Shown piece by piece: positions 1 through 51,786 of a stretch of DNA of 51,786 nt. The notes below the pieces were generated by a model. That model was not told where the DNA came from and made no database searches. It saw only the letters and a program-made list of their open reading frames with translations. Numbering within the stretch: the stretch's first letter is position 1; every line of letters starts with the position of its first letter. This DNA is from a virus. Taxonomy: Duplodnaviria; Caudoviricetes. The position numbers and the translations under genes were made by a program. Where the stretch lies: IMG/VR virus record IMGVR_UViG_3300025104_000002, positions 1 through 51,786 of that record. One strand, written 5' to 3'.

Positions 1-148
1 CCACTGGAACCGCCCGCATGTCGGCTGGCAGGAACTGACCATGCGTCAGGCACTGCTGACCGAAGGCCACCGGGACTTCCCGACCGTGTTGGCTGACCAA
101 GGGATCGTGCTCAACAACCGTAACCAGACAGGATATTTTCAGACCATG
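1..148. repeat. Terminal direct repeat (circular assembly overlap), copy 1
   Basis: 1-148 matches 51639-51786 except C22 vs T51660 (GTC/GTT, both Val); falls inside a coding region. Confidence 0.95.
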
Positions 149-1654
149 CTGCGCGCATACATGGACGAGTTGCGGCAGAAACGTGCGATGACGAACCTAT
201 ACGCCACGATGGGTTGGAAGGAGAACTTCTCCCAGTTCGTCATTGGTGACACGATTCTGCGCCGCAACGCTGATGGCTCCGTCAGCGAGGAATCAATCGC
301 ATTGGCGTCCGGCTCGGCCCGACTCGGCCACGAGTTGTGGGGCACCGCTGGGTCGCTCGATGCTTGGGTCAACTTCACTTCTCTGGTCGCCAAGGCCGAC
401 CTTCGTGCCCACATGTTTGCGCTTGCCGTGGGTCTGTCCGGCCCGCTGTATGCGTTCACTGGCCTCAAGGGTCTGACCATCTCGCTGTACGGCCCGACAG
501 GCGGCGGCAAGACGCTGGCCCAGATGTGGATTCAGTCCATCTACGGCAACCCGGAGAAGCTGCACTTCGCAGCCAAGTTCACCCAGAACTCGCTGTTCGG
601 TCGCATGGGTCTGTACTCTCACATGCCCATGACCATCGACGAAGTGACCATGATGGACGACCGCGAGGTGGGCGACTTCGCATACTGGGTCAGTCAGGGT
701 CGTGACAAGGCGCGGATGAACCGCAACGCTGAGGAGCGTGACGCGAAGACGTGGGCACTGCCAGTGGTCGTATCCACCAACAAGTCCTTGAGTTCCAAGC
801 TGATCGCCAGTGGTCTGGACACCGACGCGCAGTTGGTCCGTATCCTCGAAGTCAGCGTACCGCCCAGCAAGATATTCACCAAAGACAGCACCGCTGGCCG
901 CAAGGTCTACGAGTTCATCACCAACAACTACGGTCTGGTCGGTCGGGAGTTTCTCAAGAAGCTGTTGGAGCTTGGTGACACCGGCATCCGTGCCACCATC
1001 GCGCAGGCCACCGAGGAGTTCCGCAGCAAGTACAAGGCCAACTTCACGGGCGAGGAGCGGTACTGGGAACAGGCCATCATCCTTGCCGACCTCGCCGCCA
1101 AGCTGGCAAAGGATTGGGGTCTAATCGCCTTCGACCACAAGCCCGGTATCGAGTGGGTTCTGGCTCAGGTCGGTGCCATCCGCCGCGCAGTGGCTGAGTT
1201 CAAGGTCGATGCGTTCGATCTGCTGACCGAGTATCTGAACGAGAACGCCGACGCCACGCTGACGGTGACGCAGACCGGGGCGAACAAACCCGTCGTGGAC
1301 TTCAGCCGCCTCCCCCGTGGTGAACTGCGTGTTCGCTTCGAGATGTATCGCAAGTCAAACGGCGACGCGTTCTCACGAGGTGTCGTGTTCCTCGACCGCA
1401 CCCACTTCCGTCGCTGGCTGGCCCAGCGCGGCGCGGACTACAAGACGTTCATGGGTGAGTTGCAGGAGGAAAACGTCATCGCCACGCCGAAGTCCAACAA
1501 GGCGTACCTCGGCAAAGACTCCCCGATCAAGCTGGGTCAGTCCTATGTGATCGGCGTGAACCTTGCGCACCCACGGTTGCAGGGTATCCTGAGCGACGCA
1601 GACCAAGCCATCGAGGACTTGGCCTACGGTCAACTCAAGTCGGTCACTCCGTGA
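1..1654 (+). CDS. Primase-helicase, C-terminal part (DUF927-like P-loop helicase)
   Basis: Walker A GPTGGGKT, Walker B MTIDE, GRDKAR and STN motifs; same frame as the ORF starting at 50443. Confidence 0.85.
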   Translation, partial: HWNRPHVGWQELTMRQALLTEGHRDFPTVLADQGIVLNNRNQTGYFQTMLRAYMDELRQKRAMTNLYATMGWKENFSQFVIGDTILRRNADGSVSEESIALASGSARLGHELWGTAGSLDAWVNFTSLVAKADLRAHMFALAVGLSGPLYAFTGLKGLTISLYGPTGGGKTLAQMWIQSIYGNPEKLHFAAKFTQNSLFGRMGLYSHMPMTIDEVTMMDDREVGDFAYWVSQGRDKARMNRNAEERDAKTWALPVVVSTNKSLSSKLIASGLDTDAQLVRILEVSVPPSKIFTKDSTAGRKVYEFITNNYGLVGREFLKKLLELGDTGIRATIAQATEEFRSKYKANFTGEERYWEQAIILADLAAKLAKDWGLIAFDHKPGIEWVLAQVGAIRRAVAEFKVDAFDLLTEYLNENADATLTVTQTGANKPVVDFSRLPRGELRVRFEMYRKSNGDAFSRGVVFLDRTHFRRWLAQRGADYKTFMGELQEENVIATPKSNKAYLGKDSPIKLGQSYVIGVNLAHPRLQGILSDADQAIEDLAYGQLKSVTP

Positions 1655-4600
1655 CGCCGTACAGGTCGAGAATCTGCTGAGTCTCGGGCCGCATCGCTTT
1701 CGGTGCGGCCCTCAAGTACCGCTCGGTGGCAGTCCGCTGGGCCTCACGCAGTGCCCGGTTGACGCCATCCTCGAAGTTGCGAATCTCAAGGCCGGTACCC
1801 TTGGCCGCTTCGTTCCAGTCCTTGACCATCTCCATCACTTCGCGGGCACGTTCGTTGTCCTTGGCGATCTTGGCCCCGACGTACATGCCTCGGTACATGG
1901 CGGCAACATCCTTCTGGTAGTCACCGATCCGCTTGGACAAGCGAACCACGTCGTTCTCGGCCACGGCTGAGGCAGGGTAGAAACCCAGCGCACGGGTCAG
2001 CATGGTACCAAGATGCAGGTCGTTGCTCACCACGTAGCCCTTCTGGCTGACGATGGCCCCGGCGTTGTTGTAGGCGTACATGTCGCCCAAAATGCGCAGG
2101 AACGCGACCGGCGACTCACGCAGAATCTTGTTGAGTGATGTGACATCCGGCAGGACACCGACAGTCTCCAGCCCATACTTGGTCAGGTCAGCACCCATTG
2201 CCACAGCACCTTGCAGGAAGGATGCCACCGGGCCAGCGATCTCGATCAGTTCACGCCCCACGTCTGCACCGGCCAGCGCAATGCCGGTGCCGGGGATGAT
2301 GTTGGACAGCGACACCCGGTCGGCCACGTTGGCTGGCGTGATGGTGTTGAGCAGACCGCGCATGAGGATCGGGGTCATGCCGGGAGCGATGGCGTCCAGT
2401 GCTTCAGCCAGCGTCTTCTCGGCGCTGCCCTTCCACACGGCACTCGGGCCAAGCCCAAGTCCTTGGGCGATGGTGTCGATGATGTCCATCAGGTCTTCAG
2501 CGAAGGGCAGACCCTTCAGACCGGCGAACATGGCGAGGATGCCCAGCGCCAGCAGTTGTTCCTTGCGCGGCAGCGCGGCCAGCATCTGAATGCTGTTGAC
2601 CGGGAACATCTTGAACACGAACAGGAACTGCCGCACGTCACCACGGAACATGGCGGGGCGGTTGAACATCGCGTACTCACCGAGCGTGTTGTCGATCATG
2701 TCCACGGCGAACTTGTCGGCCACCTCGAAAGCTGTTGCTTCGTCCTTGCCTTCCGACAGGGCGCGTGCATAGGCCATGCGGAACGCTGCCAAACCTGTTG
2801 CTCGGCGGCTGTGCTGCTCGGTGTAGTTGAACAGCGACATCCACGTCTCAGCCGCCTTCTTGGACAGACCAGAGCGGAACTTGCCTCGGGCAGAACCCAG
2901 CAGCGAGTTGGTCAGCGCGGCCTGCATGGTGCCACCGCCAACTTCCTTCTGCATGAAGCGGGCCTCAGCCTCGGTGAACCCAGATGCAGCCAGCTTGGCA
3001 GGGTCGGCCAGCAGGTCATCCCAGAACTTCACCTCGCTCTGACCGAAGCCCTTCGTGGCACCGATGGCGCGGGAGACTTCGACCGCCGACATACCCCATC
3101 CGAAACCACCGCCGAAGGCGTTCTTCTGGTTGTACCCAGCGAACGCGGGCAGCACGTTGGTCGCCAGCGCGAGGTAGTTCAGGATGGCCGTGGCAAACGA
3201 CGCACCCATGAAGCCGAAAGTTGTTGCCGTGCGGATGAACGACGCAGCTTCGCCCGACGCGAAATCGGTGTAGTCCACGTTGGACTGGGACTCCATGAAG
3301 GCCACGGCGCGACGGCCACGATCCTTGTAGCGATTGCCCATGATTGGCGATTCTTTGATCACGAACGTGAAGTGGTAGTCGTCGAACTCCCGCTTGGCCG
3401 CGAGCTTCGCAGCTTCGGGCATGTTCGGGTCTTTCTCGGCGGCTTCCCACGCAGCCTTGCGGCGGTCATACTCCACCTTGTCACCGAACCACAGGCGGAT
3501 GGAGTCTGGGTCGTTGTCGTCGAACAGGCGGTCGAGGCGGTGCCGGTTCTGCTTGCGGGCCACAGTGGACGCAGTTGCCTCAAGATGCTGCGACACGTAC
3601 TTGATGGTGTTCGGGTCTTCGCCCGGAGTGCCTGCACGCTTGAGGCGGGTACGCGCCTTGGCGTTCTGCTGGGTCAGACCGACGATCAGGCGCTCACGTT
3701 CCTCCGGCGTGATGCTGATGGAGAACCGGGTGATCGCGGAGATGATTTCGTTGAGGTTGGCCTCAGCCGTGGTGGACACGGTTTCGCGGGCTGTCTCGGC
3801 TTGCGCAACAAGTTTGACCTTCTTGATCACAAACTCAGTACCGTCCAGCACCTCCATCTCGAAGCCGCCTTCGACACTATCGAACAGCCCTTGGACACGC
3901 TCAGCTATCGCCTCGGCTTCGGCGCGGCTCTCGACCTGCACGAACAGAAGCTGCTGGCGGTACTGATCCGACACCTTGAAGACGCGACCCGTGCGGGGGT
4001 CAACGGCTTGGATACGCACCTGCCACGAGCCCTCACGACCGAACGGCACGTAGCCACCAGCGATGGATCGTTTGGCGAGCAGTTCAGCATCGGTCTTGCT
4101 CAACTCGAACAGCGCCAGATTCTGGATGGCCTGCTGCATGGCAAAGCGGTCGGGGCCGGAGCGCGGGATGTTGGAGCCTTCTTTCAGCGCCTCGATACCT
4201 TTGAACACATCGTCAGCCTCGGCCTGATCGAAGAAGTCCTGCACGTCCTTGTTGCGGTCGGTGTCGCGGCCCAGCACAGCGGCGTTGAACTTCTTGATGA
4301 AGTCGTTGGCAGCGGCCACGGACTCGCGCTTGGTCAGCATCACGCCACTGTCGTCGATGGTCGAACCCTCGGCCCGCAGGGACAGGTACTTGTCCTCGAT
4401 CTTCTTGAGAAATGCCTTGTCGTTCTCGGTCAGGGCACGACCGAGGAAGCGGGCCACAACACGTTCCACGTTGTCACGCTCACCTTTGGCCGCAGCGAAG
4501 TTCGCCAGCAGCATGTCGATGGCCGACTTGTTCATCGTGTCGCGCACCTCGTTGTACATGATCCACTCAAGGCTCTGCTCGGTCAGGTCGGGCATGGCGG

Positions 4601-7600
4601 GGAACGTCTGCTCCACCTCCTCAAGGTAGGACGGGGCGTCGATGCGCTTCTGGTACTCACGCTCGATGGCCTTGCGCTCCTTGTCGTTGGTGGCGAGGTC
4701 GATCTCACGATCACGCTCGGCCCGCAGGGCGGTACGGCGCTCCTCGGTCATGGGGCGCGGCACGGCGATGGTGTACTTGATGCCCTTCTTGAAGTCCTCC
4801 AGCGTGAACTTGCCACGGGCTGACAGGATGTCGAACACTTCTTGGTTCAGGCGAGCTTCGCCACCCTCGATGGTGATCAGGCTACCCATCTTGCGCAGTT
4901 CAGCTTCGGTCAGGTCGCCCAGCTTCACTCGGCTGGTTACGTTGAGCATGGCCGACGTGCGTGCGATCTGCGCCTCAGTGGCACCCTGCGTGAGTCCACG
5001 ACCCAGCACCTCCACAGCAGGAGACAGAACGGTGCTCATCATCTTGTTGTACTGCGCACGCAGTTGCGCTGCGGTCTTGCTGGTGTCGCGGAAGATTTCG
5101 TACAGGCGGCGGTAGCCTTGGTTCTCCCGCGCTGCGTAGTTCATCGTCTTGAGTTCGCCCTTGACTCGATCCCACACGTCTGCAATGTTGATGCCACGAT
5201 CCTTGACCTGCTGGAACAGGTTGGAGATGTCGAACAGCTTGAAGCTGCGCTGACCGAAGGCATTGGCTGCCGCCACCCGGTTGATCTCGTCGTAGTACTC
5301 ACCGGCCAGCGCGAAGCGGCCAGAGCCATCCGGGTCGGTCATACCTTCGATTGCAGCCATACGCTGGGCCATTACCCGGAAGTCCACGAAGCTGCCACTT
5401 GCTGCACCGTTGCGGACGTAGCGGCGAGACTGGCTCACGAGGTAGCGGGCAATGTCGTCGTCGAAGCGCACACCGAGCTTGTTCAGCGCGTTCTTCACGG
5501 CGTTCCAGAACCGGGCGATGATGTTGGTGTCCAGCATCCCGGCGAAGTCAGCGAGGTATTCCTCAGTGGCCTCACGGCGCGACATACCACGTGCCTTCAT
5601 GGCAGTGTCCACCGCAGCCTTGACCTTGGCGCTGGAGTTGTAGACCGCATCGAGCGCGGCGTTCAGTTCCCGCTCAGTCATCAGACCCCGGAAACCGAAG
5701 TGGCCCAGCGTCTCATGCGCCAGCACGAACCTCAGTTGCTGCTCGGTGGCAACCCGGTCAGCGAAGATGATGACGTTGCCGTCACCGAAGGAGTAGCCCA
5801 CGGCGTTGGCAGTGTCGAAGTCACCCTGCGGGCGCGAGGCTGCGGCCTGCGCATACAGCTTGGGGTTTTTGGCCTTGAAGTCCGCTTGGTTGCGGTAAAT
5901 CTGCACCTTGGGCTTGACGCCCAGCTTGGACAGGAAGGCACTCACCAACATCTTCACACGTCCCAGCGGGATCGGGTTGTTGATCGGCGTGCCGTCGTCG
6001 CGGAAGTAGCGACCATCGCCATAGTCATCGTCGCGACCAATGTTCCAGTCGTCCAGCGAGAACGGTGCCTCGTAGTCTTCGTCGGCAGCGATGTTGTCCT
6101 CGTCGATGATGCGCTCACGCTCGGCGCGAACGTCGTCGGTCATCTCCTCAGTGCTCACACGGAACAACCCCTTGACGGTACCAGAGTATGGGTTGCCATC
6201 GGCGTCGAAGTAGTCGGCCAGCATGTTGCCGTTCTGATCGACGAACAGTTCCATGTCCGCAGCACGGACAGCGGCCCACATATCGCGCAACTTCTTGTTG
6301 GCGTTCTCGCGCTGGGTCTTGTTCAGCGGAACCGTCTTCGTGTTGAGGCTCTTGATGTAGTCGGCCAGCGCGATGGCCGGGTTGCTGCGGGTGTCGTTCT
6401 TCAGGTTGGCGTCGGCTTTGCCGATGATGCCGCTGGCGGGGCCAACACTGGTCTTGTACTTCTTGGCCGTGTCCGCAGGCAGGTTTGCCACTCGCAGTTG
6501 TCCTGCGTCGAGCAGCTTGGTGGCGGTTTCAACCGACAACCCCTTGACCACGGTGGTGATCTGCGGCAGCAGGCCGCGCTGAGTGGCGTAGTCGAACCAC
6601 GGCTTGGACGCACCCTTGGTGGTGCCACGGGTGTAGACCGCTTCAACAGACGGCAGCGCATTGACCAGTTCGACCAGTGCAGCGTCGATGGCGTTCTGCT
6701 GGGCATCCGTGAACACAGTGTTCGCCAGCAGTTCGCGGGCACGCAGGACTGCGGCCTTCGTGTTGGTTTCCTCGCTGGTGAGGTAGGCAAACTCCACCAC
6801 GGTCCTGATCGCATCGCGGAAGTCGCGGATGTCAGTTGCCTCCTCGGCAGCAGCGAACTCGCTGTTGACCAGTTGCAGCGGGGTTTCCTCGATGTCACCA
6901 ACCAGTTGCTCGGCACGCTGCATGGTGGCCTTGCCCTCGGCCACGTCCTTGCGCCACTGGATGCGGACAGGTGCGGGCAGATCGTCGAACGCCGGAGCGC
7001 CCTCGGGCTTCATGTCCTCCCATGCTTCGGCAGGTGGAAGGGCTTCAACCTTTACCGGAGCGGGAGCGGCGGCGGGTGCCGTCGCGGCTTTTGGGGCGGG
7101 AGGAGTCTCATTCTTGTCCTTGCCCTTGTCCTTGCCGCGCTTCAGCGTTTCAGCTTTTGGGGCGGGAGTGGTCGCCTTCTCGCCAGCTTTCTTGGTCTTG
7201 TCGCGCTTCAACGCAGATTGAACAGCGGGTCGCTGCGCTTGCTCTTTGGCTTTGAGGGCTTCACCTTTTCTGGCAGTTTGCTTGTCGGTGGGTACTTCTG
7301 CTCCCACTCCTGCGCCAGTTTGGGATGCTTGGCGTGCAGGTACCGGCGTTGCGCTTGACTCTTGAACGGCACTTGGCGTCTCCCTGACGTTGATCTCCGC
7401 AACTGGGGCACCTTTCTTCAAACCACGAGCACCAGCAGTCCTGGTGGCGCGGGGCTTGGGCTGCGCAGGCGGCAACTTGGTTTTGACCCCCGCAGCACGC
7501 AGAGCGGCTACGCTCGGCTCGCCCTCTTGGGTGAACAGTGGAATCTGGGCACGGCGCTGGGCGGCGGTCTGAGGAATCTCGACCAAGGCTACGGGTAAAC

Positions 7601-9749
7601 CCGTACCCACGCCACGGCGCAGACCTTCGGCACGACTGGGCACCGGAGCCTGACGGCGAGTGAACAGGGGCAACTGCACCGGCTGGGTCGGGCCAGCTTG
7701 GCGCATGGGCATCGGCTGCTGCGGGACATCCTGTTGCTGTGCCTGTTGCAGCGTGAACAGGTCGCGTGCGTTCGCACTCTGCCGCGCAAGCTCCTCAGTT
7801 TGTTGTTGGATGAGTGCTTGCTGCTGAGCCTGCGCCGCCTCGAACTCGCGCTGACGCCGGATGCGGTCTTGGATGACCTGCAACTGGTTCGCCATCTGAG
7901 TGTTGAAGGGACCAGTGGGCGCAAGACCAGCAAACTGGAGCGCACCTTGGCGCGGATCGGCCTGCATGATCGGGGTGGGCGCGGGCGGTTCAGGTAGCGG
8001 AGCCTGCGGCTGCATCCGCGAAGCCAGTTCTTGGGCCGAGATTTGACCACCGAAGACATCCAGCACCCCTTGGGTACCGGGCGCACCGGGCGGGACATTG
8101 CCCTGCTGGCGCAGCATCTGGTCGGGGTAGGCCACAGCATCCGGCCCCATGCCAGCCATGATGACCGGGCCACCCATCGGCGTGACGGGCGGTACCGGGC
8201 CAGGAAGTTGGGGTACAGTGGTGGGGCCAGCCAGTTGCGCCGGAGGAGCAGCCATTGCCCCCATCGGAGTGACCGGGGTGTAGTACGGCTGAACCGCCGT
8301 GCCAGGGCCGGGAGGTTGAGTCTGGGGGGTCGTAGCCAGCGCACCACCGGGGGTTGGATCAGGACTCTGGGCCGGGTTGAGCAGGTTGGCAGGCTGCTTG
8401 CCACGCAGGTTGGCGACAGCACCGATGGGGCCACCGACACCGAAGCCAGCGGCGAACGAGTTGATCAGGCGGTTGACGTTCTCAGGCGACCCGAAGTCTT
8501 GGTCGGACAGCCCCAGCAGCAGAGCTTCCTGACCGAGTTCCGTGGTGCCTTCAGCAGTACCGCCAACCAGACCACCCACAGCGCCACGCTTGAGTAATTC
8601 GCCAGCCCGACCCACCAACGTGGGGGTCTTGGTAATGGTCTGGGTGCCACCGGGGATGGTCTTGGTAACGGAGGAACCGACCCCCATCGGGGCAGGAGCG
8701 CCCACACCCTTGAACACACGGGCTGCCAGCAGGAACTCGGGTAGCGTCTCCATGACAGCGTAAGGCACCGAGCCAGCCAGCGCCGTCAAGCGGGCGTTCA
8801 CATCGTCAGCATCAGCACCTTGCTCACGCAGTTCGCCGTAGATGTCAGCAGCACCCGTGGCAAGGTTCTGACCGTAGGACGCAGCCACAGCACCAGCGAT
8901 ACCGGCTGCTTCACGCAGCAGTTTTTGTTCTGCGGCGTTGAGCGCCTGCCCTTTGGCCTGCTTGGCGAGCGCAGACTTGACGCCTTCCTTCCACGCGGCT
9001 TTGCCCAACATGCTGGAGAACGCAGCGGCAGCACCGCCGACCGGGGTACCGGAGGCAGCGGCACCAGCGAGGAAACCGAGGCCCGCCGTGGCAATGGACT
9101 CGATTATGTTGGGGCCTTGCTGGGCAAAGTTCGCCACCAGCCACTCGACTGCACCGCGACCGGAGTCAATGTCCGTGAACTGGCGTTCGTATGGGCTGGT
9201 CTTGCGCAGGTCTTCCATTTGCTGGGCGACGATGCGACCACCCAACTCCTCGGCACCGGCCAATTGCAGACCGCGACCAGCCAACATCTGCATGACATCG
9301 ACACCGCGACCGAAGTTACGTGCCGCCAGTGTGCCCAGCGAGGGGTTCTTGATGGCCTGAACCAGTTGGCCGTAGGATTGGACGTCCAGCGGCACCCAGT
9401 CGCCGTCAGTGGGCAGCCCCGTGGGGGGGCCACCGAGTAGGCTCTGGGCTTCAAGGATGCCCTGTGCGTCGTCGGCATCGAGGGTGACGCCTTGCACGTA
9501 GAGTTGGTTGCGGGAGCGACTGAACGCAATCGACGGTTGCACCATCTCCGGCATGGTGAACTGATTTTGACGGGCAAGCTGGACACCTAGCCCACCCATC
9601 ATTGCCAGCGTGGACAGGTCGTCGCGCAGCGCGTCAGAACCCGACGCCGACGCTGCGTTCTGAAACCCGAACGGATTTACAACGGCAGAAGGGATGCCGT
9701 TTGCATCCTGATACAGAGGGTTTTCAAACGACAGTCCATTGGTTGCCAT
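1644..9749 (-). CDS. Giant (2701 aa) internal virion/DNA ejection protein with metallopeptidase-like motif
   Basis: Last gene of the virion operon; Ala/Gly-rich N-terminus, Pro/Gln-rich linker, LAHETLGHFG zincin-like motif, helical C-terminus. Confidence 0.7.
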   Translation of the reverse strand: MATNGLSFENPLYQDANGIPSAVVNPFGFQNAASASGSDALRDDLSTLAMMGGLGVQLARQNQFTMPEMVQPSIAFSRSRNQLYVQGVTLDADDAQGILEAQSLLGGPPTGLPTDGDWVPLDVQSYGQLVQAIKNPSLGTLAARNFGRGVDVMQMLAGRGLQLAGAEELGGRIVAQQMEDLRKTSPYERQFTDIDSGRGAVEWLVANFAQQGPNIIESIATAGLGFLAGAAASGTPVGGAAAAFSSMLGKAAWKEGVKSALAKQAKGQALNAAEQKLLREAAGIAGAVAASYGQNLATGAADIYGELREQGADADDVNARLTALAGSVPYAVMETLPEFLLAARVFKGVGAPAPMGVGSSVTKTIPGGTQTITKTPTLVGRAGELLKRGAVGGLVGGTAEGTTELGQEALLLGLSDQDFGSPENVNRLINSFAAGFGVGGPIGAVANLRGKQPANLLNPAQSPDPTPGGALATTPQTQPPGPGTAVQPYYTPVTPMGAMAAPPAQLAGPTTVPQLPGPVPPVTPMGGPVIMAGMGPDAVAYPDQMLRQQGNVPPGAPGTQGVLDVFGGQISAQELASRMQPQAPLPEPPAPTPIMQADPRQGALQFAGLAPTGPFNTQMANQLQVIQDRIRRQREFEAAQAQQQALIQQQTEELARQSANARDLFTLQQAQQQDVPQQPMPMRQAGPTQPVQLPLFTRRQAPVPSRAEGLRRGVGTGLPVALVEIPQTAAQRRAQIPLFTQEGEPSVAALRAAGVKTKLPPAQPKPRATRTAGARGLKKGAPVAEINVRETPSAVQESSATPVPARQASQTGAGVGAEVPTDKQTARKGEALKAKEQAQRPAVQSALKRDKTKKAGEKATTPAPKAETLKRGKDKGKDKNETPPAPKAATAPAAAPAPVKVEALPPAEAWEDMKPEGAPAFDDLPAPVRIQWRKDVAEGKATMQRAEQLVGDIEETPLQLVNSEFAAAEEATDIRDFRDAIRTVVEFAYLTSEETNTKAAVLRARELLANTVFTDAQQNAIDAALVELVNALPSVEAVYTRGTTKGASKPWFDYATQRGLLPQITTVVKGLSVETATKLLDAGQLRVANLPADTAKKYKTSVGPASGIIGKADANLKNDTRSNPAIALADYIKSLNTKTVPLNKTQRENANKKLRDMWAAVRAADMELFVDQNGNMLADYFDADGNPYSGTVKGLFRVSTEEMTDDVRAERERIIDEDNIAADEDYEAPFSLDDWNIGRDDDYGDGRYFRDDGTPINNPIPLGRVKMLVSAFLSKLGVKPKVQIYRNQADFKAKNPKLYAQAAASRPQGDFDTANAVGYSFGDGNVIIFADRVATEQQLRFVLAHETLGHFGFRGLMTERELNAALDAVYNSSAKVKAAVDTAMKARGMSRREATEEYLADFAGMLDTNIIARFWNAVKNALNKLGVRFDDDIARYLVSQSRRYVRNGAASGSFVDFRVMAQRMAAIEGMTDPDGSGRFALAGEYYDEINRVAAANAFGQRSFKLFDISNLFQQVKDRGINIADVWDRVKGELKTMNYAARENQGYRRLYEIFRDTSKTAAQLRAQYNKMMSTVLSPAVEVLGRGLTQGATEAQIARTSAMLNVTSRVKLGDLTEAELRKMGSLITIEGGEARLNQEVFDILSARGKFTLEDFKKGIKYTIAVPRPMTEERRTALRAERDREIDLATNDKERKAIEREYQKRIDAPSYLEEVEQTFPAMPDLTEQSLEWIMYNEVRDTMNKSAIDMLLANFAAAKGERDNVERVVARFLGRALTENDKAFLKKIEDKYLSLRAEGSTIDDSGVMLTKRESVAAANDFIKKFNAAVLGRDTDRNKDVQDFFDQAEADDVFKGIEALKEGSNIPRSGPDRFAMQQAIQNLALFELSKTDAELLAKRSIAGGYVPFGREGSWQVRIQAVDPRTGRVFKVSDQYRQQLLFVQVESRAEAEAIAERVQGLFDSVEGGFEMEVLDGTEFVIKKVKLVAQAETARETVSTTAEANLNEIISAITRFSISITPEERERLIVGLTQQNAKARTRLKRAGTPGEDPNTIKYVSQHLEATASTVARKQNRHRLDRLFDDNDPDSIRLWFGDKVEYDRRKAAWEAAEKDPNMPEAAKLAAKREFDDYHFTFVIKESPIMGNRYKDRGRRAVAFMESQSNVDYTDFASGEAASFIRTATTFGFMGASFATAILNYLALATNVLPAFAGYNQKNAFGGGFGWGMSAVEVSRAIGATKGFGQSEVKFWDDLLADPAKLAASGFTEAEARFMQKEVGGGTMQAALTNSLLGSARGKFRSGLSKKAAETWMSLFNYTEQHSRRATGLAAFRMAYARALSEGKDEATAFEVADKFAVDMIDNTLGEYAMFNRPAMFRGDVRQFLFVFKMFPVNSIQMLAALPRKEQLLALGILAMFAGLKGLPFAEDLMDIIDTIAQGLGLGPSAVWKGSAEKTLAEALDAIAPGMTPILMRGLLNTITPANVADRVSLSNIIPGTGIALAGADVGRELIEIAGPVASFLQGAVAMGADLTKYGLETVGVLPDVTSLNKILRESPVAFLRILGDMYAYNNAGAIVSQKGYVVSNDLHLGTMLTRALGFYPASAVAENDVVRLSKRIGDYQKDVAAMYRGMYVGAKIAKDNERAREVMEMVKDWNEAAKGTGLEIRNFEDGVNRALREAQRTATERYLRAAPKAMRPETQQILDLYGVTE

Positions 9750-9752
9750 GTG

Positions 9753-11720
9753 TCATCGCCCTAGATTTAACCCCACAACGGGTCGCGCAGTCGGCGGCGG
9801 ATTTTCGAGCTTGATGCCGCCGATCTCATCAACGTCACCGTCAGGATTGATTACAAACACACGATTGCCGTATTGGAAGTATGCCACGCCCCTACTGGAA
9901 TCGACAGTAAGTTTGCCCTGCGCTTGCTTGGCACGTTCCTCTGCGAGCTTGTATTCGCCCTCGACAATCGCTTTCTGGATGTCGCGCATGGCGTTGACCA
10001 TAGCGTCTCCGTACTTGCGCCTGAGCGCCAATTCGTTCTCCAGTCGAGCCATCTCCGATGCAGCTTGGCGGGCTTCGGGACTGAACTCTCGCAGTGCCAT
10101 CGCCGCCAGTTCGGACGGAGACACGCCTTCCTTGACGCGCTGACCGTTGACGAAGTAGTTGTAGTTACCGTCGCTGCGCGGTTGGATGCCCACCGGAACA
10201 CCCATGTACTGCGACAGGACACCGGCCAGACGGCGCGGGTCGTTGGCGAGTGCCAGTTCACGTAGACCCTGCATACCTTGCAGGTAGGTCTGTTTCTGGG
10301 CAACTTGTTGCTGCAACTGAAGTAGGCTTGCGTCAATCTGGCCGATAGACTCGCGCATCCGCATGGCCTGCTCGATACCTTGCGAGGTGCCACTTTGCAT
10401 GTACATCTGGGCCAGTTGGGCAATCTCGTTGCGTTGGCGAGTCAGGAGCGCGGCCTGCTGCTGGGCCATCTGCTGGAGTTGTTGCTGCTCGTAGGGGATC
10501 GACTCGGGGTTGGCGAGGTAGAACTCGGCCATCTGCATGTTGCGGGCCTGAGTGCGCGGTACTTCCATCGGAGCCGGAGGCGTACCCGCAGCCGCAGCCG
10601 CAGCCGCAGCAGCCGGTGCTGCTTGGGCCGAAGGCGTGATACCCGACAGGATTGTGTTGATCGGGCCAGACATCGCGGCCTTGCCCTTGTCGCTGGATGC
10701 ACCCTTGTATCGCTGGATCGCCCGCTCGTAGTCGCCACCCGACTCTTGCAGGTACTGCGAGAACAGTTGCGCCGCGAACGGGATGGCGGTGTTGGGGTCC
10801 AGCCGCTGCTCACGGGTCAGACCATGCACGTCAGCAATTTGAGCAATACCCAGACCGAACTTCTCACCTCGTGGCGACACTGCCCTGGGGTTGAAGGACG
10901 ACTCGGTACCGATGAGCCGCTTGAACACCACGGGGTCAATGCCATACTGCTGGGCGCTCTGGGCGATCAGCGCGTCGTAGGGAGTGACTGTGTTGTCGTA
11001 CTGCTGCGCAGCCTTGGTAGCCTCGGTAGGTTTAGTAGACTTGGGCGACTCGGTAGGCGCGGGCTTCGGTAGCGCGACAGGGCGCTTCCCAGTTGCCAGT
11101 TGCTGCTCCGTCTGGCGCACATACTTGTCGTAGAACGGTGTGTAGGAGAAGCTGGGCGTGGGCAGTTCCGTACCAAACAGGTAGTTGATACCACGAGCCA
11201 CTTGGCTGGCAAGGTTCAGGCCCGCCGCAGCAGGGGCTTGGATCACGTCCAGCACCGCAGTCGGAGCCTTGAGCAATGCCGTGCGGTTGTAACCCTGCCG
11301 AACCTCGTCAGGGGTCAGCGGTTGCGTAGGTGCAGCGGATGCGCGGGGGTACGTAGGCTGGGGTTGCCCAACCATCGGGGGGTTGACCATGCCGCGACCG
11401 GCACCGGCCCGCGAGGGTTGAACACCGGGCGGGAGCGGTTGTTGGCCGGGGTGCAATCCGGGCGGGGCAGCAGGAGCCGCAGGAGCGACTGCCTCCATTG
11501 GCATCTGCTGCCCCGGCATGACCGGCTGGGTGAACTGCGGGAGTTGGACCTGCTGGAACGACGGCAGTTGCGCCTGTGCCATGCGGGCCTTCAAATCGGC
11601 CAACCGATTCTGCTCCTCGATAATAAGCTGGTTCTGGCGGGCAAGGCGTGCAGTGGCCTCAGCCTCCTGCATACCTGTCGCCACACGGCCAGCACCGCTG
11701 AATAGTTGACCGAGGTTCAT
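9753..11720 (-). CDS. Ejection protein with lytic transglycosylase (SLT) domain
   Basis: YGIDPVVFKRLIGTESSFNPRAVS...GLGIAQI...AIQRY resembles SLT motifs; Gln-rich helical flanks. Confidence 0.8.
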   Translation of the reverse strand: MNLGQLFSGAGRVATGMQEAEATARLARQNQLIIEEQNRLADLKARMAQAQLPSFQQVQLPQFTQPVMPGQQMPMEAVAPAAPAAPPGLHPGQQPLPPGVQPSRAGAGRGMVNPPMVGQPQPTYPRASAAPTQPLTPDEVRQGYNRTALLKAPTAVLDVIQAPAAAGLNLASQVARGINYLFGTELPTPSFSYTPFYDKYVRQTEQQLATGKRPVALPKPAPTESPKSTKPTEATKAAQQYDNTVTPYDALIAQSAQQYGIDPVVFKRLIGTESSFNPRAVSPRGEKFGLGIAQIADVHGLTREQRLDPNTAIPFAAQLFSQYLQESGGDYERAIQRYKGASSDKGKAAMSGPINTILSGITPSAQAAPAAAAAAAAAGTPPAPMEVPRTQARNMQMAEFYLANPESIPYEQQQLQQMAQQQAALLTRQRNEIAQLAQMYMQSGTSQGIEQAMRMRESIGQIDASLLQLQQQVAQKQTYLQGMQGLRELALANDPRRLAGVLSQYMGVPVGIQPRSDGNYNYFVNGQRVKEGVSPSELAAMALREFSPEARQAASEMARLENELALRRKYGDAMVNAMRDIQKAIVEGEYKLAEERAKQAQGKLTVDSSRGVAYFQYGNRVFVINPDGDVDEIGGIKLENPPPTARPVVGLNLGR

Positions 11721-11729
11721 GTGGCCTCC

Positions 11730-13271
11730 TTAGCCGCGACTTTGCGATTGCTGGGTGCCAGTCAGATCGCCAAAGAATCGTCCGATGTCCGTTGCCTGCT
11801 GGGCGCGGCGCTCCTCGCCCTTAGCGTACAGGGCTGCCAGTGCGCCGTAGGCTTGGGTGCTGGGGGTCATGTAACCCGGCATGGCTGCAATACCAGCCTG
11901 CATGGTACCCAGACGACCCTGAACACCCGTGCCGTAGCCCACATCGTAGGCGGTACCCGTGTCGCGGGCAGTCGCCAGATCGTAGCGGCGGGATTCGGCC
12001 TCGCGGCGCTCACCCGACAGACCACGCAGACCAGCCTTCTTCGCCTTGGCACCAGCAAGCTGGGCGCGGCGGGCGCGTTGCAGACCGAAGTACTCGGGGT
12101 CGAAGTACTTGGACTCACCGATCAGGGCTTGCGCCTGCTCCAGACGCTGGTTGAACAGAGCTTGGTTGGCCTGCTGGAGTTGGCGCAGTTCTTCAGTCTG
12201 GGCTTGCAGCAGCATCTGCTCCTCAGCCGTCAGACCTTCACCAGCCAGCACGGAACCAGCCAACTGACCACCGGCACGCAGGATCAGGTCGGCCAGTGCC
12301 TTGGGATCACTGAACTTGTCAGCGATGGCACCGGGGACGTTCTTGAGCGCTTCGGCGAATGACTTGGGCTGGGCGGCAGTTTGCGCTGCCGTGGTACCTG
12401 CGGTCTGGGCAGTCTGCGTAGCAGCAGATGGCGCAGACACCGCAGCAGGTCGCTGGTTGATGAACGAAGTCGGGTCGCCCAGTGCCGTAGTACCGCCAGC
12501 CGCCAGAGTGGGCGAGTAGGAACCACCGCTGTAGGCGCTGATCGGGGTCGTCGAGGTGTAGACGCCTTGGCCGGTGATGACTTGCGTACCACCACCGGGG
12601 GCTGCGCCGACGACGCTCAGACCCTGCGACGGGGGCATACCCGCCGCGAGGCTGTAGTCGATGGCTTGGCCGGTTGCCAGAGCGCGATCCACCGAGGATG
12701 TGAAGAAGCCGGGGTCGGGAGCCTGCAAGCCGTAGCTGGCCGTGGTCGGGTTCAGACCCGCAGACGGGAACTGCAAACCAGCAGTCAGGCTGTAATCCAC
12801 AGGGGTCATGGCTGCGGACAAACCACCGCCTGCACCAACAGCCGAAGTGGGTAGGCCACCTGCCGTGGTGCCCATCGACAGGCCAGTGCCGCTGCCACCC
12901 AGAGTCAGGCCAGTGCCGCTGGGGCCGGTACCCAGCGCGTAGGGGGAACCAGAAGCAGCCGTCGCACCGCTCGGAGCCGTGAGGCCAGTACCGCCACCGC
13001 CAGCAGAGGGCGCAGCGGCGTAGCCGCCGATACCCCCACTAATACCACCCATCAGGGCGCTTCGCCCTATGTCCTCGCCCAGCACGGCCCCTTTGACTGC
13101 GCCGAGCGCCGCCCCCGTAATGGCTCCACCGACCACACTACCTGCGGTAGCGGAACCGACCGCCGTACCGATGGCTGTGGACAGGCCGATGGACGATGCG
13201 ATTGCAGGGGCTACGAACGGGATAGCAACTGCGGCCACTACGCTCACAATGGTTTTGGCGGCTTTACTCAT
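11730..13271 (-). CDS. Gly/Ala-rich ejection (pilot) protein
   Basis: Hydrophobic Gly-zipper N-terminus, low-complexity middle, helical C-terminus; position among internal virion genes. Confidence 0.6.
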   Translation of the reverse strand: MSKAAKTIVSVVAAVAIPFVAPAIASSIGLSTAIGTAVGSATAGSVVGGAITGAALGAVKGAVLGEDIGRSALMGGISGGIGGYAAAPSAGGGGTGLTAPSGATAASGSPYALGTGPSGTGLTLGGSGTGLSMGTTAGGLPTSAVGAGGGLSAAMTPVDYSLTAGLQFPSAGLNPTTASYGLQAPDPGFFTSSVDRALATGQAIDYSLAAGMPPSQGLSVVGAAPGGGTQVITGQGVYTSTTPISAYSGGSYSPTLAAGGTTALGDPTSFINQRPAAVSAPSAATQTAQTAGTTAAQTAAQPKSFAEALKNVPGAIADKFSDPKALADLILRAGGQLAGSVLAGEGLTAEEQMLLQAQTEELRQLQQANQALFNQRLEQAQALIGESKYFDPEYFGLQRARRAQLAGAKAKKAGLRGLSGERREAESRRYDLATARDTGTAYDVGYGTGVQGRLGTMQAGIAAMPGYMTPSTQAYGALAALYAKGEERRAQQATDIGRFFGDLTGTQQSQSRG

Positions 13272-13710
13272 GGTTCTCTCCTAGCTTCATTCGGACGTAT
13301 GCGCAGGATTCGGTGAACCCGAACTTCTTCAGGTACACCTCGGCGCGTTCAGTTGGGGTGTAGGCATCCAGAAACTCCACGCCGTTTGCCACGAGCCACT
13401 TGATAATCGGCTCCCAGAATGCGGCTTTGAAACGGAGGAGATGGCGTCCTGCGAGCGCCATGACATCCGCGCCCTTGTGCCCATTGGCATCGAAGAACTG
13501 CAACGCCAGAATGCAAGCGACCTCGCCGTCGAGGAATCCTGCGAACATCACAGCTTTGTCCAACTGTACGGCCAGCAGCACATGCCCTGCGTCCATCTCG
13601 CCCTTGGCGATGGTGTTACCTTCGCACGCTGACTCGACCAGCGGCTCCAGAACAGGCCACAACTCAATGACCCGCTCCTTCGTCAGCATTTCAATGGACA
13701 GCGTTGTCAT
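13264..13710 (-). CDS. Virion assembly protein, GNAT-like fold (T7 gp13 position)
   Basis: 148 aa ending YLKKFGF, directly before the ejection genes; synteny-based call. Confidence 0.5.
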   Translation of the reverse strand: MTTLSIEMLTKERVIELWPVLEPLVESACEGNTIAKGEMDAGHVLLAVQLDKAVMFAGFLDGEVACILALQFFDANGHKGADVMALAGRHLLRFKAAFWEPIIKWLVANGVEFLDAYTPTERAEVYLKKFGFTESCAYVRMKLGENHE

Positions 13711-13713
13711 GTC

Positions 13714-14535
13714 TTATTCCTTGTACTTCTCAACGAGTGAGTCGAAGAACTCTTTGCCTTTCATCCTGACCACATGGGCTGGCACTACGTACTCACCTTC
13801 GTGCGCGTTGATCAGTACAGAACCGTCAGCCTTCTTCGAGTTGGGGGTCATGCCGCCACGAGCCATCGAAGGAATGGGCTGACCACCGGCCATTGCCGGG
13901 GTACCACCTTGCATCATGTTCTGACCGCCCACATCCTGCTGGAGCGCACGTGCAGCCAGCAGCAAAACGAAGACCAGACCCTGATCGTACTGCGGGGGTA
14001 GGTCTTGCTCAGTGGCGATACCCTGCTGAATGGCAAAATTGCGCACGTAAGGATACATCTCGGGGTTCTGAGCAGCGACCGTGGCAAGCTGCACGATCAT
14101 GTTCAGTTCCTGTTGGGTCAACTCGCCAGTCGCCAGCACTTCTTGAATCGCAGCACGAATCTGGGCGATCTGCTGCGGGTGCTGGCTGGCGAACTGGTTG
14201 ACCAGCATCTCCAGCATCTGCGGCGACATACCACCGGGCTGGACATTGGCCTGAAGGCCGACCGAGGTGGAGGCACCGGGCTGCGTACCACCGACCGGCA
14301 TACCACCGGGGCCGATCATGCCACCCGCTTGGTAAGACGGGACGAAGGTTTGCACACCACCCATACCGGAAGACAGGCCCATCGCCGGGTTCATCGCACC
14401 GTTGTTGGGTACACTGGGGGAGCCGACGCTGAGAATGCTGGCAAGTGCCGGGGGCAAGTCCATCACAGAGGTCGGAGCCGGAACCGGAGCACCCTGCGCA
14501 CTGAGCATCGTGTTGTACGGATTGTTCATGGTCAT
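13714..14535 (-). CDS. Internal virion protein
   Basis: Met/Gln/Pro-rich; YQAGG and MARGG motifs and C-terminal DGSVLINAHEGEYVVPAHVV seen in podophage virion proteins. Confidence 0.55.
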   Translation of the reverse strand: MTMNNPYNTMLSAQGAPVPAPTSVMDLPPALASILSVGSPSVPNNGAMNPAMGLSSGMGGVQTFVPSYQAGGMIGPGGMPVGGTQPGASTSVGLQANVQPGGMSPQMLEMLVNQFASQHPQQIAQIRAAIQEVLATGELTQQELNMIVQLATVAAQNPEMYPYVRNFAIQQGIATEQDLPPQYDQGLVFVLLLAARALQQDVGGQNMMQGGTPAMAGGQPIPSMARGGMTPNSKKADGSVLINAHEGEYVVPAHVVRMKGKEFFDSLVEKYKE

Positions 14536-14897
14536 CCTTTCAGTTGGTTGATCAGCGCGTTCAGCGTGTTCCGCAGGGCCGCTACATCGTTGGCAAGTTG
14601 TTGGACGTTGTTCAACAGCTTACCGTAATCCTCCAGACTTGGCACCGACACTCCGTTGATTGTAAAGCCAGTACCTTGCGCCGTCACTTGCTGAAAAGCT
14701 GGGTTGCCCACGGGTTGGACACCCACTTGGGACTTGGTGATTGCTCGGGCCAGATCGGAGTTCGGTCCGGTCTTGGCCCCGATGAGCAGTTCGAGGTTGT
14801 CCTTCATGGCGTTCAGGGTGTTGAACTGCCAGTCCGACAACCCCGCTTGGGGGATGCTGGGGATCACGCTGAACCGTGGTGGGCGTGTTGCCATCAT
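14532..14897 (-). CDS. Hypothetical virion protein with C-terminal coiled coil
   Basis: 121 aa, overlaps both neighbours by 4 nt. Confidence 0.6.
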   Translation of the reverse strand: MMATRPPRFSVIPSIPQAGLSDWQFNTLNAMKDNLELLIGAKTGPNSDLARAITKSQVGVQPVGNPAFQQVTAQGTGFTINGVSVPSLEDYGKLLNNVQQLANDVAALRNTLNALINQLKG

Positions 14898-17548
14898 GCA
14901 CCTCGCAAGCCGAATGGAGTCTCGGCCAAGTGGATCGCCCGGATGCGGACGTTGCCCTCGACACCAAACTCGAAGGTATCAGTGCGGTACCCAGTCGGTA
15001 GTCGAAATATGTCGCTGTCCGTGAGTTGCGTCTCGAAGATCAATTCCTTGTCGGCCCACATGCGGAACGTGACGGCATCGGCCACATCCCACAGGACGTT
15101 GTACTCGCCCCAGTCTGCGACAACAACCTCCCACTTGTCCGACGTACCGGCGTAGTCTGCGATGACACGTGCGGCACCGATGTTGATCATGTCCTTGGTC
15201 GTAATGACCTTGGACTTCCATTCCTGTGTGGCAGGCGGCTGCGTGAGGTCGTCCCACAGGTACACGTCGCCATTGGTACCCGTGGTGTAGTACAGACGCC
15301 CGGACTTGGTGTCGTACCACGAGGCGCTGAACTGGAAGTCGCAGTCCACGAAGTAGCCACCGATCTTCTCGTCACGCTCGAACACGAACGCACCGGCAGA
15401 GTGGGATGCGAAGTAGGCATCGCCATAGTACGCACCGACGACTGACGTGGGGTCAAGCTCAGTCTGCCACGTATCGTTGTTGTACAGGAGCTTGGTGATG
15501 ATCGTCGGGCCACTGTTGGGGGAGTACACCGCCAGTCCATCATGCGTCGAGTACACGACGCCGTAGCCCATCGTCACCACGCTCTTGGCGTTCAGACAGG
15601 GGAACTGCGCGTCGATGCGCGACACCGAGACACCCGAAGCCGGGTCGGTCACGGAGACGATGTATGGGTACGAGTCGGTCATAACCAGCAGCGCCCCGCT
15701 GACTGCGGCAATCGCCACGATGTTGTGCTCCAGAATGGTCGCGTAGCTGCGAGGCCATGCGTGCGGTTTGTTTGGTTCAGAGAAGTACAACGTGTTGCCG
15801 ACGAAGCCGACAAGGATGTTGTTCTGAATCGCCGTCAGACCTTGAAGATCGTTAGGAGGCGCATCAAACTCGTCTGTCTCCAGAATATCGAACAAATTAC
15901 GGGAATCAAAATCATCAATGAAAGTGTAGTTCCCGCCGTCCCCCCAGTAGCGTGCGGGATTGTCAGTCGTCTCAGCCACGTCGTGGTACAGCGTACCAGC
16001 AGTGACTGCTGTCTCAGCGACATTGCTGTCGGTCTGGGCGTACTCGAAGGTGTAATCGTCGATGACATTCGTTACGATACCCCCCGTGATGTTGAAGGAC
16101 GCCACAGAGCAGCCGCTGATCTTGAAGCGGTCATCCAGCGACAAGTTGTGTGGATACAGCGTCTTAACCCGCGAGACATTGCCCGTGCGCTGCACACGGG
16201 CCAGTGCAATCGGGAACCATAGTGTCGCCAGCCGGTAGTATTCAGTGCCAGATGCCGAAGTCAGTGTGCGGTACAGCCGTACACCGCGCACGAAGTTCTT
16301 GCCGACCGGCTTGGTCGTGGGGATGTTACTCACCGTGACGGTGATGCCTTCCTTGATGTACAGGTTCTCAGATGGCTTGGAAGCGATGGACTCCTCATTC
16401 CACGGAGTGAACCATGTGAAGACATAGGAGCGGGCCTGCGTCAGACCACCGAGTTCGACCTTGCCGCTGGTGAACGGCGTCGAAGCCACCTGCGGACCGG
16501 GGCTGAAGTAGGTCAGCGTCGTGTCGTTGACCACCGTGCATTCGACGTTGGTCGCGTTGAAGCTGCGCATGTCCAGCCGCACGTTGCCGCTGGTCGTGTT
16601 CGAGTTGGTCGTGATGACTTCGAACGTGTTGGTCGTGACGTTAGTCACAGTGTACACCCCGTCCGTCGCCGTGCCGGAGGTGAAGTCCAGCGACACTTGA
16701 GCGCCGTTGGACAGCCCGTGATTGTTGATCGTGACCACGATGGTCGTGGTACCGGCGTTCTTCCACGTGATGGTGCCCGAGCGGGCCGCAGGCGAAGGGG
16801 CCGTGACTGCGAAGATGTCCTTGTCCACCACAAACACGGAGTAGGCACCGTTGAGGTCTGCATGATCACTGAACTCCAGATCGACCACCTGACCGGGCGA
16901 CAGACCGTGATCGGTCACAGTCACCATGATTGACAGAGTGCCCGATGCTTCGCTGTAGCTACCGGTGCGGGTTGACTTGGCCTGCGTGTACGTGCCAGTG
17001 CGGTAGGTGAACCCAGACACCGTGATCTGGTTGCCAGTGCGCAGCCCATGTGGCGTGCTGGTGACGATGGTCGCTACGTTGCCAGCATCCCGTGAGAAGC
17101 TGGCCGTGGTCTTGGCGGTGAAGGTTGCAGCCGTCGTGGTCAACTGCTGTGAGTCCTCCGGTACCGGCAAGCCGAGGTAGTAATAATCGACCGGGTAGGG
17201 GGCTGGGCCACTTGTTGCCAGTTCGTAGTTCGACACCTTGGGCACACCATCCCCGGTGTAGTAGAACCGCTGCTCGATCTCGTCGGTCGATGCGGCCACT
17301 GCGATGGAGACATCGCTGGGCCACGAAAGCCAGACGGGGGCTTGAGTGTCTGGGTCGCGCAGTGCGTACAGGGTTTTGGTGGTCCCGGTTCGGTTCGTGT
17401 TACCGACAACCTTGGGCTGCGGGTAGGGGATCAGATCGCCGGAGTACAACTTGCAGTTGCGTGCGACCTGTGCTGCTGTGTTCGGCAGCAACTCCGGGCT
17501 GATCTTGGGTGCTGTACCCAGAAAGTTGATGATCTTGACGCCTGCCAT
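14894..17548 (-). CDS. Tail nozzle/stabilization protein with inserted HGL-type beta domains
   Basis: Beta-propeller-like C-terminus (LYFSEPNKPHAWP, GVVYSTHDGL, WKSK); four HGL/HNL repeats. Confidence 0.65.
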   Translation of the reverse strand: MAGVKIINFLGTAPKISPELLPNTAAQVARNCKLYSGDLIPYPQPKVVGNTNRTGTTKTLYALRDPDTQAPVWLSWPSDVSIAVAASTDEIEQRFYYTGDGVPKVSNYELATSGPAPYPVDYYYLGLPVPEDSQQLTTTAATFTAKTTASFSRDAGNVATIVTSTPHGLRTGNQITVSGFTYRTGTYTQAKSTRTGSYSEASGTLSIMVTVTDHGLSPGQVVDLEFSDHADLNGAYSVFVVDKDIFAVTAPSPAARSGTITWKNAGTTTIVVTINNHGLSNGAQVSLDFTSGTATDGVYTVTNVTTNTFEVITTNSNTTSGNVRLDMRSFNATNVECTVVNDTTLTYFSPGPQVASTPFTSGKVELGGLTQARSYVFTWFTPWNEESIASKPSENLYIKEGITVTVSNIPTTKPVGKNFVRGVRLYRTLTSASGTEYYRLATLWFPIALARVQRTGNVSRVKTLYPHNLSLDDRFKISGCSVASFNITGGIVTNVIDDYTFEYAQTDSNVAETAVTAGTLYHDVAETTDNPARYWGDGGNYTFIDDFDSRNLFDILETDEFDAPPNDLQGLTAIQNNILVGFVGNTLYFSEPNKPHAWPRSYATILEHNIVAIAAVSGALLVMTDSYPYIVSVTDPASGVSVSRIDAQFPCLNAKSVVTMGYGVVYSTHDGLAVYSPNSGPTIITKLLYNNDTWQTELDPTSVVGAYYGDAYFASHSAGAFVFERDEKIGGYFVDCDFQFSASWYDTKSGRLYYTTGTNGDVYLWDDLTQPPATQEWKSKVITTKDMINIGAARVIADYAGTSDKWEVVVADWGEYNVLWDVADAVTFRMWADKELIFETQLTDSDIFRLPTGYRTDTFEFGVEGNVRIRAIHLAETPFGLRGA

Positions 17549-17550
17549 GT

Positions 17551-18003
17551 CTACACCAGTTCAAAGTGCGGCGCGTCGATGAAGGGCCGCTGCCCTAGTT
17601 TACGCCTTGCATCAACATAGTAATGCATGGCTTCCTCCATCGTTCCCTTCCAAGCGCGAATATCAGGAATGTTCCATGCAGCACCCCAGCGCAACCCCAC
17701 GGCGTGCTCGATAGCAGCTTGCCTCATCGCGGCAGCAATCTCGTCGTACAGGCTCAACTCCCATGAGATGCGGTTCCCCAGAAATGCCACGAGATCGACG
17801 GCTTCGCCAGTCAGGTGCTTGGAATGAAGGGTCTGCGTAGCCCCCTTGGCGAACAACTCCTGCTGACGCTTGGTCGAGCGAACACCTTCAGTGACTGCGA
17901 AGTCCACCGTAGTGATCTGGATCGCACGCTCGACCACGGATACCAGTTCGGGGCGGACCCCGACAAGGTTATTGCGGCTGCGCTGGGAGAGTCGGAAGGT
18001 CAT
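17551..18003 (-). CDS. Endolysin, peptidase M15 family
   Basis: EGVRS..RQ..L, SKHLTGEAVD, WGAAW and DAPHFEL motifs. Confidence 0.9.
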   Translation of the reverse strand: MTFRLSQRSRNNLVGVRPELVSVVERAIQITTVDFAVTEGVRSTKRQQELFAKGATQTLHSKHLTGEAVDLVAFLGNRISWELSLYDEIAAAMRQAAIEHAVGLRWGAAWNIPDIRAWKGTMEEAMHYYVDARRKLGQRPFIDAPHFELV

Positions 18004-18404
18004 TTTGTGGCTACTCCTTTGGTTTTCTCATAGGTGCGCAGACCGCCGATACCCAACATACCACTGAGCACAACCCAGAGCAGATCAGTGTCGATGGCTG
18101 GCGGTGCGGGCCAGCCGTTGATGGTCGCCGCCCACGTCAGCATAGGTTGGAGGAACACGGCGTAGCCGAAGCCTGCCACCCCCACCCACCCTGCACCGGG
18201 TCGCCAGCCAGCCACCCAGATGCTCGGATGCTGCGCTTCGCGGGCGTTGATCTCAAGCTGAGCAATCACCTGCTTCAGTTCGCCCTCCATCGCCATGCGC
18301 AGGAACTCGGCCTCGGCCTGCCGCTTAGCTTCGGGGTCAGGCACGAAACGATCCAGTAGAGTCTTACCGACTTCCAACAACGGAGCGAGGATGAGTGGGT
18401 TCAT
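18000..18404 (-). CDS. Holin (3TM type)
   Basis: GWRPGAGW motif, hydrophobic helices, GMLGIGGLRTYEK tail; GGAGG before ATG 18404; overlaps endolysin start. Confidence 0.8.
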   Translation of the reverse strand: MNPLILAPLLEVGKTLLDRFVPDPEAKRQAEAEFLRMAMEGELKQVIAQLEINAREAQHPSIWVAGWRPGAGWVGVAGFGYAVFLQPMLTWAATINGWPAPPAIDTDLLWVVLSGMLGIGGLRTYEKTKGVATK

Positions 18405-18447
18405 TTCTTGACCTCCAAAGTACACTAGCGGCGTGCGGAAAGTCGCA

Positions 18448-18804
18448 TCAGAATAGCCCAGCTTTACTTGCCACAAACATAGCCGCTGCGGCAGCTAACG
18501 CCCACAAGACCGACTGCACCCACTCCGCCGCTTTGGCTTGCATCGGCTCAGCCACTTCCAGGCGACGCAAGCGCTCATCGAGCCTTTCTAGTGCCTGTGC
18601 TAGTCGGTCGATTGCACTAGCCGCCGCCGCTTGGCGCTCCTCGACCAGCGCCAGCCGTGTTACCGCTTCGCTCATCTTCTCGATCGCCGTTCGCATAGCG
18701 TGTTGATCCTCGCGTATGCGCTGGATATGGTGCGTTATTCGTTCGATGCGAACGACCGCGTCGGCTTCCTTTGCGATGGAGTGCAGATCATCAGAATCGG
18801 CCAT
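18448..18804 (-). CDS. Coiled-coil protein with C-terminal TM helix (lysis-cassette associated)
   Basis: Heptad-rich N-terminus, hydrophobic WVQSVLWALAAAAAMFVA end. Confidence 0.6.
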   Translation of the reverse strand: MADSDDLHSIAKEADAVVRIERITHHIQRIREDQHAMRTAIEKMSEAVTRLALVEERQAAAASAIDRLAQALERLDERLRRLEVAEPMQAKAAEWVQSVLWALAAAAAMFVASKAGLF

Positions 18805-18816
18805 TTGGTAACACCT

Positions 18817-19143
18817 TTAGAAAACCAACGTTTGTAACGCGCCAATAACCTCATCAGAGTACGCGGCCATCAGCACAACGAAAACCGCAGGCACGACGAA
18901 ATCCAACACACTGTCAATGTTCCACAGCTTTGGTTGTAGTGCCCCAAACTCAGGCCACTTAGCATTCGCTCGAACCCCGCCATTGGCTTTTATGTAGCGC
19001 TCCTCTACCTGCGCGTGCTCGCGCCCCACGAAAAAGCCAATCGCAAACGCAGCGCCTAGCCACCAATAGCCAAACAACCCGAACGGCAACTGCATCAGGG
19101 CGGCGTAAACAATGTGCTCGAAATGTGTTTTATTCATGGCCAC
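18817..19143 (-). CDS. Small membrane protein downstream of tailspike
   Basis: Hydrophobic segments flanking GREHAQ. Confidence 0.6.
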   Translation of the reverse strand: MAMNKTHFEHIVYAALMQLPFGLFGYWWLGAAFAIGFFVGREHAQVEERYIKANGGVRANAKWPEFGALQPKLWNIDSVLDFVVPAVFVVLMAAYSDEVIGALQTLVF

Positions 19144-19273
19144 GTATCAACCTCTATAGACGCCCGGCAACCGTGCGCTGAACTTCGGAAAGCCCCACTT
19201 TGTGGGGATGTGTAAATGGACAAAGTTGCGATAAGTGGTGCGGCGCGTTCAAGTCTGATCCAATCCATCTTTG

Positions 19274-21247
19274 TCATTTGATTATGTATTGAAAAATGAA
19301 ATAAACGTCATTTGCAACTGTGTTAGTAGATCGGAAGCGAAGTATCGCGGCGTTGTTGCTGGTGTCCGCAGTTATAACATATACCAAACCGTAAGTTGAA
19401 TTCCCCAATCCTATTACATCGAATTGTTCGTTTGTAAAATCTGAGGCTATTGGTAGGGATATCCTAAGTTCCGTTAGAATCCCCGATGTCGCTGGCGTGA
19501 CAAAAAATTTTCCTCTCACAGTCACCACATTACCATCCCGCCGAAATTGACAGGGGTGTGTGATATAAGACGCCACGTTGGTGACCGCAGTCAACGTTGG
19601 TGTATAGATACTCCCGCCTGGGGTTGTGTTTGTCGCACCAGCGGGGTTATAAACCACGCCCATCGTCCCGGTCGAATAGTTATAGCCAATCACCTCGTTG
19701 TTCGTAGTTCCGGCACCAAGAAATATCGCATACGTATGCGTCGTTCCAGATACGCGGTTACTGGAAATGGTTATTCCGGACGATTGATCATCCACCCTTA
19801 TCGCAGCCCCGATGCCTAACGACCCACTGAGTAAAACATTCGCATCTATTACGACGTTGCTGTTGACGGTGCCATTGTGACAAGACGTAATCCCGTGACC
19901 CGCTTCTTTATACAACGCAATCCCGTTATACGCGGTATTTTTTGTCACGTTCCCGGTGACAGAAAAGTTTCTGGCATCCGATACCGCTATGCCGTAATAG
20001 TGTGACACGGTATCGACGATGTTGTTTGATATGGTAAAGTTATAGTTTACTCCGCTTCTTCCGTTACACCAAATACCTACATGTTTTACGGAATTGATAC
20101 TGTTGTTAGAAACGTGGAAGTCATGACATGGTGCCGCGATATTACTCGTAGTTGTTCCGGTCATCAGGATACCATATATGCCAATACCCGCGCCTTCGAT
20201 GATATTGCCTGTTATGTTGAAGTGATGACTACCTTCCCACTGGTCGATCACCCCGTCGTGGTACGCAACAGAATCTGTTGAACTGATTTCGATGTAGTTA
20301 TTGCTGACTTCGTAGTATGAACACCCAATTGAGGCTACGGCAGCGCCTGGGGTCTTGAACCAGCAGTTTGAGATGGTGTAGTTGCTTGAGTCGATCAGCG
20401 AAATCGCCCGAACACCAGCCAAGAATGTTGTGATCCCAGAGCAATCGAATTTCAGATTCAAAATCGAAAATCCAGTTTTGCCTTGTGCAGAAAACTGTCT
20501 TTGTCCATTCACCACACCACCACTAGCAAGCGTCACGGACTTGATAACTGACCCCGCGCCGTCTCCAAAATACAAGGTGTTGGATTGGATATTGATTGCG
20601 TCTGAAACCAGATAAACTCCGCTCGGGAAATACAACGCTTTACCGATAGCGGCCAAAGAAGCGGCATTGATGGCCGCCGTGTCATCCGTCACTCCATCCC
20701 CGACAGCACCAAAGTCCTTGACGCTCACCCACTCACGCATCTTATCCTGCACAGTGCGGGTGACAGCGCCGGTGCCTGCGGGGAGATAGCCGACCAGCGC
20801 AGCGCCGCTGTTGGCGGCAAGCTGAGTGAACGCAACTTTTTCGGAGTCAACTTCCGCAAGTGCGGCCTGGACATTTGTAGATGAAATCCCGCCCACGGGG
20901 GTGAAGGCAATTTCAGATGCCTGATCTTTGGTCGCCACCTTGTCGTCGATTGCGTCGAGAACGGACCGCGCAGTCACACGCAACTCGATCCGGCTCCCGG
21001 CAGGAAACGACAGTGCAGACGTACCCTCCTGTGCGCGGACAATCGTAAGCAGATCACCGCTCCGGGCCGTGACCTTGACGATCTCCGACGCCCCAGCAAT
21101 CGGTGAGATCGTCGCGTAGAAATACTCGCCGGAAGACAGCGTTGGGAAGTTCGCCCCGGTACCTGTTGTGAGTACCGCCGTCGTGTCAGAGTTGCTAATT
21201 GCGGAATGCAAAAACCCGAAGGCGTTATTCTTGAGGACGACAGGCAT
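19274..21247 (-). CDS. Tailspike / beta-helix depolymerase (pectate-lyase-like)
   Basis: VSVKDFGAVGDGVTDDTAAI motif then Asn/Ile-rich ISNN/VTGN repeats; visibly AT-richer C-terminal part. Confidence 0.85.
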   Translation of the reverse strand: MPVVLKNNAFGFLHSAISNSDTTAVLTTGTGANFPTLSSGEYFYATISPIAGASEIVKVTARSGDLLTIVRAQEGTSALSFPAGSRIELRVTARSVLDAIDDKVATKDQASEIAFTPVGGISSTNVQAALAEVDSEKVAFTQLAANSGAALVGYLPAGTGAVTRTVQDKMREWVSVKDFGAVGDGVTDDTAAINAASLAAIGKALYFPSGVYLVSDAINIQSNTLYFGDGAGSVIKSVTLASGGVVNGQRQFSAQGKTGFSILNLKFDCSGITTFLAGVRAISLIDSSNYTISNCWFKTPGAAVASIGCSYYEVSNNYIEISSTDSVAYHDGVIDQWEGSHHFNITGNIIEGAGIGIYGILMTGTTTSNIAAPCHDFHVSNNSINSVKHVGIWCNGRSGVNYNFTISNNIVDTVSHYYGIAVSDARNFSVTGNVTKNTAYNGIALYKEAGHGITSCHNGTVNSNVVIDANVLLSGSLGIGAAIRVDDQSSGITISSNRVSGTTHTYAIFLGAGTTNNEVIGYNYSTGTMGVVYNPAGATNTTPGGSIYTPTLTAVTNVASYITHPCQFRRDGNVVTVRGKFFVTPATSGILTELRISLPIASDFTNEQFDVIGLGNSTYGLVYVITADTSNNAAILRFRSTNTVANDVYFIFQYIIK

Positions 21248-21249
21248 AG

Positions 21250-22026
21250 TTAGGCTCCAAAAGGTTGCATACGCACCCGCATGAGTCCACGGGCATTTCC
21301 AAGGTTGGCGCGGGCACGCCGTTCTGCAATCTGAAATACGTACTGCTTGGCATGATATGCAGCAAGCTCACGGTCCGACCACGCCTGATCCGGCAACACT
21401 AGGAGATGCTGCAAAGCGCCGTGCATAATGACCTCTTCGAGTTCATCAAAAATGAACTCCTCCATACCTGTTGCATTGCGCTTGGGTTTGAGCGCCACGA
21501 ACATGCGGCACTGGTAAGTACGCTCGGCATCAGGCAGCGGAAGAATCACATACCGATCTGCGTTGATCTGGGTAATCGCCTGCGGCGTTGAGCCGTCAGC
21601 CAAAGCATCAGCCGGAAGCGTAAGCGACCCCGTGCCACCATTGTACTCTTCTTCGTTGTACTGCATACTGTTGAACTGACCGCCGTAATTGCCAGCCCAA
21701 ACCGCTTGTGGGTTCACGCCGCTGAACAAGTCCGCCCACTGCGGGTACAACTCGATAGCTTTTTCCATCGTCAATCGCTTCAATGGACGCCCGTTGACCA
21801 CAGCCTCGAACACCGCATGCACGTCAGTGTTAGCCGGTTTGTCGTAGGCGTACTCGCTGACACCGGGCTGAAGGTTGAACAGCGGGACTTGATAACGCCA
21901 GTACAACGTGCGCTCACACGTGCGAATGGCCGCGTCGCGGATGTACTGCACGATGGTAGCGTGCGGGCACCCCGGTACAGAAGCCTGCACACGGGGCACG
22001 AGGGAGGCGAAGGTACGGTCGGCCAT
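21250..22026 (-). CDS. Head-tail adaptor-like virion protein
   Basis: N-terminal VPGCP...IRDAAIRTCERT, C-terminal GALQHLLVLPDQAWSD; synteny. Confidence 0.6.
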   Translation of the reverse strand: MADRTFASLVPRVQASVPGCPHATIVQYIRDAAIRTCERTLYWRYQVPLFNLQPGVSEYAYDKPANTDVHAVFEAVVNGRPLKRLTMEKAIELYPQWADLFSGVNPQAVWAGNYGGQFNSMQYNEEEYNGGTGSLTLPADALADGSTPQAITQINADRYVILPLPDAERTYQCRMFVALKPKRNATGMEEFIFDELEEVIMHGALQHLLVLPDQAWSDRELAAYHAKQYVFQIAERRARANLGNARGLMRVRMQPFGA

Positions 22027-22027
22027 G

Positions 22028-22672
22028 TCAGATCACCTCCTTGGGACTCATTCCACCAGCTTCGGTGTCCGTGACGACGCGGGACTGAAGATTGACGCCC
22101 AGTGCCTGAACGAACGAGTCTTGGAACAGCTTGGCGCGGCCAGAGTTCACATGCTCGTTGTCGATGGACTCGGCCAAGAACACCACGCCGTCCACGACAA
22201 CCGGGAAGTAGGCGTCGGTGGGGTGGACGATCTCCTGATCCAGCGTGTAGTCAGGTGGCGTCTGGGCGTACTCCCCAACAAGCACAACCCCGGCAGTGGG
22301 TCGGGGGTACACGAAGAACCTGTTGGGGTTGCGCACGTGGCGCATGAAGTTCACAGGCTGGCCGGGTGCTTCGCGCTGCCAGCTTGGGGTCGTGCGATCC
22401 AGTGTCTCGCGGTTGACTTCGGTGACAGCATCGCCGCCCTTGACTTGGAAGATTTCGATCAGCCGTGTCGAGTCTGCGGGGCAGGTCTGAAGCACCGTAT
22501 CCGCCGTTGTAGGGATGTCTCCGATGACGGCGAACAGATCAGGACGAAGCAACACCATGCGCTTGAGCGTCTGATTGACGAAGCCCAGCATCACCGCATC
22601 GCTGTAACGATACGGCGTCTTGGTGTCCTGAATCAGACGACGCGCTTCGGTGATGACTTCGTTGGGTGTCAT
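22028..22672 (-). CDS. Head-tail adaptor protein
   Basis: ARRLIQD...RYSDAVMLGFVNQ...RPD and FFVYPRP patterns. Confidence 0.65.
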   Translation of the reverse strand: MTPNEVITEARRLIQDTKTPYRYSDAVMLGFVNQTLKRMVLLRPDLFAVIGDIPTTADTVLQTCPADSTRLIEIFQVKGGDAVTEVNRETLDRTTPSWQREAPGQPVNFMRHVRNPNRFFVYPRPTAGVVLVGEYAQTPPDYTLDQEIVHPTDAYFPVVVDGVVFLAESIDNEHVNSGRAKLFQDSFVQALGVNLQSRVVTDTEAGGMSPKEVI

Positions 22673-22950
22673 GCGGGCAGTCCTTTGGAAGCTTCAGCGG
22701 CCAACTCAGGAGAAGTATACGGTGGGGCTTCAGGAATGTCAGCAGTTGACAGGTCGAGCGCCGCTTTGCGCTTGGTAGCGCGTTTGTGGTTTTCCGGTGT
22801 TTCCACGCGATCAGCGACATGCGCAGGAACAAAACGCTCGGGAAAGGCTTCCTGCTCGGTGATCACCTCGCAACCGGGGTTCTTCGCCAGAATCTCGTTG
22901 TAGTCGTACAGGAACCCGTCCTTCTTGACTCGAATGTACATCTTGCTCAT
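22669..22950 (-). CDS. Hypothetical protein
   Basis: 93-aa ORF overlapping the next start (TGA/ATG). Confidence 0.65.
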   Translation of the reverse strand: MSKMYIRVKKDGFLYDYNEILAKNPGCEVITEQEAFPERFVPAHVADRVETPENHKRATKRKAALDLSTADIPEAPPYTSPELAAEASKGLPA

Positions 22951-22983
22951 TTGTTCAGCTTCCTCAGTGGTTGGTAGTCATGA

Positions 22984-24078
22984 TCATCCAATCCGGTTGG
23001 CCGTCAGCACTGCCGACGGGATCGCAGGACAGACAAAAGGAGTCGTCTGCGCCGCTTCATAGTTGAGCGACACGTCGGCACTCTCGGTCGCCCAGTACAC
23101 CTCAACGTACTGCCCCGCCGTGACACGCACAACCGTGTTGAAAGTAAAGAAGCCGGTACCGCCCGCGCCGCTGGCGGGCACGACAATCCAGGTCGCGGAG
23201 TTGGGTATGTCGGTGCCATTGCGCCTAAGCCAGAACGTCACCTTGCAGTTGGCGGTCCCGGCGTTGAGTAACTGGGTGCTGAAGTAAACATCGTAGTCGC
23301 CTGCGGCGGCGAACGTAATCCGGCTGTTGGACGCTACCGTGATGCCGGTGTTCATGGCACCCGAGTTGTTGAACGTCACAGCCGTCGCTGTGTTCGCCGC
23401 AGCAGTCTGATCCTGCGTGGAGAAGAACTGACCGTAGGCCCGGTTCGTAATCGTGTTGAACGGTACCTTGCCGCTGATTACGTCGATGTTGGTGATATTG
23501 ACCTCACCCGTGCCTTTGGGCGTGATGTTGATGTCGATGTTGGTGTCGGTGCCGTCTGCGGCCAGCGTGTTGCCGTTCAAGTTGCAGCCTGCCGCCGTCG
23601 CGCTGGTCGCCAATGTCGTAGCCTTGACCAGCGTCATACCGGAAAACGAGCCGGTGAGTGCGACGTTGGTGATCGTACCCCCCGTGATGACGACGTTGTT
23701 CGAGTTTTGCGTAGCCATCGTGCCGAGGCCGAGATTGGTGCGGGCACCAGCCGCCGTCGAAGCCCCCGTGCCGCCGTCTGCAATGGCGAGGTCAGTGATG
23801 TTGGTGATGGAGCCGCCCGTTATGGCGACCTTGGACATAACGACCGAACCCGTGCCGTTGGGCGACAGGTTGAGGTCCCCGTTGGTGTCCAGCGTGCGGA
23901 TCGTGTTGCCAGTCAACTGTACGTTGCCGACCGAAGCCGAAATGGTACCGAGCTTGAACGCGGTAACAACCCCAGTACCGCTGTAGACCGGCTTCTCAGT
24001 CGCGGTCGGACCACCGTCAACGTGGAGCAGTTGACCGAATGTGCTGGCAATAGTGGAGCCAGTGAGGTTGGTCGGCAT
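22984..24078 (-). CDS. Virion fibre-like protein
   Basis: Thr/Gly-rich; ITGG repeats, LAIADGGTGASTAAGARTNLGLGTMATQ fibre motif, beta-sandwich-like C-terminus; GGAG SD. Confidence 0.65.
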   Translation of the reverse strand: MPTNLTGSTIASTFGQLLHVDGGPTATEKPVYSGTGVVTAFKLGTISASVGNVQLTGNTIRTLDTNGDLNLSPNGTGSVVMSKVAITGGSITNITDLAIADGGTGASTAAGARTNLGLGTMATQNSNNVVITGGTITNVALTGSFSGMTLVKATTLATSATAAGCNLNGNTLAADGTDTNIDINITPKGTGEVNITNIDVISGKVPFNTITNRAYGQFFSTQDQTAAANTATAVTFNNSGAMNTGITVASNSRITFAAAGDYDVYFSTQLLNAGTANCKVTFWLRRNGTDIPNSATWIVVPASGAGGTGFFTFNTVVRVTAGQYVEVYWATESADVSLNYEAAQTTPFVCPAIPSAVLTANRIG

Positions 24079-24094
24079 CCGTGATCTCCTTGAA

Positions 24095-24116
24095 GACAGG
24101 GGCCGAAGCCCCTGTC
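24095..24116 (-). terminator. C(UUCG)G hairpin after the decoration gene
   Basis: GACAGGGGC-TTCG-GCCCCTGTC on the minus strand; weak U tract. Confidence 0.55.
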
Positions 24117-24131
24117 AGTCTACATCGCCCC

Positions 24132-24605
24132 TTACTGGGTAACGTCAACCAGTTCTGCGAAGACTCGAACCACAGCGGTGCTAGGAACAGCGGTACCGAT
24201 GGTGATATCGATTGTGTCCACATTCGAGTACAGCTTGCCACCGCTCAGGGGCGGGGCGAATGCACCAGCGTTCAGCACCGGGACGCCACCAAACACGCCG
24301 GTGGACGACACAGCTTGTGCGGCCAGATAGCCAGCGGGAGCCGAGCCATCACCGATGCTAATGGTGCCAGACGTAGCAGTCTTATGGACTTGCAGACCGA
24401 CGTTGCGAACGACGGTGCCAGCCGGGACAGGCAGAACTTCGAGTACGTCGTTTGCGGCCAGTGCGGGGGCACCAGCAGCAGCGCGTGCAGCGATGATCTT
24501 GGGGAAGTCCAGAACGACGGAGACGACGGAAGAACGGTTGGTGCCCTTGGCAGGCACAGCAGCAGAGCCTTTGTCAAAGCCCAGAGAGTCGGTGTAGGTA
24601 GCCAT
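24132..24605 (-). CDS. Capsid decoration/cement protein
   Basis: 157-aa Ala/Val/Gly-rich protein directly after the capsid gene. Confidence 0.6.
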   Translation of the reverse strand: MATYTDSLGFDKGSAAVPAKGTNRSSVVSVVLDFPKIIAARAAAGAPALAANDVLEVLPVPAGTVVRNVGLQVHKTATSGTISIGDGSAPAGYLAAQAVSSTGVFGGVPVLNAGAFAPPLSGGKLYSNVDTIDITIGTAVPSTAVVRVFAELVDVTQ

Positions 24606-24633
24606 TTCGGTATCCTTTCAAGCGAATTGCGAA

Positions 24634-24651
24634 GGGGGGCCGAAGCCCCCC
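24634..24651 (-). terminator. C(UUCG)G hairpin after the major capsid gene
   Basis: GGGGGGC-TTCG-GCCCCCC on the minus strand. Confidence 0.55.
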
Positions 24652-24657
24652 AGTTCA

Positions 24658-25596
24658 TCAAGCCAGCGTGACCACAGCAGTGGCCAACGCTTCAGGCTTA
24701 ATTACCTTGTAGCCGTAGACTTGCAGACCACGGATGATGTTGCCGAAGGTGGTCTCGCTGCGGAGGGTTTCCATGTTCGTCATCTGCGACGCGAAGGTGA
24801 GACCCATCTTGTGCCCAGCGATGATGCTGTACTTGGTAGCCGCGCCGGTACCCGAACGATTCAGGTTATGGCTGACATACACCGTGAAGCGGTCGATCAT
24901 GCCGAGGCGACCGTTGCGAACGATGGAGGTGCCGTCGCCAGTCAGCGAAGCGTCCTTCAGTTCAGACTTCTTGATCAGGCCAGCCATCTTGGCGGGGATG
25001 ACCACGAAGCGGTCTTGCTCAGGGACATTGGCCTCGTCCAGCACGGTACCCATATCCACTAGCAGATCGATAACCGCAGTGGTGCTCGAAGCGCCGTCCT
25101 TGGTCACGGTCAGGGGGGACGCAACGGTGCCGAGGTCGAACGAGCCGGAGATGCGGCCAGCGGTAGCACCCTTGTTGAAGGCGTCCACGTCGGGCAACAG
25201 GTCGGTCAGCACGCGGGTGTCGATCTTGATCTTCATACGCTCGGAAGCGTCCTTCGACCAAGCATCCATCAGGTTGATATCCGACTGAACCTTGTCCACA
25301 TCGTCCTCAACGCAGGCGAAGTACTCGCCCTTGTCGATGACCAGTTGAATCTTCGGCTTGTCGGGATTCTCTACGGTCAGGGTTTGACCCTTCACATAGT
25401 CTCGGATGGTGATCTCCGGCGTGGTGCGGATGTTCACAGTGTCACCGAACTGGCGAATCTCGCCCTCGTAGTCGGTGTTCGAGATCGCTGCGAGCACAGT
25501 GGCGTCGTAGAAGTTCTCGATGAGCTTGCCGCTCCAGATTTCGGGGATGAAGTTGCCCGAGTAGTTCGGGCGACCGGATGCAACAGGGAAAGACAT
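24658..25596 (-). CDS. Major capsid protein
   Basis: FIPEIWSGKL, YEGEI..FGDTVNI, LDEANVP...RFVV and RGLQVYGYKVIKPEAL motifs; AAGGAG SD. Confidence 0.9.
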   Translation of the reverse strand: MSFPVASGRPNYSGNFIPEIWSGKLIENFYDATVLAAISNTDYEGEIRQFGDTVNIRTTPEITIRDYVKGQTLTVENPDKPKIQLVIDKGEYFACVEDDVDKVQSDINLMDAWSKDASERMKIKIDTRVLTDLLPDVDAFNKGATAGRISGSFDLGTVASPLTVTKDGASSTTAVIDLLVDMGTVLDEANVPEQDRFVVIPAKMAGLIKKSELKDASLTGDGTSIVRNGRLGMIDRFTVYVSHNLNRSGTGAATKYSIIAGHKMGLTFASQMTNMETLRSETTFGNIIRGLQVYGYKVIKPEALATAVVTLA

Positions 25597-25612
25597 GATG
25601 AAACTCCTTTAA

Positions 25613-26659
25613 TCAGGCTACGATGCGACCTTCGCGCTGTGCGGTGAAGATGTCGCGTTCGATGCGGTCGCGCTCCTGCTCCCGGCCTTTGTACTTACCC
25701 GAACGAACGGCGTCGAAAAACGTCCGAATATCGTCACGTGTGTACGTCTTGCCTTTGGAGGTAGCCGGTGTGCCGGTGCTCTTTGAGCGTCCGGGTGCCA
25801 CCTGCCGCTCCAGTTCGGAGCCAGCAACACGACCAGTGGATTGAGCAACAAGGGCTTGTCCAGTCTTTTCAAGCCATGTGTGGAAAAAGTTCGCAACTCG
25901 GCGGGCGTCCAAAGCACGTTGGGCGTCGTCAAGGTAGGTCTGGCGGGTGATGCCAGTCAGCGGATCGACCTCCAGCAGCCACGACTGGAAATCCGGGTTC
26001 CCGTTCACTTCACGGAAGTTCGGCACCAGTGCGGCAAGGTCGGCCCAGAACTGTTGCTCGGCGTTCAACTGCTGGCGCTGGACCACGGCTTGCACCTGCG
26101 GCACCACGTTCACCTGCATCTGCCGCAGCGCCTGCTCAACGGCGGCAAGGCGTTGGACCACGGGGATAAGTTCCTCGCGGGACACCTTGCGCATCATGTC
26201 AATCGACTCGCCGTATTCCTCAACATCTTTCTCAGTGACAAGCTGGATGGCTTGCTGTGATACCGACGTTGTAGAGGCTTGCGACTGAGCAGACAGCGTA
26301 GCCAACAACTGTTCCATCTGCTGCAAACGCTGAGCCAACTCGCGGTTCTGCTGGTGCAGACGCGGGACTTCAGCGTTGTACATACCTTGGAGCGTGCGCC
26401 ATTTCTGGGCATACGTCTCCGAGTTGGGATCATCTCCCGGCACGTTTCCTGTGTCGGTACTGCGCTCACTCCCCGACACGGGGGCAGCAGTCTTCGGCGC
26501 AGAGGTACCGTCGGCGTTGTTTTGGGTCGCAGGATCACCAGCCGGATCAGTGCCATCGGCAGGAGCGTTGTCCGTGCCTGTGTTGTCGTCCGGGTTGAGT
26601 TGTTGATACAACTGCTGAACCGCCTCGGTCTGCTTGCGAATCTGCTCTGGAAGTGCCAT
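25613..26659 (-). CDS. Scaffolding protein
   Basis: Acidic disordered N-terminus, coiled coil, C-terminal AQREGRI; directly upstream of capsid. Confidence 0.75.
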   Translation of the reverse strand: MALPEQIRKQTEAVQQLYQQLNPDDNTGTDNAPADGTDPAGDPATQNNADGTSAPKTAAPVSGSERSTDTGNVPGDDPNSETYAQKWRTLQGMYNAEVPRLHQQNRELAQRLQQMEQLLATLSAQSQASTTSVSQQAIQLVTEKDVEEYGESIDMMRKVSREELIPVVQRLAAVEQALRQMQVNVVPQVQAVVQRQQLNAEQQFWADLAALVPNFREVNGNPDFQSWLLEVDPLTGITRQTYLDDAQRALDARRVANFFHTWLEKTGQALVAQSTGRVAGSELERQVAPGRSKSTGTPATSKGKTYTRDDIRTFFDAVRSGKYKGREQERDRIERDIFTAQREGRIVA

Positions 26660-26705
26660 GTTGAACGCTCCTATCGGTGTGCGTGATTAAAGACGGCGAG
26701 TTTCG

Positions 26706-26921
26706 TCATAACTTTGCCGCCAAGGCAGGGGCTTCTTTGGCGAACCTGTACAGTTCACCCAACACCTGACAGCGCCCCTGAAACACTGCCGGTTGGTTGA
26801 TCGCGCTGGGAAGCGTCTCAAGCTCGTGCCGGTACCAGCCCTCCAGCCACTCCAGAAGCTCCGGGTGCTGACGGACGGTAACGGCCAGAGCCTTCGTCAC
26901 TTGCGGATCAGGCTTGATCAT
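26706..26921 (-). CDS. Small protein between portal and scaffold
   Basis: 71 aa with QGRCQVL motif; coupled to portal stop. Confidence 0.65.
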   Translation of the reverse strand: MIKPDPQVTKALAVTVRQHPELLEWLEGWYRHELETLPSAINQPAVFQGRCQVLGELYRFAKEAPALAAKL

Positions 26922-28975
26922 GCAGCCCTCCCACTTGCGCGACTCTGGACTGTGTTGGCTTCCATCCCACCTTTGGGCGCTCCGTCAGGCTGGGTCGGCG
27001 TTTCACCCTGAGCTTGCTGCTGCATCGTAACAGCCATAGCTTGCGCTTGCATCCGACCTTGGTAAGCTGACTTCTCCCGAGATGGGACAACTTCCTCCAC
27101 AGGCATCTGCAACCCTTTCGCCACTTCCCGAAGGATGGTGGCGCGTCCTTCCTTGCCGATGATCTCAAGATCAATCGGGTTGGCGGTTGCATTCAGGAAC
27201 TCGATACGGCGAATGTTGATGGTTTCCTTGACCGCGAGGTTGATCGCGCCCTTGGCAATGACCTCAACGTCGCCCTTGATGGACTCGTCTTCGTCGTAGC
27301 GCATGTTGTACACGAACTGACGCATGACGATGGGCTTCACAATATCTGTGTCGATGTGCATGACCACCTGCCGGATGCCCTTGCCCGCCGCGCCCATGAG
27401 CATGGACAGGCCGGACGACGTGCGCCCAGCGCCCTGCACATTCAGATCGCCGTAGACGTAGGCCGGGATGCCAGAGTGGTCGTCAGCCAGTCGGCTGAAC
27501 TTCTCGTACACAGCCATCAACTCACTGGCGCGTGAATCCGGCTGCGTGAACCGAATGGCCGGTGCGCTCGAACCCACGGGGTCGTTGATGGTCTGCCAAA
27601 TCTTCCACGGTGCAAGTGTCGTGATGTCTTCGTTGGGGGGTAGCCGCTCGACGTTGACCTCAACCTGCGGGCCGCTGGAGATACCCATGTTGTTCACCAG
27701 CGCGCGGGCAGCGGCGTTGCACACGCTCTGCAAGTCTTCGATGATCTCTGGAATACCCTTACCCCAGAACGCACCGGGGTACTTGATGAACGAGGTCTTG
27801 GCGTAGGGTTTCTCGCCCAGCGGGTCGTAGTTGAGAACTGCCTTGATGACGTAGTTGCCCACCATCCAGACGTTGGCATCGTACTCGCGGGCTTCGTCGG
27901 GTACTTCGTCCTCGGACATGCCCCACTCGCGCAGCATCTTGCCGCTGACCTTGCCCCAGAACTCCAGCGCGTCGAACTCGGTGGTCGGGCGCATGTGGGT
28001 GTAGTACTTGCGCTCCTCCTCGTCCTTCTGAAGCTCCACGTCCTCATTGACCCACGACTGGCTGTTGCCGATCTCCAGCACCTTGCGGATGGCGTCCTCG
28101 TCGTACCCCGGCACGCCGATCAGATCGGACAGGGCCGTGCGGGTGAGCTTGTGATGCTCGAACAGGTAGCCGTCGTTGATGTTGGTGATCCCCGGCTCGG
28201 GGTAAATGCGGAACGGATCGACCCGCTCGTACTCCGGCCCGAGCCGTTCAATCGGCTCGACGATGGTTTGGCCGGTGGGGGTGGTCTTCCAACCGAGGGT
28301 GCGCTGACGACGCACGATTGGGCCTTTGATGAACGCTGCCGGGTAGGTGACGAGATCGGTGATGAAGTCGTTGAACGCCTGCTCCCAGCCACCTTGGGCA
28401 AACTGGTCTTGAATCTTGGTCTTCATGCGGTCGGCACGGGTCTGTGCTTCGCGCAGAATGCGGAAACGGTAGTCCTGTGACACCATCTCCTTGAGTTCGG
28501 ACATCTGCTCAGGGGTCGGTGCCTGACCGACTTCCTCGATCATCTTGAGCACCTTCTGTGCGAACTCGTTCTGCACCTCCTTGGCCTGCGCTGGGGACAG
28601 TTCAGGGATGGGGGTGGCTTGCAAGTCCCACGGTGGTGAGCCGTTGTCAAGCAGGATGTCCCGCAGCCAAGACTCCGCAGCGCGGCACTTGACCTCGGTG
28701 ATCATCATGTAGATTTCGGAGCCGCCCTGCGCACGAATCTGTTTGAGCTTGTCAGCCTCGTACTCACCGTTGCGCTGGCGCAACGCACGCAGCATCTTCT
28801 GCTCAATGGGCTTCTTTGCCATCCGGGCAGCATCCCAGCACTGGCGCAGGTAGGCTGCAAGGCCGAGGATCACAGGCTGGTTCTGACGCTCCTGCAATGC
28901 ACGGTCAGACGCCTCCTGCTCTTGCCTTGCAAGATCAGAGTTCGAGACGACTCGCAGGAACGACAGTCCGGCCAT
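26918..28975 (-). CDS. Portal protein
   Basis: 685 aa, VDPFRIYPEP, FWGKGIPE, AGRTSSGLSMLM; position after terL. Confidence 0.85.
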   Translation of the reverse strand: MAGLSFLRVVSNSDLARQEQEASDRALQERQNQPVILGLAAYLRQCWDAARMAKKPIEQKMLRALRQRNGEYEADKLKQIRAQGGSEIYMMITEVKCRAAESWLRDILLDNGSPPWDLQATPIPELSPAQAKEVQNEFAQKVLKMIEEVGQAPTPEQMSELKEMVSQDYRFRILREAQTRADRMKTKIQDQFAQGGWEQAFNDFITDLVTYPAAFIKGPIVRRQRTLGWKTTPTGQTIVEPIERLGPEYERVDPFRIYPEPGITNINDGYLFEHHKLTRTALSDLIGVPGYDEDAIRKVLEIGNSQSWVNEDVELQKDEEERKYYTHMRPTTEFDALEFWGKVSGKMLREWGMSEDEVPDEAREYDANVWMVGNYVIKAVLNYDPLGEKPYAKTSFIKYPGAFWGKGIPEIIEDLQSVCNAAARALVNNMGISSGPQVEVNVERLPPNEDITTLAPWKIWQTINDPVGSSAPAIRFTQPDSRASELMAVYEKFSRLADDHSGIPAYVYGDLNVQGAGRTSSGLSMLMGAAGKGIRQVVMHIDTDIVKPIVMRQFVYNMRYDEDESIKGDVEVIAKGAINLAVKETINIRRIEFLNATANPIDLEIIGKEGRATILREVAKGLQMPVEEVVPSREKSAYQGRMQAQAMAVTMQQQAQGETPTQPDGAPKGGMEANTVQSRASGRAA

Positions 28976-28978
28976 CGG

Positions 28979-29290
28979 TTACTTCCAGTCAGAGCAGCGG
29001 TTGTTCGGGTCTTTCTTGGTCTGCTCCAGCGCGTCCATCGCGCCGTAGGGAGACATACCACCTGCGACCATCTTGGCAGCTTTCTTGAGCATCGGCTGGC
29101 TGGTAATGACTTCCGTCTTGCGGAAGTTCTCCTGCTCCATGACACCCTTCTTGTACAGCATACCGCCAGTCACAGTGCTCGGAGGCAGCTTCTCGCCCGA
29201 CATCCAGTCGGTTCGGGGTTGTTTGGCGGTGATGCCCGACTGATCCATCTTGGGATTTGTCGAGTACACCGTTGCGGGTTTGGTCGCCAT
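28979..29290 (-). CDS. Hypothetical protein (103 aa)
   Basis: GGAGG before ATG 29290 (MATKPATVYS). Confidence 0.65.
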   Translation of the reverse strand: MATKPATVYSTNPKMDQSGITAKQPRTDWMSGEKLPPSTVTGGMLYKKGVMEQENFRKTEVITSQPMLKKAAKMVAGGMSPYGAMDALEQTKKDPNNRCSDWK

Positions 29291-29310
29291 ATCAGCCTCC
29301 TTGCGGCAAG

Positions 29311-29338
29311 ATTCTACCACGAAGTATACACGTGGCAG
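29311..29338 (-). promoter_or_regulatory. Possible extended -10 promoter for the head operon
   Basis: TGG-TAGAAT on the minus strand just downstream of a terminator, upstream of the 29290 SD. Confidence 0.35.
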
Positions 29339-29341
29339 AAC

Positions 29342-29375
29342 AAAAAGAAACCCCGGAGCAAAGCTCAACGGGGTT
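29342..29375 (-). terminator. Intrinsic terminator after terL
   Basis: AACCCCG...CGGGGTT stem followed by TCTTTTT on the minus strand. Confidence 0.65.
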
Positions 29376-29436
29376 GAATCCCTCGGAGGGAGGGCAGGGA
29401 GGTGACAACTGCTGAAGAAGCAGCGACGACATCATA

Positions 29437-31689
29437 TCACGTCCACCCCGCCGCAGGCAAACGCTTGATCTCGCGCCGTCGTTGAATAACACCGCCCTCA
29501 GATGCGTTATGCAAATGGAGCATCAGGTACTGCAAGGCTTCGGCCACGTGCGAGTGCTTGTTCTTGTCGATGTCGCCTTCGCCCTTGGGTTTGAAGCGGT
29601 ACCCGCCCATCATGGCCGCTTTGAGGTGCGTGCAGCGCGGATCGACAAGGAACGCCGGGTCGCCGTCCACCTGCCGCATTAGGTACTCGTCCACGGCGTT
29701 GATGCGGGCCGAGATGTTGTTGGTCTTGGCCGGGATGACCTTGAACCCCTCAGCTTTGATGATGTCCACCGCGCTGCGCTCGTCAGTTTGGGCACGTTGT
29801 ACCCCTGCGGGGTCAACGACGATGAGGACCGGGGCACCGGGGAAGCGTTCGTACAGCAGGGGGCGCAGCACCGTGCGGACAAACCGCTGGATGCCCATGT
29901 CGAAGCTCACCGCTTCGTCGAGGATGAGCGCCCGTCCACGGGGGTCTTGCTGCCCGATCACAGCCGCAGGCGTCAGACCCAAGTCCATGCCGATGACGAT
30001 GGGCCGCACCCCGTTGATAATAGGCCGGATGCGCTCCTTCGCCATGTGGTAGTCTGGTCGGAAGTACTTGTACACCGGCATCCCTGCGGATGACAGCCCG
30101 TACTCACCGTCGATGTAGACCCGGATGTACTCCTCCGAGCGACCCTGCGTATCGTAGTACCCGTCCGGCAGGTTCTCGATGTTCTCGGCGTAAGGGCTGC
30201 GGCCCGAGGGCTGCTTGAACACCTCCCACCCGTTGTTGTTGGGTGACACCCCATCTTTGGGATCGAGGTGTTCGAGTTGGTAGTACCACCACGTGTCCAT
30301 CGTCGGCGGGTTGGTGTCGCCCCACATGCCGTACCACGTCGGCCCGCCGTCCTTTGCAGATGGGTACCGCCCGATCCGCTTACTCATCGCATCCACGATG
30401 TCCGGGTGGATGTCGCGGCATTCGTTGAACCACGCGAAGGTCAATTCCAACGAGTTCAGGTTCGCCACGTCATCGGCATCGTCCAGCGCCCGGAACATGA
30501 TCTCGCACTCCACGTCGCCCACCTTGAAGAAGTAGGTCTTCGTGGTCTTCAGGTACTCGCCACACACACCCGGTGGGAACCAGTCGAGGAACGTCTTGAT
30601 GGTCGTGTCCTGCAACTGGCGAGCGGTTTCACGGACGACGGCTGCACGGGTCTTGCGGATGCCGTTCGCGTTGGGTGCCTGCATGGAGGCACGACGCACG
30701 ATCTCGAACGAACAAGTCACGCTCTTGCCTGAGTTGTGGTGAACCGTCCCATCCACAGTCACATAGTTGTTGGTATCGAGAACCTGCATATCCCAATACA
30801 CCTGCTTGAAAGGCAGACGCTCTATGGATACAACGGTCCCGTCGGACACGGAGTTTCTGTATGAACGCGAACACGCAGCGAATAATCGAACTTTCCAACG
30901 GGCAACGCTCGTCCGTAGAGATCGCAGAGCTTGTCGGGCTTTCCCCTCGCTACGTTCGGAAAGTAATGAAGAAGTTCGACCTCCCGCGTTTTGGAGAGGG
31001 TGCTCAGTCGGGATCACGCAACCACCAGTTTGTGTCTGGACGGCGAGTTGACCATGATGGCTACGTCCTAGTAGCCGCCCCCAAAGACCACCGATACGCA
31101 CGGCAACCGTCTGGGCGAAAGACGAAAGTAATTTTCGAACACCGGCTGGTGATGGAGCAAAAGCTGGGTCGATATCTGCTTCCCGAAGAAGTAGTTGACC
31201 ACGTAGACGGGCTGACTCTGCATAACGCGCCAGATAATCTACGGCTGTTTGCGTCAAACAGTGAGCATCTGGCTCAGACTGCGACAGGGCCGCGTATGTG
31301 GTCTCCAGAGGGGGCGAAGAACATAGGTGCAAGGACTGACCGGGGCGTAGAGATTCAACGGGTTGATAGCTATGGTCAGCGCAGAGCACGCGGTGAAATC
31401 CGGCTGCAACAAATTCTCCTCGCAGCGTTGTCACTCGGTATAGATAGTCCTTTCCTTTTGGGAACGCACCGCCACTTGGAGAAAGCTGGTATCGACCCGT
31501 CTTGTCGTTCCAACTTAGAACGCGCACTGGCCGATCTATACGCTCGATGGGGATGGCCCCCTCCTCAGTTTGGATAAGGGTACCACCTGCGACACAGCCG
31601 ACCGGCCCCATGAGGACGCGCATCTTGGCGTCCGAGGCCATGAACTTCCTGCCGGTGGGCGGGGGTGTGTAGTTGATGTCAAGCGGCAT
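29437..31689 (-). CDS. terL: Terminase large subunit precursor with one intein (about 462 aa spliced)
   Basis: Walker A split as GPVG|intein|SGKS; WFNE Walker B, DTNPP, GMDLGLTPA and HSHVAEALQY nuclease motifs. Confidence 0.92.
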   Translation of the reverse strand: MPLDINYTPPPTGRKFMASDAKMRVLMGPVGCVAGGTLIQTEEGAIPIERIDRPVRVLSWNDKTGRYQLSPSGGAFPKGKDYLYRVTTLRGEFVAAGFHRVLCADHSYQPVESLRPGQSLHLCSSPPLETTYAALSQSEPDAHCLTQTAVDYLARYAESARLRGQLLLREADIDPAFAPSPAGVRKLLSSFAQTVAVRIGGLWGRLLGRSHHGQLAVQTQTGGCVIPTEHPLQNAGGRTSSLLSERSEGKARQALRSLRTSVARWKVRLFAACSRSYRNSVSDGTVVSIERLPFKQVYWDMQVLDTNNYVTVDGTVHHNSGKSVTCSFEIVRRASMQAPNANGIRKTRAAVVRETARQLQDTTIKTFLDWFPPGVCGEYLKTTKTYFFKVGDVECEIMFRALDDADDVANLNSLELTFAWFNECRDIHPDIVDAMSKRIGRYPSAKDGGPTWYGMWGDTNPPTMDTWWYYQLEHLDPKDGVSPNNNGWEVFKQPSGRSPYAENIENLPDGYYDTQGRSEEYIRVYIDGEYGLSSAGMPVYKYFRPDYHMAKERIRPIINGVRPIVIGMDLGLTPAAVIGQQDPRGRALILDEAVSFDMGIQRFVRTVLRPLLYERFPGAPVLIVVDPAGVQRAQTDERSAVDIIKAEGFKVIPAKTNNISARINAVDEYLMRQVDGDPAFLVDPRCTHLKAAMMGGYRFKPKGEGDIDKNKHSHVAEALQYLMLHLHNASEGGVIQRRREIKRLPAAGWT
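30733..31596 (-). mobile_element. Intein in the terL Walker A motif (288 aa)
   Basis: Begins CVAGGTLIQTEEG, block B-like AAGFHRV, block F VYWDMQVLDTNNYV, ends VHHN before Ser+1; no LAGLIDADG or HNH in frame. Confidence 0.92.
30861..31577 (+). CDS. HTH-HNH homing endonuclease encoded antisense inside the terL intein
   Basis: GGAG SD 7 nt before ATG; HTH SVEIAELVGLSPRYVRKVM; DGYVLV..P.DH and EHRLVMEQKLGRYLLPEEVVDHVDG...NAPDNL. Confidence 0.85.
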   Translation: MNANTQRIIELSNGQRSSVEIAELVGLSPRYVRKVMKKFDLPRFGEGAQSGSRNHQFVSGRRVDHDGYVLVAAPKDHRYARQPSGRKTKVIFEHRLVMEQKLGRYLLPEEVVDHVDGLTLHNAPDNLRLFASNSEHLAQTATGPRMWSPEGAKNIGARTDRGVEIQRVDSYGQRRARGEIRLQQILLAALSLGIDSPFLLGTHRHLEKAGIDPSCRSNLERALADLYARWGWPPPQFG

Positions 31690-31877
31690 CAGTGCTCCCT
31701 GAGTTCGCCAGACTCGTACTTCTCACGCTGGTCGAGCGCGTTGTGGATGATGACACACGGTTCTTCCTCGTCTGGCGTCGGGTGGCACCAGCAGGCAATG
31801 CTTGTCTCGTGCTCCCGCAGATCGTTCAGTGGCACCACGTGGATCAGGTCATCCGTGCTGCGGTACATGGACTTCAT
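31689..31877 (-). CDS. Hypothetical small protein with His/Cys motif
   Basis: HVVPLNDLREH...CWCHP...HNALD; stop overlaps terL ATG. Confidence 0.7.
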   Translation of the reverse strand: MKSMYRSTDDLIHVVPLNDLREHETSIACWCHPTPDEEEPCVIIHNALDQREKYESGELREH

Positions 31878-32073
31878 CCGGGCCTCCTATCAGCAAAATA
31901 ACAAACTCACGACCACGCTTCTTGGACCGGGTAATGTGCGCCCGGTACGACTTACCCTGCCGGCGGAGTTCATTCTCCACGGTGATGGCCTCACTGGCGC
32001 TGCGCAGCTTCAGGGCCTTGAAGCCCTCGTAAGTTTGGGTGAACAGTTCTTCAATGTTCGATGGCAGTTGCAT
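31849..32073 (-). CDS. Hypothetical protein
   Basis: 74 aa overlapping terS end and the next gene. Confidence 0.55.
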   Translation of the reverse strand: MQLPSNIEELFTQTYEGFKALKLRSASEAITVENELRRQGKSYRAHITRSKKRGREFVILLIGGPDEVHVPQHG

Positions 32074-32530
32074 CTTCGGACTCGATGGTGGTAGCTTCGA
32101 TGGTTCGGGCGTCGCGTGGGTCTGGGCCGAGGTTGATGGTGATCTTCACACCACCGGAATTATTCTCCTGTGCGCCAGCATCCTTCGGCTCTAAACCGGC
32201 CCACTTCACGGTGGATTTGATCAGGTCGGCCTTCACAGCCGGGGAGACGGCTGGGTCGTGGATCAACAGCCAAGATGTCGTCAGGAGTTCTTCAGCCTGC
32301 GCACGCGCCTTGAGCTTGAACGTCAGGCCCTTGTCCCTGATCTCGCCACGGTACTGCTCCACCTTCTTCAAGAAGATGGGGTCGGCGTTGAAGGCGAGGA
32401 TGTCGTTGGCCGTGATGTTGTGCCGCCCCATGATTTCTTGGAGCGTTTCACCACTGCCTTCCAGAGTCAGAGCGACATCGAAGGCCAGCCGGTCATTCCA
32501 CTTGGTGTGGTTTAGAGGTAGGTTGTCCAT
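32051..32530 (-). CDS. Probable terminase small subunit
   Basis: First gene of the packaging operon; helical body with C-terminal VKITINLG strand. Confidence 0.6.
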   Translation of the reverse strand: MDNLPLNHTKWNDRLAFDVALTLEGSGETLQEIMGRHNITANDILAFNADPIFLKKVEQYRGEIRDKGLTFKLKARAQAEELLTTSWLLIHDPAVSPAVKADLIKSTVKWAGLEPKDAGAQENNSGGVKITINLGPDPRDARTIEATTIESEDATAIEH

Positions 32531-32536
32531 ACTGGG

Positions 32537-32567
32537 AATATAGCACCTTGGGTGACGGGGGTGTCAA
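32537..32567 (-). promoter_or_regulatory. Promoter for the terS operon (possibly leaderless)
   Basis: TTGACA-N19-TATATT with TG extension; -10 ends 6 nt before the ATG; no SD. Confidence 0.5.
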
Positions 32568-32712
32568 GAGGATCGGGTATGCGGAGGTTTGGGGGTTATC
32601 GGATCGAGCTAACTTTACACGTACTGTTTTTGGGGTCGTGGTGTGGGGGGTTTACTACAAATGCCGGGGGGTCGAATTTTTCCAGTCCATGTGGGCGGGG
32701 TACCCCCCACCT

Positions 32713-32800
<88 letters not shown>

Positions 32801-32804
32801 GAGG

Positions 32805-32838
32805 CAACTTGACACTTTCGGCGGGTCAAGCGAGTCTG
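32805..32838 (+). promoter_or_regulatory. Early promoter P1
   Basis: CAAC-TTGACA-N17-GAGTCT-G; same architecture as 35149-35182. Confidence 0.6.
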
Positions 32839-32923
32839 AATGTGTCGATGCAGCAATCGTGCTGCAAGACAGAGTGGGTGCAATCCCGCACCCGTTCTTT
32901 CACAACCTGTACTGGAGGTTACT

Positions 32924-33223
32924 ATGTCTGCAAAAACCTTTGAAGGTTCCGTGTCCATCGTCAAAAATACCAAAGGCGAGATTGCTCTCAAGCGTGACCC
33001 CGAAGGTAGGTTCTCGGCAGCGAACGCCGCCGAGTGCTACGCCAAGATGATGGAGCTTTGCAAAAGGCTCAAGTCGCCGGTCAACAAGTATTCCTTGTTC
33101 ATCGCTGATGGCGGAACCGAGCCAGTGATGTTGGCGAACCGCTTTGGCAATCCGTACATCGCGCTTCTTCCGAAGCGCGGCGATGGCAACGTCAAGCGTA
33201 GCGCAGTGACAAAGCTGGCCTAA
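32924..33223 (+). CDS. Early protein, paralog A (99 aa)
   Basis: GGAGG SD; clear similarity to 35229-35528. Confidence 0.85.
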   Translation: MSAKTFEGSVSIVKNTKGEIALKRDPEGRFSAANAAECYAKMMELCKRLKSPVNKYSLFIADGGTEPVMLANRFGNPYIALLPKRGDGNVKRSAVTKLA

Positions 33224-33226
33224 GTT

Positions 33227-33260
33227 GAACCCCGGCCCCTAGCGGGCCGGGGTTCTTTTT
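33227..33260 (+). terminator. Intrinsic terminator
   Basis: 12-bp stem GAACCCCGGCCC/GGGCCGGGGTTC, 5-nt loop, T5 tail. Confidence 0.85.
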
Positions 33261-33275
33261 CCACTGGAGAACACC

Positions 33276-33362
33276 ATGAGCGATGACGCGAAAGCAATCA
33301 TCGGCGCAATCATCTTCGCGCCCATCTTCTACTTTCTGTTGGTCGTAGTGATGAGCGTCTAA
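33276..33362 (+). CDS. 28-aa single-TM peptide
   Basis: GGAG SD; MSDDAKAIIGAIIFAPIFYFLLVVVMSV. Confidence 0.6.
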   Translation: MSDDAKAIIGAIIFAPIFYFLLVVVMSV

Positions 33363-33402
33363 CAACCGGGCCGCACAAGCGGCCCATCTTCTGGAGAGTG
33401 AC

Positions 33403-33909
33403 ATGAACTACGAATTCGTTCCTGGCGACACCATCGAAATCAAGTCCGGCAAAGTCCTTCACAGGATCCGGGCTACAACTTATATTGAGCCGCAAGGTGT
33501 CAAACCCGGCAATCTCGGCGGGTACATTGAGAGCTCTAGAAACCTCTGCGGCAACGCCTGGGTCTGCGGCGAAGCCCAGGTCTGCGGCAACGCCCAGGTC
33601 TGCGGCAACGCCCAGGTCTGCGGCAACGCCCAGGTCTGCGGCAACGCCATGATCAATGAGAACGGTCTCATCTTCTGGGCTTCGAAAGTGGGTAGTGAGA
33701 ACGGAACGCTCACGGTCTACAACACGACGTCCAACGAGCTCGAGGTGACGCGCGGCTGTTTTAGCGGCTCGGTCGATGATTTCTTAGCCGCGTCCAAGGC
33801 TAAGCACGACGACGACACGCACCGCGAATACCGGCTGCTGATCGAGGTCGCTGTGTCTCGCATCACACGCGCACGCGAACGGCTGGAGCAAACACGACCG
33901 AGAAACTGA
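33403..33909 (+). CDS. Hexapeptide-repeat (left-handed beta-helix-like) protein
   Basis: LGGYIES..NL followed by CGNA(W/Q)V repeats on 18-bp DNA repeats; C-terminal VTRGCFSGSVDDF. Confidence 0.85.
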   Translation: MNYEFVPGDTIEIKSGKVLHRIRATTYIEPQGVKPGNLGGYIESSRNLCGNAWVCGEAQVCGNAQVCGNAQVCGNAQVCGNAMINENGLIFWASKVGSENGTLTVYNTTSNELEVTRGCFSGSVDDFLAASKAKHDDDTHREYRLLIEVAVSRITRARERLEQTRPRN

Positions 33910-33985
33910 GACGCGCAACCTCCCATCGTCCCAGGTCTCACGGCAGAGCTTGCGCTGATGGGACTCTACTTCTAACCACAACCAC

Positions 33986-34014
33986 AAACCCGCCGCAAGG
34001 CGGGTTTTCTTTTT
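33986..34014 (+). terminator. Intrinsic terminator with GCAA loop
   Basis: AAACCCGCC-GCAA-GGCGGGTTT-TCTTTTT. Confidence 0.85.
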
Positions 34015-34033
34015 GCCTACGCACTTCGCATCT

Positions 34034-34084
34034 GGGCTGACGACTGACTCGGGCTGACGACTGACTCGGGTTGACGACTGACTG
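34034..34084. repeat. Three tandem 17-bp repeats
   Basis: GGGCTGACGACTGACTC x2 plus GGGTTGACGACTGACTG, followed by G10 at 34091-34100. Confidence 0.9.
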
Positions 34085-34119
34085 ACCTGCGGGGGGGGGG
34101 CGTGCCCTCGCTTTTCTTT

Positions 34120-34790
34120 GTGTTTTTCGAACACCATACGTCGGGGGTTTATAGCACCAGCCTCGCCGCTACCTTACGACTTTACATCGGGGGGACTGGG
34201 CCGCCGGGCAGCAGCTTTACACTTCGCTATAACATTACACTTTACATGTCAAGTTGTAGAGCGAGGCACGGCAAGCTATGCGATCTGATGTCAACTTACC
34301 GTGATTTTTTACATTTACCCTAGCTAACTATACGCATGTAAAGTGTCAAGTTGTGGAAAAAGTCCAGTGAAATCAACCACTTGCGCTGATGAGACCACGG
34401 GAGCTGGCTCTGTAAAACAATCTATACGATATAGAAAATATAGGTTTTTTCTCAATACCCTTTCACAAAGGCGATGGCTCCTACCATCCAAGACCTTGAC
34501 ACTCCGTGTGCGCCACATTACCTCAAAAATCGTAGATCATCTAGATCGTCACGCACTTTCTCCAATAAAATCAAGTACTTAGACGATCCATTTGACAAGG
34601 TACTTGATGAGGCACAATCTAGATTTTTCAGCGAAAAAGCCGAAAAATGCACATGCAACAGACATCAGATTGATGTCATCGGCTGATCCCATTTGATGTC
34701 TTAGAGACAGCGCAGAGACATACTGAGAGACATCACTTGACTGTCGCACAGACATCGAGTAGAGTTAGTACCGCACCGCTGTTGGTGTGT
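34120..34790. other. AT-richer non-coding region with repeated motifs (candidate replication origin/control region)
   Basis: Repeated TTTACA/TGTAAA, TGTCAAGTTGT x2, AGACAT repeats, several palindromes; no convincing ORF. Confidence 0.5.
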
Positions 34791-34805
34791 ACACCGGAGC
34801 TTTAC

Positions 34806-35111
34806 ATGAGGACCAAACAGTTGACCATCCGCCTGACCAACGACTTTCACAAAGCCCTCGTGGACTACTGCGCCGCCAACATGATCCCTGTCAGCACATT
34901 CATGGTCCAACAGACTGCCAAAGCCATTGGATACAAGCCCAAGCAGGCTACCACCCGCACTTATCAGGACCACACACCCGTGGTACAGCCCCCGCAACCA
35001 CCACTTGACAGTGATGGACTCATCCCAGACCTTGGGGAACTGGACGAAAGCGACTGGGACATGGAGGATTTACAGCGCCGCGCCGCTGCGGCCCCGCTTA
35101 GAAACGTCTGA
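34806..35111 (+). CDS. Ribbon-helix-helix-like DNA-binding protein with acidic tail
   Basis: GGAG SD; KQLTIRLTNDFHKALVDYCAANMIPVSTFM resembles the Arc/CopG pattern. Confidence 0.55.
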   Translation: MRTKQLTIRLTNDFHKALVDYCAANMIPVSTFMVQQTAKAIGYKPKQATTRTYQDHTPVVQPPQPPLDSDGLIPDLGELDESDWDMEDLQRRAAAAPLRNV

Positions 35112-35148
35112 GGCGCACTTTACAGTGCTTTTCCGGGATAACGCCGCC

Positions 35149-35182
35149 CAACTTGACGCTCGGCGCGGCGTCGGCGAGACTG
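35149..35182 (+). promoter_or_regulatory. Early promoter P2
   Basis: CAAC-TTGACG-N17-GAGACT-G. Confidence 0.6.
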
Positions 35183-35228
35183 GCTCTGCCTCGGTGCTGG
35201 GCTTTCAGCGCCTCTTTAAGGAGCCATC

Positions 35229-35528
35229 ATGGCGAAGATTTACAAAGGTCAAGTTTCTGTTTACAGCAACAGTCAGAACCAACTGGTTGTAAAGCCCGAT
35301 GCTGAGGGCAAGTTCAATCACGAGAATGTGGCTGAACTGTACAAGACCATGTGTCAACTGGCGAAGAAACACAAGATGGAAGTTCGAGTGTTCAAGCCGG
35401 AACAACTCGGTGACACCCCGGTTCTCATGGCGGATCGTTGGGGTAAGCCTTACATCGCTCTGTTGCCGGAACGTAAAGCCCCCGGCGCTCTGACCGTCAT
35501 CAAGCCTGCTGTTCAGAAGCTGGCCTGA
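35229..35528 (+). CDS. Early protein, paralog B (99 aa)
   Basis: AAGGAG SD; shares EG.F, PV..A.R.G.PYIALLP.R and terminal AV.KLA with paralog A. Confidence 0.85.
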   Translation: MAKIYKGQVSVYSNSQNQLVVKPDAEGKFNHENVAELYKTMCQLAKKHKMEVRVFKPEQLGDTPVLMADRWGKPYIALLPERKAPGALTVIKPAVQKLA

Positions 35529-35545
35529 TCCTACTGGAGACTACC

Positions 35546-35746
35546 ATGTCTGAGAAAGTCACTGTTCAGCAATTACCCTACATCGCCCCTCGCAAAACCC
35601 GTAAGCAAGAAAACCTCCGCTTCGTTGTCAAGTGGATCGAGGGAGACACGATGTACTTCCGCTGGTACAAGCGGGACGATGCTGCTTGTGCTTTCCTCAA
35701 CCGGCTTCGAGGAGCCGGGTTTGAAGCTCGTGTCCTGATGAAGTGA
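35546..35746 (+). CDS. Hypothetical early protein
   Basis: GGAG SD, 66 aa. Confidence 0.7.
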   Translation: MSEKVTVQQLPYIAPRKTRKQENLRFVVKWIEGDTMYFRWYKRDDAACAFLNRLRGAGFEARVLMK

Positions 35747-35754
35747 GGTCTGCC

Positions 35755-36000
35755 ATGTACAACATCGAAGTGACTGACACCTTTGGTGGTGAAGCCAACT
35801 ACTGCTGGGTCAAACGTGGTTCCACCAAGGCCACGTCCCGTCGAGGGATCATCGAAGCTGTCAAACGTGTTGCTGGTTGGACAGGCTGGTGCCGTGTGAA
35901 AGTGGTGTGCCAAGCTGGTGACTTCTGGGAGATTCGTCCAGTGGACACCAGCGGGGTATGCCAAGTGGCCTTTGTTACTTGGTCTGATGAAGTGCGGTGA
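35755..36000 (+). CDS. Hypothetical early protein
   Basis: GAGG SD; EVTDTFGGEANYCWVKR. Confidence 0.7.
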   Translation: MYNIEVTDTFGGEANYCWVKRGSTKATSRRGIIEAVKRVAGWTGWCRVKVVCQAGDFWEIRPVDTSGVCQVAFVTWSDEVR

Positions 36001-36004
36001 CATC

Positions 36005-36256
36005 ATGGCTGAACACCGCACTGTCATCATCCACATGGATGCTGTTCAACAGCAGACCATGCAACACGAGACTGACCACACTGAGTGGTACAGGGCCATT
36101 GGTCGACTGTCAACATGGAACATGACGTTCCCAACTGTCAACATCTACAAGGATGGTGACACTGACATGGTTGCGGTCTACCTCAACGAACAGGGTGAAC
36201 GTGGTTATGTCATCGGTGCCGTATGGCATGGCGACCACTACGGGTTTCACTCCTGA
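36005..36256 (+). CDS. Hypothetical early protein
   Basis: 83 aa ending YGFHS; tight packing. Confidence 0.6.
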   Translation: MAEHRTVIIHMDAVQQQTMQHETDHTEWYRAIGRLSTWNMTFPTVNIYKDGDTDMVAVYLNEQGERGYVIGAVWHGDHYGFHS

Positions 36257-36372
36257 AGGTATGTTCACCAACTGTCTCAATCCCGAGGACTGACATATCA
36301 GCTTACAAGGCATCACCCAGTGGTGCCTTGTGGGATGCGCTGTCGCATCGTATCCATCTGAGGTTCACACCT

Positions 36373-36705
36373 ATGAAGATCACCAACCGAGATGCACGGA
36401 AGTTCGTGCAGCAACGGCTCCCCTTCCAAGGGAGCAACCTGTTCGCCCACACTCGGACCAGCGAGGATGGAACCACGTGGTACGTGGTTTACAGCTACGG
36501 CCCGCACCATCCGCTGTTCGTCTGGGCCGATGGGATTTGGTTTGAGAACGAGGACCGCTTCAGTGTCACCACTTCCAAGCATCGGAGTCAGACACACCCG
36601 CTCTGCCCCACTGTGCCGCTGTCCACCGAGTGGATGCAGCGGCTGGCTCGTGGGGGGTACTGGGCCATTGCCAAGGAACGCATCCTCCAAGGAGTTGCAG
36701 CATGA
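36373..36705 (+). CDS. Hypothetical early protein
   Basis: YVVYSYGPH, SVTTSKH motifs; GAGG SD. Confidence 0.7.
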   Translation: MKITNRDARKFVQQRLPFQGSNLFAHTRTSEDGTTWYVVYSYGPHHPLFVWADGIWFENEDRFSVTTSKHRSQTHPLCPTVPLSTEWMQRLARGGYWAIAKERILQGVAA

Positions 36706-37307
36706 CCACGTTCACCGAAGCACAACAGGCCCTGATCGACAGGTACCGGGACATCAACACCGACCACGAATGGTGGGATTCCATCTACAGCAACTTCAAA
36801 AAGCGTATGGAAGCCATCGGTATCCGCGTTGAGCGGATGTACTTTAGTGGCTTCTGGTCACAGGGTGATGGTGCCTGCTTCGAGGGTTGGGTCGATGACT
36901 GGAGCCTGTTCCTGCCAACGGTGGGGATAACCAACGACGTGTTGATGGAGTTTGCCAACAACCACTGGGCGTTCAGTGTGAAGCACAGCGGTCACTACTA
37001 CCACGAGAACTGCACGGTCTTCGATGCCGACATGCCCAACCCAGACGGGGAGGATGATGACTGGTTCATCGAGCGATACAGTCCCTATAAGGTGGATGAC
37101 TTCCGCTCTGTGGTATGGCTCGTTGTGCTGCGGGGGTTTGACTTCTCCTCGATGGAGGAGACGTTCCGCGATGCATTCAAGGGTCACATGCGGCAGTTGT
37201 ACAAGGACTTGGAGGAGGAGTACGAGTACCTCACAAGTGATGAGGCGGTGTGGGAGTCCATCGTAGCCAACGAGCTTGATGATGAACTGGAGGAAATATG
37301 CGAGTGA
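36702..37307 (+). CDS. Acidic phage protein (family often loosely labelled antitoxin)
   Basis: FSGFWSQGDGACFEG, HYYHE, LEEEYEYLTSDE motifs; AAGGAG SD. Confidence 0.65.
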   Translation: MTTFTEAQQALIDRYRDINTDHEWWDSIYSNFKKRMEAIGIRVERMYFSGFWSQGDGACFEGWVDDWSLFLPTVGITNDVLMEFANNHWAFSVKHSGHYYHENCTVFDADMPNPDGEDDDWFIERYSPYKVDDFRSVVWLVVLRGFDFSSMEETFRDAFKGHMRQLYKDLEEEYEYLTSDEAVWESIVANELDDELEEICE

Positions 37308-37462
37308 AATGTGTTGTCCGTTGGCTGGCAACTGTCGCAATGGTGACAGCCTTCGCCGTATTGGGAGCCGTCGTCCTGATCGAGTGGATGGCTGGCTGTG
37401 GTGAAACCTACATCGACTCCAAGGGGGTACGACATGCCTACGAGTGCGTCTTCATCCGATAG
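37298..37462 (+). CDS. 54-aa membrane peptide
   Basis: GGAGG SD; MRVKCVVRWLATVAMVTAFAVLGAVVLIEWMAGCGETYIDSKGVRHAYECVFIR. Confidence 0.55.
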   Translation: MRVKCVVRWLATVAMVTAFAVLGAVVLIEWMAGCGETYIDSKGVRHAYECVFIR

Positions 37463-37658
37463 TCCACCGCTGCGACTGTTCTGCCTGCGGTATGGCAAGT
37501 ACGGCCCCAAGGTACGTGATTCCAAGGGGTACTTCATCTACTTTGACGACAAGGAGAAAGCGAAACGAACCAGAGACGAGCTAAACGCCGGTCTTGACCG
37601 GCCCATCTTCGTGGTATCCCACGGCCCTGACCATCGACCCAAGTCCGAAAGGAAGTAA
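37398..37658 (+). CDS. Hypothetical protein (true start uncertain)
   Basis: YFDDKEKAKRTRD...VSHGPDH; ends 2 nt before the AAA gene. Confidence 0.5.
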   Translation: MVKPTSTPRGYDMPTSASSSDSPPLRLFCLRYGKYGPKVRDSKGYFIYFDDKEKAKRTRDELNAGLDRPIFVVSHGPDHRPKSERK

Positions 37659-37660
37659 CC

Positions 37661-38644
37661 ATGCGGGCCACACTACTCAAAGAAACCATCAAGTCCCTGT
37701 TTCCCATCACCCGTACCCTGTGTATCGAGGGTGCTCCCGGCGGTGGTAAGACGACCATCGTCCACGAAGTGGCACAGGAACTTGACGTTCCCTGCATCGA
37801 ACGTCACATGCCGACCATGCTGGTGGAGGATTTCGGTATCCTGTTCCCCGATGGTGATAAGCTGCACTACAAGCTGCCCGACTGGTTCCCCGTCAAGGGC
37901 AAAGCTCCAGAGCGTGGCATCCTGCTGTTCGACGACCGCAACCAAGCTGGCCCTGACTTGCAGAAGGTCTTGGCTAACATCTGCCAAGCCCGAACCCTTC
38001 ACGGTATCCCCATGCCGGATGGCTGGATGGTGGTGTGCACCGGCAACAGGCAGTCTGACCGTGCTGGTGCCAACCGGGTGCTGAGTCATCTCCGCAACCG
38101 TGAGACGGTGCTGGAGTTGGAAACCCACCTCGACGACTGGACTGCATGGGCCATCAACCACGGTGTCAAGCCCGAGGTGATCAGCTTCATCCGCTTCCGT
38201 CCCGGTCTGCTGCACGACTTCGATCCGCAGCGGGATCAGAACGCCACCCCCCGAGCATGGGTTGAGGGTGTGTCCGACGTGCTGGGTACTGTCCCTGCCG
38301 AGGCTGAGTTCGAGTGCTTCAAGGGTGCTGTGGGTGAGGGTGCTGCTGCCGAGTTCGTGGGCTTCCTCCGCATTTTCCGTAAGCTGCCCAACCCTGACGC
38401 TATCCTGCTCAACCCTACCACTGCGGACGTTCCCACAGACCCGGCTATCCTGTACGCCCTGTCTGGCGCACTGGCCCAACGTGCCACGGATGACAACATG
38501 GATCGGTTCGTGACCTACATCGACCGGATGCCACCGGAGTTCAGCGTACTATCCATGTCTATGGCAGTACGGCGTAACCCCGACCTTGCCAACACGCAAG
38601 CCTTCGTCAAGTGGAGTTTGGCCCACCAAAGTGTGCTGTTCTGA
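37661..38644 (+). CDS. MoxR-like AAA+ ATPase
   Basis: Walker A GAPGGGKT, Walker B ILLFDD, TGNR..DRAG and TPRAW motifs. Confidence 0.85.
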   Translation: MRATLLKETIKSLFPITRTLCIEGAPGGGKTTIVHEVAQELDVPCIERHMPTMLVEDFGILFPDGDKLHYKLPDWFPVKGKAPERGILLFDDRNQAGPDLQKVLANICQARTLHGIPMPDGWMVVCTGNRQSDRAGANRVLSHLRNRETVLELETHLDDWTAWAINHGVKPEVISFIRFRPGLLHDFDPQRDQNATPRAWVEGVSDVLGTVPAEAEFECFKGAVGEGAAAEFVGFLRIFRKLPNPDAILLNPTTADVPTDPAILYALSGALAQRATDDNMDRFVTYIDRMPPEFSVLSMSMAVRRNPDLANTQAFVKWSLAHQSVLF

Positions 38645-38645
38645 C

Positions 38646-38807
38646 ATGCGGTGGCCGAGTCGGGACAAGCCTGAGCTTTACCAACGAGGCCGCTGGTGGA
38701 TCGTTCGGTGGTACTCCCCAGTGGAGAAACGCTGCCGAGCGATCCGCACCAAGTCGGAAACCTACGCCAAACTCATATACCAACATCTTTCAGGAGTGAC
38801 AGAATGA
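38646..38807 (+). CDS. Small hypothetical protein
   Basis: 53 aa filling the gap; ATGA overlap with the next gene. Confidence 0.5.
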   Translation: MRWPSRDKPELYQRGRWWIVRWYSPVEKRCRAIRTKSETYAKLIYQHLSGVTE

Positions 38808-39652
38808 ATCTCACCGACCGTGCCCTGCTGGTGCAACTCAACGTGTCCCAGTGGACTGCCCGCAAGTACGACAAACGTGCTTCCAAGGAGGTGACGACGG
38901 CCCACGGTGCAGCGTCTGCTGCTGGCCGTTTCAACAAGTCCCTGCTGCCCATGAACGACAAGCTGGAGAACATCTACCGCAAGACCACGCTGATACGCAC
39001 CAAGTACTATGAGTCCACCCTACCGTGGGGTATCGATGGTACGCGGATGCTACCCACTGCCAACTATCTGTCCTTCATGACCGACTTCCGCAAGGAGAAG
39101 GGCGAGTGGGAGCAGTTGGTGCAGGAGTTTCTCGACGAGTACGGCCAGATGAAGCTCGATGCCCAGCGCACCCTTGGTTCGCTGTACGACCCGGATGACT
39201 ATCCAACCGCGCTGGAGCTGCGATACAAGTTCAACATGGACATGGCCGTGTTCCCTGTACCCAGTGCGGATTTCCGTGTCGCCATCGGTTCGGAGGAACT
39301 GAAACGCATCCAGCAAGACGTTGAGCGACGTGTGAAGGAGGCAGAGCTGGCGGCACTGAAGGACGTGTGGAACCGGCTGTACGAACGGGTCAAGCACATA
39401 GCCGAGAAGCTGGCCGACCCCGAGGCGATCTTCCGTGACTCGATGATCGAGACCGCCAAGGAAATCTGTGCGCTACTGCCCCGGCTGAACTTCGCTGACG
39501 ACCCCAACTTGGAAGCCATGCGTCAGCAGGTTGAGGCATCCTTGATCAAGCCCCCTGAAGCTCTGCGCAACGACCCTGCCCTGCGCCGTGATACCGCCGC
39601 TGAAGCGAAGGCGATCATGGACAAGATGGGTACCTTCATGGGAGCACTCTGA
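38804..39652 (+). CDS. Helical protein of AAA/vWA phage modules (DUF3150-like)
   Basis: AGGAG SD; WTARKYDK, TLPWG..G.RMLP and IFRDS motifs. Confidence 0.65.
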   Translation: MNLTDRALLVQLNVSQWTARKYDKRASKEVTTAHGAASAAGRFNKSLLPMNDKLENIYRKTTLIRTKYYESTLPWGIDGTRMLPTANYLSFMTDFRKEKGEWEQLVQEFLDEYGQMKLDAQRTLGSLYDPDDYPTALELRYKFNMDMAVFPVPSADFRVAIGSEELKRIQQDVERRVKEAELAALKDVWNRLYERVKHIAEKLADPEAIFRDSMIETAKEICALLPRLNFADDPNLEAMRQQVEASLIKPPEALRNDPALRRDTAAEAKAIMDKMGTFMGAL

Positions 39653-39843
39653 TGGAACTGGCCGCTCTCTTGGACTCCATGAAGCAAGCGGCCATCCTCG
39701 TTCAAGTGAAGGGTGTGTAACTTGACAGACACCTCGGGAAGACCGAGAAAGAAGTAGTGGCAGGCATCAACTCATGGGCAGTATCTGTCCGTGCTGGTGA
39801 TCTGCTGCGTGTGATAACTGAACTCGAACGGAGAATGAAATGA
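39652..39843 (+). pseudogene. Small ORF interrupted by an in-frame TAA
   Basis: TGATG coupling at the start, ATGA coupling at the end, TAA at 39718-39720. Confidence 0.5.
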
Positions 39844-40982
39844 CAACTGCAACCATCGACCTGAAAAAGCTGGGTACCAAGCTGGCGAAAGCCAAGACTG
39901 CTCTGATCCTGGAGTATCCCTTCGTTGGTACCATCGCCCTGAACCTGCCCTTCGAGTTCGACGAGAACATCCCCACTGCTGCAACCAACGGCAAGCGGAT
40001 CAAGTTCAACCCCGAGTTCGTGGACAGCCTGACCGATGAGGAGGTCAAGTTCCTCGTGGCCCACGAGTGTTTCCACCCCATGCTGGAGCACAACTTCCGG
40101 CGCGGTAACAGGGCACCGCGCAAGTGGAACATGGCCGCTGACTACGTGATCAACAAGTTGTTGGTCGATGAGGGTATCGGTCGGATGCCCAGGATGGGGC
40201 TGCTTGACAACAACATCTACAACGCCGGTCACGGTACCAGCGAGGGCATCTACAACATCCTGCCGGAACAGCCTGAAGACGGCAGCTCTGGTGCTGGTGA
40301 ACCCGGTGGCCCGCTCGACGATTGCGAGGACGGTGAGGGTAGCCCTGCTGAACAGCAGCAGCTACAGGCCGAGTGGAAGGTGAAGGTGGCCCAAGCTGCA
40401 CAGGCAGCGAAGATGATGGGCAAGATGTCTGCCAACATGCAACGGCTTGTCAATGAGGTGCTGCAACCCAAGGTGGACTGGCGTGAGGTGCTGCAACGCT
40501 TCCTCGTCAAAGCCCGCAACGACAGCCGCTCGTTCGCTCGGTTCAATCGCCGATTCATTGCGCAAGGGATGTACCTGCCCAGTGTCAACGGTGAGGCGAT
40601 GGGTGAGGTGCTGTTCGCAGTGGACTGCTCTGGCTCCATCGACCAGCATACGATCAACCAGTTCGCTGCTGAGGTCACCAAGGTCAAGGAAGACCTGATG
40701 CCTGAGCGTATCCACGTGATGTACTTCGACAGCGAGGTCAGTCACGTGGAGAGCTACGAACCACACGATGATCTGGACATCAAACCCCACGGCGGCGGCG
40801 GTACCGACTTCGCTCCGGTGTTTGCCAAGATCATTGAACTCGGGATCAACCCGGTCGCCATCGTGTTCCTCACTGACCTGTGCTGCAACAGCTTCGGTGA
40901 TCAGCCCGATGCACCTGTGCTGTGGGTCACGACCGATGCAGACAAGGCACCCTTCGGTGAAATTGTGGAGATGGTTGACTGA
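39840..40982 (+). CDS. Metallopeptidase-vWA protein (DUF2201-like)
   Basis: TAATNG, AHECFH (HExxH), WNMAADYVIN; MIDAS DCSGS, GGGGTDF, FLTD. Confidence 0.85.
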   Translation: MTTATIDLKKLGTKLAKAKTALILEYPFVGTIALNLPFEFDENIPTAATNGKRIKFNPEFVDSLTDEEVKFLVAHECFHPMLEHNFRRGNRAPRKWNMAADYVINKLLVDEGIGRMPRMGLLDNNIYNAGHGTSEGIYNILPEQPEDGSSGAGEPGGPLDDCEDGEGSPAEQQQLQAEWKVKVAQAAQAAKMMGKMSANMQRLVNEVLQPKVDWREVLQRFLVKARNDSRSFARFNRRFIAQGMYLPSVNGEAMGEVLFAVDCSGSIDQHTINQFAAEVTKVKEDLMPERIHVMYFDSEVSHVESYEPHDDLDIKPHGGGGTDFAPVFAKIIELGINPVAIVFLTDLCCNSFGDQPDAPVLWVTTDADKAPFGEIVEMVD

Positions 40983-41089
40983 TGATGCTGGCCCTACCCG
41001 ATGGGAATACGCGTGGCTCCGATATGTGCGCTGAGCGTCGCGCCAAGGGGGCCGTTTACCGGATGGGTCTGCTTTGACTGGAGAAGCGA

Positions 41090-41278
41090 ATGATGTTTGT
41101 AGATGTTTGTATGAAGGACACGGAAGAACCGCGCGAAGTGGCTAATCGCCATGAGATTTTGGTTGGAGCTTACCAACCATCGTCAGCTCGATACGAGCGC
41201 GAGAAGAAGGAAGTCGTGCTGGAGGTTGACCTCGACAAACTCACTGCCCTGAGTACCGCTGCCAAGTTCGGACTGTGA
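41090..41278 (+). CDS. Hypothetical protein
   Basis: GGAG SD, 62 aa. Confidence 0.5.
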   Translation: MMFVDVCMKDTEEPREVANRHEILVGAYQPSSARYEREKKEVVLEVDLDKLTALSTAAKFGL

Positions 41279-41676
41279 GGGGCACGATGCCACGTATCGA
41301 CGAAGAAAAACGCCGAGAGTGGCTTCGCGCCTTGCGCCGGTTCAAGTACGGTATCAAGGTACGGGCCAAGCTCGGTGTACTGCAAATCATCTGTGAGCGA
41401 GTTCATACGCAACGTAAGGGTAAACAACAGTGGGACGTACCCCAGTGGGAGCACGACAGATGGGTTACGTTCCTGTACACTTGCATACGGGATAACGAGT
41501 TCCCACCGGAGTTGCTGGAAGGGTTTGTAAAAACCGCCGAGGTGACATTTCTCACCCCGAATAGACAACCCACGGTGGACAAGGTACTCGACGCTGTGAA
41601 TCAAGTATGCAAACAAAACAGCAGGGCACTCCGGCGCAAGTTCGGGGTGTTTGTGCGAGGTGACAATGGGTACTAA
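41275..41676 (+). CDS. Hypothetical protein
   Basis: GTGA overlap, 133 aa. Confidence 0.6.
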   Translation: MRGTMPRIDEEKRREWLRALRRFKYGIKVRAKLGVLQIICERVHTQRKGKQQWDVPQWEHDRWVTFLYTCIRDNEFPPELLEGFVKTAEVTFLTPNRQPTVDKVLDAVNQVCKQNSRALRRKFGVFVRGDNGY

Positions 41677-41834
41677 GAAGAAGCCGCGCAAGAAGTACCG
41701 ACCCAAACCAGTACTAAAGAACCCCGTGGGGGTACGTGCTGGAGAGTCTAACGCCAGTGCGGAACCATAGCTTTCCGCTGACGGAACAACAGATTGCTGA
41801 GCGCAAGACCCGCCCTCTTTTGAAAGGAATCATC
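41666..41834 (+). pseudogene. Basic ORF apparently frameshifted at a G5 run
   Basis: GAGGTG SD; MGTKKKPRKKYRPKPVLKNPVG continues as YVLESLTPV only in the +1 frame. Confidence 0.4.
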
Positions 41835-42137
41835 ATGGCGAAGATCACCAAGGAGCAGCAAGTTGTTGCAGTACACCACTCGATGGTGGGGCAGGAGTTC
41901 GTTGAGTCTCCCCGTGCCAAGGACAGGCAGGTGGGCGGCGACCATTACAAGGTGATGGGCGTGGAACCGTGGGACGTGGTGGATACGTGGCCCCGTGAGC
42001 AGCGCATCGGCTACTACCGCGGCAACGCACTGAAGTACCTGATGCGCATGGGCAGCAAAGACGCCGCGCCGATGGAGGTGGCAAAGGGCCAGCACTACAT
42101 CCAGAAGTTGTTGGAGGTTCTCAATGAGCAAGAGTAA
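41835..42137 (+). CDS. DUF3310 / T7 gp1.7-like (possible nucleotide kinase) protein
   Basis: QVGGDHYK...EPWD...GYYRGNALKYLMR.G.KD...KGQHY. Confidence 0.8.
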   Translation: MAKITKEQQVVAVHHSMVGQEFVESPRAKDRQVGGDHYKVMGVEPWDVVDTWPREQRIGYYRGNALKYLMRMGSKDAAPMEVAKGQHYIQKLLEVLNEQE

Positions 42138-42233
42138 CCCACCCTGTTGCAGTTCGGGGCTGCGCTGGAGTTCGGTGTGCCCCAGCGCGTGATCAGTCGG
42201 ATCGTCAGACGTGCATCCTACAAGGACATTTAA
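42124..42233 (+). pseudogene. Relic of an HNH endonuclease C-terminal HTH
   Basis: Start-less AALEFGVPQRVISRIVRRASYKDI* ending 1 nt before the polA ATG. Confidence 0.45.
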
Positions 42234-42234
42234 T

Positions 42235-45200
42235 ATGATGGACATCGTAACCATTGATTTTGAAACCTACTACGACAAGGACTATTCCCTGTCGAAGATG
42301 ACCACTGAATCCTACATCCGTGACCAGAGGTTCGAGATCATCGGTGTGGGCGTCAAGGTCAACAACTACCCCACCGACTGGTACAGCGGCGACAACCCCG
42401 GTAAGTTCCTCAAGTCGCTGAACTACAGCAATAAGGCCATCCTGTGTCACAACACAGCGTTCGATGGTGCCATCTTATCGTGGCACTTCGACATCCGTCC
42501 GAGACTGTGGTTGGACACCCTGAGCATGGCGCGTCCCTTTCACCAGTTGACGGTGGGCGGTAGCCTCAAGGCGTTGGCCCAATACTACGGGTTGGGCGTC
42601 AAGGGCGAGGAAGTGGTAGCTGCAATCGGCAAGCGGCGCAAGGATTTCACCCCCGAAGAACTTGCCCGGTACGGGCAGTATTGCATCAATGACGTGAACT
42701 TGACCAAGGCACTGTTCGACAAGCTCAAGGTGGGGTTCCCTGTCAGCGAACTGCTGGTCATCGACCAGACGCTGCGCATGTACACCGAGCCGGTGATCGA
42801 ACTGGATGTGCCACTCTTGGAGAAACATCTTGAGGAAGTCCGCACCCGCAAGCGCACCCTGATCTCTGACATCGGCCACGGCATGGGTGGTGAGCAGGCG
42901 GTGCAGGACATGCTGATGTCCAACGACAAGTTCGCCGAGTACCTCAAGCGGCTGGGTGTGGAGCCGCCCACCAAGATCAGCGCCAAGACGGGCAAGGAAT
43001 CGTGGGCCTTCGCCAAGACTGACAAGGGCATGACCGACTTGCTGGAACATCCTGATGAGCGTGTGCAGGCTGCGGTCGCTGCCCGACTGGGTGTGAAGTC
43101 CACCCTCGAAGAAACCCGCACCGAGAACCTGATCGCCGTAGCGAAGCGTGGGCGACTACCCATCATGCTCAACTACTACGGTGCCCACACGGGGCGCTTC
43201 AGTGGCGGCGACAAGCTCAACCTCCAGAACCTGCCGAGCCGTGGCAACACGACCATCCGCAGGGCGCTCAAGGCACCCGAGGGCCACGTGCTCATCTCGT
43301 GTGACTCCGCGCAGATCGAAGCACGTACTGTGGCATGGGTGGCAGGGCAGGACGATCTGGTGCAGGCGTTCCGTGACAAGCGGGATGTGTATTCCGAGTT
43401 CGCCTCCGAGGTCTACGGTCGCAAGATCACCAAGGCCGACAAGGTGGAGCGGTTCGTGGGTAAGACCTGTATTGCCGAGGGAACTCTTGTATTATCGCAT
43501 CACGGCTGGAAGCCTATTGAGTCGGTGACGACCGACGATTTGTTGTGGGATGGACAGGAGTGGGTATGCCATCAAGGATTACTGAACAACGGCATCAAGC
43601 CAACATTGAATCTGTGCGGCGCTTGGTTGACACCGGATCACCAAGTCTGGTCAGGGACGCAGTGGCTGGAAGCGCAATCAGTAGTAGCCGACGAAGATAC
43701 CCTCTACCGAGCATTGGACACCGGAGCGGAAAACTTACCGTCACAGGCTACATTGCTGGCACCCGAGGCGGGGTCAGTGCCCTTGTGGTCAGATGCGACT
43801 GCAACGAAGCCGAGTATCGAGTTGACCACCATAACTTCAAAAATTTCAGAAGCACTCGCTGCCCTCTGTGCGCCAAGAAAGCATCGGTTGCAAAACGCTA
43901 TTGGATGTACAGCGAAGCAATGGCGGATGATGACCACCGGACTCGCTTGCTCAATCGTCTCGCTTCGGCAATCACTCGCTGCCACTCTCCATCCAACAGA
44001 GCGTATCAGCACTATGGTGGGCGCGGCATACGGGTGTGCCCCGAGTGGCGCTTTGACCGAGCAGAGTTCCTGCGGTACGTCCAGACCCTCGACGGTTGGG
44101 ACAACCCGACTTTCGAGATGGATCGGATCGATGTGGACGGGCATTATGAACCGGGGAATATCCGCTTCGTATCGCGGAGCGATAACCTCCGCAACAAGCG
44201 CAAGATCGCAGACCTTGAAGCGCGTGTACGACATCTTGAACAGCGGCTCAAGGAACAGGTTCACGATCCTGACTGAAGCTGGCCCGCTCGTTGTCCACAA
44301 CTGCGTTCTGGGTCTGGGCTACGGCATGGGCGCAGAGAAGTTCCGACGCACTCTGGAGATCGGCCAAGGCGGCATCAACGTGGTGATCGACATCAACGAG
44401 GCAGAGCGGATCGTCCGCCTCTACCGACAGAAGAACTGGAAGATCGTACAGTTTTGGCAGAAGTGCGGCAACGCACTGAAGGACATGTTGTACGGTGGCA
44501 GCAATGCGCTGCACCCGCAGGTTCGCTACGACCCCAAGGGTATCCGCTTGCCAAACGGGTTCTACATCCAGTACCCGGCGCTGCGCGAGACGGCCAATGG
44601 GTTCATGTACATCTCGGATGCCCGCACCTACCAGAAGGCGCTCAAGGATCGAGTGCTCACTGGCGCACCGGCTGACGACATCGCATGGACTCGCGTCTAC
44701 GGCGGCAAGGTGACGGAAAACTGCATCGCCGCAGGGACGGAGGTGCTGACCAACCGAGGCTGGGTTCCTATAGAGAACGTGCAGTCGGCAGACATGGTGC
44801 ATGACGGAGTGGAGTTCGTTCGCCACGGTGGGACAGTGTTCAAATCTGTCCAAGACTGTATCACCATTGATGGCGTGTGGATGACCCCAGACCACGAGGT
44901 ACTGACAAATACCGGATGGCAAGCTGCATCACAGAACCCCGAACCTTACAGACCAAACCTTCGGCATGTTGACCGCTATCAACTGCGAGTGGACCACGCG
45001 CAGGACCAACACCACGAACAAGCGCAACACCGAGCGCAGAGTGGATGTACCGGCGCTCAGTGCGCAGACTGGGATACCCAGATCAACCCTGTACTACCGA
45101 CTCAAGCACGGCCTGTCTTTGACATCCTCAACGCAGGACCAAGACAACGGTTCGTAGTTCGTGGCGATAACGGTCCGTTCATTGTGCATAACTGTGTGCA

Positions 45201-45423
45201 AGCTCTTGCTGCATTGGTGATCCGTGAGCAGATGGTCGAGGCTGGCAAGCACTTCAAGGTGGCCTTCCAAGTCCACGACGAGATCATCATCTGCGTCCCC
45301 GAGAGCGCCGCGCTGGCAGCGCAAGCCAAGCTCGAAGAGATCATGTCCACCCCGCCCAAGTGGGCACCAGACCTGCCGGTTGCATGTGAATCCGGTGTGG
45401 CTGCGAACTATGGAGATACCTGA
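42235..45423 (+). CDS. polA: Family A DNA polymerase precursor with two inteins (about 627 aa spliced)
   Basis: Exonuclease DFET, HNTAFD and YCIND; HTGRFSG; motif A DSAQIEAR; motif B RFVGKT|CVLGLGYG; motif C QVHDE; AAGGA SD before ATG 42235. Confidence 0.93.
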   Translation: MMDIVTIDFETYYDKDYSLSKMTTESYIRDQRFEIIGVGVKVNNYPTDWYSGDNPGKFLKSLNYSNKAILCHNTAFDGAILSWHFDIRPRLWLDTLSMARPFHQLTVGGSLKALAQYYGLGVKGEEVVAAIGKRRKDFTPEELARYGQYCINDVNLTKALFDKLKVGFPVSELLVIDQTLRMYTEPVIELDVPLLEKHLEEVRTRKRTLISDIGHGMGGEQAVQDMLMSNDKFAEYLKRLGVEPPTKISAKTGKESWAFAKTDKGMTDLLEHPDERVQAAVAARLGVKSTLEETRTENLIAVAKRGRLPIMLNYYGAHTGRFSGGDKLNLQNLPSRGNTTIRRALKAPEGHVLISCDSAQIEARTVAWVAGQDDLVQAFRDKRDVYSEFASEVYGRKITKADKVERFVGKTCIAEGTLVLSHHGWKPIESVTTDDLLWDGQEWVCHQGLLNNGIKPTLNLCGAWLTPDHQVWSGTQWLEAQSVVADEDTLYRALDTGAENLPSQATLLAPEAGSVPLWSDATATKPSIELTTITSKISEALAALCAPRKHRLQNAIGCTAKQWRMMTTGLACSIVSLRQSLAATLHPTERISTMVGAAYGCAPSGALTEQSSCGTSRPSTVGTTRLSRWIGSMWTGIMNRGISASYRGAITSATSARSQTLKRVYDILNSGSRNRFTILTEAGPLVVHNCVLGLGYGMGAEKFRRTLEIGQGGINVVIDINEAERIVRLYRQKNWKIVQFWQKCGNALKDMLYGGSNALHPQVRYDPKGIRLPNGFYIQYPALRETANGFMYISDARTYQKALKDRVLTGAPADDIAWTRVYGGKVTENCIAAGTEVLTNRGWVPIENVQSADMVHDGVEFVRHGGTVFKSVQDCITIDGVWMTPDHEVLTNTGWQAASQNPEPYRPNLRHVDRYQLRVDHAQDQHHEQAQHRAQSGCTGAQCADWDTQINPVLPTQARPVFDILNAGPRQRFVVRGDNGPFIVHNCVQALAALVIREQMVEAGKHFKVAFQVHDEIIICVPESAALAAQAKLEEIMSTPPKWAPDLPVACESGVAANYGDT
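43468..44301 (+). mobile_element. polA intein 1 (278 aa) in motif B
   Basis: CIAEGTLVLSHHG, LTPDH, VYDILNSGSRNRF, VVHN then Cys+1; Ser/Thr-rich featureless middle in host frame. Confidence 0.93.
43566..44276 (+). CDS. HNH-type homing endonuclease overprinted in the +2 frame of polA intein 1 (236 aa)
   Basis: AGGAG 5 nt before ATG; GKLTV, RCDC, CPLC, RC.SP...YQHYGGRGIRVCPEW, MDRIDVDGHYEPGNIRF...NLRNKR. Confidence 0.88.
   Translation: MPSRITEQRHQANIESVRRLVDTGSPSLVRDAVAGSAISSSRRRYPLPSIGHRSGKLTVTGYIAGTRGGVSALVVRCDCNEAEYRVDHHNFKNFRSTRCPLCAKKASVAKRYWMYSEAMADDDHRTRLLNRLASAITRCHSPSNRAYQHYGGRGIRVCPEWRFDRAEFLRYVQTLDGWDNPTFEMDRIDVDGHYEPGNIRFVSRSDNLRNKRKIADLEARVRHLEQRLKEQVHDPD
44722..45192 (+). mobile_element. 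polA intein 2 (157-aa mini-intein)
   Basis: EN|CIAAGTEVLTNRG, MTPDH, VFDILNAGPRQRF, IVHN|CVQA. Confidence 0.92.
44906..45157 (+). pseudogene. Centrally deleted HNH endonuclease relic in the +1 frame of intein 2
   Basis: NLTDQTFGMLTAI joined directly to NCEWTTRRTNTTNKRN and HTH LSAQTGIPRSTLYYRLKHG. Confidence 0.7.
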
Positions 45424-45424
45424 G

Positions 45425-45652
45425 ATGGCTACCGTAACTGAAATCAAGCGTGAACCGCGTAACCAAGAAACCATCAACACGTTGGAGGAAGCGTTGCGGA
45501 TGGTGAGGGACAACCCGGACGCGTCCGAAGTGTTCGTCCTCGCCAAGATTGGCGATGACTACCATCGGCTCTCGTCGGGCATTACTGACCTGATGCAGCT
45601 TGTGGCAACTTTGGAACTTGCCAAGTTCGACGCGTTGAACCGCATGACCTAG
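45425..45652 (+). CDS. Hypothetical protein (75 aa)
   Basis: Starts 1 nt after the polA stop. Confidence 0.6.
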   Translation: MATVTEIKREPRNQETINTLEEALRMVRDNPDASEVFVLAKIGDDYHRLSSGITDLMQLVATLELAKFDALNRMT

Positions 45653-45717
45653 TACTGTATACTGGGGACTCCAACTTTACAAATCCCTCGCAGGCAGTCC
45701 CTGCGGGGCACACTGCC

Positions 45718-46374
45718 GTGCGCCTGAGCCACTCCTACTCGTCGATCAAATTGTTCGAGAACTGCCCCCTGCGCTACTACCGCCAACGTATCACGAAGGA
45801 GGTGGACGATGAGGGCGGCGAAGCGTCAAAGTACGGTGAACGTATTCATGCGCTCCTTGAAAACCGACTGAAAGGGTCAGGGTTGCCGACCGAGGCAGCC
45901 CAGTACGAACCACTCTGTCAATCCGTGGAGAAGCTGGCGCGGCAGGGCGAACTGTACATCGAGAAGGAACTCGTACTCAACGACAACCTTACACCAACAG
46001 GTTGGTGGGATGCTGACGCATGGCTGCGCAGTAAACTTGACGTTCTTGTCATCGTCGGCAACGACGCTGTGGTCATGGACTGGAAGACGGGCAGGCGCAA
46101 CGCCGACCAGTTCCAGATGCAGATATTCGCGGCGCAGGTGTTCAAGCACTTCCCCGAGGTGCAGCGAGTCAAGACCTCACTCGTATGGCTCAAGACGATG
46201 GAGATGGACACGAACCAGTACAACCGCAGCAACGTGAACGCGGTCTGGGCCGAGATCATGAAGCGTATCCAGCGCATCCACGACGCCTACGAGCATGGCA
46301 ACTGGCCTGCCCGCCCGTCCGGGCTGTGCCGCTACTGCCCCTGCCGTCACGACTGTGACTATGCTAGGGTTTGA
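45718..46374 (+). CDS. PD-(D/E)XK exonuclease (RecB/Cas4-like)
   Basis: SYSSIKLFENCP, GERIH, KLDVL...MDWKTG, Q...F and C-terminal CRYCP...C. Confidence 0.85.
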   Translation: MRLSHSYSSIKLFENCPLRYYRQRITKEVDDEGGEASKYGERIHALLENRLKGSGLPTEAAQYEPLCQSVEKLARQGELYIEKELVLNDNLTPTGWWDADAWLRSKLDVLVIVGNDAVVMDWKTGRRNADQFQMQIFAAQVFKHFPEVQRVKTSLVWLKTMEMDTNQYNRSNVNAVWAEIMKRIQRIHDAYEHGNWPARPSGLCRYCPCRHDCDYARV

Positions 46375-46417
46375 CCTTACAAAAATACTTGACAGCAACG
46401 TAAAGAGGAGTGCTATA

Positions 46418-46723
46418 ATGAGCGCACTGACACCGGAAGGCAAGACCAAACGGATGGTGACGGAGGTTCTGAAGAAGTACAAGCTCTGGTACTTCTTCCC
46501 CGCAGCGAATGGCATGGGTCGCGCCGGAATCCCCGACATCATCACCATCGTGGACGGTGGCTTTGTGGGTATCGAGGTCAAGGCAGACAAGACCAAGAAG
46601 CCCACCGAGTTGCAAGTCCGCTGTGGCAAGGAGATTCAAGCGGCTGGTGGGCGTTGGTTCCTCGTGTTCGACGAGGGATCATGCGCTGAACTGGAACGAT
46701 ACATACAAGACAAGGTGATGTGA
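46418..46723 (+). CDS. VRR-NUC nuclease (possible resolvase)
   Basis: TPEG, GIPDII, FVGIEVKA, PTELQ, IQAAGG; GAGGAG SD. Confidence 0.85.
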   Translation: MSALTPEGKTKRMVTEVLKKYKLWYFFPAANGMGRAGIPDIITIVDGGFVGIEVKADKTKKPTELQVRCGKEIQAAGGRWFLVFDEGSCAELERYIQDKVM

Positions 46724-46724
46724 C

Positions 46725-48290
46725 ATGTTGGTAGTGGAGAAGGCCAAAGCCCTCGCACTGAAGCTGAACAACCCGAACCGGGTGCTGGACTCCATCCCCA
46801 CGGCCAAGTCACTGGAGGTACGGGGCACCCAGATCGTGGTGACACCACATCGACTAGATGAGGTCAAGGTGCTTCGCAACCTCGGCATCAAGGCACCATC
46901 GCCCATCCTCCACTACTACGACTGGCCGGGGCAGCACACCCCGTTCGACCACCAGCGCGAGACTGCGGCGTTCCTGACGCTGAACCATCGCTGTCTGGTG
47001 CTCAACGAAATCGGTACAGGCAAAACCCAGTCCGCGCTGTGGGCTGCGGACTACCTGATCAAGACCAAGAAGGTCAAGAAGGTGTTGATCCTGTCACCGC
47101 TCAGTACGTTGGAGCGTGTGTGGGGCGACGGCATCTTCACCGGGCTGGTCCATCGCCGCTTCGTGGTGCTGCATGGCACCGCTGAGAAACGCCTGAAGCT
47201 GCTGCGCACCGAGGCTGACTTCTACATCATCAACCACGACGGGTTCCCAATCATCAAGGACGAGTGTCACGGTATGTTTGATCTGGTCATCGTGGACGAA
47301 GCGGCAGTGCTGCGCAACCCATCGACCCAGCGGTTCAAGATTTTCCGCAAGTGGATCGACAACAACCCGCATGTACGGCTGTGGCTGATGACTGGGACGC
47401 CCACTCCCAACGCCCCCACGGATGCGTGGGCACTGGCGAAGCTGGTGGGTTCGCCCCACCTCACCAAGACGTTCACGGCTTTCCGTGAGCAGGTAATGAG
47501 GAAGATCGGCCAGTGGAAGTTCGTGCCACGCCCCGAGGCAGTGGACATCGTGAAGCACATCCTGCAACCTGCTGTGCGATTCACACGCGACGAGTGCTTT
47601 GACTTGCCTGAGACGATCATCCAGACCCGGCAGGTGGAACTCACTGCGGAGCAGAAGAAGCACTACACGCAGATGCTGCGTCACTTCGTGACCGAGGTGA
47701 GCCAAGACACGGCTCGTGGTGGAACCATCACTGCGGTCAACGAGGCTGTGAAGATTCAGAAACTGGTGCAGGTCGCCTGCGGCGTGGCGTATGGCGACGA
47801 CGGTCAGAACATCGAGATCGACTGCTCACCACGGATCAACTTAGTGAAGGAGGTTATCGAGGAAGCAGGTGAGAAGGTGATTCTGTTCGTACCACTGACA
47901 GGCACACTGCACTTGCTGGAGAAAGAACTGAGCAAACACTGGAGTGTTGGAGTCGTCAACGGCGAGGTGTCCAGTACACAACGCAACAAGGTATTCCACG
48001 ACTTCCAATATGGCACTGACCCCCACGTTTTGATTGCCCACCCCGGCACGATGGCACACGGTCTGACACTGACCACCGCCTCGACGATTATCTGGTACGG
48101 GCCGATCAACAGCAACGAGGTCTACGTGCAAGCGAACGGTCGCATTGAACGGATTGGCAAGAAGCGCGTGTCCAACGTGATCCACATCGAGGCCACGGAC
48201 TTGGAGCACAAGATGTACGAGCGACTGAAGAACAAGCAGAAGCTGCAAGGCTTGCTGCTCGACCTGATCAAAGAGCAAACACAGAGGTGA
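46725..48290 (+). CDS. SNF2-like SF2 helicase
   Basis: PFDHQ, EIGTGKT, VIVDEA, MTGTP, HGLTLT and QANGRIERIG motifs. Confidence 0.9.
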   Translation: MLVVEKAKALALKLNNPNRVLDSIPTAKSLEVRGTQIVVTPHRLDEVKVLRNLGIKAPSPILHYYDWPGQHTPFDHQRETAAFLTLNHRCLVLNEIGTGKTQSALWAADYLIKTKKVKKVLILSPLSTLERVWGDGIFTGLVHRRFVVLHGTAEKRLKLLRTEADFYIINHDGFPIIKDECHGMFDLVIVDEAAVLRNPSTQRFKIFRKWIDNNPHVRLWLMTGTPTPNAPTDAWALAKLVGSPHLTKTFTAFREQVMRKIGQWKFVPRPEAVDIVKHILQPAVRFTRDECFDLPETIIQTRQVELTAEQKKHYTQMLRHFVTEVSQDTARGGTITAVNEAVKIQKLVQVACGVAYGDDGQNIEIDCSPRINLVKEVIEEAGEKVILFVPLTGTLHLLEKELSKHWSVGVVNGEVSSTQRNKVFHDFQYGTDPHVLIAHPGTMAHGLTLTTASTIIWYGPINSNEVYVQANGRIERIGKKRVSNVIHIEATDLEHKMYERLKNKQKLQGLLLDLIKEQTQR

Positions 48291-48706
48291 TGACTATGAG
48301 TACAACCCCAAACTTGGGCGATGTGATCCGTACTTACATGAAGCTGCGCGACCAGAAAGCTGCCATCGAGGTAGAGACCAAGGAACGTGTTGCTGACCTG
48401 AAGGCCAAGATGGAGAAGCTGGAGGCATACCTCAAGGCGCAGATGGATGCGCAGGGGCTGACCAGTTTCAAGTCGGACTACGGGACGGCGTTCCTTACCA
48501 CCACGGACTACGCGAACGTAGCCGACTGGGACGCAGTACTGAGCTTCGTCCGCGAAAACGAAGCCTACGACATGCTGGAGAAGCGTGTCAGCAAGATCGC
48601 CGTGCGTGGCTACATCGAGGCCAACAAGGCGGTTCCTCCCGGCATTACATACGGCACCAAGCTGGAGGTGAACATTCGCAAACCCGGTGCTAAGAGCGAG
48701 GACTGA
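48290..48706 (+). CDS. Conserved replication-module protein with N-terminal coiled coil
   Basis: YMKLRD...TSFKSDYGT...DW...LEKRVSK...VPPG. Confidence 0.7.
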   Translation: MTMSTTPNLGDVIRTYMKLRDQKAAIEVETKERVADLKAKMEKLEAYLKAQMDAQGLTSFKSDYGTAFLTTTDYANVADWDAVLSFVRENEAYDMLEKRVSKIAVRGYIEANKAVPPGITYGTKLEVNIRKPGAKSED

Positions 48707-48708
48707 CA

Positions 48709-49083
48709 ATGATCAAAGCGTTCAAACGCTGGCTAGCAAAAGCTGTCCACGAAGGACTAGGAGAACAATCTAAGGAAGTAGTACAACCTAGCCGACTGGG
48801 CGACATGATGATGGACTCTGGTGTTGCGTTCATCGTGTTCCAGATCAACAACGGCTTCGTGGTGCGAACCATGAACCGGCACAACGACTTCTTTGGTAAC
48901 CGCAACCCCGGCTTCGTCTACTGCGCTGACCACCAAGCCATCGCAGATCACATCGTTTCGTCGGCAGTGAAGGACAAGTTGGGCGTGCAGTCCGACATGT
49001 TTGAGAAGGAGAAACAAGCAGCAGTTCGTCAGTACCAAGCGACCCAAGCCCGTGGCCCCGTCGCCACACAATCTCGCATCTAA
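48709..49083 (+). CDS. Hypothetical protein
   Basis: GAGG SD, 124 aa. Confidence 0.65.
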   Translation: MIKAFKRWLAKAVHEGLGEQSKEVVQPSRLGDMMMDSGVAFIVFQINNGFVVRTMNRHNDFFGNRNPGFVYCADHQAIADHIVSSAVKDKLGVQSDMFEKEKQAAVRQYQATQARGPVATQSRI

Positions 49084-49099
49084 CCCAAGGAGTCTCAAG

Positions 49100-50122
49100 A
49101 TGAGCAACATCGTCCCCATGAACATTCAAGTCCCCGCCCACCTCGCTGCCCGCATTGGTGTTCCATCTGCGCTGGCACAGTCCCTGACTGGAGGCTTGCC
49201 CTCTGGCAACTCGTTCCCACGCATCAGCATCAAGGGCGCTCGATTCCGCATCGTCGAGGGTGACACTGAGACTGTGCTGGACTCCACCACCATCGACGTG
49301 GTGATCGTTGGTGCCAACCCCCGCCTGTCTAAGACTTGGTACGCCAAGCAGTGGACGCCCGACTCTGAGCCGCAAGTACCCGACTGCTTCTCGTTGGATG
49401 GTATCAGCCCTGACCCTGAAGCCACTGCCCCACAGAACGATCTGTGTGCGTCCTGCCCGCAAAACGCATGGGGTTCCAAAGTGACCCCCCAAGGTCAGCA
49501 GATCAAGGCTTGCGCCGACCAGAAGCGACTGGCTGTGGTGGCTGCGGATGACCCTAGCGGCCCGATCTACCTGCTGTCCGTCACCCCGGCTGCGCTCAAG
49601 GGTCTGAACCAGTACCAGAAGGAGCTGTCTGTTCGTGGCATCCCGCCCGAGATCGTCAAGACTCGTGTATCCTTCGACACCGATGCGTCGTTCCCCAAGC
49701 TGAAGTTCACGTTCGGTGGCTTCCTTGATGCCGACACCCAGCAAGTTGTTGACGGTCTGTTTGGCTTGGAGCGAGTCAAGGAGATTACCGGGGAAATCCC
49801 TAGGACGCCAGTGGCTGTGTCGCAGATTGCCAATGCACCCGCCCCTGCACCAGTTGCGCCGAAACCCGCTGTCACAGCAGCGGCACCCGTTGCGGAACCT
49901 GCACCTGCCCCTGCACCCACACAGGCTGCTGCGCCCAAGCGTGGTTTCGGCGCATCCAAAGCCGCTGCGGCCCCTGCCCCTGCCCCTGCCCCTGCCCCTG
50001 CCGCTGCCCCGGCCAAGCCTGCCAAGGCTGCTGCCGCCCCTGTTGTGACGGCTGATGCCGCCACTTCTCTGGCCGACGAGATCGCCGCACTCATTGGGGA
50101 GGTGAGCGCAGATGACGCCTAA
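49100..50122 (+). CDS. Putative ssDNA-binding/annealing protein
   Basis: AAGGAG SD; RISIKG..FR, PDCFS.DG, CASCPQN, KAC, PKLKF; Pro/Ala linker and acidic tail. Confidence 0.6.
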   Translation: MSNIVPMNIQVPAHLAARIGVPSALAQSLTGGLPSGNSFPRISIKGARFRIVEGDTETVLDSTTIDVVIVGANPRLSKTWYAKQWTPDSEPQVPDCFSLDGISPDPEATAPQNDLCASCPQNAWGSKVTPQGQQIKACADQKRLAVVAADDPSGPIYLLSVTPAALKGLNQYQKELSVRGIPPEIVKTRVSFDTDASFPKLKFTFGGFLDADTQQVVDGLFGLERVKEITGEIPRTPVAVSQIANAPAPAPVAPKPAVTAAAPVAEPAPAPAPTQAAAPKRGFGASKAAAAPAPAPAPAPAAAPAKPAKAAAAPVVTADAATSLADEIAALIGEVSADDA

Positions 50123-50399
50123 GACGCCTCTCGACTTCAACAAGGTCGAGGCGCTTCGGAAGCACATGCTCCTGACAACCAGCGACATGGCTGAGTTGTT
50201 GGGAGTGTCACGGATGACGTATTATGGCTGGGTGAAGGGTAAGCCCCTTCGCAAGTCGAACGACGAGTCCGTGCGGGTGATGCTTCGTAGGCTGCTGGCA
50301 GTGATGAAAGACCACGGATGGCCCATGCCTGACGTGATCGCTTCGAATCAGAAGCAGCGCAAGGAACGCCTCATTTCGATTCTGAACTCGGATAATTGA
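50112..50399 (+). CDS. HTH DNA-binding protein
   Basis: TSDMAELLGVSRMTYYGWVKG (XRE-like HTH); GGAGG SD. Confidence 0.8.
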   Translation: MTPKTPLDFNKVEALRKHMLLTTSDMAELLGVSRMTYYGWVKGKPLRKSNDESVRVMLRRLLAVMKDHGWPMPDVIASNQKQRKERLISILNSDN

Positions 50400-50404
50400 G
50401 GTGA

Positions 50405-50426
50405 CGGGGAGGGATGTCCCTCCCCG
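50405..50426. promoter_or_regulatory. Inverted repeat upstream of primase-helicase
   Basis: CGGGGAGGGA-TG-TCCCTCCCCG, no U tract. Confidence 0.45.
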
Positions 50427-50442
50427 GTTCAGCAGGGGCGCT

Positions 50443-51786
50443 ATGAACACGTTGAGCTTTCTTCAGCGGGTTCTACCGTCGGCAGGGTTCTACGTCGCCA
50501 CCGTCATCAACCCAGATGGCAGACGCCAAGGATTCTTCGCCACAGTAGACGAACTCGCAAAGGCTGTGACTAGCCTTGACCAGCGCGGCAACAACACATA
50601 CTTCGCCATCTCGGCGTTCGTCGAGAAGGGAAGCCGGAAACAAGAAAATGTCCGGGCGACCAAGGTGATCGCACTGGACGTGGATTGCGGAGATGGCAAA
50701 CCCTTTCCCACGTGGAAGGAAGGACTGGTAGCACTAGGCAAGTTCGTCCAGCAACTGCGCCTACCCAAACCCCTCATCATCCACTCCGGCAATGGTCTGC
50801 ACGTTTACTGGGTGCTGACCGAAGAACTTGAGCCTGCGCGGTGGAAGCCGCTGGCCGAAGCCATGAAGGCTGCTGCCAAGGACAAAGGCTTCGAGATCGA
50901 CCCGGCTGTGCCCGCTGACAGTGCCCGAGTGCTGCGCCCCGTGGGAACCAAGAACCCCAAGAGCGGCAACGTCGTGAAGATGCTGCTGGATGGCCCGGAC
51001 GTAGCACCCGAGCAGCTTGCCGCTTGCCTGTCTGCGTACATGGTGGCTCAACCTGGAAGCCAGTCACGTTCAACATCCACCAGTGCGTTGTCACAAGCCC
51101 TCGCTGTCACGAGCGACCTACCCCCCGCCAATGCAGCGGTCGTGGCCGCGAAGTGCCAGCAGATCGGCTGGGCCATCAAGAACCAAGGCGACGTTGCGGA
51201 ACCCTTTTGGTATGCCCTGATGGGCATCGCCGCCTACTGCCAAGACGAAGTGGCGACCGCCATCGCATGGAGCGACCAGCACCCACAGTTCAACCAGAAC
51301 GAGACGGTGCGCAAGGTTCAGCACTGGAAGTCGGCCACCACTGGCCCGACGACCTGCAAGAAGTTCGAGGAACTGCGCCCTGCCGGATGCAAGGGCTGCA
51401 AGTTCAAAGACAAGGTGGGTACCCCGGCCCGACTCGGTATCCAGTACCTCGAAGTCGCGCCACCGACCACCGCCCCAGACAACGCGATTCACGAGATTCC
51501 TGTCCCACGTCCGTTCAAGCGCACCGCCGATGGTATGAAGATGACCATCGACGGGACTGACATCGACGTGTGCAAGTTCGACATCTACCCGGTGTCCTAC
51601 GGTAGAGACGAATCCCTTGGGTATGAGACGGTGCGCTTCCACTGGAACCGCCCGCATGTTGGCTGGCAGGAACTGACCATGCGTCAGGCACTGCTGACCG
51701 AAGGCCACCGGGACTTCCCGACCGTGTTGGCTGACCAAGGGATCGTGCTCAACAACCGTAACCAGACAGGATATTTTCAGACCATG
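50443..51786 (+). CDS. Primase-helicase, N-terminal part (AEP/RepB-like primase plus Cys motif); continues across the junction
   Basis: ATG at 50443 is in frame with the MRQALL at 51679 (=41); motifs ALDVDCG, IHSGNGLHVYW, DSARVLR and CKGC; joined protein about 949 aa. Confidence 0.85.
   Translation, partial: MNTLSFLQRVLPSAGFYVATVINPDGRRQGFFATVDELAKAVTSLDQRGNNTYFAISAFVEKGSRKQENVRATKVIALDVDCGDGKPFPTWKEGLVALGKFVQQLRLPKPLIIHSGNGLHVYWVLTEELEPARWKPLAEAMKAAAKDKGFEIDPAVPADSARVLRPVGTKNPKSGNVVKMLLDGPDVAPEQLAACLSAYMVAQPGSQSRSTSTSALSQALAVTSDLPPANAAVVAAKCQQIGWAIKNQGDVAEPFWYALMGIAAYCQDEVATAIAWSDQHPQFNQNETVRKVQHWKSATTGPTTCKKFEELRPAGCKGCKFKDKVGTPARLGIQYLEVAPPTTAPDNAIHEIPVPRPFKRTADGMKMTIDGTDIDVCKFDIYPVSYGRDESLGYETVRFHWNRPHVGWQELTMRQALLTEGHRDFPTVLADQGIVLNNRNQTGYFQTM
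51639..51786. repeat. Terminal direct repeat (circular assembly overlap), copy 2
   Basis: Matches 1-148; implies a circular unit of about 51,638 bp. Confidence 0.95.

Follow-up and report, generated by a model that had tools for sequence, protein, structure and literature searches.

A terminase intein of environmental and proteobacterial phages carries an antisense HTH-HNH gene, probably its homing endonuclease

The window analysed here is the whole stretch of 51,786 nucleotides of a Caudoviricetes virus (IMG/VR record IMGVR_UViG_3300025104_000002). On its minus strand, an open reading frame of 750 aa (29437..31689, stop codon included) encodes the precursor of the large terminase subunit (TerL), which matches Pfam Terminase_3 (E 3.9e-5, 23.7 bits, cut-off 23.2) and phrog_2, terminase large subunit (E 8.2e-26); a portal/adaptor gene adjoins it. 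The N-extein (31597..31689, minus strand, 31 aa) ends in GPVG, the first half of the Walker A motif; it is followed by a class-1 intein of 288 aa (30733..31596, minus strand), and the C-extein (29437..30732, minus strand, stop codon included) begins with SGKS, the second half of the motif. The intein is composed of an N-terminal splicing lobe (codons 1-95, 31312..31596), a linker (codons 96-245, 30862..31311) and a C-terminal splicing lobe (codons 246-288, 30733..30861). On the plus strand, an HNH gene (30861..31577, ATG start, 238 aa plus stop) lies entirely within the intein, with a Shine-Dalgarno-like GGAG (30850..30853) 7 nt ahead of its ATG. It encodes an N-terminal helix-turn-helix (HTH; aa 1-41, 30861..30983), an HNH_3 catalytic core (aa 49-142, 31005..31286) and a C-terminal helical domain (aa 146-238, 31296..31574). 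The N-terminal two thirds of this gene are antisense to the linker and its last ~88 codons to codons 8-95 of the intein, where ~270 bases code for both the HNH C-terminal domain and the intein N-lobe. The initial annotation had described such a 238-aa antisense frame with its GGAG, lying wholly inside the intein of the TerL P-loop, overlapping the N-terminal splicing blocks at its C-terminal end and leaving neither strand interrupted by stops; its coordinates are exact to the base, and across the HNH span the window indeed has one minus frame with 0 stops.

The intein shows the features of the class-1 HINT domain, namely Cys1, a Ser, Thr or Cys at +1, the block-B His, the terminal His-Asn and a predicted HINT fold. 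In the window the block-B residue is His68, the intein ends in His-His-Asn and the +1 residue is Ser, the latter being Thr in phage Ymer and Cys in locus L210; among 44 intein sequences C1, H68, H286, H287 and N288 are invariant. The match to Pfam Intein_splicing stays under the cut-off of 35.8 (E 0.015, 15.6 bits). In the AF2 model the two lobes have pLDDT of 88-98 (93-96 in the C-lobe) and residues 136-219 and 228-247 are below 50, so that the stop-free linker is mostly predicted to be disordered; Foldseek of the model returns mini-inteins, those of Ssp DnaB, DnaE and Mtu RecA, from E 2.9e-7 upwards and with a TM on target of 0.72-0.86. Read through the linker, the precursor would splice into a 462-aa terminase. 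Since the sole TerL gene identified in the loci of Ymer and PHS3 carries the intein, the interrupted gene must give a working terminase. Two other candidates were rejected. A group I intron with an antisense nuclease does not fit the open frame and the HINT motifs, and a sense-strand endonuclease domain does not fit a linker that is disordered and gave no nuclease match.

On the opposite strand, Pfam HNH_3 (PF13392) is detected at E 5.3e-7 (29.6 bits, cut-off 24.8), phrog_10730 'HNH endonuclease' covers the protein over its full length at E 4.3e-55, and Pfam HTH families appear below their cut-offs (E 0.003-0.07). Homologues are numerous, with 676 proteins at E <= 1e-5 and 254 relatives in IMG/VR, and H94, R95, D113, H114, H121, N122, N126, N133 and H136 of the core are invariant in 52 sequences. 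In the structure prediction that the initial annotation had proposed as a check, the model has pLDDT 88.7 and pTM 0.72, and both HTH and HNH core are resolved by VIA. The HTH region matches HTH domains with Z 5-6.7 and rmsd 1.2-2, and the best match of the core is I-HmuI (1u3e), with a moderate Z of 6.9 and rmsd 3.6 over 80 residues at 26% identity. The whole model, elongated and multi-domain, has no PDB match by Foldseek at E <= 0.001 (E 0.18 to 1u3e). The nearest outside relatives of the protein are free-standing phage HNH_3 genes (phiH, Thibault, Streptomyces phages). Its C-terminal domain reaches pLDDT 91-96 over aa 170-230, a confidence of AlphaFold that could be raised by the conservation imposed from the intein frame. 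A profile of this domain recovers no more than 45 representatives; the match always falls at the C-terminus of this HNH family, and no relative outside it is detected. We infer a role in DNA binding for the domain.

The two-strand layout recurs widely. Overall, 83 rows were compared, comprising 80 IMG/VR loci, the window and two GenBank phages; they hold 66 distinct HNH proteins, 57 loci are non-redundant, and pairwise identity among HNH loci is 37-99% with a median of 56%. Over the HNH span, exactly one minus frame has 0 stops in 83/83 rows while the other two have 2-23, a count that does not stand for 83 independent trials because the loci are related by descent. The frame relation is identical in all 76 rows with intein boundaries assigned. 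The distance from HNH start to intein end is 119-134 nt in 45 of 48 loci, and that from HNH stop to intein start is 16-49 nt in 47 of 48. The insertion site is always the TerL Walker A, at the same codon junction even in unrelated TerL families. A scan of genome contigs gave only 8 matches. Each lies in a MAG contig, where the taxon label is no reliable guide for phage DNA, and the full-length ones (7/7) again show, across the HNH span, a single minus frame free of stops. Among GenBank phages with a named host, nine carry the layout: seven Pectobacterium phages, Dickeya phage Setonix and Pseudoalteromonas phage PHS3. In the records of these phages, TerL is annotated as 'hypothetical' in Ymer and cut short in PHS3, and the paper on the Ymer genus contains no mention of intein or HNH.

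The openness of the two frames was compared with synonymous recoding. When the HNH gene of the window is recoded, the minus strand acquires a mean of 3.75 stops and P(open) is 0.001; when the intein is recoded, the plus strand acquires 2.55 and P(open) is 0.061. Over seven loci the corresponding values are 3.75-8.87 minus stops with P(open) 0-0.0085, and 2.55-8.98 plus stops with P(open) 0-0.061. For the dual-coding part of the window alone the recoding is weak, with P(open) of 0.285 for the plus frame and 0.69 for the minus frame. In addition, Phe followed by I, M, T, N or K, the dipeptides that force an antisense stop, occurs at 0 of 346 Phe in 120 homologues, with ~66 expected from composition. 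These comparisons show that both frames are held open by selection. Diversity by codon position is in HNH codons 1-150 highest at position 3 (0.41-0.70), followed by position 1 and then position 2, while the intein linker has a diversity of 0.62 at codon position 2 and of 0.74 in amino acids; this shows that opposite the linker the HNH frame is the selected one, the linker not being conserved as protein. The third-position diversity of the intein is 0.37 in codons 8-95; codons 1-7 have 0.68, and the values for the C-lobe and the C-extein are 0.54 and 0.69, respectively. With conserved four-fold codons alone, the contrast is 0.35 (n=15) vs 0.70 (n=8). In the stretch that encodes both the HNH C-terminal domain and the intein N-lobe, the two readings are thus under purifying selection alike.

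Among close TerL relatives the element is distributed sporadically, as would be expected of a mobile one. In the closest relatives of the TerL C-extein (86-91% identity) the intein is absent from 78 of 80, with GPVG joined directly to SGKS. HNH proteins 46-56% identical are found across TerL groups between whose C-exteins a BLAST-based comparison gives no more than 8% identical residues, and the host TerL belong to at least three unrelated families; one of the four extein groups (L061, L062, L082) might be spurious and reflect a second intein within its C-extein. Mini-inteins of 145-161 aa, still of a working size but with the nuclease core deleted, occur in both near-identical and diverged relatives. 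For example, P0187 and P0143 are 99% identical except for a clean in-frame deletion of 136 aa (residues 138-273), which leaves an intein of 145 aa. Of the HNH gene, the diverged mini-inteins L171 and L211 retain no more than a remnant of the C-terminal frame, and since neither has a stop in these ~88 codons, openness there is partly a by-product of the intein sequence. Read from the insertion point, the target of the nuclease would be the intein-less Walker A DNA; the cleavage of this DNA that the initial annotation predicted has indirect support in the invariant insertion point, in the 78 intein-less relatives and in the occurrence of the element in unrelated TerL families. The 24-nt flanks of intein-plus and intein-less alleles have no clear distinguishing positions.

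As to expression, GGAG, GAGG or AGGA precedes the HNH start in 44 of 57 non-redundant loci, compared with 7.8% of the other 15-nt windows in the same ORFs. In a ~31-kb block of large minus-strand ORFs, where six ORFs were scanned against PHROGs, a family match on the plus strand was found for the HNH frame alone. It had been claimed that the nuclease needs a transcript of its own. The need itself follows from the antisense geometry, and a corresponding signal was not recovered: a scan of 30300-31900 for sigma-70 promoters and terminators gave 0 promoters (0.7 expected) and 0 terminators, an outcome without weight in a phage whose host may not use this consensus. Four of 24 RNA runs, available as contigs, were compared with the region. 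Contigs from two RNA libraries cover parts of it, carry neither strand nor ends nor joints, include no intein-less form, and thus speak neither for transcription nor against it. That homing is uncoupled from the late expression of the terminase, as the initial annotation proposed, is speculative.

Taken together, the locus is probably a mobile class-1 intein in the TerL Walker A, served by a free-standing HTH-HNH_3 homing endonuclease gene that is antisense and separately expressed. TerL would be translated through the disordered linker between the HINT lobes, and the intein would splice out; the HNH protein would be made from its own plus-strand message by way of the conserved Shine-Dalgarno motif. 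During co-infection it would bind, and then nick or cut, intein-less terL at or near the site coding for GPVG/SGKS, and repair would copy intein and nuclease together into the cut allele. An essential role of the HNH protein in packaging is a different reading of the same location. Cos phages need HNH proteins for end cleavage (HK97 type), and HK97 gp74-like proteins are small HNH proteins required in packaging, encoded beside the terminase genes. That the protein is such an accessory of the terminase, merely located in the intein, is suggested by the position of its gene inside terL and by the common occurrence of HNH proteins beside terminase genes in phages, as described in the accessible part of PMC3592412; we regard it as very unlikely, because the protein here has 238 aa, is of HNH_3/I-HmuI type and carries an HTH, because the nuclease core is lost in a 99% identical TerL, and because the element is found in unrelated TerL families. 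In particular, 78 of the 80 TerL nearest to this one have neither intein nor HNH gene at the site, which argues against an essential packaging role.

An HNH gene which uses the intein as a harmless landing pad, cuts elsewhere (e.g. in nearby terL) and carries the intein along by co-conversion is unlikely, since every locus has the same insertion point, even across TerL families that share little beyond the P-loop, and ~88 shared codons interlock nuclease and intein. In its favour are the free-standing phage HNH_3 genes as nearest outside relatives, the site flanks, which differ without sharpness between intein-plus and intein-less alleles, and the proposal of such an origin for antisense nucleases in inteins in the accessible part of a 2025 preprint (Gosselin, Arsenault and Gogarten, bioRxiv 10.1101/2025.01.02.630785). 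The disordered linker would also fit a split intein in a fractured terL, where the minus frame through the linker is not translated as one chain and the halves splice in trans; fractured genes in which a nuclease gene separates the two parts of a split intein do exist (PMC2677866). For the present locus, however, this reading is highly improbable, as the minus frame is open in 83/83 rows where recoding predicts 4-9 stops, and the fractured genes described in the accessible text of that paper keep all three ORFs on one strand. GC-rich coding DNA yields long antisense ORFs by chance, and the plus-strand frame might in principle be a decaying relic or a functionless chance ORF; this possibility is almost negligible given HNH_3 above its cut-off with catalytic residues invariant in 52 sequences, 676 homologues at E <= 1e-5, diversity dominated by third positions in the HNH frame among loci that are not near-clonal, P(open) <= 0.061 with the intein recoded, and the Shine-Dalgarno enrichment.

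Returning to the intein with its antisense homing gene, the ~270 nt read on both strands encode a beta-rich splicing lobe in one direction and an alpha-helical, presumably DNA-binding domain in the other. It is tentatively possible that the latter was born by overprinting, with both products folded and selected; the HNH C-terminal domain would then have arisen on the antisense strand of an older HINT lobe. If this is true, nuclease and intein form one inseparable mobile unit, from which the core can be deleted while the intein cannot shed the remainder, and the locus is one in which the de novo origin of a domain across strands could be dated. The locus is furthermore an unusually clean natural case of antisense dual coding, with constraint measurable in both frames, and it exposes a systematic annotation error, because gene callers give either the nuclease or the terminase and not both. 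Since the layout is present in GenBank phages whose host is named, i.e. in the Ymer group of Pectobacterium and in Pseudoalteromonas PHS3, splicing through a disordered linker of ~150 residues, antisense expression in a late operon, and homing are all directly testable.

The novelty of an antisense nuclease in an intein, which the initial annotation had implied, was set too high, because LAGLIDADG and VSR-like cases are in print (1998, 2002 and the 2025 preprint). Gorbalenya (1998) and Gogarten (2002) are cited for antisense LAGLIDADG nucleases in the inteins of Synechocystis dnaX and of a SpoVR-like protein of Chloroflexus; in actinophage inteins, including those of TerL, both LAGLIDADG and VSR-like nucleases occur in antisense orientation (bioRxiv 10.1101/2025.01.02.630785). 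The literature searched, mostly outside subscription journals, contains no antisense HNH in an intein, and the supplementary tables of the 2025 preprint may hold more cases. What is new here is the HNH_3 type of the antisense intein nuclease and its overlap with the splicing domain; HNH_3, which is very abundant, joins the short list of antisense nuclease types in inteins (counted as the fourth), and the case supports the route of intein evolution in which a free-standing nuclease invades a mini-intein. Like the inteins of the preprint, as far as its accessible part describes them, the present one is contiguous, with a separate nuclease ORF on the opposite strand, an unstructured in-frame stretch, TerL among the hosts and a sporadic distribution that suggests ongoing homing. 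Unlike them, its nuclease is HNH_3 with an HTH, HNH figuring in that part of the preprint only as an in-frame intein domain, and its carriers are environmental and proteobacterial phages instead of actinophages. Compared with antisense-nuclease inteins whose ORF is confined between the lobes, ~88 HNH codons here overlap the N-lobe, which imposes a double constraint.

I-HmuI (PDB 1u3e) resembles the HNH protein in the combination of a nuclease with helical, here putatively DNA-binding modules and in phage origin, and it may do so in the fold of the core, for which it is the best, if moderate, VIA match. It is a nickase, encoded in an intron on the sense strand. The present protein differs in its intein carrier, its antisense gene, the HTH ahead of the core and a C-terminal domain without outside relative. 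Fractured genes (Dassa et al. 2009, PMC2677866) likewise have a separate nuclease gene at the place of the endonuclease domain and come from phage-like environmental DNA; according to the accessible text, however, their host gene and intein are split over two ORFs and the nuclease lies on the same strand, whereas the intein here is one ORF and its nuclease is antisense. The ShiLan-type insertions in phage DNA methylases (Arsenault et al. 2025, PMC11855218) share with our locus a stop-free in-frame insertion which hides an HNH gene and forms a poorly structured loop. As described in the accessible part of that paper, the ShiLan HNH is encoded on the same strand in frame 3, and splicing domains are lacking, while the HNH gene here is antisense and lies within a HINT intein.

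The minus strand of the window, a virus record of 51,786 bases with an estimated completeness of 94%, carries large ORFs from about 1.6 to 32.5 kb, portal/adaptor and terminase genes among them. The terminase large subunit (TerL) ORF encodes 750 aa (29437-31689, minus strand), matches Terminase_3 and phrog_2, and is broken after GPVG by a 288-aa insert (30733-31596), which begins with Cys and ends with His-His-Asn, SGKS following directly. By these sequence features the insert reads as an intein in the middle of the Walker A motif. AlphaFold predicts two beta lobes with confidence, at residues 1-95 and 250-288 (pLDDT 88-98), and pLDDT drops below 50 for residues 136-219 and 228-247. The ordered part resembles the mini-inteins Ssp DnaB, DnaE and Mtu RecA (E from 2.9e-7, TM on target 0.72-0.86), with no endonuclease domain among its structural matches. 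Elsewhere in the window, a single 2701-aa ORF (1644-9749, minus strand) is matched by PHROGs in its C-terminal ~500 residues only (phrog_11358 and phrog_21376, function unknown). A perfect (ACGC)x22 microsatellite (32713-32800), yielding long tetrapeptide-repeat ORFs in several frames, occurs where the minus-strand packaging/structural block gives way to the plus-strand genes beginning near 32840-33403, and an 18-nt tandem repeat of 5.8 copies (33545-33648) codes for hexapeptide repeats within a plus-strand ORF (33403-33909) matching phrog_7964 (unknown function, E 1.8e-54).

Entirely within the intein, on the plus strand, lies an ORF of 238 aa (30861-31577) with GGAG 7 nt upstream. The initial annotation described it as an antisense HTH-HNH gene, and this structure is borne out by ORF, domain and model evidence, all its coordinates being correct on re-check. 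The protein scores above the curated cut-off of Pfam HNH_3 and has a full-length match to phrog_10730 (E 4.3e-55). Its model is confident throughout (pLDDT 88.7, pTM 0.72). It shows an HTH at the N-terminus (aa 1-41) and a C-terminal domain made of helices, and the core between them is closest to I-HmuI (Z 6.9, rmsd 3.6, 80 residues).

It was also claimed that both strands stay open, which could in principle be chance. Scanning IMG/VR with the HNH alignment gave 254 relatives. The top 80 of them, two GenBank phages and the window itself make up 83 rows with 66 distinct HNH proteins, 57 below 90% identity. Over the HNH span exactly one minus frame is stop-free in all 83, the remaining two holding 2-23 stops, although the rows are related by descent and these counts are not independent trials. 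The frame relation is constant in the 76 rows with script-called intein boundaries (HNH codon positions 1, 2 and 3 opposite intein positions 1, 3 and 2); the seven rows missed by the boundary pattern have a variant P-loop at the same site (GPVG followed by STKT or SSKT), and in L035 and L051 the script misplaced the N-terminal boundary. With the frames aligned in this way, a Phe directly before Ile, Met, Thr, Asn or Lys gives an antisense stop; no such pair occurs among 346 Phe in 120 homologues, against about 66 expected from composition. We further kept one protein fixed and redrew its codons from the phage's own usage in seven diverse loci. With the HNH protein fixed the minus frame acquires 3.75-8.87 stops (P(open) at most 0.0085), and with the intein protein fixed the plus frame acquires 2.55-8.98 (P(open) at most 0.061). 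The claim thus stands, and the two-frame openness is not due to chance.

Nucleotide diversity per codon position among 57 non-redundant loci distinguishes the two strands opposite the linker between the splicing lobes. In HNH codons 1-150 position 3 is more diverse (0.41-0.70) than positions 1 and 2, as is typical where selection acts on a protein read in the plus frame. For the same stretch read as intein linker (codons 96-245), diversity peaks at position 2 (0.62) and amino-acid diversity is 0.74, so that the intein frame here is held open and not conserved as protein, in agreement with the low-confidence linker between confident lobes in the AlphaFold model. As a separate observation, a helix is predicted in the otherwise disordered linker at intein residues 112-132 (31201-31263, minus strand; pLDDT about 79-91); it is the intein-frame reading opposite the HNH catalytic core, and may be a by-product of HNH-frame conservation or a real structural element. 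In 44 of 57 loci the HNH start has a Shine-Dalgarno-like motif ahead of it, compared with a background of 7.8% among the remaining windows of these ORFs. A scan of 30300-31900 found no sigma-70-like promoter, though this consensus may not suit the host. The RNA-library data covered consist of assembled contigs, a form that carries no information on strand or ends. From the selection on its frame, we infer that the HNH gene is expressed.

Intein codons 8-95, which encode the N-terminal splicing lobe, share their DNA with the final ~88 HNH codons, and this dual-coding stretch has low diversity at all three codon positions. Intein position-3 diversity is 0.37 in codons 8-95 versus 0.68 in codons 1-7, just past the HNH stop, 0.54 in the C-terminal lobe and 0.69 in the C-extein (TerL from SGKS on). 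Conserved four-fold-degenerate codons likewise give 0.35 in the stretch (n=15, four sites invariant) versus 0.70 (n=8), so intein-silent sites are constrained, as expected were the HNH C-terminal domain a selected protein. When the N-terminal lobe alone is recoded, the median number of plus-strand stops is 2.34 and P(open) has a median of 0.064, with a weak 0.285 for the window itself. A profile of the C-terminal domain retrieves only 45 proteins from 1.84 billion representatives, and in each of them it forms the C-terminus of a protein of ~220-300 aa or of a fragment. Phage HNH genes with no antisense layout evident in their records align within residues 5-175 only, stopping ~60 residues short of the domain's end, and PHROG families besides phrog_10730 align within residues 4-169 only. 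Of the two readings of this stretch it is the HINT lobe that is widespread, and on that ground the HNH reading appears to be the younger, overprinted one.

Nine GenBank phage records with named hosts show the layout, namely seven Pectobacterium phages, Dickeya phage Setonix and Pseudoalteromonas phage PHS3, and the minus frame is unbroken in both records read (Pectobacterium phage Ymer and PHS3). Public annotation overlooks the intein in these two: in PHS3 (L002, 1703-3829) TerL is annotated from after the intein only (1703-2878) with HNH as a separate gene, and in Ymer (L001, 1628-3892) the 754-aa TerL precursor ORF is labelled hypothetical. In the paper on the Ymer genus the words intein and HNH do not occur.

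Scanning with the window C-extein gave at least 597 relatives. Among the 80 closest (86-91% identity), GPVG runs straight into SGKS in 78 and the intein is present in two. The same intein and nuclease occupy the same junction in the TerL groups of the window, of Pectobacterium phage Ymer and of PHS3. Between these groups the C-exteins have no more than 8% identical residues in common, or no BLAST hit, and the HNH proteins are 46-56% identical. Both Terminase_3 and Terminase_6 appear among the Pfam labels in a set of 104 proteins bearing the intein. Intein lengths are mostly 276-302 aa, with shorter forms of 145-215 aa. One intein-bearing protein, P0187, is 99% identical to another, P0143, on either side of a clean in-frame 136-residue deletion (residues 138-273), which takes out the linker, antisense of the HTH and HNH core, and leaves a 145-aa mini-intein. 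The diverged mini-inteins of loci L171 (146 aa) and L211 (161 aa) keep a recognisable HNH C-terminal remnant and nothing of the core, and in L171 residues invariant in intact HNH genes are altered by intein-silent substitutions. Compared at the sequence level, the short forms read as decay stages. Several variants were seen besides. The Walker A around the intein is non-canonical in L070, L075, L076, L078, L083 and L087 (GPVG, then STKT or SSKT, not SGK[ST]), and L210, with a 344-aa intein, has Cys and not Ser/Thr as +1 extein residue (HHN, then CGKS). TerL precursors of 977-1150 aa with this intein (L061, L062, L075, L082, P0139, P0147, P0166, P0168, P0191, P0200, P0205 and P0211) bear additional Pfam intein or LAGLIDADG_3/Hint_2 matches and probably contain a second intein downstream. 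L204, a MAG contig labelled uncultured actinobacterium, has the same TerL and intein and an HNH 100% identical to the window's, and probably represents this phage, assigned to a bacterial MAG during binning.

On the whole, we consider it probable that a mobile intein in the TerL Walker A is served by an antisense, separately expressed HNH homing endonuclease. The HNH protein would have its own expression from the plus strand, inside the minus-strand intein gene, and intein and nuclease would move as one mobile element, plausibly by homing into intein-less terL at the GPVG/SGKS junction.

A nuclease antisense inside an intein is already known, as antisense LAGLIDADG cases from 1998 and 2002 are cited by Gosselin, Arsenault and Gogarten 2025 (bioRxiv 10.1101/2025.01.02.630785), where HNH is given solely as an in-frame domain and second ORFs are typically outside the splicing domain. 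Our literature search, incomplete in coverage and without supplements, turned up no published intein with an antisense HNH. In fractured genes every ORF is on a single strand (PMC2677866), and the hidden HNH of ShiLan is same-strand and without splicing domains (PMC11855218), whereas the window HNH is antisense to TerL and inside the intein. Compared with the known antisense-nuclease inteins, the present nuclease is of HNH_3 type and has ~88 codons in common with a splicing lobe, and the system is abundant in environmental and proteobacterial phages and spread over unrelated TerL families.

Follow-up and report, generated by a model that had tools for sequence, protein, structure and literature searches.

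Three phage inteins overprinted on another frame or strand by a putative homing nuclease gene or its remnant

Results

Three inteins interrupt terL and polA

The window, that is the whole 51,786-nucleotide stretch of Caudoviricetes DNA analysed here, carries precursor genes for a large terminase (TerL) and for a family A DNA polymerase with a 3'-5' exonuclease (PolA), both interrupted by inteins (Table 1). The TerL precursor matched Pfam Terminase_3 with 23.7 bits (cut-off 23.2), and the PolA precursor matched DNA_pol_A (2.6e-29) and DNA_pol_A_exo1 (8.9e-6); polA starts at GTG 42211 or, more likely, at ATG 42235. Each gene is one unbroken ORF across its inserts and is thus neither a fractured gene nor the host of a split intein. 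All three inserts begin with Cys1 and end in His-Asn followed by Ser or Cys at position +1, and over the middle of each lies, on another frame or strand, a nuclease gene or its remnant.

Table 1. Features of the terL and polA loci in the window (a slash marks a splice junction).
Feature	Position	Strand	Remarks
terL (large terminase) precursor ORF, 750 aa	29437..31689	-	ORF list and translation; insert splits the Walker A P-loop
TerL intein, 288 aa, class-1-like	30733..31596	-	junction GPVG/C...HHN/SGKS
Promoter-like site for the antisense nuclease	30806..30834	+	TTGAAA-17 nt-TACAAC; within C-terminal splicing-domain codons, antisense; weak in the window
Shine-Dalgarno-like motif	30850..30853	+	GGAG, 7 nt before ATG 30861
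Antisense homing-endonuclease gene, 238 aa	30861..31577	+	HTH 30879-30980; HNH_3 core 31140-31250
polA (family A DNA polymerase with 3'-5' exonuclease) precursor ORF, 1070 aa	42211..45423	+	Pfam
PolA intein 1, 278 aa	43468..44301	+	junction GKT/C...VHN/C
Putative nuclease ORF	43545..44276	+	frame +2 of polA; open from 43521
PolA intein 2, 157-aa mini-intein	44722..45192	+	junction TEN/C...VHN/C
Nuclease-gene relic, 83 codons stop to stop	44906..45157	+	frame +1; phrog_3377 2e-5

The initial annotation had proposed three inteins with splicing blocks, and their boundaries lie exactly where it had drawn them, with termini that recur in relatives. In the TerL intein, block B ends in CADH, where the His is kept and the Thr of TxxH is substituted, and the insert ends in His-His-Asn with Ser at +1; boundaries of the form C...HHN followed by Ser or Thr were repeated in 9/9 TerL-intein relatives. 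PolA intein 1 combines Cys1 with a block B TPDH, a block F Asp255, a terminal His-Asn and a +1 Cys, and C1, T55, H58, D255, H277 and N278 are unchanged across 46 intein 1 sequences. A stop-free reading from Cys1 to His-Asn and a following Cys or Ser was found in 69 of 83 intein 1 loci, and the boundaries deduced for Salmonella phage Ent1 are those of its curated GenBank intein feature. PolA intein 2 likewise has Cys1, TPDH, His-Asn and a +1 Cys. Its site-2 relatives with an intact nuclease are mostly around 300 aa long (261-308) with equal boundaries, and 28 of 32 loci of this family passed the boundary test, the other four being truncated or unmatched.

None of the three inteins reaches threshold with the curated intein HMMs of Pfam and NCBIfam. 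The TerL intein scored E=0.0016 and 18.7 bits against Intein_splicing, below the cut-off of 35.8, and 2.9e-4, sub-threshold, against an intein-containing DnaB model; PolA intein 2 gave 14.8 bits against Hint_2 (cut-off 28.4) and PolA intein 1 had no match in these profiles. The host-frame intein sequences also matched no nuclease family in either collection at E<=1, in agreement with the earlier statement that no nuclease is encoded in frame. For PolA intein 1, for which the HINT fold was modelled, AF2 gave a block-mean pLDDT of at least 95 at residues 1-90 and 250-278 and of about 27-46 at residues 100-243. Foldseek against the PDB returned nearly exclusively inteins, Vint/BIL and hedgehog HINT domains, with probabilities of 0.84-1.00 over the first 25 ranks and weak E-values (0.012 at best). 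In this model the host-frame middle is a predicted disordered linker between two well-folded HINT halves.

A GenBank note on gp38/gp39 of Sodalis phage SO-1 speaks of a 'type I self-splicing intron', which would make the inserts group I introns with a homing-endonuclease gene. This is almost certainly wrong, as the host frame is open over every insert and shows intein termini and blocks, the ends of intein 1 are predicted to fold as HINT, the insert ends are under host-frame purifying selection (see below) and no Rfam intron family was detected at E<=1 within 29000-46000.

An HNH_3 gene antisense to the TerL intein

The ORF antisense to the TerL intein matches Pfam HNH_3 with 29.6 bits (cut-off 24.8) and phrog_10730, 'HNH endonuclease', at 4e-55, and the motif EHRLV...VDH.DG..LHN...NLRLF..N..HL is unchanged in 10/10 antisense terL nuclease sequences. 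The final ~85 codons of the gene overlap, on the other strand, those of the intein's N-terminal splicing domain, and constraint within 31300-31550 was mixed or dual in a sliding-window analysis. Upstream of the gene, the promoter-like site of the window fails the promoter scanner, which reported 0 sites in both regions scanned in the window's inteins. In an upstream alignment the relatives place a promoter-like site at the same position, where the scanner gave 11/12 for L011, 10/12 for L013 and 9/12 for L007, and GGAG or a near variant is seen by eye at the equivalent place in most of 8 aligned close relatives. Three public RNA-labelled runs contained short contigs 95-99% related to the terL intein, which as contigs give no strand, start or level; some begin at 30810, 30863 and 30894, and 30644-30810 is covered in none of the three runs.

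A putative nuclease in the +2 frame of PolA intein 1

The +2 ORF likely starts at GTG 43662 or ATG 43566, both of which are preceded by SD-like motifs. Among 52 sequences of the family, column 40 is ATG, GTG or TTG in 46 and column 8 is ATG in 34, and the retained start-codon column switches between A and G at a host-synonymous site. One could instead suppose that the polA nucleases are fusions to the N-extein and N-intein made by programmed -1 or +1 ribosomal frameshifting, since both are encoded on the sense strand with offsets of -1 (+2) and +1, and no stop interrupts the nuclease frame over some codons before the likely starts. However, the polA frame has no X_XXY_YYZ slippery heptamer from 43500 to 43720 and the upstream open stretch differs widely in length among loci. 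The conserved start column with its A/G toggle and the SD-like motifs also speak for starts within the intein, and frameshifting is inapplicable to the antisense terL case. We therefore find it very unlikely and favour internal initiation.

In the predicted protein an N-terminal beta-barrel is joined by a zinc ribbon of the form CxC...CxxC (43794-43871) and by a core YGGRGI...DRID...Y...N...N (44013-44201), and nuclease-frame constraint runs from near 43690 to near 44216. Its AF2 model has a mean pLDDT of 89 and shows a beta-beta-alpha unit at residues 151-200 (strands 151-155 and 167-171, then a helix at 172-200). The ORF matches phrog_374, 'HNH endonuclease', at 2e-35; its best PHROG families bear that label, and the closest PHROG and BFVD relatives are labelled homing endonucleases. 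Pfam HNH families matched neither this ORF nor, at E<=1, any of the family members scanned (0/40), and NCBIfam gave no match to the ORF. In the core motif D-R-x-D an Arg occupies the position of the HNH general-base His in 40/40 aligned members, so that this His is lacking, and the Asp/Asn core residues are conserved. Profile comparison by hhalign with the terL HNH_3-type family gave a probability of 0.4%, i.e. the two are unrelated.

Structural searches gave weak matches. Foldseek of the +2 model against the PDB returned nothing at E<=0.001, and a wide search with VIA-align gave Z<=5 only, with Tudor/KOW-like rows matching the N-terminal barrel. The top nuclease match was PacI (3m7k), to the core, at Z 4.2 and rmsd 3.5 over 85 residues, with unrelated rows tying in Z. 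PDB sequence and profile searches found no solved relative, only a zinc-ribbon likeness to COX5B (E 0.06), and the ESM Atlas returned viral clusters without Pfam families, with NUMOD/AP2-bearing clusters at 0.83-0.84 as a lead only. Because of the missing Pfam HNH match, the lack of a solved relative, the weak fold matches and the Arg in place of the general-base His, we refer to the +2 protein as a putative nuclease. The initial annotation had seen an HNH-type gene inside each intein: this label is secure for the terL nuclease only and is tentative for the +2/+1 polA family.

The same observations raise the possibility that the nested proteins are real and selected but have lost, or never had, a homing-nuclease role, acting for example as DNA-binding regulators, recombination nickases or anti-competitor weapons. 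The +2 protein, whose catalytic His is absent, whose profile is unrelated to a bona fide HNH_3 family and whose modules (zinc ribbon, beta-barrel, long helix) are of DNA-binding type, would fit this best. Yet it always accompanies a patchily spread intein, its nearest kin carry homing-endonuclease labels, the beta-beta-alpha unit and Asp/Asn residues are kept, and the HNH motif of the terL nuclease is complete. We consider a non-nuclease role improbable, and a homing nuclease remains our preferred reading.

A relic in PolA intein 2

The +1 frame of PolA intein 2 keeps an N-terminal DGKLHH..TPNLT.QTFGML stretch and a C-terminal HTH, and is devoid of a start codon, zinc ribbon and catalytic core. 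Aligned to the intact 224-aa ORF of the relative L097 it shows an internal gap of ~141 aa. At the nucleotide level the deletions amount to ~411 nt near 44997 and ~42 nt near 45112, and where L097 has ATG, intein 2 has ACG plus a TGA stop. The earlier description of this frame as a relic is thus borne out. As the start and the core of its nuclease are lost, the mini-intein would be heritable only vertically, and PolA intein 2 probably represents the decayed end state of a third composite element.

Phase is fixed and occurrence is patchy

Conservation of the alternative frames in homologues was a check that the initial annotation had proposed, and the phase proved to be kept. In 9/9 non-self loci the terL nuclease runs antisense with unchanged phase, with 0 stops in the host frame against 5-25 in the other four frames. 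The polA-1 nuclease lies at +2 in a stop-free host frame of at least 300 aa in 82 of 89 loci with a match, the remaining matches being six free-standing genes and one member of the +1 family, and the polA-2 nuclease lies at +1 in 28/31 loci. Phase conservation is therefore strong, with the same offset fixed in more than 100 assemblies plus isolate genomes, related loci being non-independent samples. No locus among those examined had the nuclease in frame with its host.

The inteins themselves are sporadic. Of the 80 closest TerL relatives, 78 read MGPVG/SGKS and are insert-free, and the nuclease is present in both of the 2 that have the intein. In PolA, 77/80 relatives show no insert (gap 0) at site 1 and 75/80 none at site 2, where 3 more were not assessable. 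Such patchiness among close relatives is as expected of mobile elements. Every full-size intein copy seen has a nuclease ORF, and the mini-intein of L095 has none. Free-standing relatives exist for both the terL antisense and the polA +2 nuclease. The phages concerned are related to phages of Salmonella, Escherichia, Sodalis, Pseudomonas, Pectobacterium and Pseudoalteromonas. The expectation that standard gene callers would overlook the nested genes was confirmed in these relatives, where annotators miss or mislabel them: nested nuclease genes are uncalled, TerL is truncated or 'hypothetical', and an intein is called a group I intron.

The nuclease frame is under selection

Over the same bases, dN/dS in three comparison sets was 0.12-0.37, 0.17-0.36 (terL) and 0.05-0.27 in the nuclease frame and, in the same order, 0.59-1.23, 1.02-2.23 (terL) and 1.09-2.03 in the host frame, pairwise values that are near synonymous saturation and include several 'nan' rows. 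Identity was higher in the nuclease frame than in the host frame in 51/51 loci. A sliding window, run for polA-1 on the 40/51 loci with at least 55% identity (without L062) and for terL on 7/9 loci (L008 and L009 being duplicates of L007), showed that the frame under constraint changes at the edges of the splicing domains, the insert ends being under host-frame purifying selection. Synonymous-codon shuffles of each nuclease ORF produced a mean of ~5 host-frame stops, and zero stops in fractions of 0.0006 and 0.001 of 5000 shuffles, and the remaining frames over the nuclease ORFs contain 7-16 stops. Purifying selection thus acts on the nuclease frame, and all that is preserved of the host frame across these bases is the absence of stops, which upholds the idea that the host frame needs only freedom from stops (host dN/dS 0.6-2.2; zero stops at P ~0.001).

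Ordinary inteins whose in-frame endonuclease was broken by frameshifts or assembly errors, leaving the nested ORFs as decaying leftovers, would explain PolA intein 2, truly a relic, and the truncated nuclease ORFs or broken host frames in a few relatives (L033, L073, L117). This explanation is highly unlikely in view of an offset repeated in >100 independent assemblies and isolate genomes, nuclease frames under purifying selection and the lack of an in-frame nuclease at any examined locus; nor can a frameshift yield an antisense gene.

Discussion

The features of a non-canonical intein are all found at these loci: a nuclease ORF in another frame or strand, a host frame that is open, unconstrained and, in the model of PolA intein 1, unstructured, and free-standing nuclease kin. 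It is quite probable that the three class-1-type inteins each belong to a different family of composite mobile elements, all three families being widespread, with HINT in the host frame and the nuclease gene on another frame or strand. The two-part element suggested initially agrees with selection on the nuclease frame, the predicted disorder of the intein 1 middle, sporadic occurrence and a nuclease ORF in every full-size copy; from these we infer splicing, expression and cleavage by the window's inteins and nucleases.

In such an element the ribosome on the host message would pass straight through the nuclease-coding stretch, which would yield an unstructured linker, and the two HINT halves would fold and excise themselves together with the linker, restoring TerL or PolA. 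The nuclease would be produced separately from the host protein, in the TerL intein by way of an antisense transcript, for which a promoter-like site and a GGAG-ATG start lie within C-terminal splicing-domain codons, and in PolA intein 1 by initiation inside the polA message at one of the two candidate starts. In a mixed infection it could then cleave intein-free alleles of the other phages, at the insertion site or close to it, and the complete element would be copied across during repair.

The layout as a concept is already in print, for actinobacteriophages in 2025 and cyanobacterial dnaX in 2026, and the precedent that the initial annotation mentioned for actinobacteriophages is real. The main text of Gosselin, Arsenault & Gogarten (10.1101/2025.01.02.630785) describes a rare layout that resembles ours in its host-frame splicing domain, an antisense or out-of-frame nuclease between the blocks, a host-frame middle without predicted structure, nucleases akin to free-standing phage ones, TerL among the invaded genes, patchy occurrence and omission by annotation pipelines. 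Their nucleases differ, being antisense LAGLIDADG, antisense VSR-like and frame-3 endonuclease VII-like, in genes for Pol III alpha, minor capsid, TerL and ThyX. Here we find instead an antisense HTH-HNH_3 gene with a promoter-like site inside splicing-domain codons, and a zinc-ribbon 'DRxD' nuclease family at +2 and +1 in a family A polymerase. Salmonella, Proteobacteria and Gram-negative hosts go unmentioned in the part of that text covered here.

The same main text cites Gorbalenya 1998 and Gogarten 2002 for an out-of-frame or antisense LAGLIDADG nuclease in the cyanobacterial dnaX intein. According to the accessible part of Phillips et al. (10.64898/2026.09.14.751524), that intein is sporadic, has an overlapping nuclease ORF in an otherwise mini-type intein and is proposed to stem from secondary invasion of a mini-intein; it differs in being a single element in a cellular gene with a LAGLIDADG nuclease. 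In ShiLan, too, a phage gene contains an insertion that is in frame, free of stops and conceals, in a different frame, an HNH gene starting with GTG, but that insert has no splicing domain and so remains in the protein, whereas intein termini and, in the modelled intein, a HINT fold are present here.

Canonical homing inteins, such as the helicase intein annotated in the Salmonella phage Ent1 record, share with ours a nuclease (LAGLIDADG or HNH) between block B and F and a site in a conserved catalytic motif of an essential gene. Their nuclease is part of the same polypeptide, while here it would be a separate product and the host-frame stretch a spacer. In fractured genes the nuclease is likewise translated apart from the intein halves, but there (Dassa et al. 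2009, PMC2677866, as cited by Gosselin et al.) the host gene is in two ORFs joined by trans splicing, and here the host ORF is continuous. In the literature searched, outside of which lie most subscription journals and supplements, there was no antisense HNH in TerL inteins and no +2/+1 nuclease in PolA inteins. New here, as far as the accessible parts of these papers go, are the nuclease families, the host genes and the Gram-negative phages.

The three frames had at first been read as repeated independent capture of free-standing HNH genes by mini-inteins. Independence holds between terL and polA, whose nucleases are unrelated. It is less certain for the two polA composites, which share homologous splicing domains and homologous zinc-ribbon nucleases that occupy equivalent places between blocks B and F. 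Captures in this genome have to be abandoned, each composite being an old, widespread family of fixed phase. For the polA pair common descent with a change of frame is conceivable, and it is possible, if rather doubtful, that they may descend from one intein-plus-nuclease ancestor that was later re-framed (+2 vs +1).

These loci add many phages of Gram-negative bacteria to an intein layout that had lately been described for actinobacteriophages and cyanobacteria, and bring nuclease families and host genes that are new to it. Antisense and +2 genes that are intact, a +1 gene that is intact in relatives, and a relic with deletions form a natural series that bears on the model 'splicing first, nuclease captured later', and Jerseyvirus, Dhillonvirus and Pectobacterium phages are cultivable carriers for testing separate nuclease translation. 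Overlapping-gene design and intein engineering could also draw on such long spacer frames, which stay free of stops across a real gene. If the re-framing of the polA composites were true, the translated spacer frame of an intein would be swappable in evolution, and overprinted, in-frame and split layouts would be states of a single life cycle that can turn into one another. Taken with an antisense HNH gene that has its own promoter within splicing-domain codons, if that also holds, this would mean that many 'mini-inteins' of Gram-negative phages, including model Salmonella and E. coli phages, are fully armed homing elements.

Results

Both terL and polA carry inteins, one in the former and two in the latter, and the splice-junction residues place all three exactly where the initial annotation had put them. 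Uninterrupted MGPVG/SGKS is found in 78 of the 80 closest TerL relatives (86-91% identity over the C-extein). PolA site 1 is empty in 77/80 and site 2 in 75/80 of the closest relatives (66-86% identical), three of the 80 being not assessable at site 2. Intein-free alleles occur, for example, at L125-L132 and L205-L209. Because nearly all close TerL and PolA relatives have empty sites, the inserts are precise, in frame and within catalytic motifs.

Features of the terL and polA loci in the virus record
Feature	Coordinates	Strand	Remarks
Flagged span		- to +	From the far end of the terL intein (-) to the end of the second polA intein (+)
terL ORF	29437-31689	-	750 aa; Walker A motif split GPVG/C...HHN/SGKS
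TerL intein	30733-31596	-	Bounded by splice-junction residues
terL nuclease ORF	30861-31577	+	Antisense to the intein; 238 aa
polA ORF	42211-45423	+	1070 aa; two interruptions, GKT/C...VHN/C and TEN/C...VHN/C
PolA intein 1	43468-44301	+	Bounded by splice-junction residues
polA +2 nuclease ORF	43545-44276	+	Frame +2 of polA; protein of ~204 aa
PolA intein 2	44722-45192	+	Bounded by splice-junction residues

Aligned in the host frame, 46 site-1 inteins all share Cys1, Thr and His in block B, Asp in block F and a His-Asn end. The pattern C...HN/C or S without a stop occurs in 69 of 83 site-1 loci; of the others, four are 'SN' variants, one has a broken frame and the rest are truncated contigs. 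Relatives with signs of decay or variation include L073 (2692-3589), with a broken host frame, and L042, L081, L091 and L092, whose inteins finish in Ser-Asn, not His-Asn. For Salmonella phage Ent1 the boundaries derived here equal the curated intein feature of its record. For intein 1, block-mean pLDDT in the AlphaFold model reaches at least 95 at residues 1-90 and 250-278 and falls to ~27-46 at residues 100-243. A Foldseek search of the PDB with this model returned nearly exclusively inteins and other HINT domains, albeit with weak E-values (0.012 at best), and scores of the inteins with curated intein HMMs stay under threshold. Rfam detected no intron family across 29000-46000 (E<=1).

The antisense protein nested in the TerL intein has an HTH at its N-terminus and a Pfam HNH_3 match exceeding the gathering score, and it matches phrog_10730 over its full length. 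Its D-H...N...H motif shows no variation among ten family members. Full-length homologues lie antisense and in the same phase in 9/9 non-self loci, including the Pectobacterium phage Ymer group and Pseudoalteromonas phage PHS3.

The +2 ORF within PolA intein 1 matches PHROG families labelled HNH endonuclease as well as many phage proteins in BFVD that bear this name. Pfam HNH models matched none of 40 family members, and no solved relative was found by sequence. Its model (mean pLDDT 89) comprises a small beta-barrel, a CxC...CxxC zinc ribbon, a helical part and a beta-beta-alpha unit with the motif D-R-x-D...Y...N...N, in which an invariant Arg occupies the position of the HNH catalytic His. 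Since Pfam HNH matches are lacking, fold matches are weak only and Arg replaces the catalytic His, we designate it a putative His-Me-type nuclease rather than an established HNH enzyme. Of the HNH-type genes initially proposed for each intein, that of terL alone is securely of this type.

Among 89 loci matching the +2 protein, 82 encode it at +2, the host frame around it running for at least 300 aa without a stop; the other seven are six free-standing distant homologues and one member of the +1 family. In GenBank phages 881 records match, with 34 of 40 among the matches listed falling under a DNA polymerase annotation, and annotated coordinates place the nuclease at +2 in Ent1, Sodalis phage SO-1 and Pseudomonas phage MR14. 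Cultivable carriers comprise an E. coli Dhillonvirus and a relative of Jerseyvirus for the +2 family and the Ymer group for the antisense one. In related phages, L007 (5142-5678) and, at the same position, L008, L009 and L011 have a distant homologue of the +2 family (~33-47% identity over the core) that is free-standing, ~2 kb from an intein-bearing terL. Decay or variation among relatives more widely shows in L033 (2995-3504) and L117 (3148-3654), each with a nuclease ORF shortened to ~170 aa within an intact host frame.

The +1 frame of PolA intein 2 holds a remnant of 83 codons from stop to stop. Loci L096-L110 carry, at the same site and in the same +1 frame, an intact ORF for a ~220-aa nuclease within ~300-aa inteins. 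Compared with these, the remnant retains ~25 residues at its start and ~55 at its end and lacks ~141, among them the zinc ribbon and core, and the ATG start of a relative is replaced by ACG and a TGA. The relic described in the initial annotation is therefore borne out, with both start and core gone. Of 31 loci of this family, 28 have the nuclease nested at +1, and in the remaining three it is free-standing (one) or on a truncated contig whose host frame is open (two). A second mini-intein at site 2 (163 aa; L095, 2980-3468) shows an internal deletion in the +1 nuclease that resembles but does not match that of the window. Both mini-inteins are decayed copies, and their deletions suggest repeated nuclease loss. 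A third insertion site, in a related polA, occurs at GRWSG/CLVADTRVL on L096 (1-1100; same contig as L098), where the host frame ends at 456 and resumes in a different frame from 633. A 302-aa ORF matching the +2 nuclease family (188-1093) lies between the host-frame parts. The arrangement may represent a broken copy, or else a fractured gene or split intein.

Frame-specific analyses revealed constraint on the nuclease frames and a host frame stop-free beyond chance, the two signatures that the initial annotation had singled out for testing. When synonymous codons were shuffled with the nuclease protein held fixed, ~5 host-frame stops arose on average, and fractions of only 0.0006 and 0.001 of 5000 shuffles had none. 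No locus examined reads the nuclease in the frame of the host gene. Nei-Gojobori dN/dS in the nuclease frames was 0.12-0.37, 0.17-0.36 (TerL) and 0.05-0.27, and over the same nucleotides 0.59-1.23, 1.02-2.23 and 1.09-2.03, respectively, in the host frame, values to be read qualitatively because many pairs approach saturation at synonymous sites and the loci share ancestry. Substitutions accumulate at position 3 of the nuclease codons, and identity was higher in the nuclease than in the host frame in 51/51 site-1 loci. By sliding analysis, constraint in PolA intein 1 passes to the nuclease frame near 43690 and returns to the host frame near 44216. The TerL intein is dominated by the nuclease frame between 30861 and ~31300, beyond which both frames are partly constrained, the nuclease tail there facing the N-terminal splicing domain. 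The selection signals are consistent across all three families.

Candidate expression signals can be read from the sequence for the antisense and +2 genes. GGAG lies 7 nt upstream of the antisense ATG, and a sigma-70-like site ~30 nt upstream, antisense inside the codons of the C-terminal splicing domain, is conserved in position among relatives, scoring 11/12 in L011, 10/12 in L013 and 9/12 in L007. The window version, TTGAAA-17-TACAAC, was not passed by the promoter scanner. Codon 40 of the +2 gene (GTG 43662) is ATG, GTG or TTG in 46/52 sequences, with an A/G toggle that is synonymous for the host, and lies where selection switches; ATG 43566, preceded by AGGAG, may be an alternative start. 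The polA frame has no X_XXY_YYZ slippery heptamer at 43500-43720.

The genome (51,786 bases; estimated completeness 94%; G+C ~59%) shows faint DNA similarity, pointing to Burkholderia, Pseudomonas and Pectobacterium phages. Stretches 19001-21000 and 34001-35000, with G+C of 0.49-0.51 vs ~0.59 elsewhere, may be foreign or mobile inserts. A sub-threshold Rfam match to Betaproteobacteria_toxic_sRNA directly downstream of the terL stop (29342-29407, minus strand; 35.6 bits vs 50, E 5e-4) may be merely a terminator-like hairpin.

Discussion

The overprinted arrangement is well supported as a real feature. Its kind is already known and its members here are new. A 2025 preprint on actinobacteriophage inteins (10.1101/2025.01.02.630785) describes the same architecture, the nucleases there being LAGLIDADG or VSR-like on the antisense strand and endonuclease VII-like in frame 3, and proposes that free-standing nucleases invaded inteins. 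It also refers to previous notes on LAGLIDADG genes lying antisense in a cyanobacterial dnaX intein, a case taken up again in a 2026 preprint (10.64898/2026.09.14.751524). An out-of-frame HNH gene has been described in a methylase insertion without a splicing domain (2025 paper). A search of main texts in part of the literature turned up none of these particular families.

As had been anticipated, annotation misses or mislabels the nested genes: the elements are overlooked in the public records of Ent1, SO-1, the Ymer group and PHS3. The Ent1 polymerase intein is described just as 'encoding splicing domains', and the SO-1 record (L002, 924-4112) takes its copy for a group I intron, in the words 'type I self-splicing intron'. 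In the Ymer group TerL (L004, 1128-3392) is a 'hypothetical protein' with the nested gene uncalled, and the PHS3 TerL (L005, 1206-3329) is annotated as a truncated 392 aa where a 708-aa frame with the intein is open. In the Ent1 record a helicase intein (L001, 4661-5612) is annotated as well, of the canonical kind with LAGLIDADG in frame, so that canonical and overprinted inteins coexist in one genome.

From an evolutionary point of view there were at least two independent origins, because the terL nuclease is unrelated to the polA nucleases. The three independent captures first proposed stand for terL versus polA but are uncertain between the two polA composites, which are homologous in both parts: their splicing domains share 41-47% identity, and the +2 and +1 nucleases, at the same position, ~38% over the core. 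These homologies fit independent capture as well as descent with re-framing, and either may have produced the pair. None of the origin events took place in the window genome.

In the most likely mechanism, the host ribosome would read the nuclease-coding stretch through as an unstructured spacer, and the HINT halves would associate and splice to restore TerL or PolA. The separately made nuclease would cut intein-free alleles of co-infecting genomes, whose repair would then copy the whole composite in. A nuclease ORF accompanies each of the full-size copies seen, and this, like the patchy occurrence of the inteins in near relatives, is in keeping with active or recent mobility.

Follow-up and report, generated by a model that had tools for sequence, protein, structure and literature searches.

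The first descriptions of overlapping genes inside inteins date from 2025-2026, and the accessible text of the two reports calls such genes rare (bioRxiv 10.1101/2025.01.02.630785; bioRxiv 10.64898/2026.09.14.751524). The accessible portion of the first, by Gosselin, Arsenault and Gogarten, describes actinobacteriophage inteins that carry an endonuclease VII-like endonuclease in reading frame 3, proposes that the arrangement originated by invasion of a free-standing endonuclease gene, and points out that annotation pipelines miss such genes. The second, by Phillips, DeSimone and Gogarten, describes in its accessible part an intein of cyanobacterial dnaX whose LAGLIDADG endonuclease is encoded by a +2 ORF. 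In a further arrangement, termed 'fractured genes,' a free-standing endonuclease gene lies between the two halves of a split intein (Dassa et al. 2009, PMC2677866, as set out in the accessible text). Out-of-frame intein endonucleases are therefore already described with other endonuclease families; what is new here is a different protein family.

We analysed a window comprising the whole 51,786-nucleotide stretch of viral DNA, in which a DNA polymerase gene (polA) carries two inteins. The features to which the text refers are these:

42211-45423, plus strand: family A DNA polymerase ORF (Pfam DNA_pol_A, E 2.6e-29; DNA_pol_A_exo1, E 8.9e-6)
43468-44301, plus strand: intein 1, 278 aa, from Cys1 to a terminal His-Asn, with the +1 Cys at 44302-44304
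43468-43665, plus strand: N-terminal splicing region of intein 1, under selection in the polymerase frame and holding the conserved LWDGxEW codons
43556-43560, plus strand: Shine-Dalgarno (SD)-like AGGAG, 5 nt ahead of ATG 43566
43566-44276, plus strand: nested ORF for an HNH-labelled protein of a putative homing endonuclease family, 236 aa plus stop, +2 (= -1) frame
43690-44224, plus strand: region of nested-frame selection, whose polymerase reading is an unconstrained, stop-free linker
43716-43874, plus strand: CxC...CxxC zinc ribbon, a predicted CapR-like DNA-binding domain (nested residues 51-103)
43911-44213, plus strand: C-terminal module of about 100 aa, defined by alignment, a putative nuclease or DNA-recognition core
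44225-44301, plus strand: C-terminal splicing region of intein 1 (VYDILNSGSRNRFTILTEAGPLVVHN), overlapping the last ~17 codons of the nested ORF
44722-45192, plus strand: intein 2, a mini-intein of the same family, 157 aa
44906-45154, plus strand: apparent endonuclease-gene remnant inside intein 2, an 83-codon stop-to-stop frame, +1 relative to polA

The polymerase ORF encodes a precursor of 1070 aa, which would become 635 aa once the two inteins are removed. Intein 1 is inserted in polymerase motif B (FVGKT/C..HN/CVLGLGYGMG, with slashes at the junctions) and runs from Cys420 (43468) to Asn697 (44301) in the numbering of the ORF; these limits correct those of an earlier sequence-only reading, whose observation spans 43556-44276. 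The intein displays the hallmarks of class 1: an N-terminal Cys, a block B TxxH, a C-terminal His-Asn and a +1 Cys, the last of which is also retained in the empty polA allele. Among 50 relatives, C1, T55 and H58 are invariant, as are D255, R264 and N278 in the C-terminal splicing region, and H277 is kept in at least 90%. Pfam gave no Hint or intein match to intein 1; phrog_93 matched the polymerase-frame intein with an E-value of 3.6e-15. When polA was compared with GenBank phages by megablast, there was no match. Since the host gene is essential and the polymerase frame lacks a stop in 74/74 complete related inteins, we infer that intein 1 undergoes protein splicing.

Compared with the described systems, intein 1 shares with the actinobacteriophage inteins the placement of splicing domain and putative homing endonuclease in different frames of the same strand. 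Read in the host frame, the endonuclease region of the actinobacteriophage inteins shows no recognisable structure; here that reading has no Pfam match. The two differ in the endonuclease (Endo VII-like in the actinophages, a zinc ribbon plus a YGGRGI/DR-D module here) and in the hosts, which here are phages of Salmonella, Pseudomonas, Vibrio and E. coli as well as wastewater viromes; the accessible text of the actinophage report contains no start-codon or SD analysis. According to the accessible text on the dnaX intein, its endonuclease ORF likewise overlaps in the +2 frame, lies between the splicing regions and has putative SD motifs ahead of its start; selection is frame-dependent, and intein-free, mini and full alleles coexist, as here. 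Its host-frame region is disordered; ours is T/S/A-rich, 27% identical and without a Pfam match. The dnaX intein is cellular and carries a LAGLIDADG enzyme, whereas intein 1 lies in a phage polA and carries a different, uncharacterised protein family; in addition, the start codon here lies inside the N-terminal splicing region, unlike that of the dnaX intein. Intein 1 thus has the defining features of the out-of-frame endonuclease inteins: an open host frame, an endonuclease-family gene in another frame, and frame-dependent selection.

Two other arrangements are related. As with intein 1, the host gene of the ShiLan element stays open in its own frame and conceals, in the third frame, an HNH-labelled endonuclease. 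That element is actively homing, and its translation was left open by its authors: no ribosome-binding site was found and leaderless GTG initiation was proposed, whereas an SD-like motif is present here. It also lacks the splicing domains of an intein and remains part of the mature methylase, in contrast to the bona fide intein in polA. With the fractured genes, as their report describes them in its accessible part, our locus has in common a free-standing-type endonuclease gene lodged within the intein of a replication gene; there, however, the host is broken into two ORFs that are spliced in trans, while in the 74 complete inteins the host frame is continuous. Free-standing members of the family itself also exist. 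An 'HNH endonuclease' lies between two pieces of the DNA polymerase I gene in Escherichia phage PGN829.1 and Burkholderia phage BcepMigl, and free-standing homologues adjoin or separate polymerase gene pieces and carry the CapR-type DNA-binding domain of homing endonuclease gene (HEG) proteins, which is described in the accessible text of PMC10448857. The free-standing members, one of which is polA-associated, share with the nested protein the domain order and the invariant G..G.LTV, zinc ribbon, RC.NP, YGGRGI and DR.D..G.Y.P.N.R. They have their own ORFs with the other two frames closed, whereas the gene in intein 1 overlaps an open host frame.

Frames were surveyed in the window and 84 loci; a non-redundant set comprised 58 loci. 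The polymerase frame was open over the whole match in 78 of these sequences; among the remaining seven, two were cut at contig ends and five were free-standing homologues with both other frames closed. The nested frame was intact (at least 196 codons) in 73/74 complete related inteins. In the 58 non-redundant loci, polymerase-frame stops in the nested region numbered 0 in 58/58, as opposed to a mean of 3.86 expected from synonymous-codon shuffles; stop-free shuffles made up 2% on average, and 0/300 for the window. The third frame exhibited no such avoidance (14.9 stops observed, 14.2 simulated), and four free-standing IMG/VR homologues contained 8-10 stops in that frame. This avoidance of stops relative to synonymous shuffles indicates that the overlapping frames are more than chance. 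Similarly, I, M, T, N or K followed 0/123 Met residues in the nested proteins, as against 245/879 in family representatives.

The position of greatest variability changes along the intein. From intein nt 1 to about 200 the maximum lies at polymerase codon position 3; from nt ~220 to ~760 it lies at polymerase position 2, which is nested position 3 (0.58-0.71); after nt ~765 it returns to polymerase position 3. Across relatives, amino acids were 52% identical when the nested frame was read and 27% identical when the polymerase frame was read, the latter reading containing 13% T, 11% S and 9% A; Pfam found no match in the host-frame reading of the nested region. The comparison indicates that both frames are kept open, and that selection acts on the nested frame between the splicing regions but on the polymerase frame within them. 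Both the Ser/Thr/Ala-rich, featureless host frame and the long tolerated loop of the sequence-only reading are borne out by this stop-free, poorly conserved stretch. The locus is a clear case in nature of a single DNA segment on which selection alternates between two frames, and suggests that an intein can splice around ~180 unconstrained residues, a property useful for intein engineering.

The nested ORF is offset by 2 relative to the polA ORF and comprises 236 codons (43566-44273) followed by a TGA stop (44274-44276); the ORF listing takes the same frame upstream to GTG 43545 (243 aa). Public gene calls of exactly 236 aa exist for it, and the nested gene is without annotation in the 7 annotated records inspected. 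Within GGACAGGAGTGGGTATGC (43552-43569), AGGAG is followed by TGGGT and then by ATG 43566-43568. The letters of the window agree in full with what the earlier reading had claimed for them, namely AGGAG 5 nt ahead of an out-of-frame ATG, the 236-codon ORF, and the motifs RCDC, CPLC, YGGRGIRVCPEW and DRIDVDGHYEPGN. The start is conserved among relatives: the codon equivalent to 43566 is ATG in 28/29 clade members and GTG in the other, and in the 29 other loci the codon two upstream is ATG in 20, GTG in 5 and TTG in 2. SD-like duplex energy at the start was -4 kcal/mol or below in all of these loci, compared with 23% of background positions. Against the anti-SD sequence, the energy was -7.0 kcal/mol in the window and -8.9 on average in the clade (background median -2.4, 5% quantile -6.6).

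The ATG and the SD-like motif are composed of codons for the conserved intein residues WDG, EW and VC, whose conservation may serve splicing and not the nested start. The synonymous A of Val32, found in 27/28, has parallels elsewhere, with Val7 encoded by GTA in 28/28 and other four-fold sites conserved as well. The first ~40 nested codons evolve under the polymerase frame only, so that protein conservation cannot fix the start, and 4 non-redundant loci (five contigs: L049, L076, L078/L079) must use another one. The consensus RNA around the nested start is unstructured (3 pairs, without covariation; folding z = -0.58). A scan of 43300-44400 for sigma-70 promoters yielded 0 sites, and one terminator-like hairpin (43521-43536; 0.6 expected) is not conserved in relatives. 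RNA-library contigs overlie parts of the region, which is not proof of transcription.

The nested protein was matched by PHROG families phrog_374 (E 2.3e-35), phrog_3377 (E 9.6e-22) and phrog_2081 (E 2e-20), whose HNH endonuclease label is an annotation and not an assay. Pfam HNH families matched none of 50 relatives at E<=1 and none of 7 free-standing homologues at E<=0.1, a search of NCBIfam with the nested protein gave no nuclease model, and HNH_3 (PF13392) was found in other genes of two of the same phage genomes and not in the nested gene. For the zinc ribbon, PF21817 matched the window with E 0.0066 and 17 bits, below its cut-off of 24.2, and 17/50 relatives (best E 2.6e-6); among the 50 relatives C77, C99 and C102 never vary, while C79 is retained by at least 90%. 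The C-terminal module has the pattern RC..P...Y..YGGRGI.V...W ... DR.D..G.YEPGN.RF...N..N.R, and D186-R187 is invariant in 50/50 relatives. At E<=1e-3 the module was found in 112,398 representative clusters, which puts its class at 112,000 clusters or more, with no Pfam model and no structure by sequence search: a PDB search with the family profile gave nothing below E 0.4, and zinc-ribbon look-alikes only. The analysis thereby flags a huge 'HNH'-labelled protein family whose chemistry is putative.

Taken together, these data suggest that intein 1 is probably a cis-splicing intein with an overlapping, separately initiated homing endonuclease gene, the intein-frame reading of which is an unconstrained linker. 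Ribosomes would initiate internally on the polA mRNA at ATG 43566, guided by an AGGAG that the intein's own codons supply. The product would be a free 236-aa protein, composed of the zinc-ribbon DNA-binding domain and the YGGRGI/DR-D module, that may cut or nick intein-less polA alleles and thus bring about homing. Ribosomes in the polymerase frame would read the same DNA as a linker of ~180 residues rich in Thr, Ser and Ala, which would need only to stay stop-free and not block splicing. Beyond this, we tentatively entertain a broader and more doubtful proposal: that the ~100-residue RC-NP / YGGRGI / D-R-x-D / Y-x-P-x-N-x-R / N-x-R module is the working part of a vast, uncharacterised group of homing endonucleases in phages, related to the His-Me finger and lacking the catalytic His; that polA inteins captured such free-standing genes at least twice (+2 frame, motif B; +1 frame, GGK..EN..QA site); and that the LWDG-x-EW codons double as ribosome-binding site and start, locking intein to endonuclease.

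That the nested protein is made and is no nuclease is unlikely in our judgement, and the evidence divides. It would then be a sequence-specific DNA-binding protein that acts as a regulator or helps another nuclease find its target, and 'HNH' would be an annotation habit. In I-HmuI-type enzymes the catalytic His sits in the first strand of the beta-beta-alpha-metal motif, in a D-H pair. At that position the module has Arg in 287/292 copies (149 representatives) and His in 0; together with the lack of a matching nuclease model, this leaves the 'YGGRGI-type HNH nuclease' of the sequence-only reading with a PHROG-labelled match and no support for HNH from Pfam or NCBIfam models. An hhalign comparison with three canonical HNH_3 proteins aligned 19 columns of the strand-helix part at a probability of 3.5%, too weak to count. 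The module is present in 2-4 tandem copies in 125/149 top representatives, a habit that is also typical of DNA-binding modules, and a scan of 10 multi-copy proteins found a nuclease domain in none. Against the non-nuclease reading, the family occupies the places of homing endonucleases, within inteins and in the gaps between pieces of polymerase genes; close relatives carry the element sporadically; in mobile lineages the nested frame stays under purifying selection; and when the metal-ligand positions of HNH_3 are used for comparison, the D, N and N of the module (N83 in 291/292 copies, N95 in 257/292) are conserved like the metal ligands of His-Me fingers.

The remaining alternatives concern how, or whether, the nested frame is translated. 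Its conserved start and SD-like motif and the frame switch of selection argue for the stand-alone +2-frame protein with intein-supplied signals that had been proposed, with initiation at 43566 itself a likely choice among several in-frame starts. GTG 43545, 43560 and 43662 are all open in the window, with SD energies of -6.4 at 43560 and -4.8 at 43662; the last lies just ahead of the conserved domain, nested-frame constraint is absent upstream of it, its equivalent is a start codon in 27/29 clade members, and L078/L079 can begin only near there. However, that equivalent is a start codon in only 18/29 other loci and not in Salmonella phages, the 43545 equivalent lacks an SD (mean -0.7) and in 10/58 loci has a stop between it and the gene, and AGGAG directly abuts GTG 43560 with no spacer; we therefore think it improbable that one of these codons is used instead. 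Programmed -1 frameshifting from the polymerase frame into an N-extein/N-intein/endonuclease fusion is a far weaker candidate. The +2 frame is a -1 frame and is open from 43521, upstream of the domain; yet a second intein lineage has the gene family in the +1 frame, beyond the reach of -1 slippage, and frameshifting was rejected for want of a conserved X_XXY_YYZ heptamer (none in the window; 5/58 loci, at differing positions) or a conserved downstream RNA structure. We give equally little credence to the nested ORF being a dead relic, or an assembly frameshift in an intein of the usual kind with its endonuclease in frame. A premature stop interrupts the nested frame of one relative (L021), and decay of such genes is seen in intein 2. 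Nevertheless, the nested frame is under purifying selection, and the same offset recurs in 78 independent sequences, down to 35% identity. GenBank holds phages of Salmonella, Pseudomonas and activated sludge (EBPR) with this offset as well, and the same two ORFs are present in a Vibrio phage record that lacks annotation. The assembly-artefact version is already refuted: besides the possible source, near-identical sequence is present in 13 DNA runs from 5 studies, and the contigs compared have no insertion or deletion between 43468 and 44301.

The preferred reading, an intein with an overlapping homing endonuclease gene, also fits the distribution of the element. Comparison of close polymerase relatives indicates that it is sporadic: the site is empty (FVGKT-C[IV]LGLGYGMG) in 78/79 closest relatives (73-92% N-extein identity), as expected for a mobile element. 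Identity of intein and nested gene exceeds that of the exteins, as in contig L006 (88/86/82% versus 56/30%). In one DNA run that includes the intein-bearing allele, a contig joins sequence across a gap of exactly 834 nt; this is weak evidence of an empty allele, because the two sides measure only 24-30 nt. The nested gene therefore resembles a homing endonuclease gene in lying inside a predicted self-splicing element, in its sporadic occurrence and in its purifying selection. The arrangement, present in 74 or more IMG/VR contigs and in many Salmonella phages of GenBank, is widespread in phages of Gram-negative hosts.

Intein 2 shares 43% and 50% identity with the splicing regions of intein 1, and Pfam matched it with Hint_2 at E 0.033 only. 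Its 83-codon frame matched phrog_3377 (E 2.3e-5) and phrog_374 (E 0.0022). By BLASTP it matched residues 148-209 of the nested protein of Caulobacter phage GB2A (E 1e-5) and, with similarity in the first ~20, residues 1-80 (E 0.019). A tblastn of this frame against phages gave one match, uninformative as it covers the first 25 residues only and overlies conserved intein DNA. On these alignments, the frame is what internal deletion has left of a related endonuclease gene, and intein 2 would capture a stage of decay within the same polA gene; the two inteins support the idea that free-standing endonuclease genes invade mini-inteins. The related intein lineage that has the same gene family in the +1 frame is represented by a further 19 IMG/VR contigs, by a Caulobacter phage and by APSE-3, a phage of an aphid symbiont.

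Within the window (51,786 nt, a complete virus record from IMG/VR; completeness estimate 94%), the family A DNA polymerase gene contains two inteins, and the first of these encloses an ORF in another frame. The features, all on the + strand, are as follows (slashes in motifs mark insertion junctions).

42211-45423, +: family A DNA polymerase ORF with two inteins inside (1070 aa; Pfam DNA_pol_A, E 2.6e-29)
43468-44301, +: intein 1, 278 aa, in polymerase motif B, FVGKT/C...HN/CVLGLGYGMG
43556-43560, +: SD-like AGGAG, followed by TGGGT, before ATG 43566 (sequence read)
43566 (ATG) to 44274-44276 (TGA), +: nested ORF, 236 codons, +2 (= -1) frame (sequence read)
43911-44213, +: ~100-residue module of the nested protein
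44722-45192, +: intein 2, 157 aa, in the same polA ORF
44906-45154, +: endonuclease-gene remnant in the +1 frame of mini-intein 2, 83 codons stop-to-stop

Re-reading the window sequence bore out the AGGAG, the ATG at 43566, the 236 codons and the +2 frame of the sequence-only reading. The nested product hits phage families that carry an HNH endonuclease label (phrog_374, E 2.3e-35; phrog_3377, E 9.6e-22), and the polymerase-frame reading of the same DNA matched no Pfam family.

We compared the nested protein with GenBank phages by tblastn (989 records). Among the 30 best rows, the feature beneath the match was named DNA polymerase in 25. Salmonella phage vB_SenS-Ent1, Pseudomonas phage MR14 and EBPR siphovirus 2 show the window's offset of 2 from the annotated polymerase CDS, and a Vibrio phage record without annotation has the same two ORFs. 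In a comparison set of 85 sequences (80 IMG/VR loci, the window and four GenBank loci), the polymerase frame is open over the entire match in 78; two sequences end at a contig edge, and five are distant free-standing homologues in which the other two frames are both closed. Where both intein ends fall within the contig (74 inteins), none has a polymerase-frame stop, and in 73 the nested frame is unbroken for at least 196 codons. The exception, L021, has a premature stop at nested codon 193 with the polymerase frame still open, and may carry a decaying endonuclease. In one older record, L061, the polymerase frame is closed 5' of the nested gene (upstream of 2972), which may reflect a frameshift or a sequencing error.

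To measure stop avoidance, we shuffled synonymous codons of the nested gene in 58 non-redundant loci. The shuffles predicted a mean of 3.86 polymerase-frame stops, and none was observed; 2% of shuffles were stop-free across the 58 loci, and 0 of 300 for the window. In the same test the third frame showed no stop avoidance, and four free-standing homologues contain 8-10 stops in that frame. The overlap constrains the nested protein's own sequence as well: Met is followed by I, M, T, N or K in 0 of 123 cases in nested proteins, compared with 245 of 879 in family representatives; such pairs would create a TGA in the host frame. The overlapping ORF first noticed in the window is real and strongly non-random.

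Across these 58 non-redundant loci, the codon position of greatest diversity changes frame twice along the intein. Over intein nt 1-~200, polymerase codon position 3 is the most variable (0.51-0.68); from ~220 to 760 it is polymerase position 2, which is nested position 3 (0.50-0.71); and after ~765 polymerase position 3 is again the most variable. In the central intein, mean pairwise amino acid identity is 52% in the nested frame versus 27% in the polymerase frame, whose reading there is rich in Thr, Ser and Ala. The diversity switches and the difference in identity indicate that the intein reading matters in the splicing regions and the nested-protein reading in the middle. In the middle, the sole requirement on the polymerase frame would seem to be that it stay open, and the 'junk loop' postulated for the intein frame is supported at the level of sequence by the switch in variability, the low identity and the composition.

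The nested start region falls inside LWDGxEW(V/I)C, a conserved motif of the intein. At the position of 43566, the 29 non-redundant loci of the window's clade have ATG in 28 cases and GTG in one. For the remaining 29 loci, the relevant codon lies two positions upstream, where the last base of a codon joins the TG of the conserved Trp; it reads ATG in 20, GTG in 5 and TTG in 2. SD-like pairing 5' of these ATG, GTG and TTG starts, computed with an assumed anti-SD motif, is -4 kcal/mol or lower in all those loci, with means of -8.9 in the window's clade and -7.1 in the others (window, -7.0; background median, -2.4, and 5% quantile, -6.6). Public gene calling on short contigs yields products that are exactly 236 aa long. 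Folding of the consensus RNA around the nested start revealed no structure. Judged from these patterns, internal initiation is the best-supported mechanism and probably yields the nested protein. A -1 frameshift from the polymerase frame would also reach the nested frame, but is unlikely, as a slippery heptamer is absent from the window and occurs in only 5 of 58 loci, at differing positions.

Several points qualify internal initiation. Nested codons 1-~40 show no constraint of their own frame, and the SD/start motif consists of residues that the intein may need in any case. The synonymous A of Val32 is conserved in 27/28, and Val7 is likewise GTA in 28/28. In L049, L076 and L078/L079 the nested start necessarily lies farther downstream, and in the window GTG 43662 is an alternative start. 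Initiation at 43566, as originally proposed, holds up in its conserved start codon and SD-like motif; the exact position is putative. Two observations concern the DNA 5' of the nested ORF. Several four-fold sites at the beginning of intein 1 (43468-43490) are near-invariant in the window's clade (Val7 GTA, as given above; Ala3 GCC, 19/20; Gly5 GGA, 25/29), for which a recombination tract, an RNA signal or recent spread could be the cause. A terminator-like hairpin with a T-rich run (43521-43536) lies inside polA just 5' of the nested start; it is not kept in relatives, and a single such site is about the chance expectation.

The nested protein consists of a zinc ribbon, the ~100-residue module and a short tail that overlaps the C-terminal splicing region. 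The ribbon (CxC...CxxC) resembles CapR, a DNA-binding domain found in phage homing endonucleases (PMC10448857); Pfam PF21817 scores below cut-off in the window protein and matches 17 of 50 relatives. The module family (YGGRGI/DR-D), for which there is no Pfam model, comprises 112,398 representative clusters at E<=1e-3. Tandem copies (2-4) occur in 125 of the 149 best representatives (P0121-P0269), interspersed with helix-turn-helix-like segments, and none of 10 multi-copy proteins scanned contains a Pfam nuclease domain. The pattern D-R-x-D...Y-x-P-x-N-x-R...N-x-x-N-x-R resembles the HNH_3 strand-strand-helix metal finger. HNH models of Pfam and NCBIfam matched neither the window protein nor 49 relatives and 7 free-standing homologues; PF13392 does detect canonical HNH_3 genes at other places in two of these phage genomes. 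The catalytic-His position is Arg in 50/50 relatives and, family-wide, in 287 of 292 module copies, with His in 0, and hhalign against three canonical HNH_3 proteins aligned only 19 columns (probability 3.5%). Given the absent model matches, the Arg and this short alignment, membership of the HNH family is not established: the HNH nuclease of the sequence-only reading retains its PHROG label match, but not the Pfam/NCBIfam models or the His. The family's company (inteins, polymerase gene pieces) and the mobility signature of the intein speak for an endonuclease role. In Escherichia phage PGN829.1 (L170, 715-1371), a free-standing member has on either side a CDS annotated as DNA polymerase I; polA there is either split or interrupted by an intron, and the endonuclease gene occupies the gap. 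The original interpretation is largely right, with the start site and nuclease chemistry putative.

Out-of-frame endonucleases have been described in related settings: an Endo VII-like enzyme in frame 3 of actinobacteriophage inteins (bioRxiv 10.1101/2025.01.02.630785), and a LAGLIDADG in a +2 ORF of a cyanobacterial dnaX intein, for which SD motifs and frame-dependent selection were also reported (bioRxiv 10.64898/2026.09.14.751524). The HNH of a phage methylase is, as described, out of frame without an intein (PMC11855218), in contrast to the window. The out-of-frame intein endonuclease architecture was first described in 2025-2026, and the polA case differs as a variant. Our literature search found no paper on the polA case; preprint supplements might list related ones. 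Seven annotated GenBank records inspected carry the polymerase CDS only, with the nested gene unannotated, and the vB_SenS-Ent1 intein is annotated only as 'encoding splicing domains'.

The empty site FVGKT-C[IV]LGLGYGMG is present in 78 of the 80 IMG/VR polymerases most closely related to the window's (73-92% identity across 219 N-extein residues); of the remaining two, one is cut and the other contains the intein and its nested gene. Identity to the window is higher in intein and nested gene than in the exteins: in L006, identity is 88% and 86% in the splicing regions and 82% in the nested protein, versus 56% and 30% in the exteins. Nearly identical sequence (0.73-0.79 of sampled words) is present in 13 DNA runs from 5 studies besides the possible source, all of wastewater, sludge or bioreactor habitats, and in 3 metatranscriptome runs from 2 studies, which is no proof of transcription. 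In one DNA run, a contig across the extein-intein junction stands beside another that skips exactly 834 nt, as long as intein 1 itself; the joint also appears in one RNA-library run. Since it stands in DNA, it is not RNA splicing, and with flanks of only 24-30 nt it gives a weak hint of coexisting intein-plus and intein-less alleles. Among L005-L079, the unit of intein and nested gene is found at two positions in motif B that are separated by four codons (GK[TVA]/C in 37/74; GKxxxLx/C.../[CS]G[YF] in 35/74); two more sites are seen in L049 and, at the intein-2 site, in L074, and close relatives switch sites.

Caulobacter phage GB2A and the aphid-symbiont phage APSE-3 have a polymerase intein at a second site, GGKx/C...HN/CENxxQA, carrying a same-family gene of 213-216 aa in the +1 frame; this protein is 31% identical to the window's (E 2e-20), and its gene encodes a C-terminal helix-turn-helix. 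Among 82 loci examined with the second-lineage protein, the gene lies within a long polymerase ORF, in its +1 frame, in 21 (L174, 2240-2881; L175, 2243-2893; 19 IMG/VR loci among L176-L255) and is free-standing in 61. Intein 2 of the window occupies this second site. Its remnant matches phrog_3377 (E 2.3e-5) and phrog_374 (E 0.0022). It also aligns to the GB2A protein, over the final ~60 residues (E 1e-5) and, less strongly, in the N-terminal part, where the similarity covers the first ~20 residues (E 0.019). This fits an internal deletion of a related endonuclease gene, so that one polA contains both states, an intact nested gene in intein 1 and a decayed one in intein 2. Contigs in two runs leave the window at 44721 into sequence reading like the extein after intein 2, which suggests that intein-2-less alleles exist. 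3' of polA (45718-48290), three ORFs look like the replication module of the window's phage group: 45718-46374, which ends in the four-Cys motif CRYCPCRHDC and looks Cas4/PD-(D/E)XK-like; a small ORF, 46295-46723; and a helicase-like ORF of 521 aa, 46725-48290.
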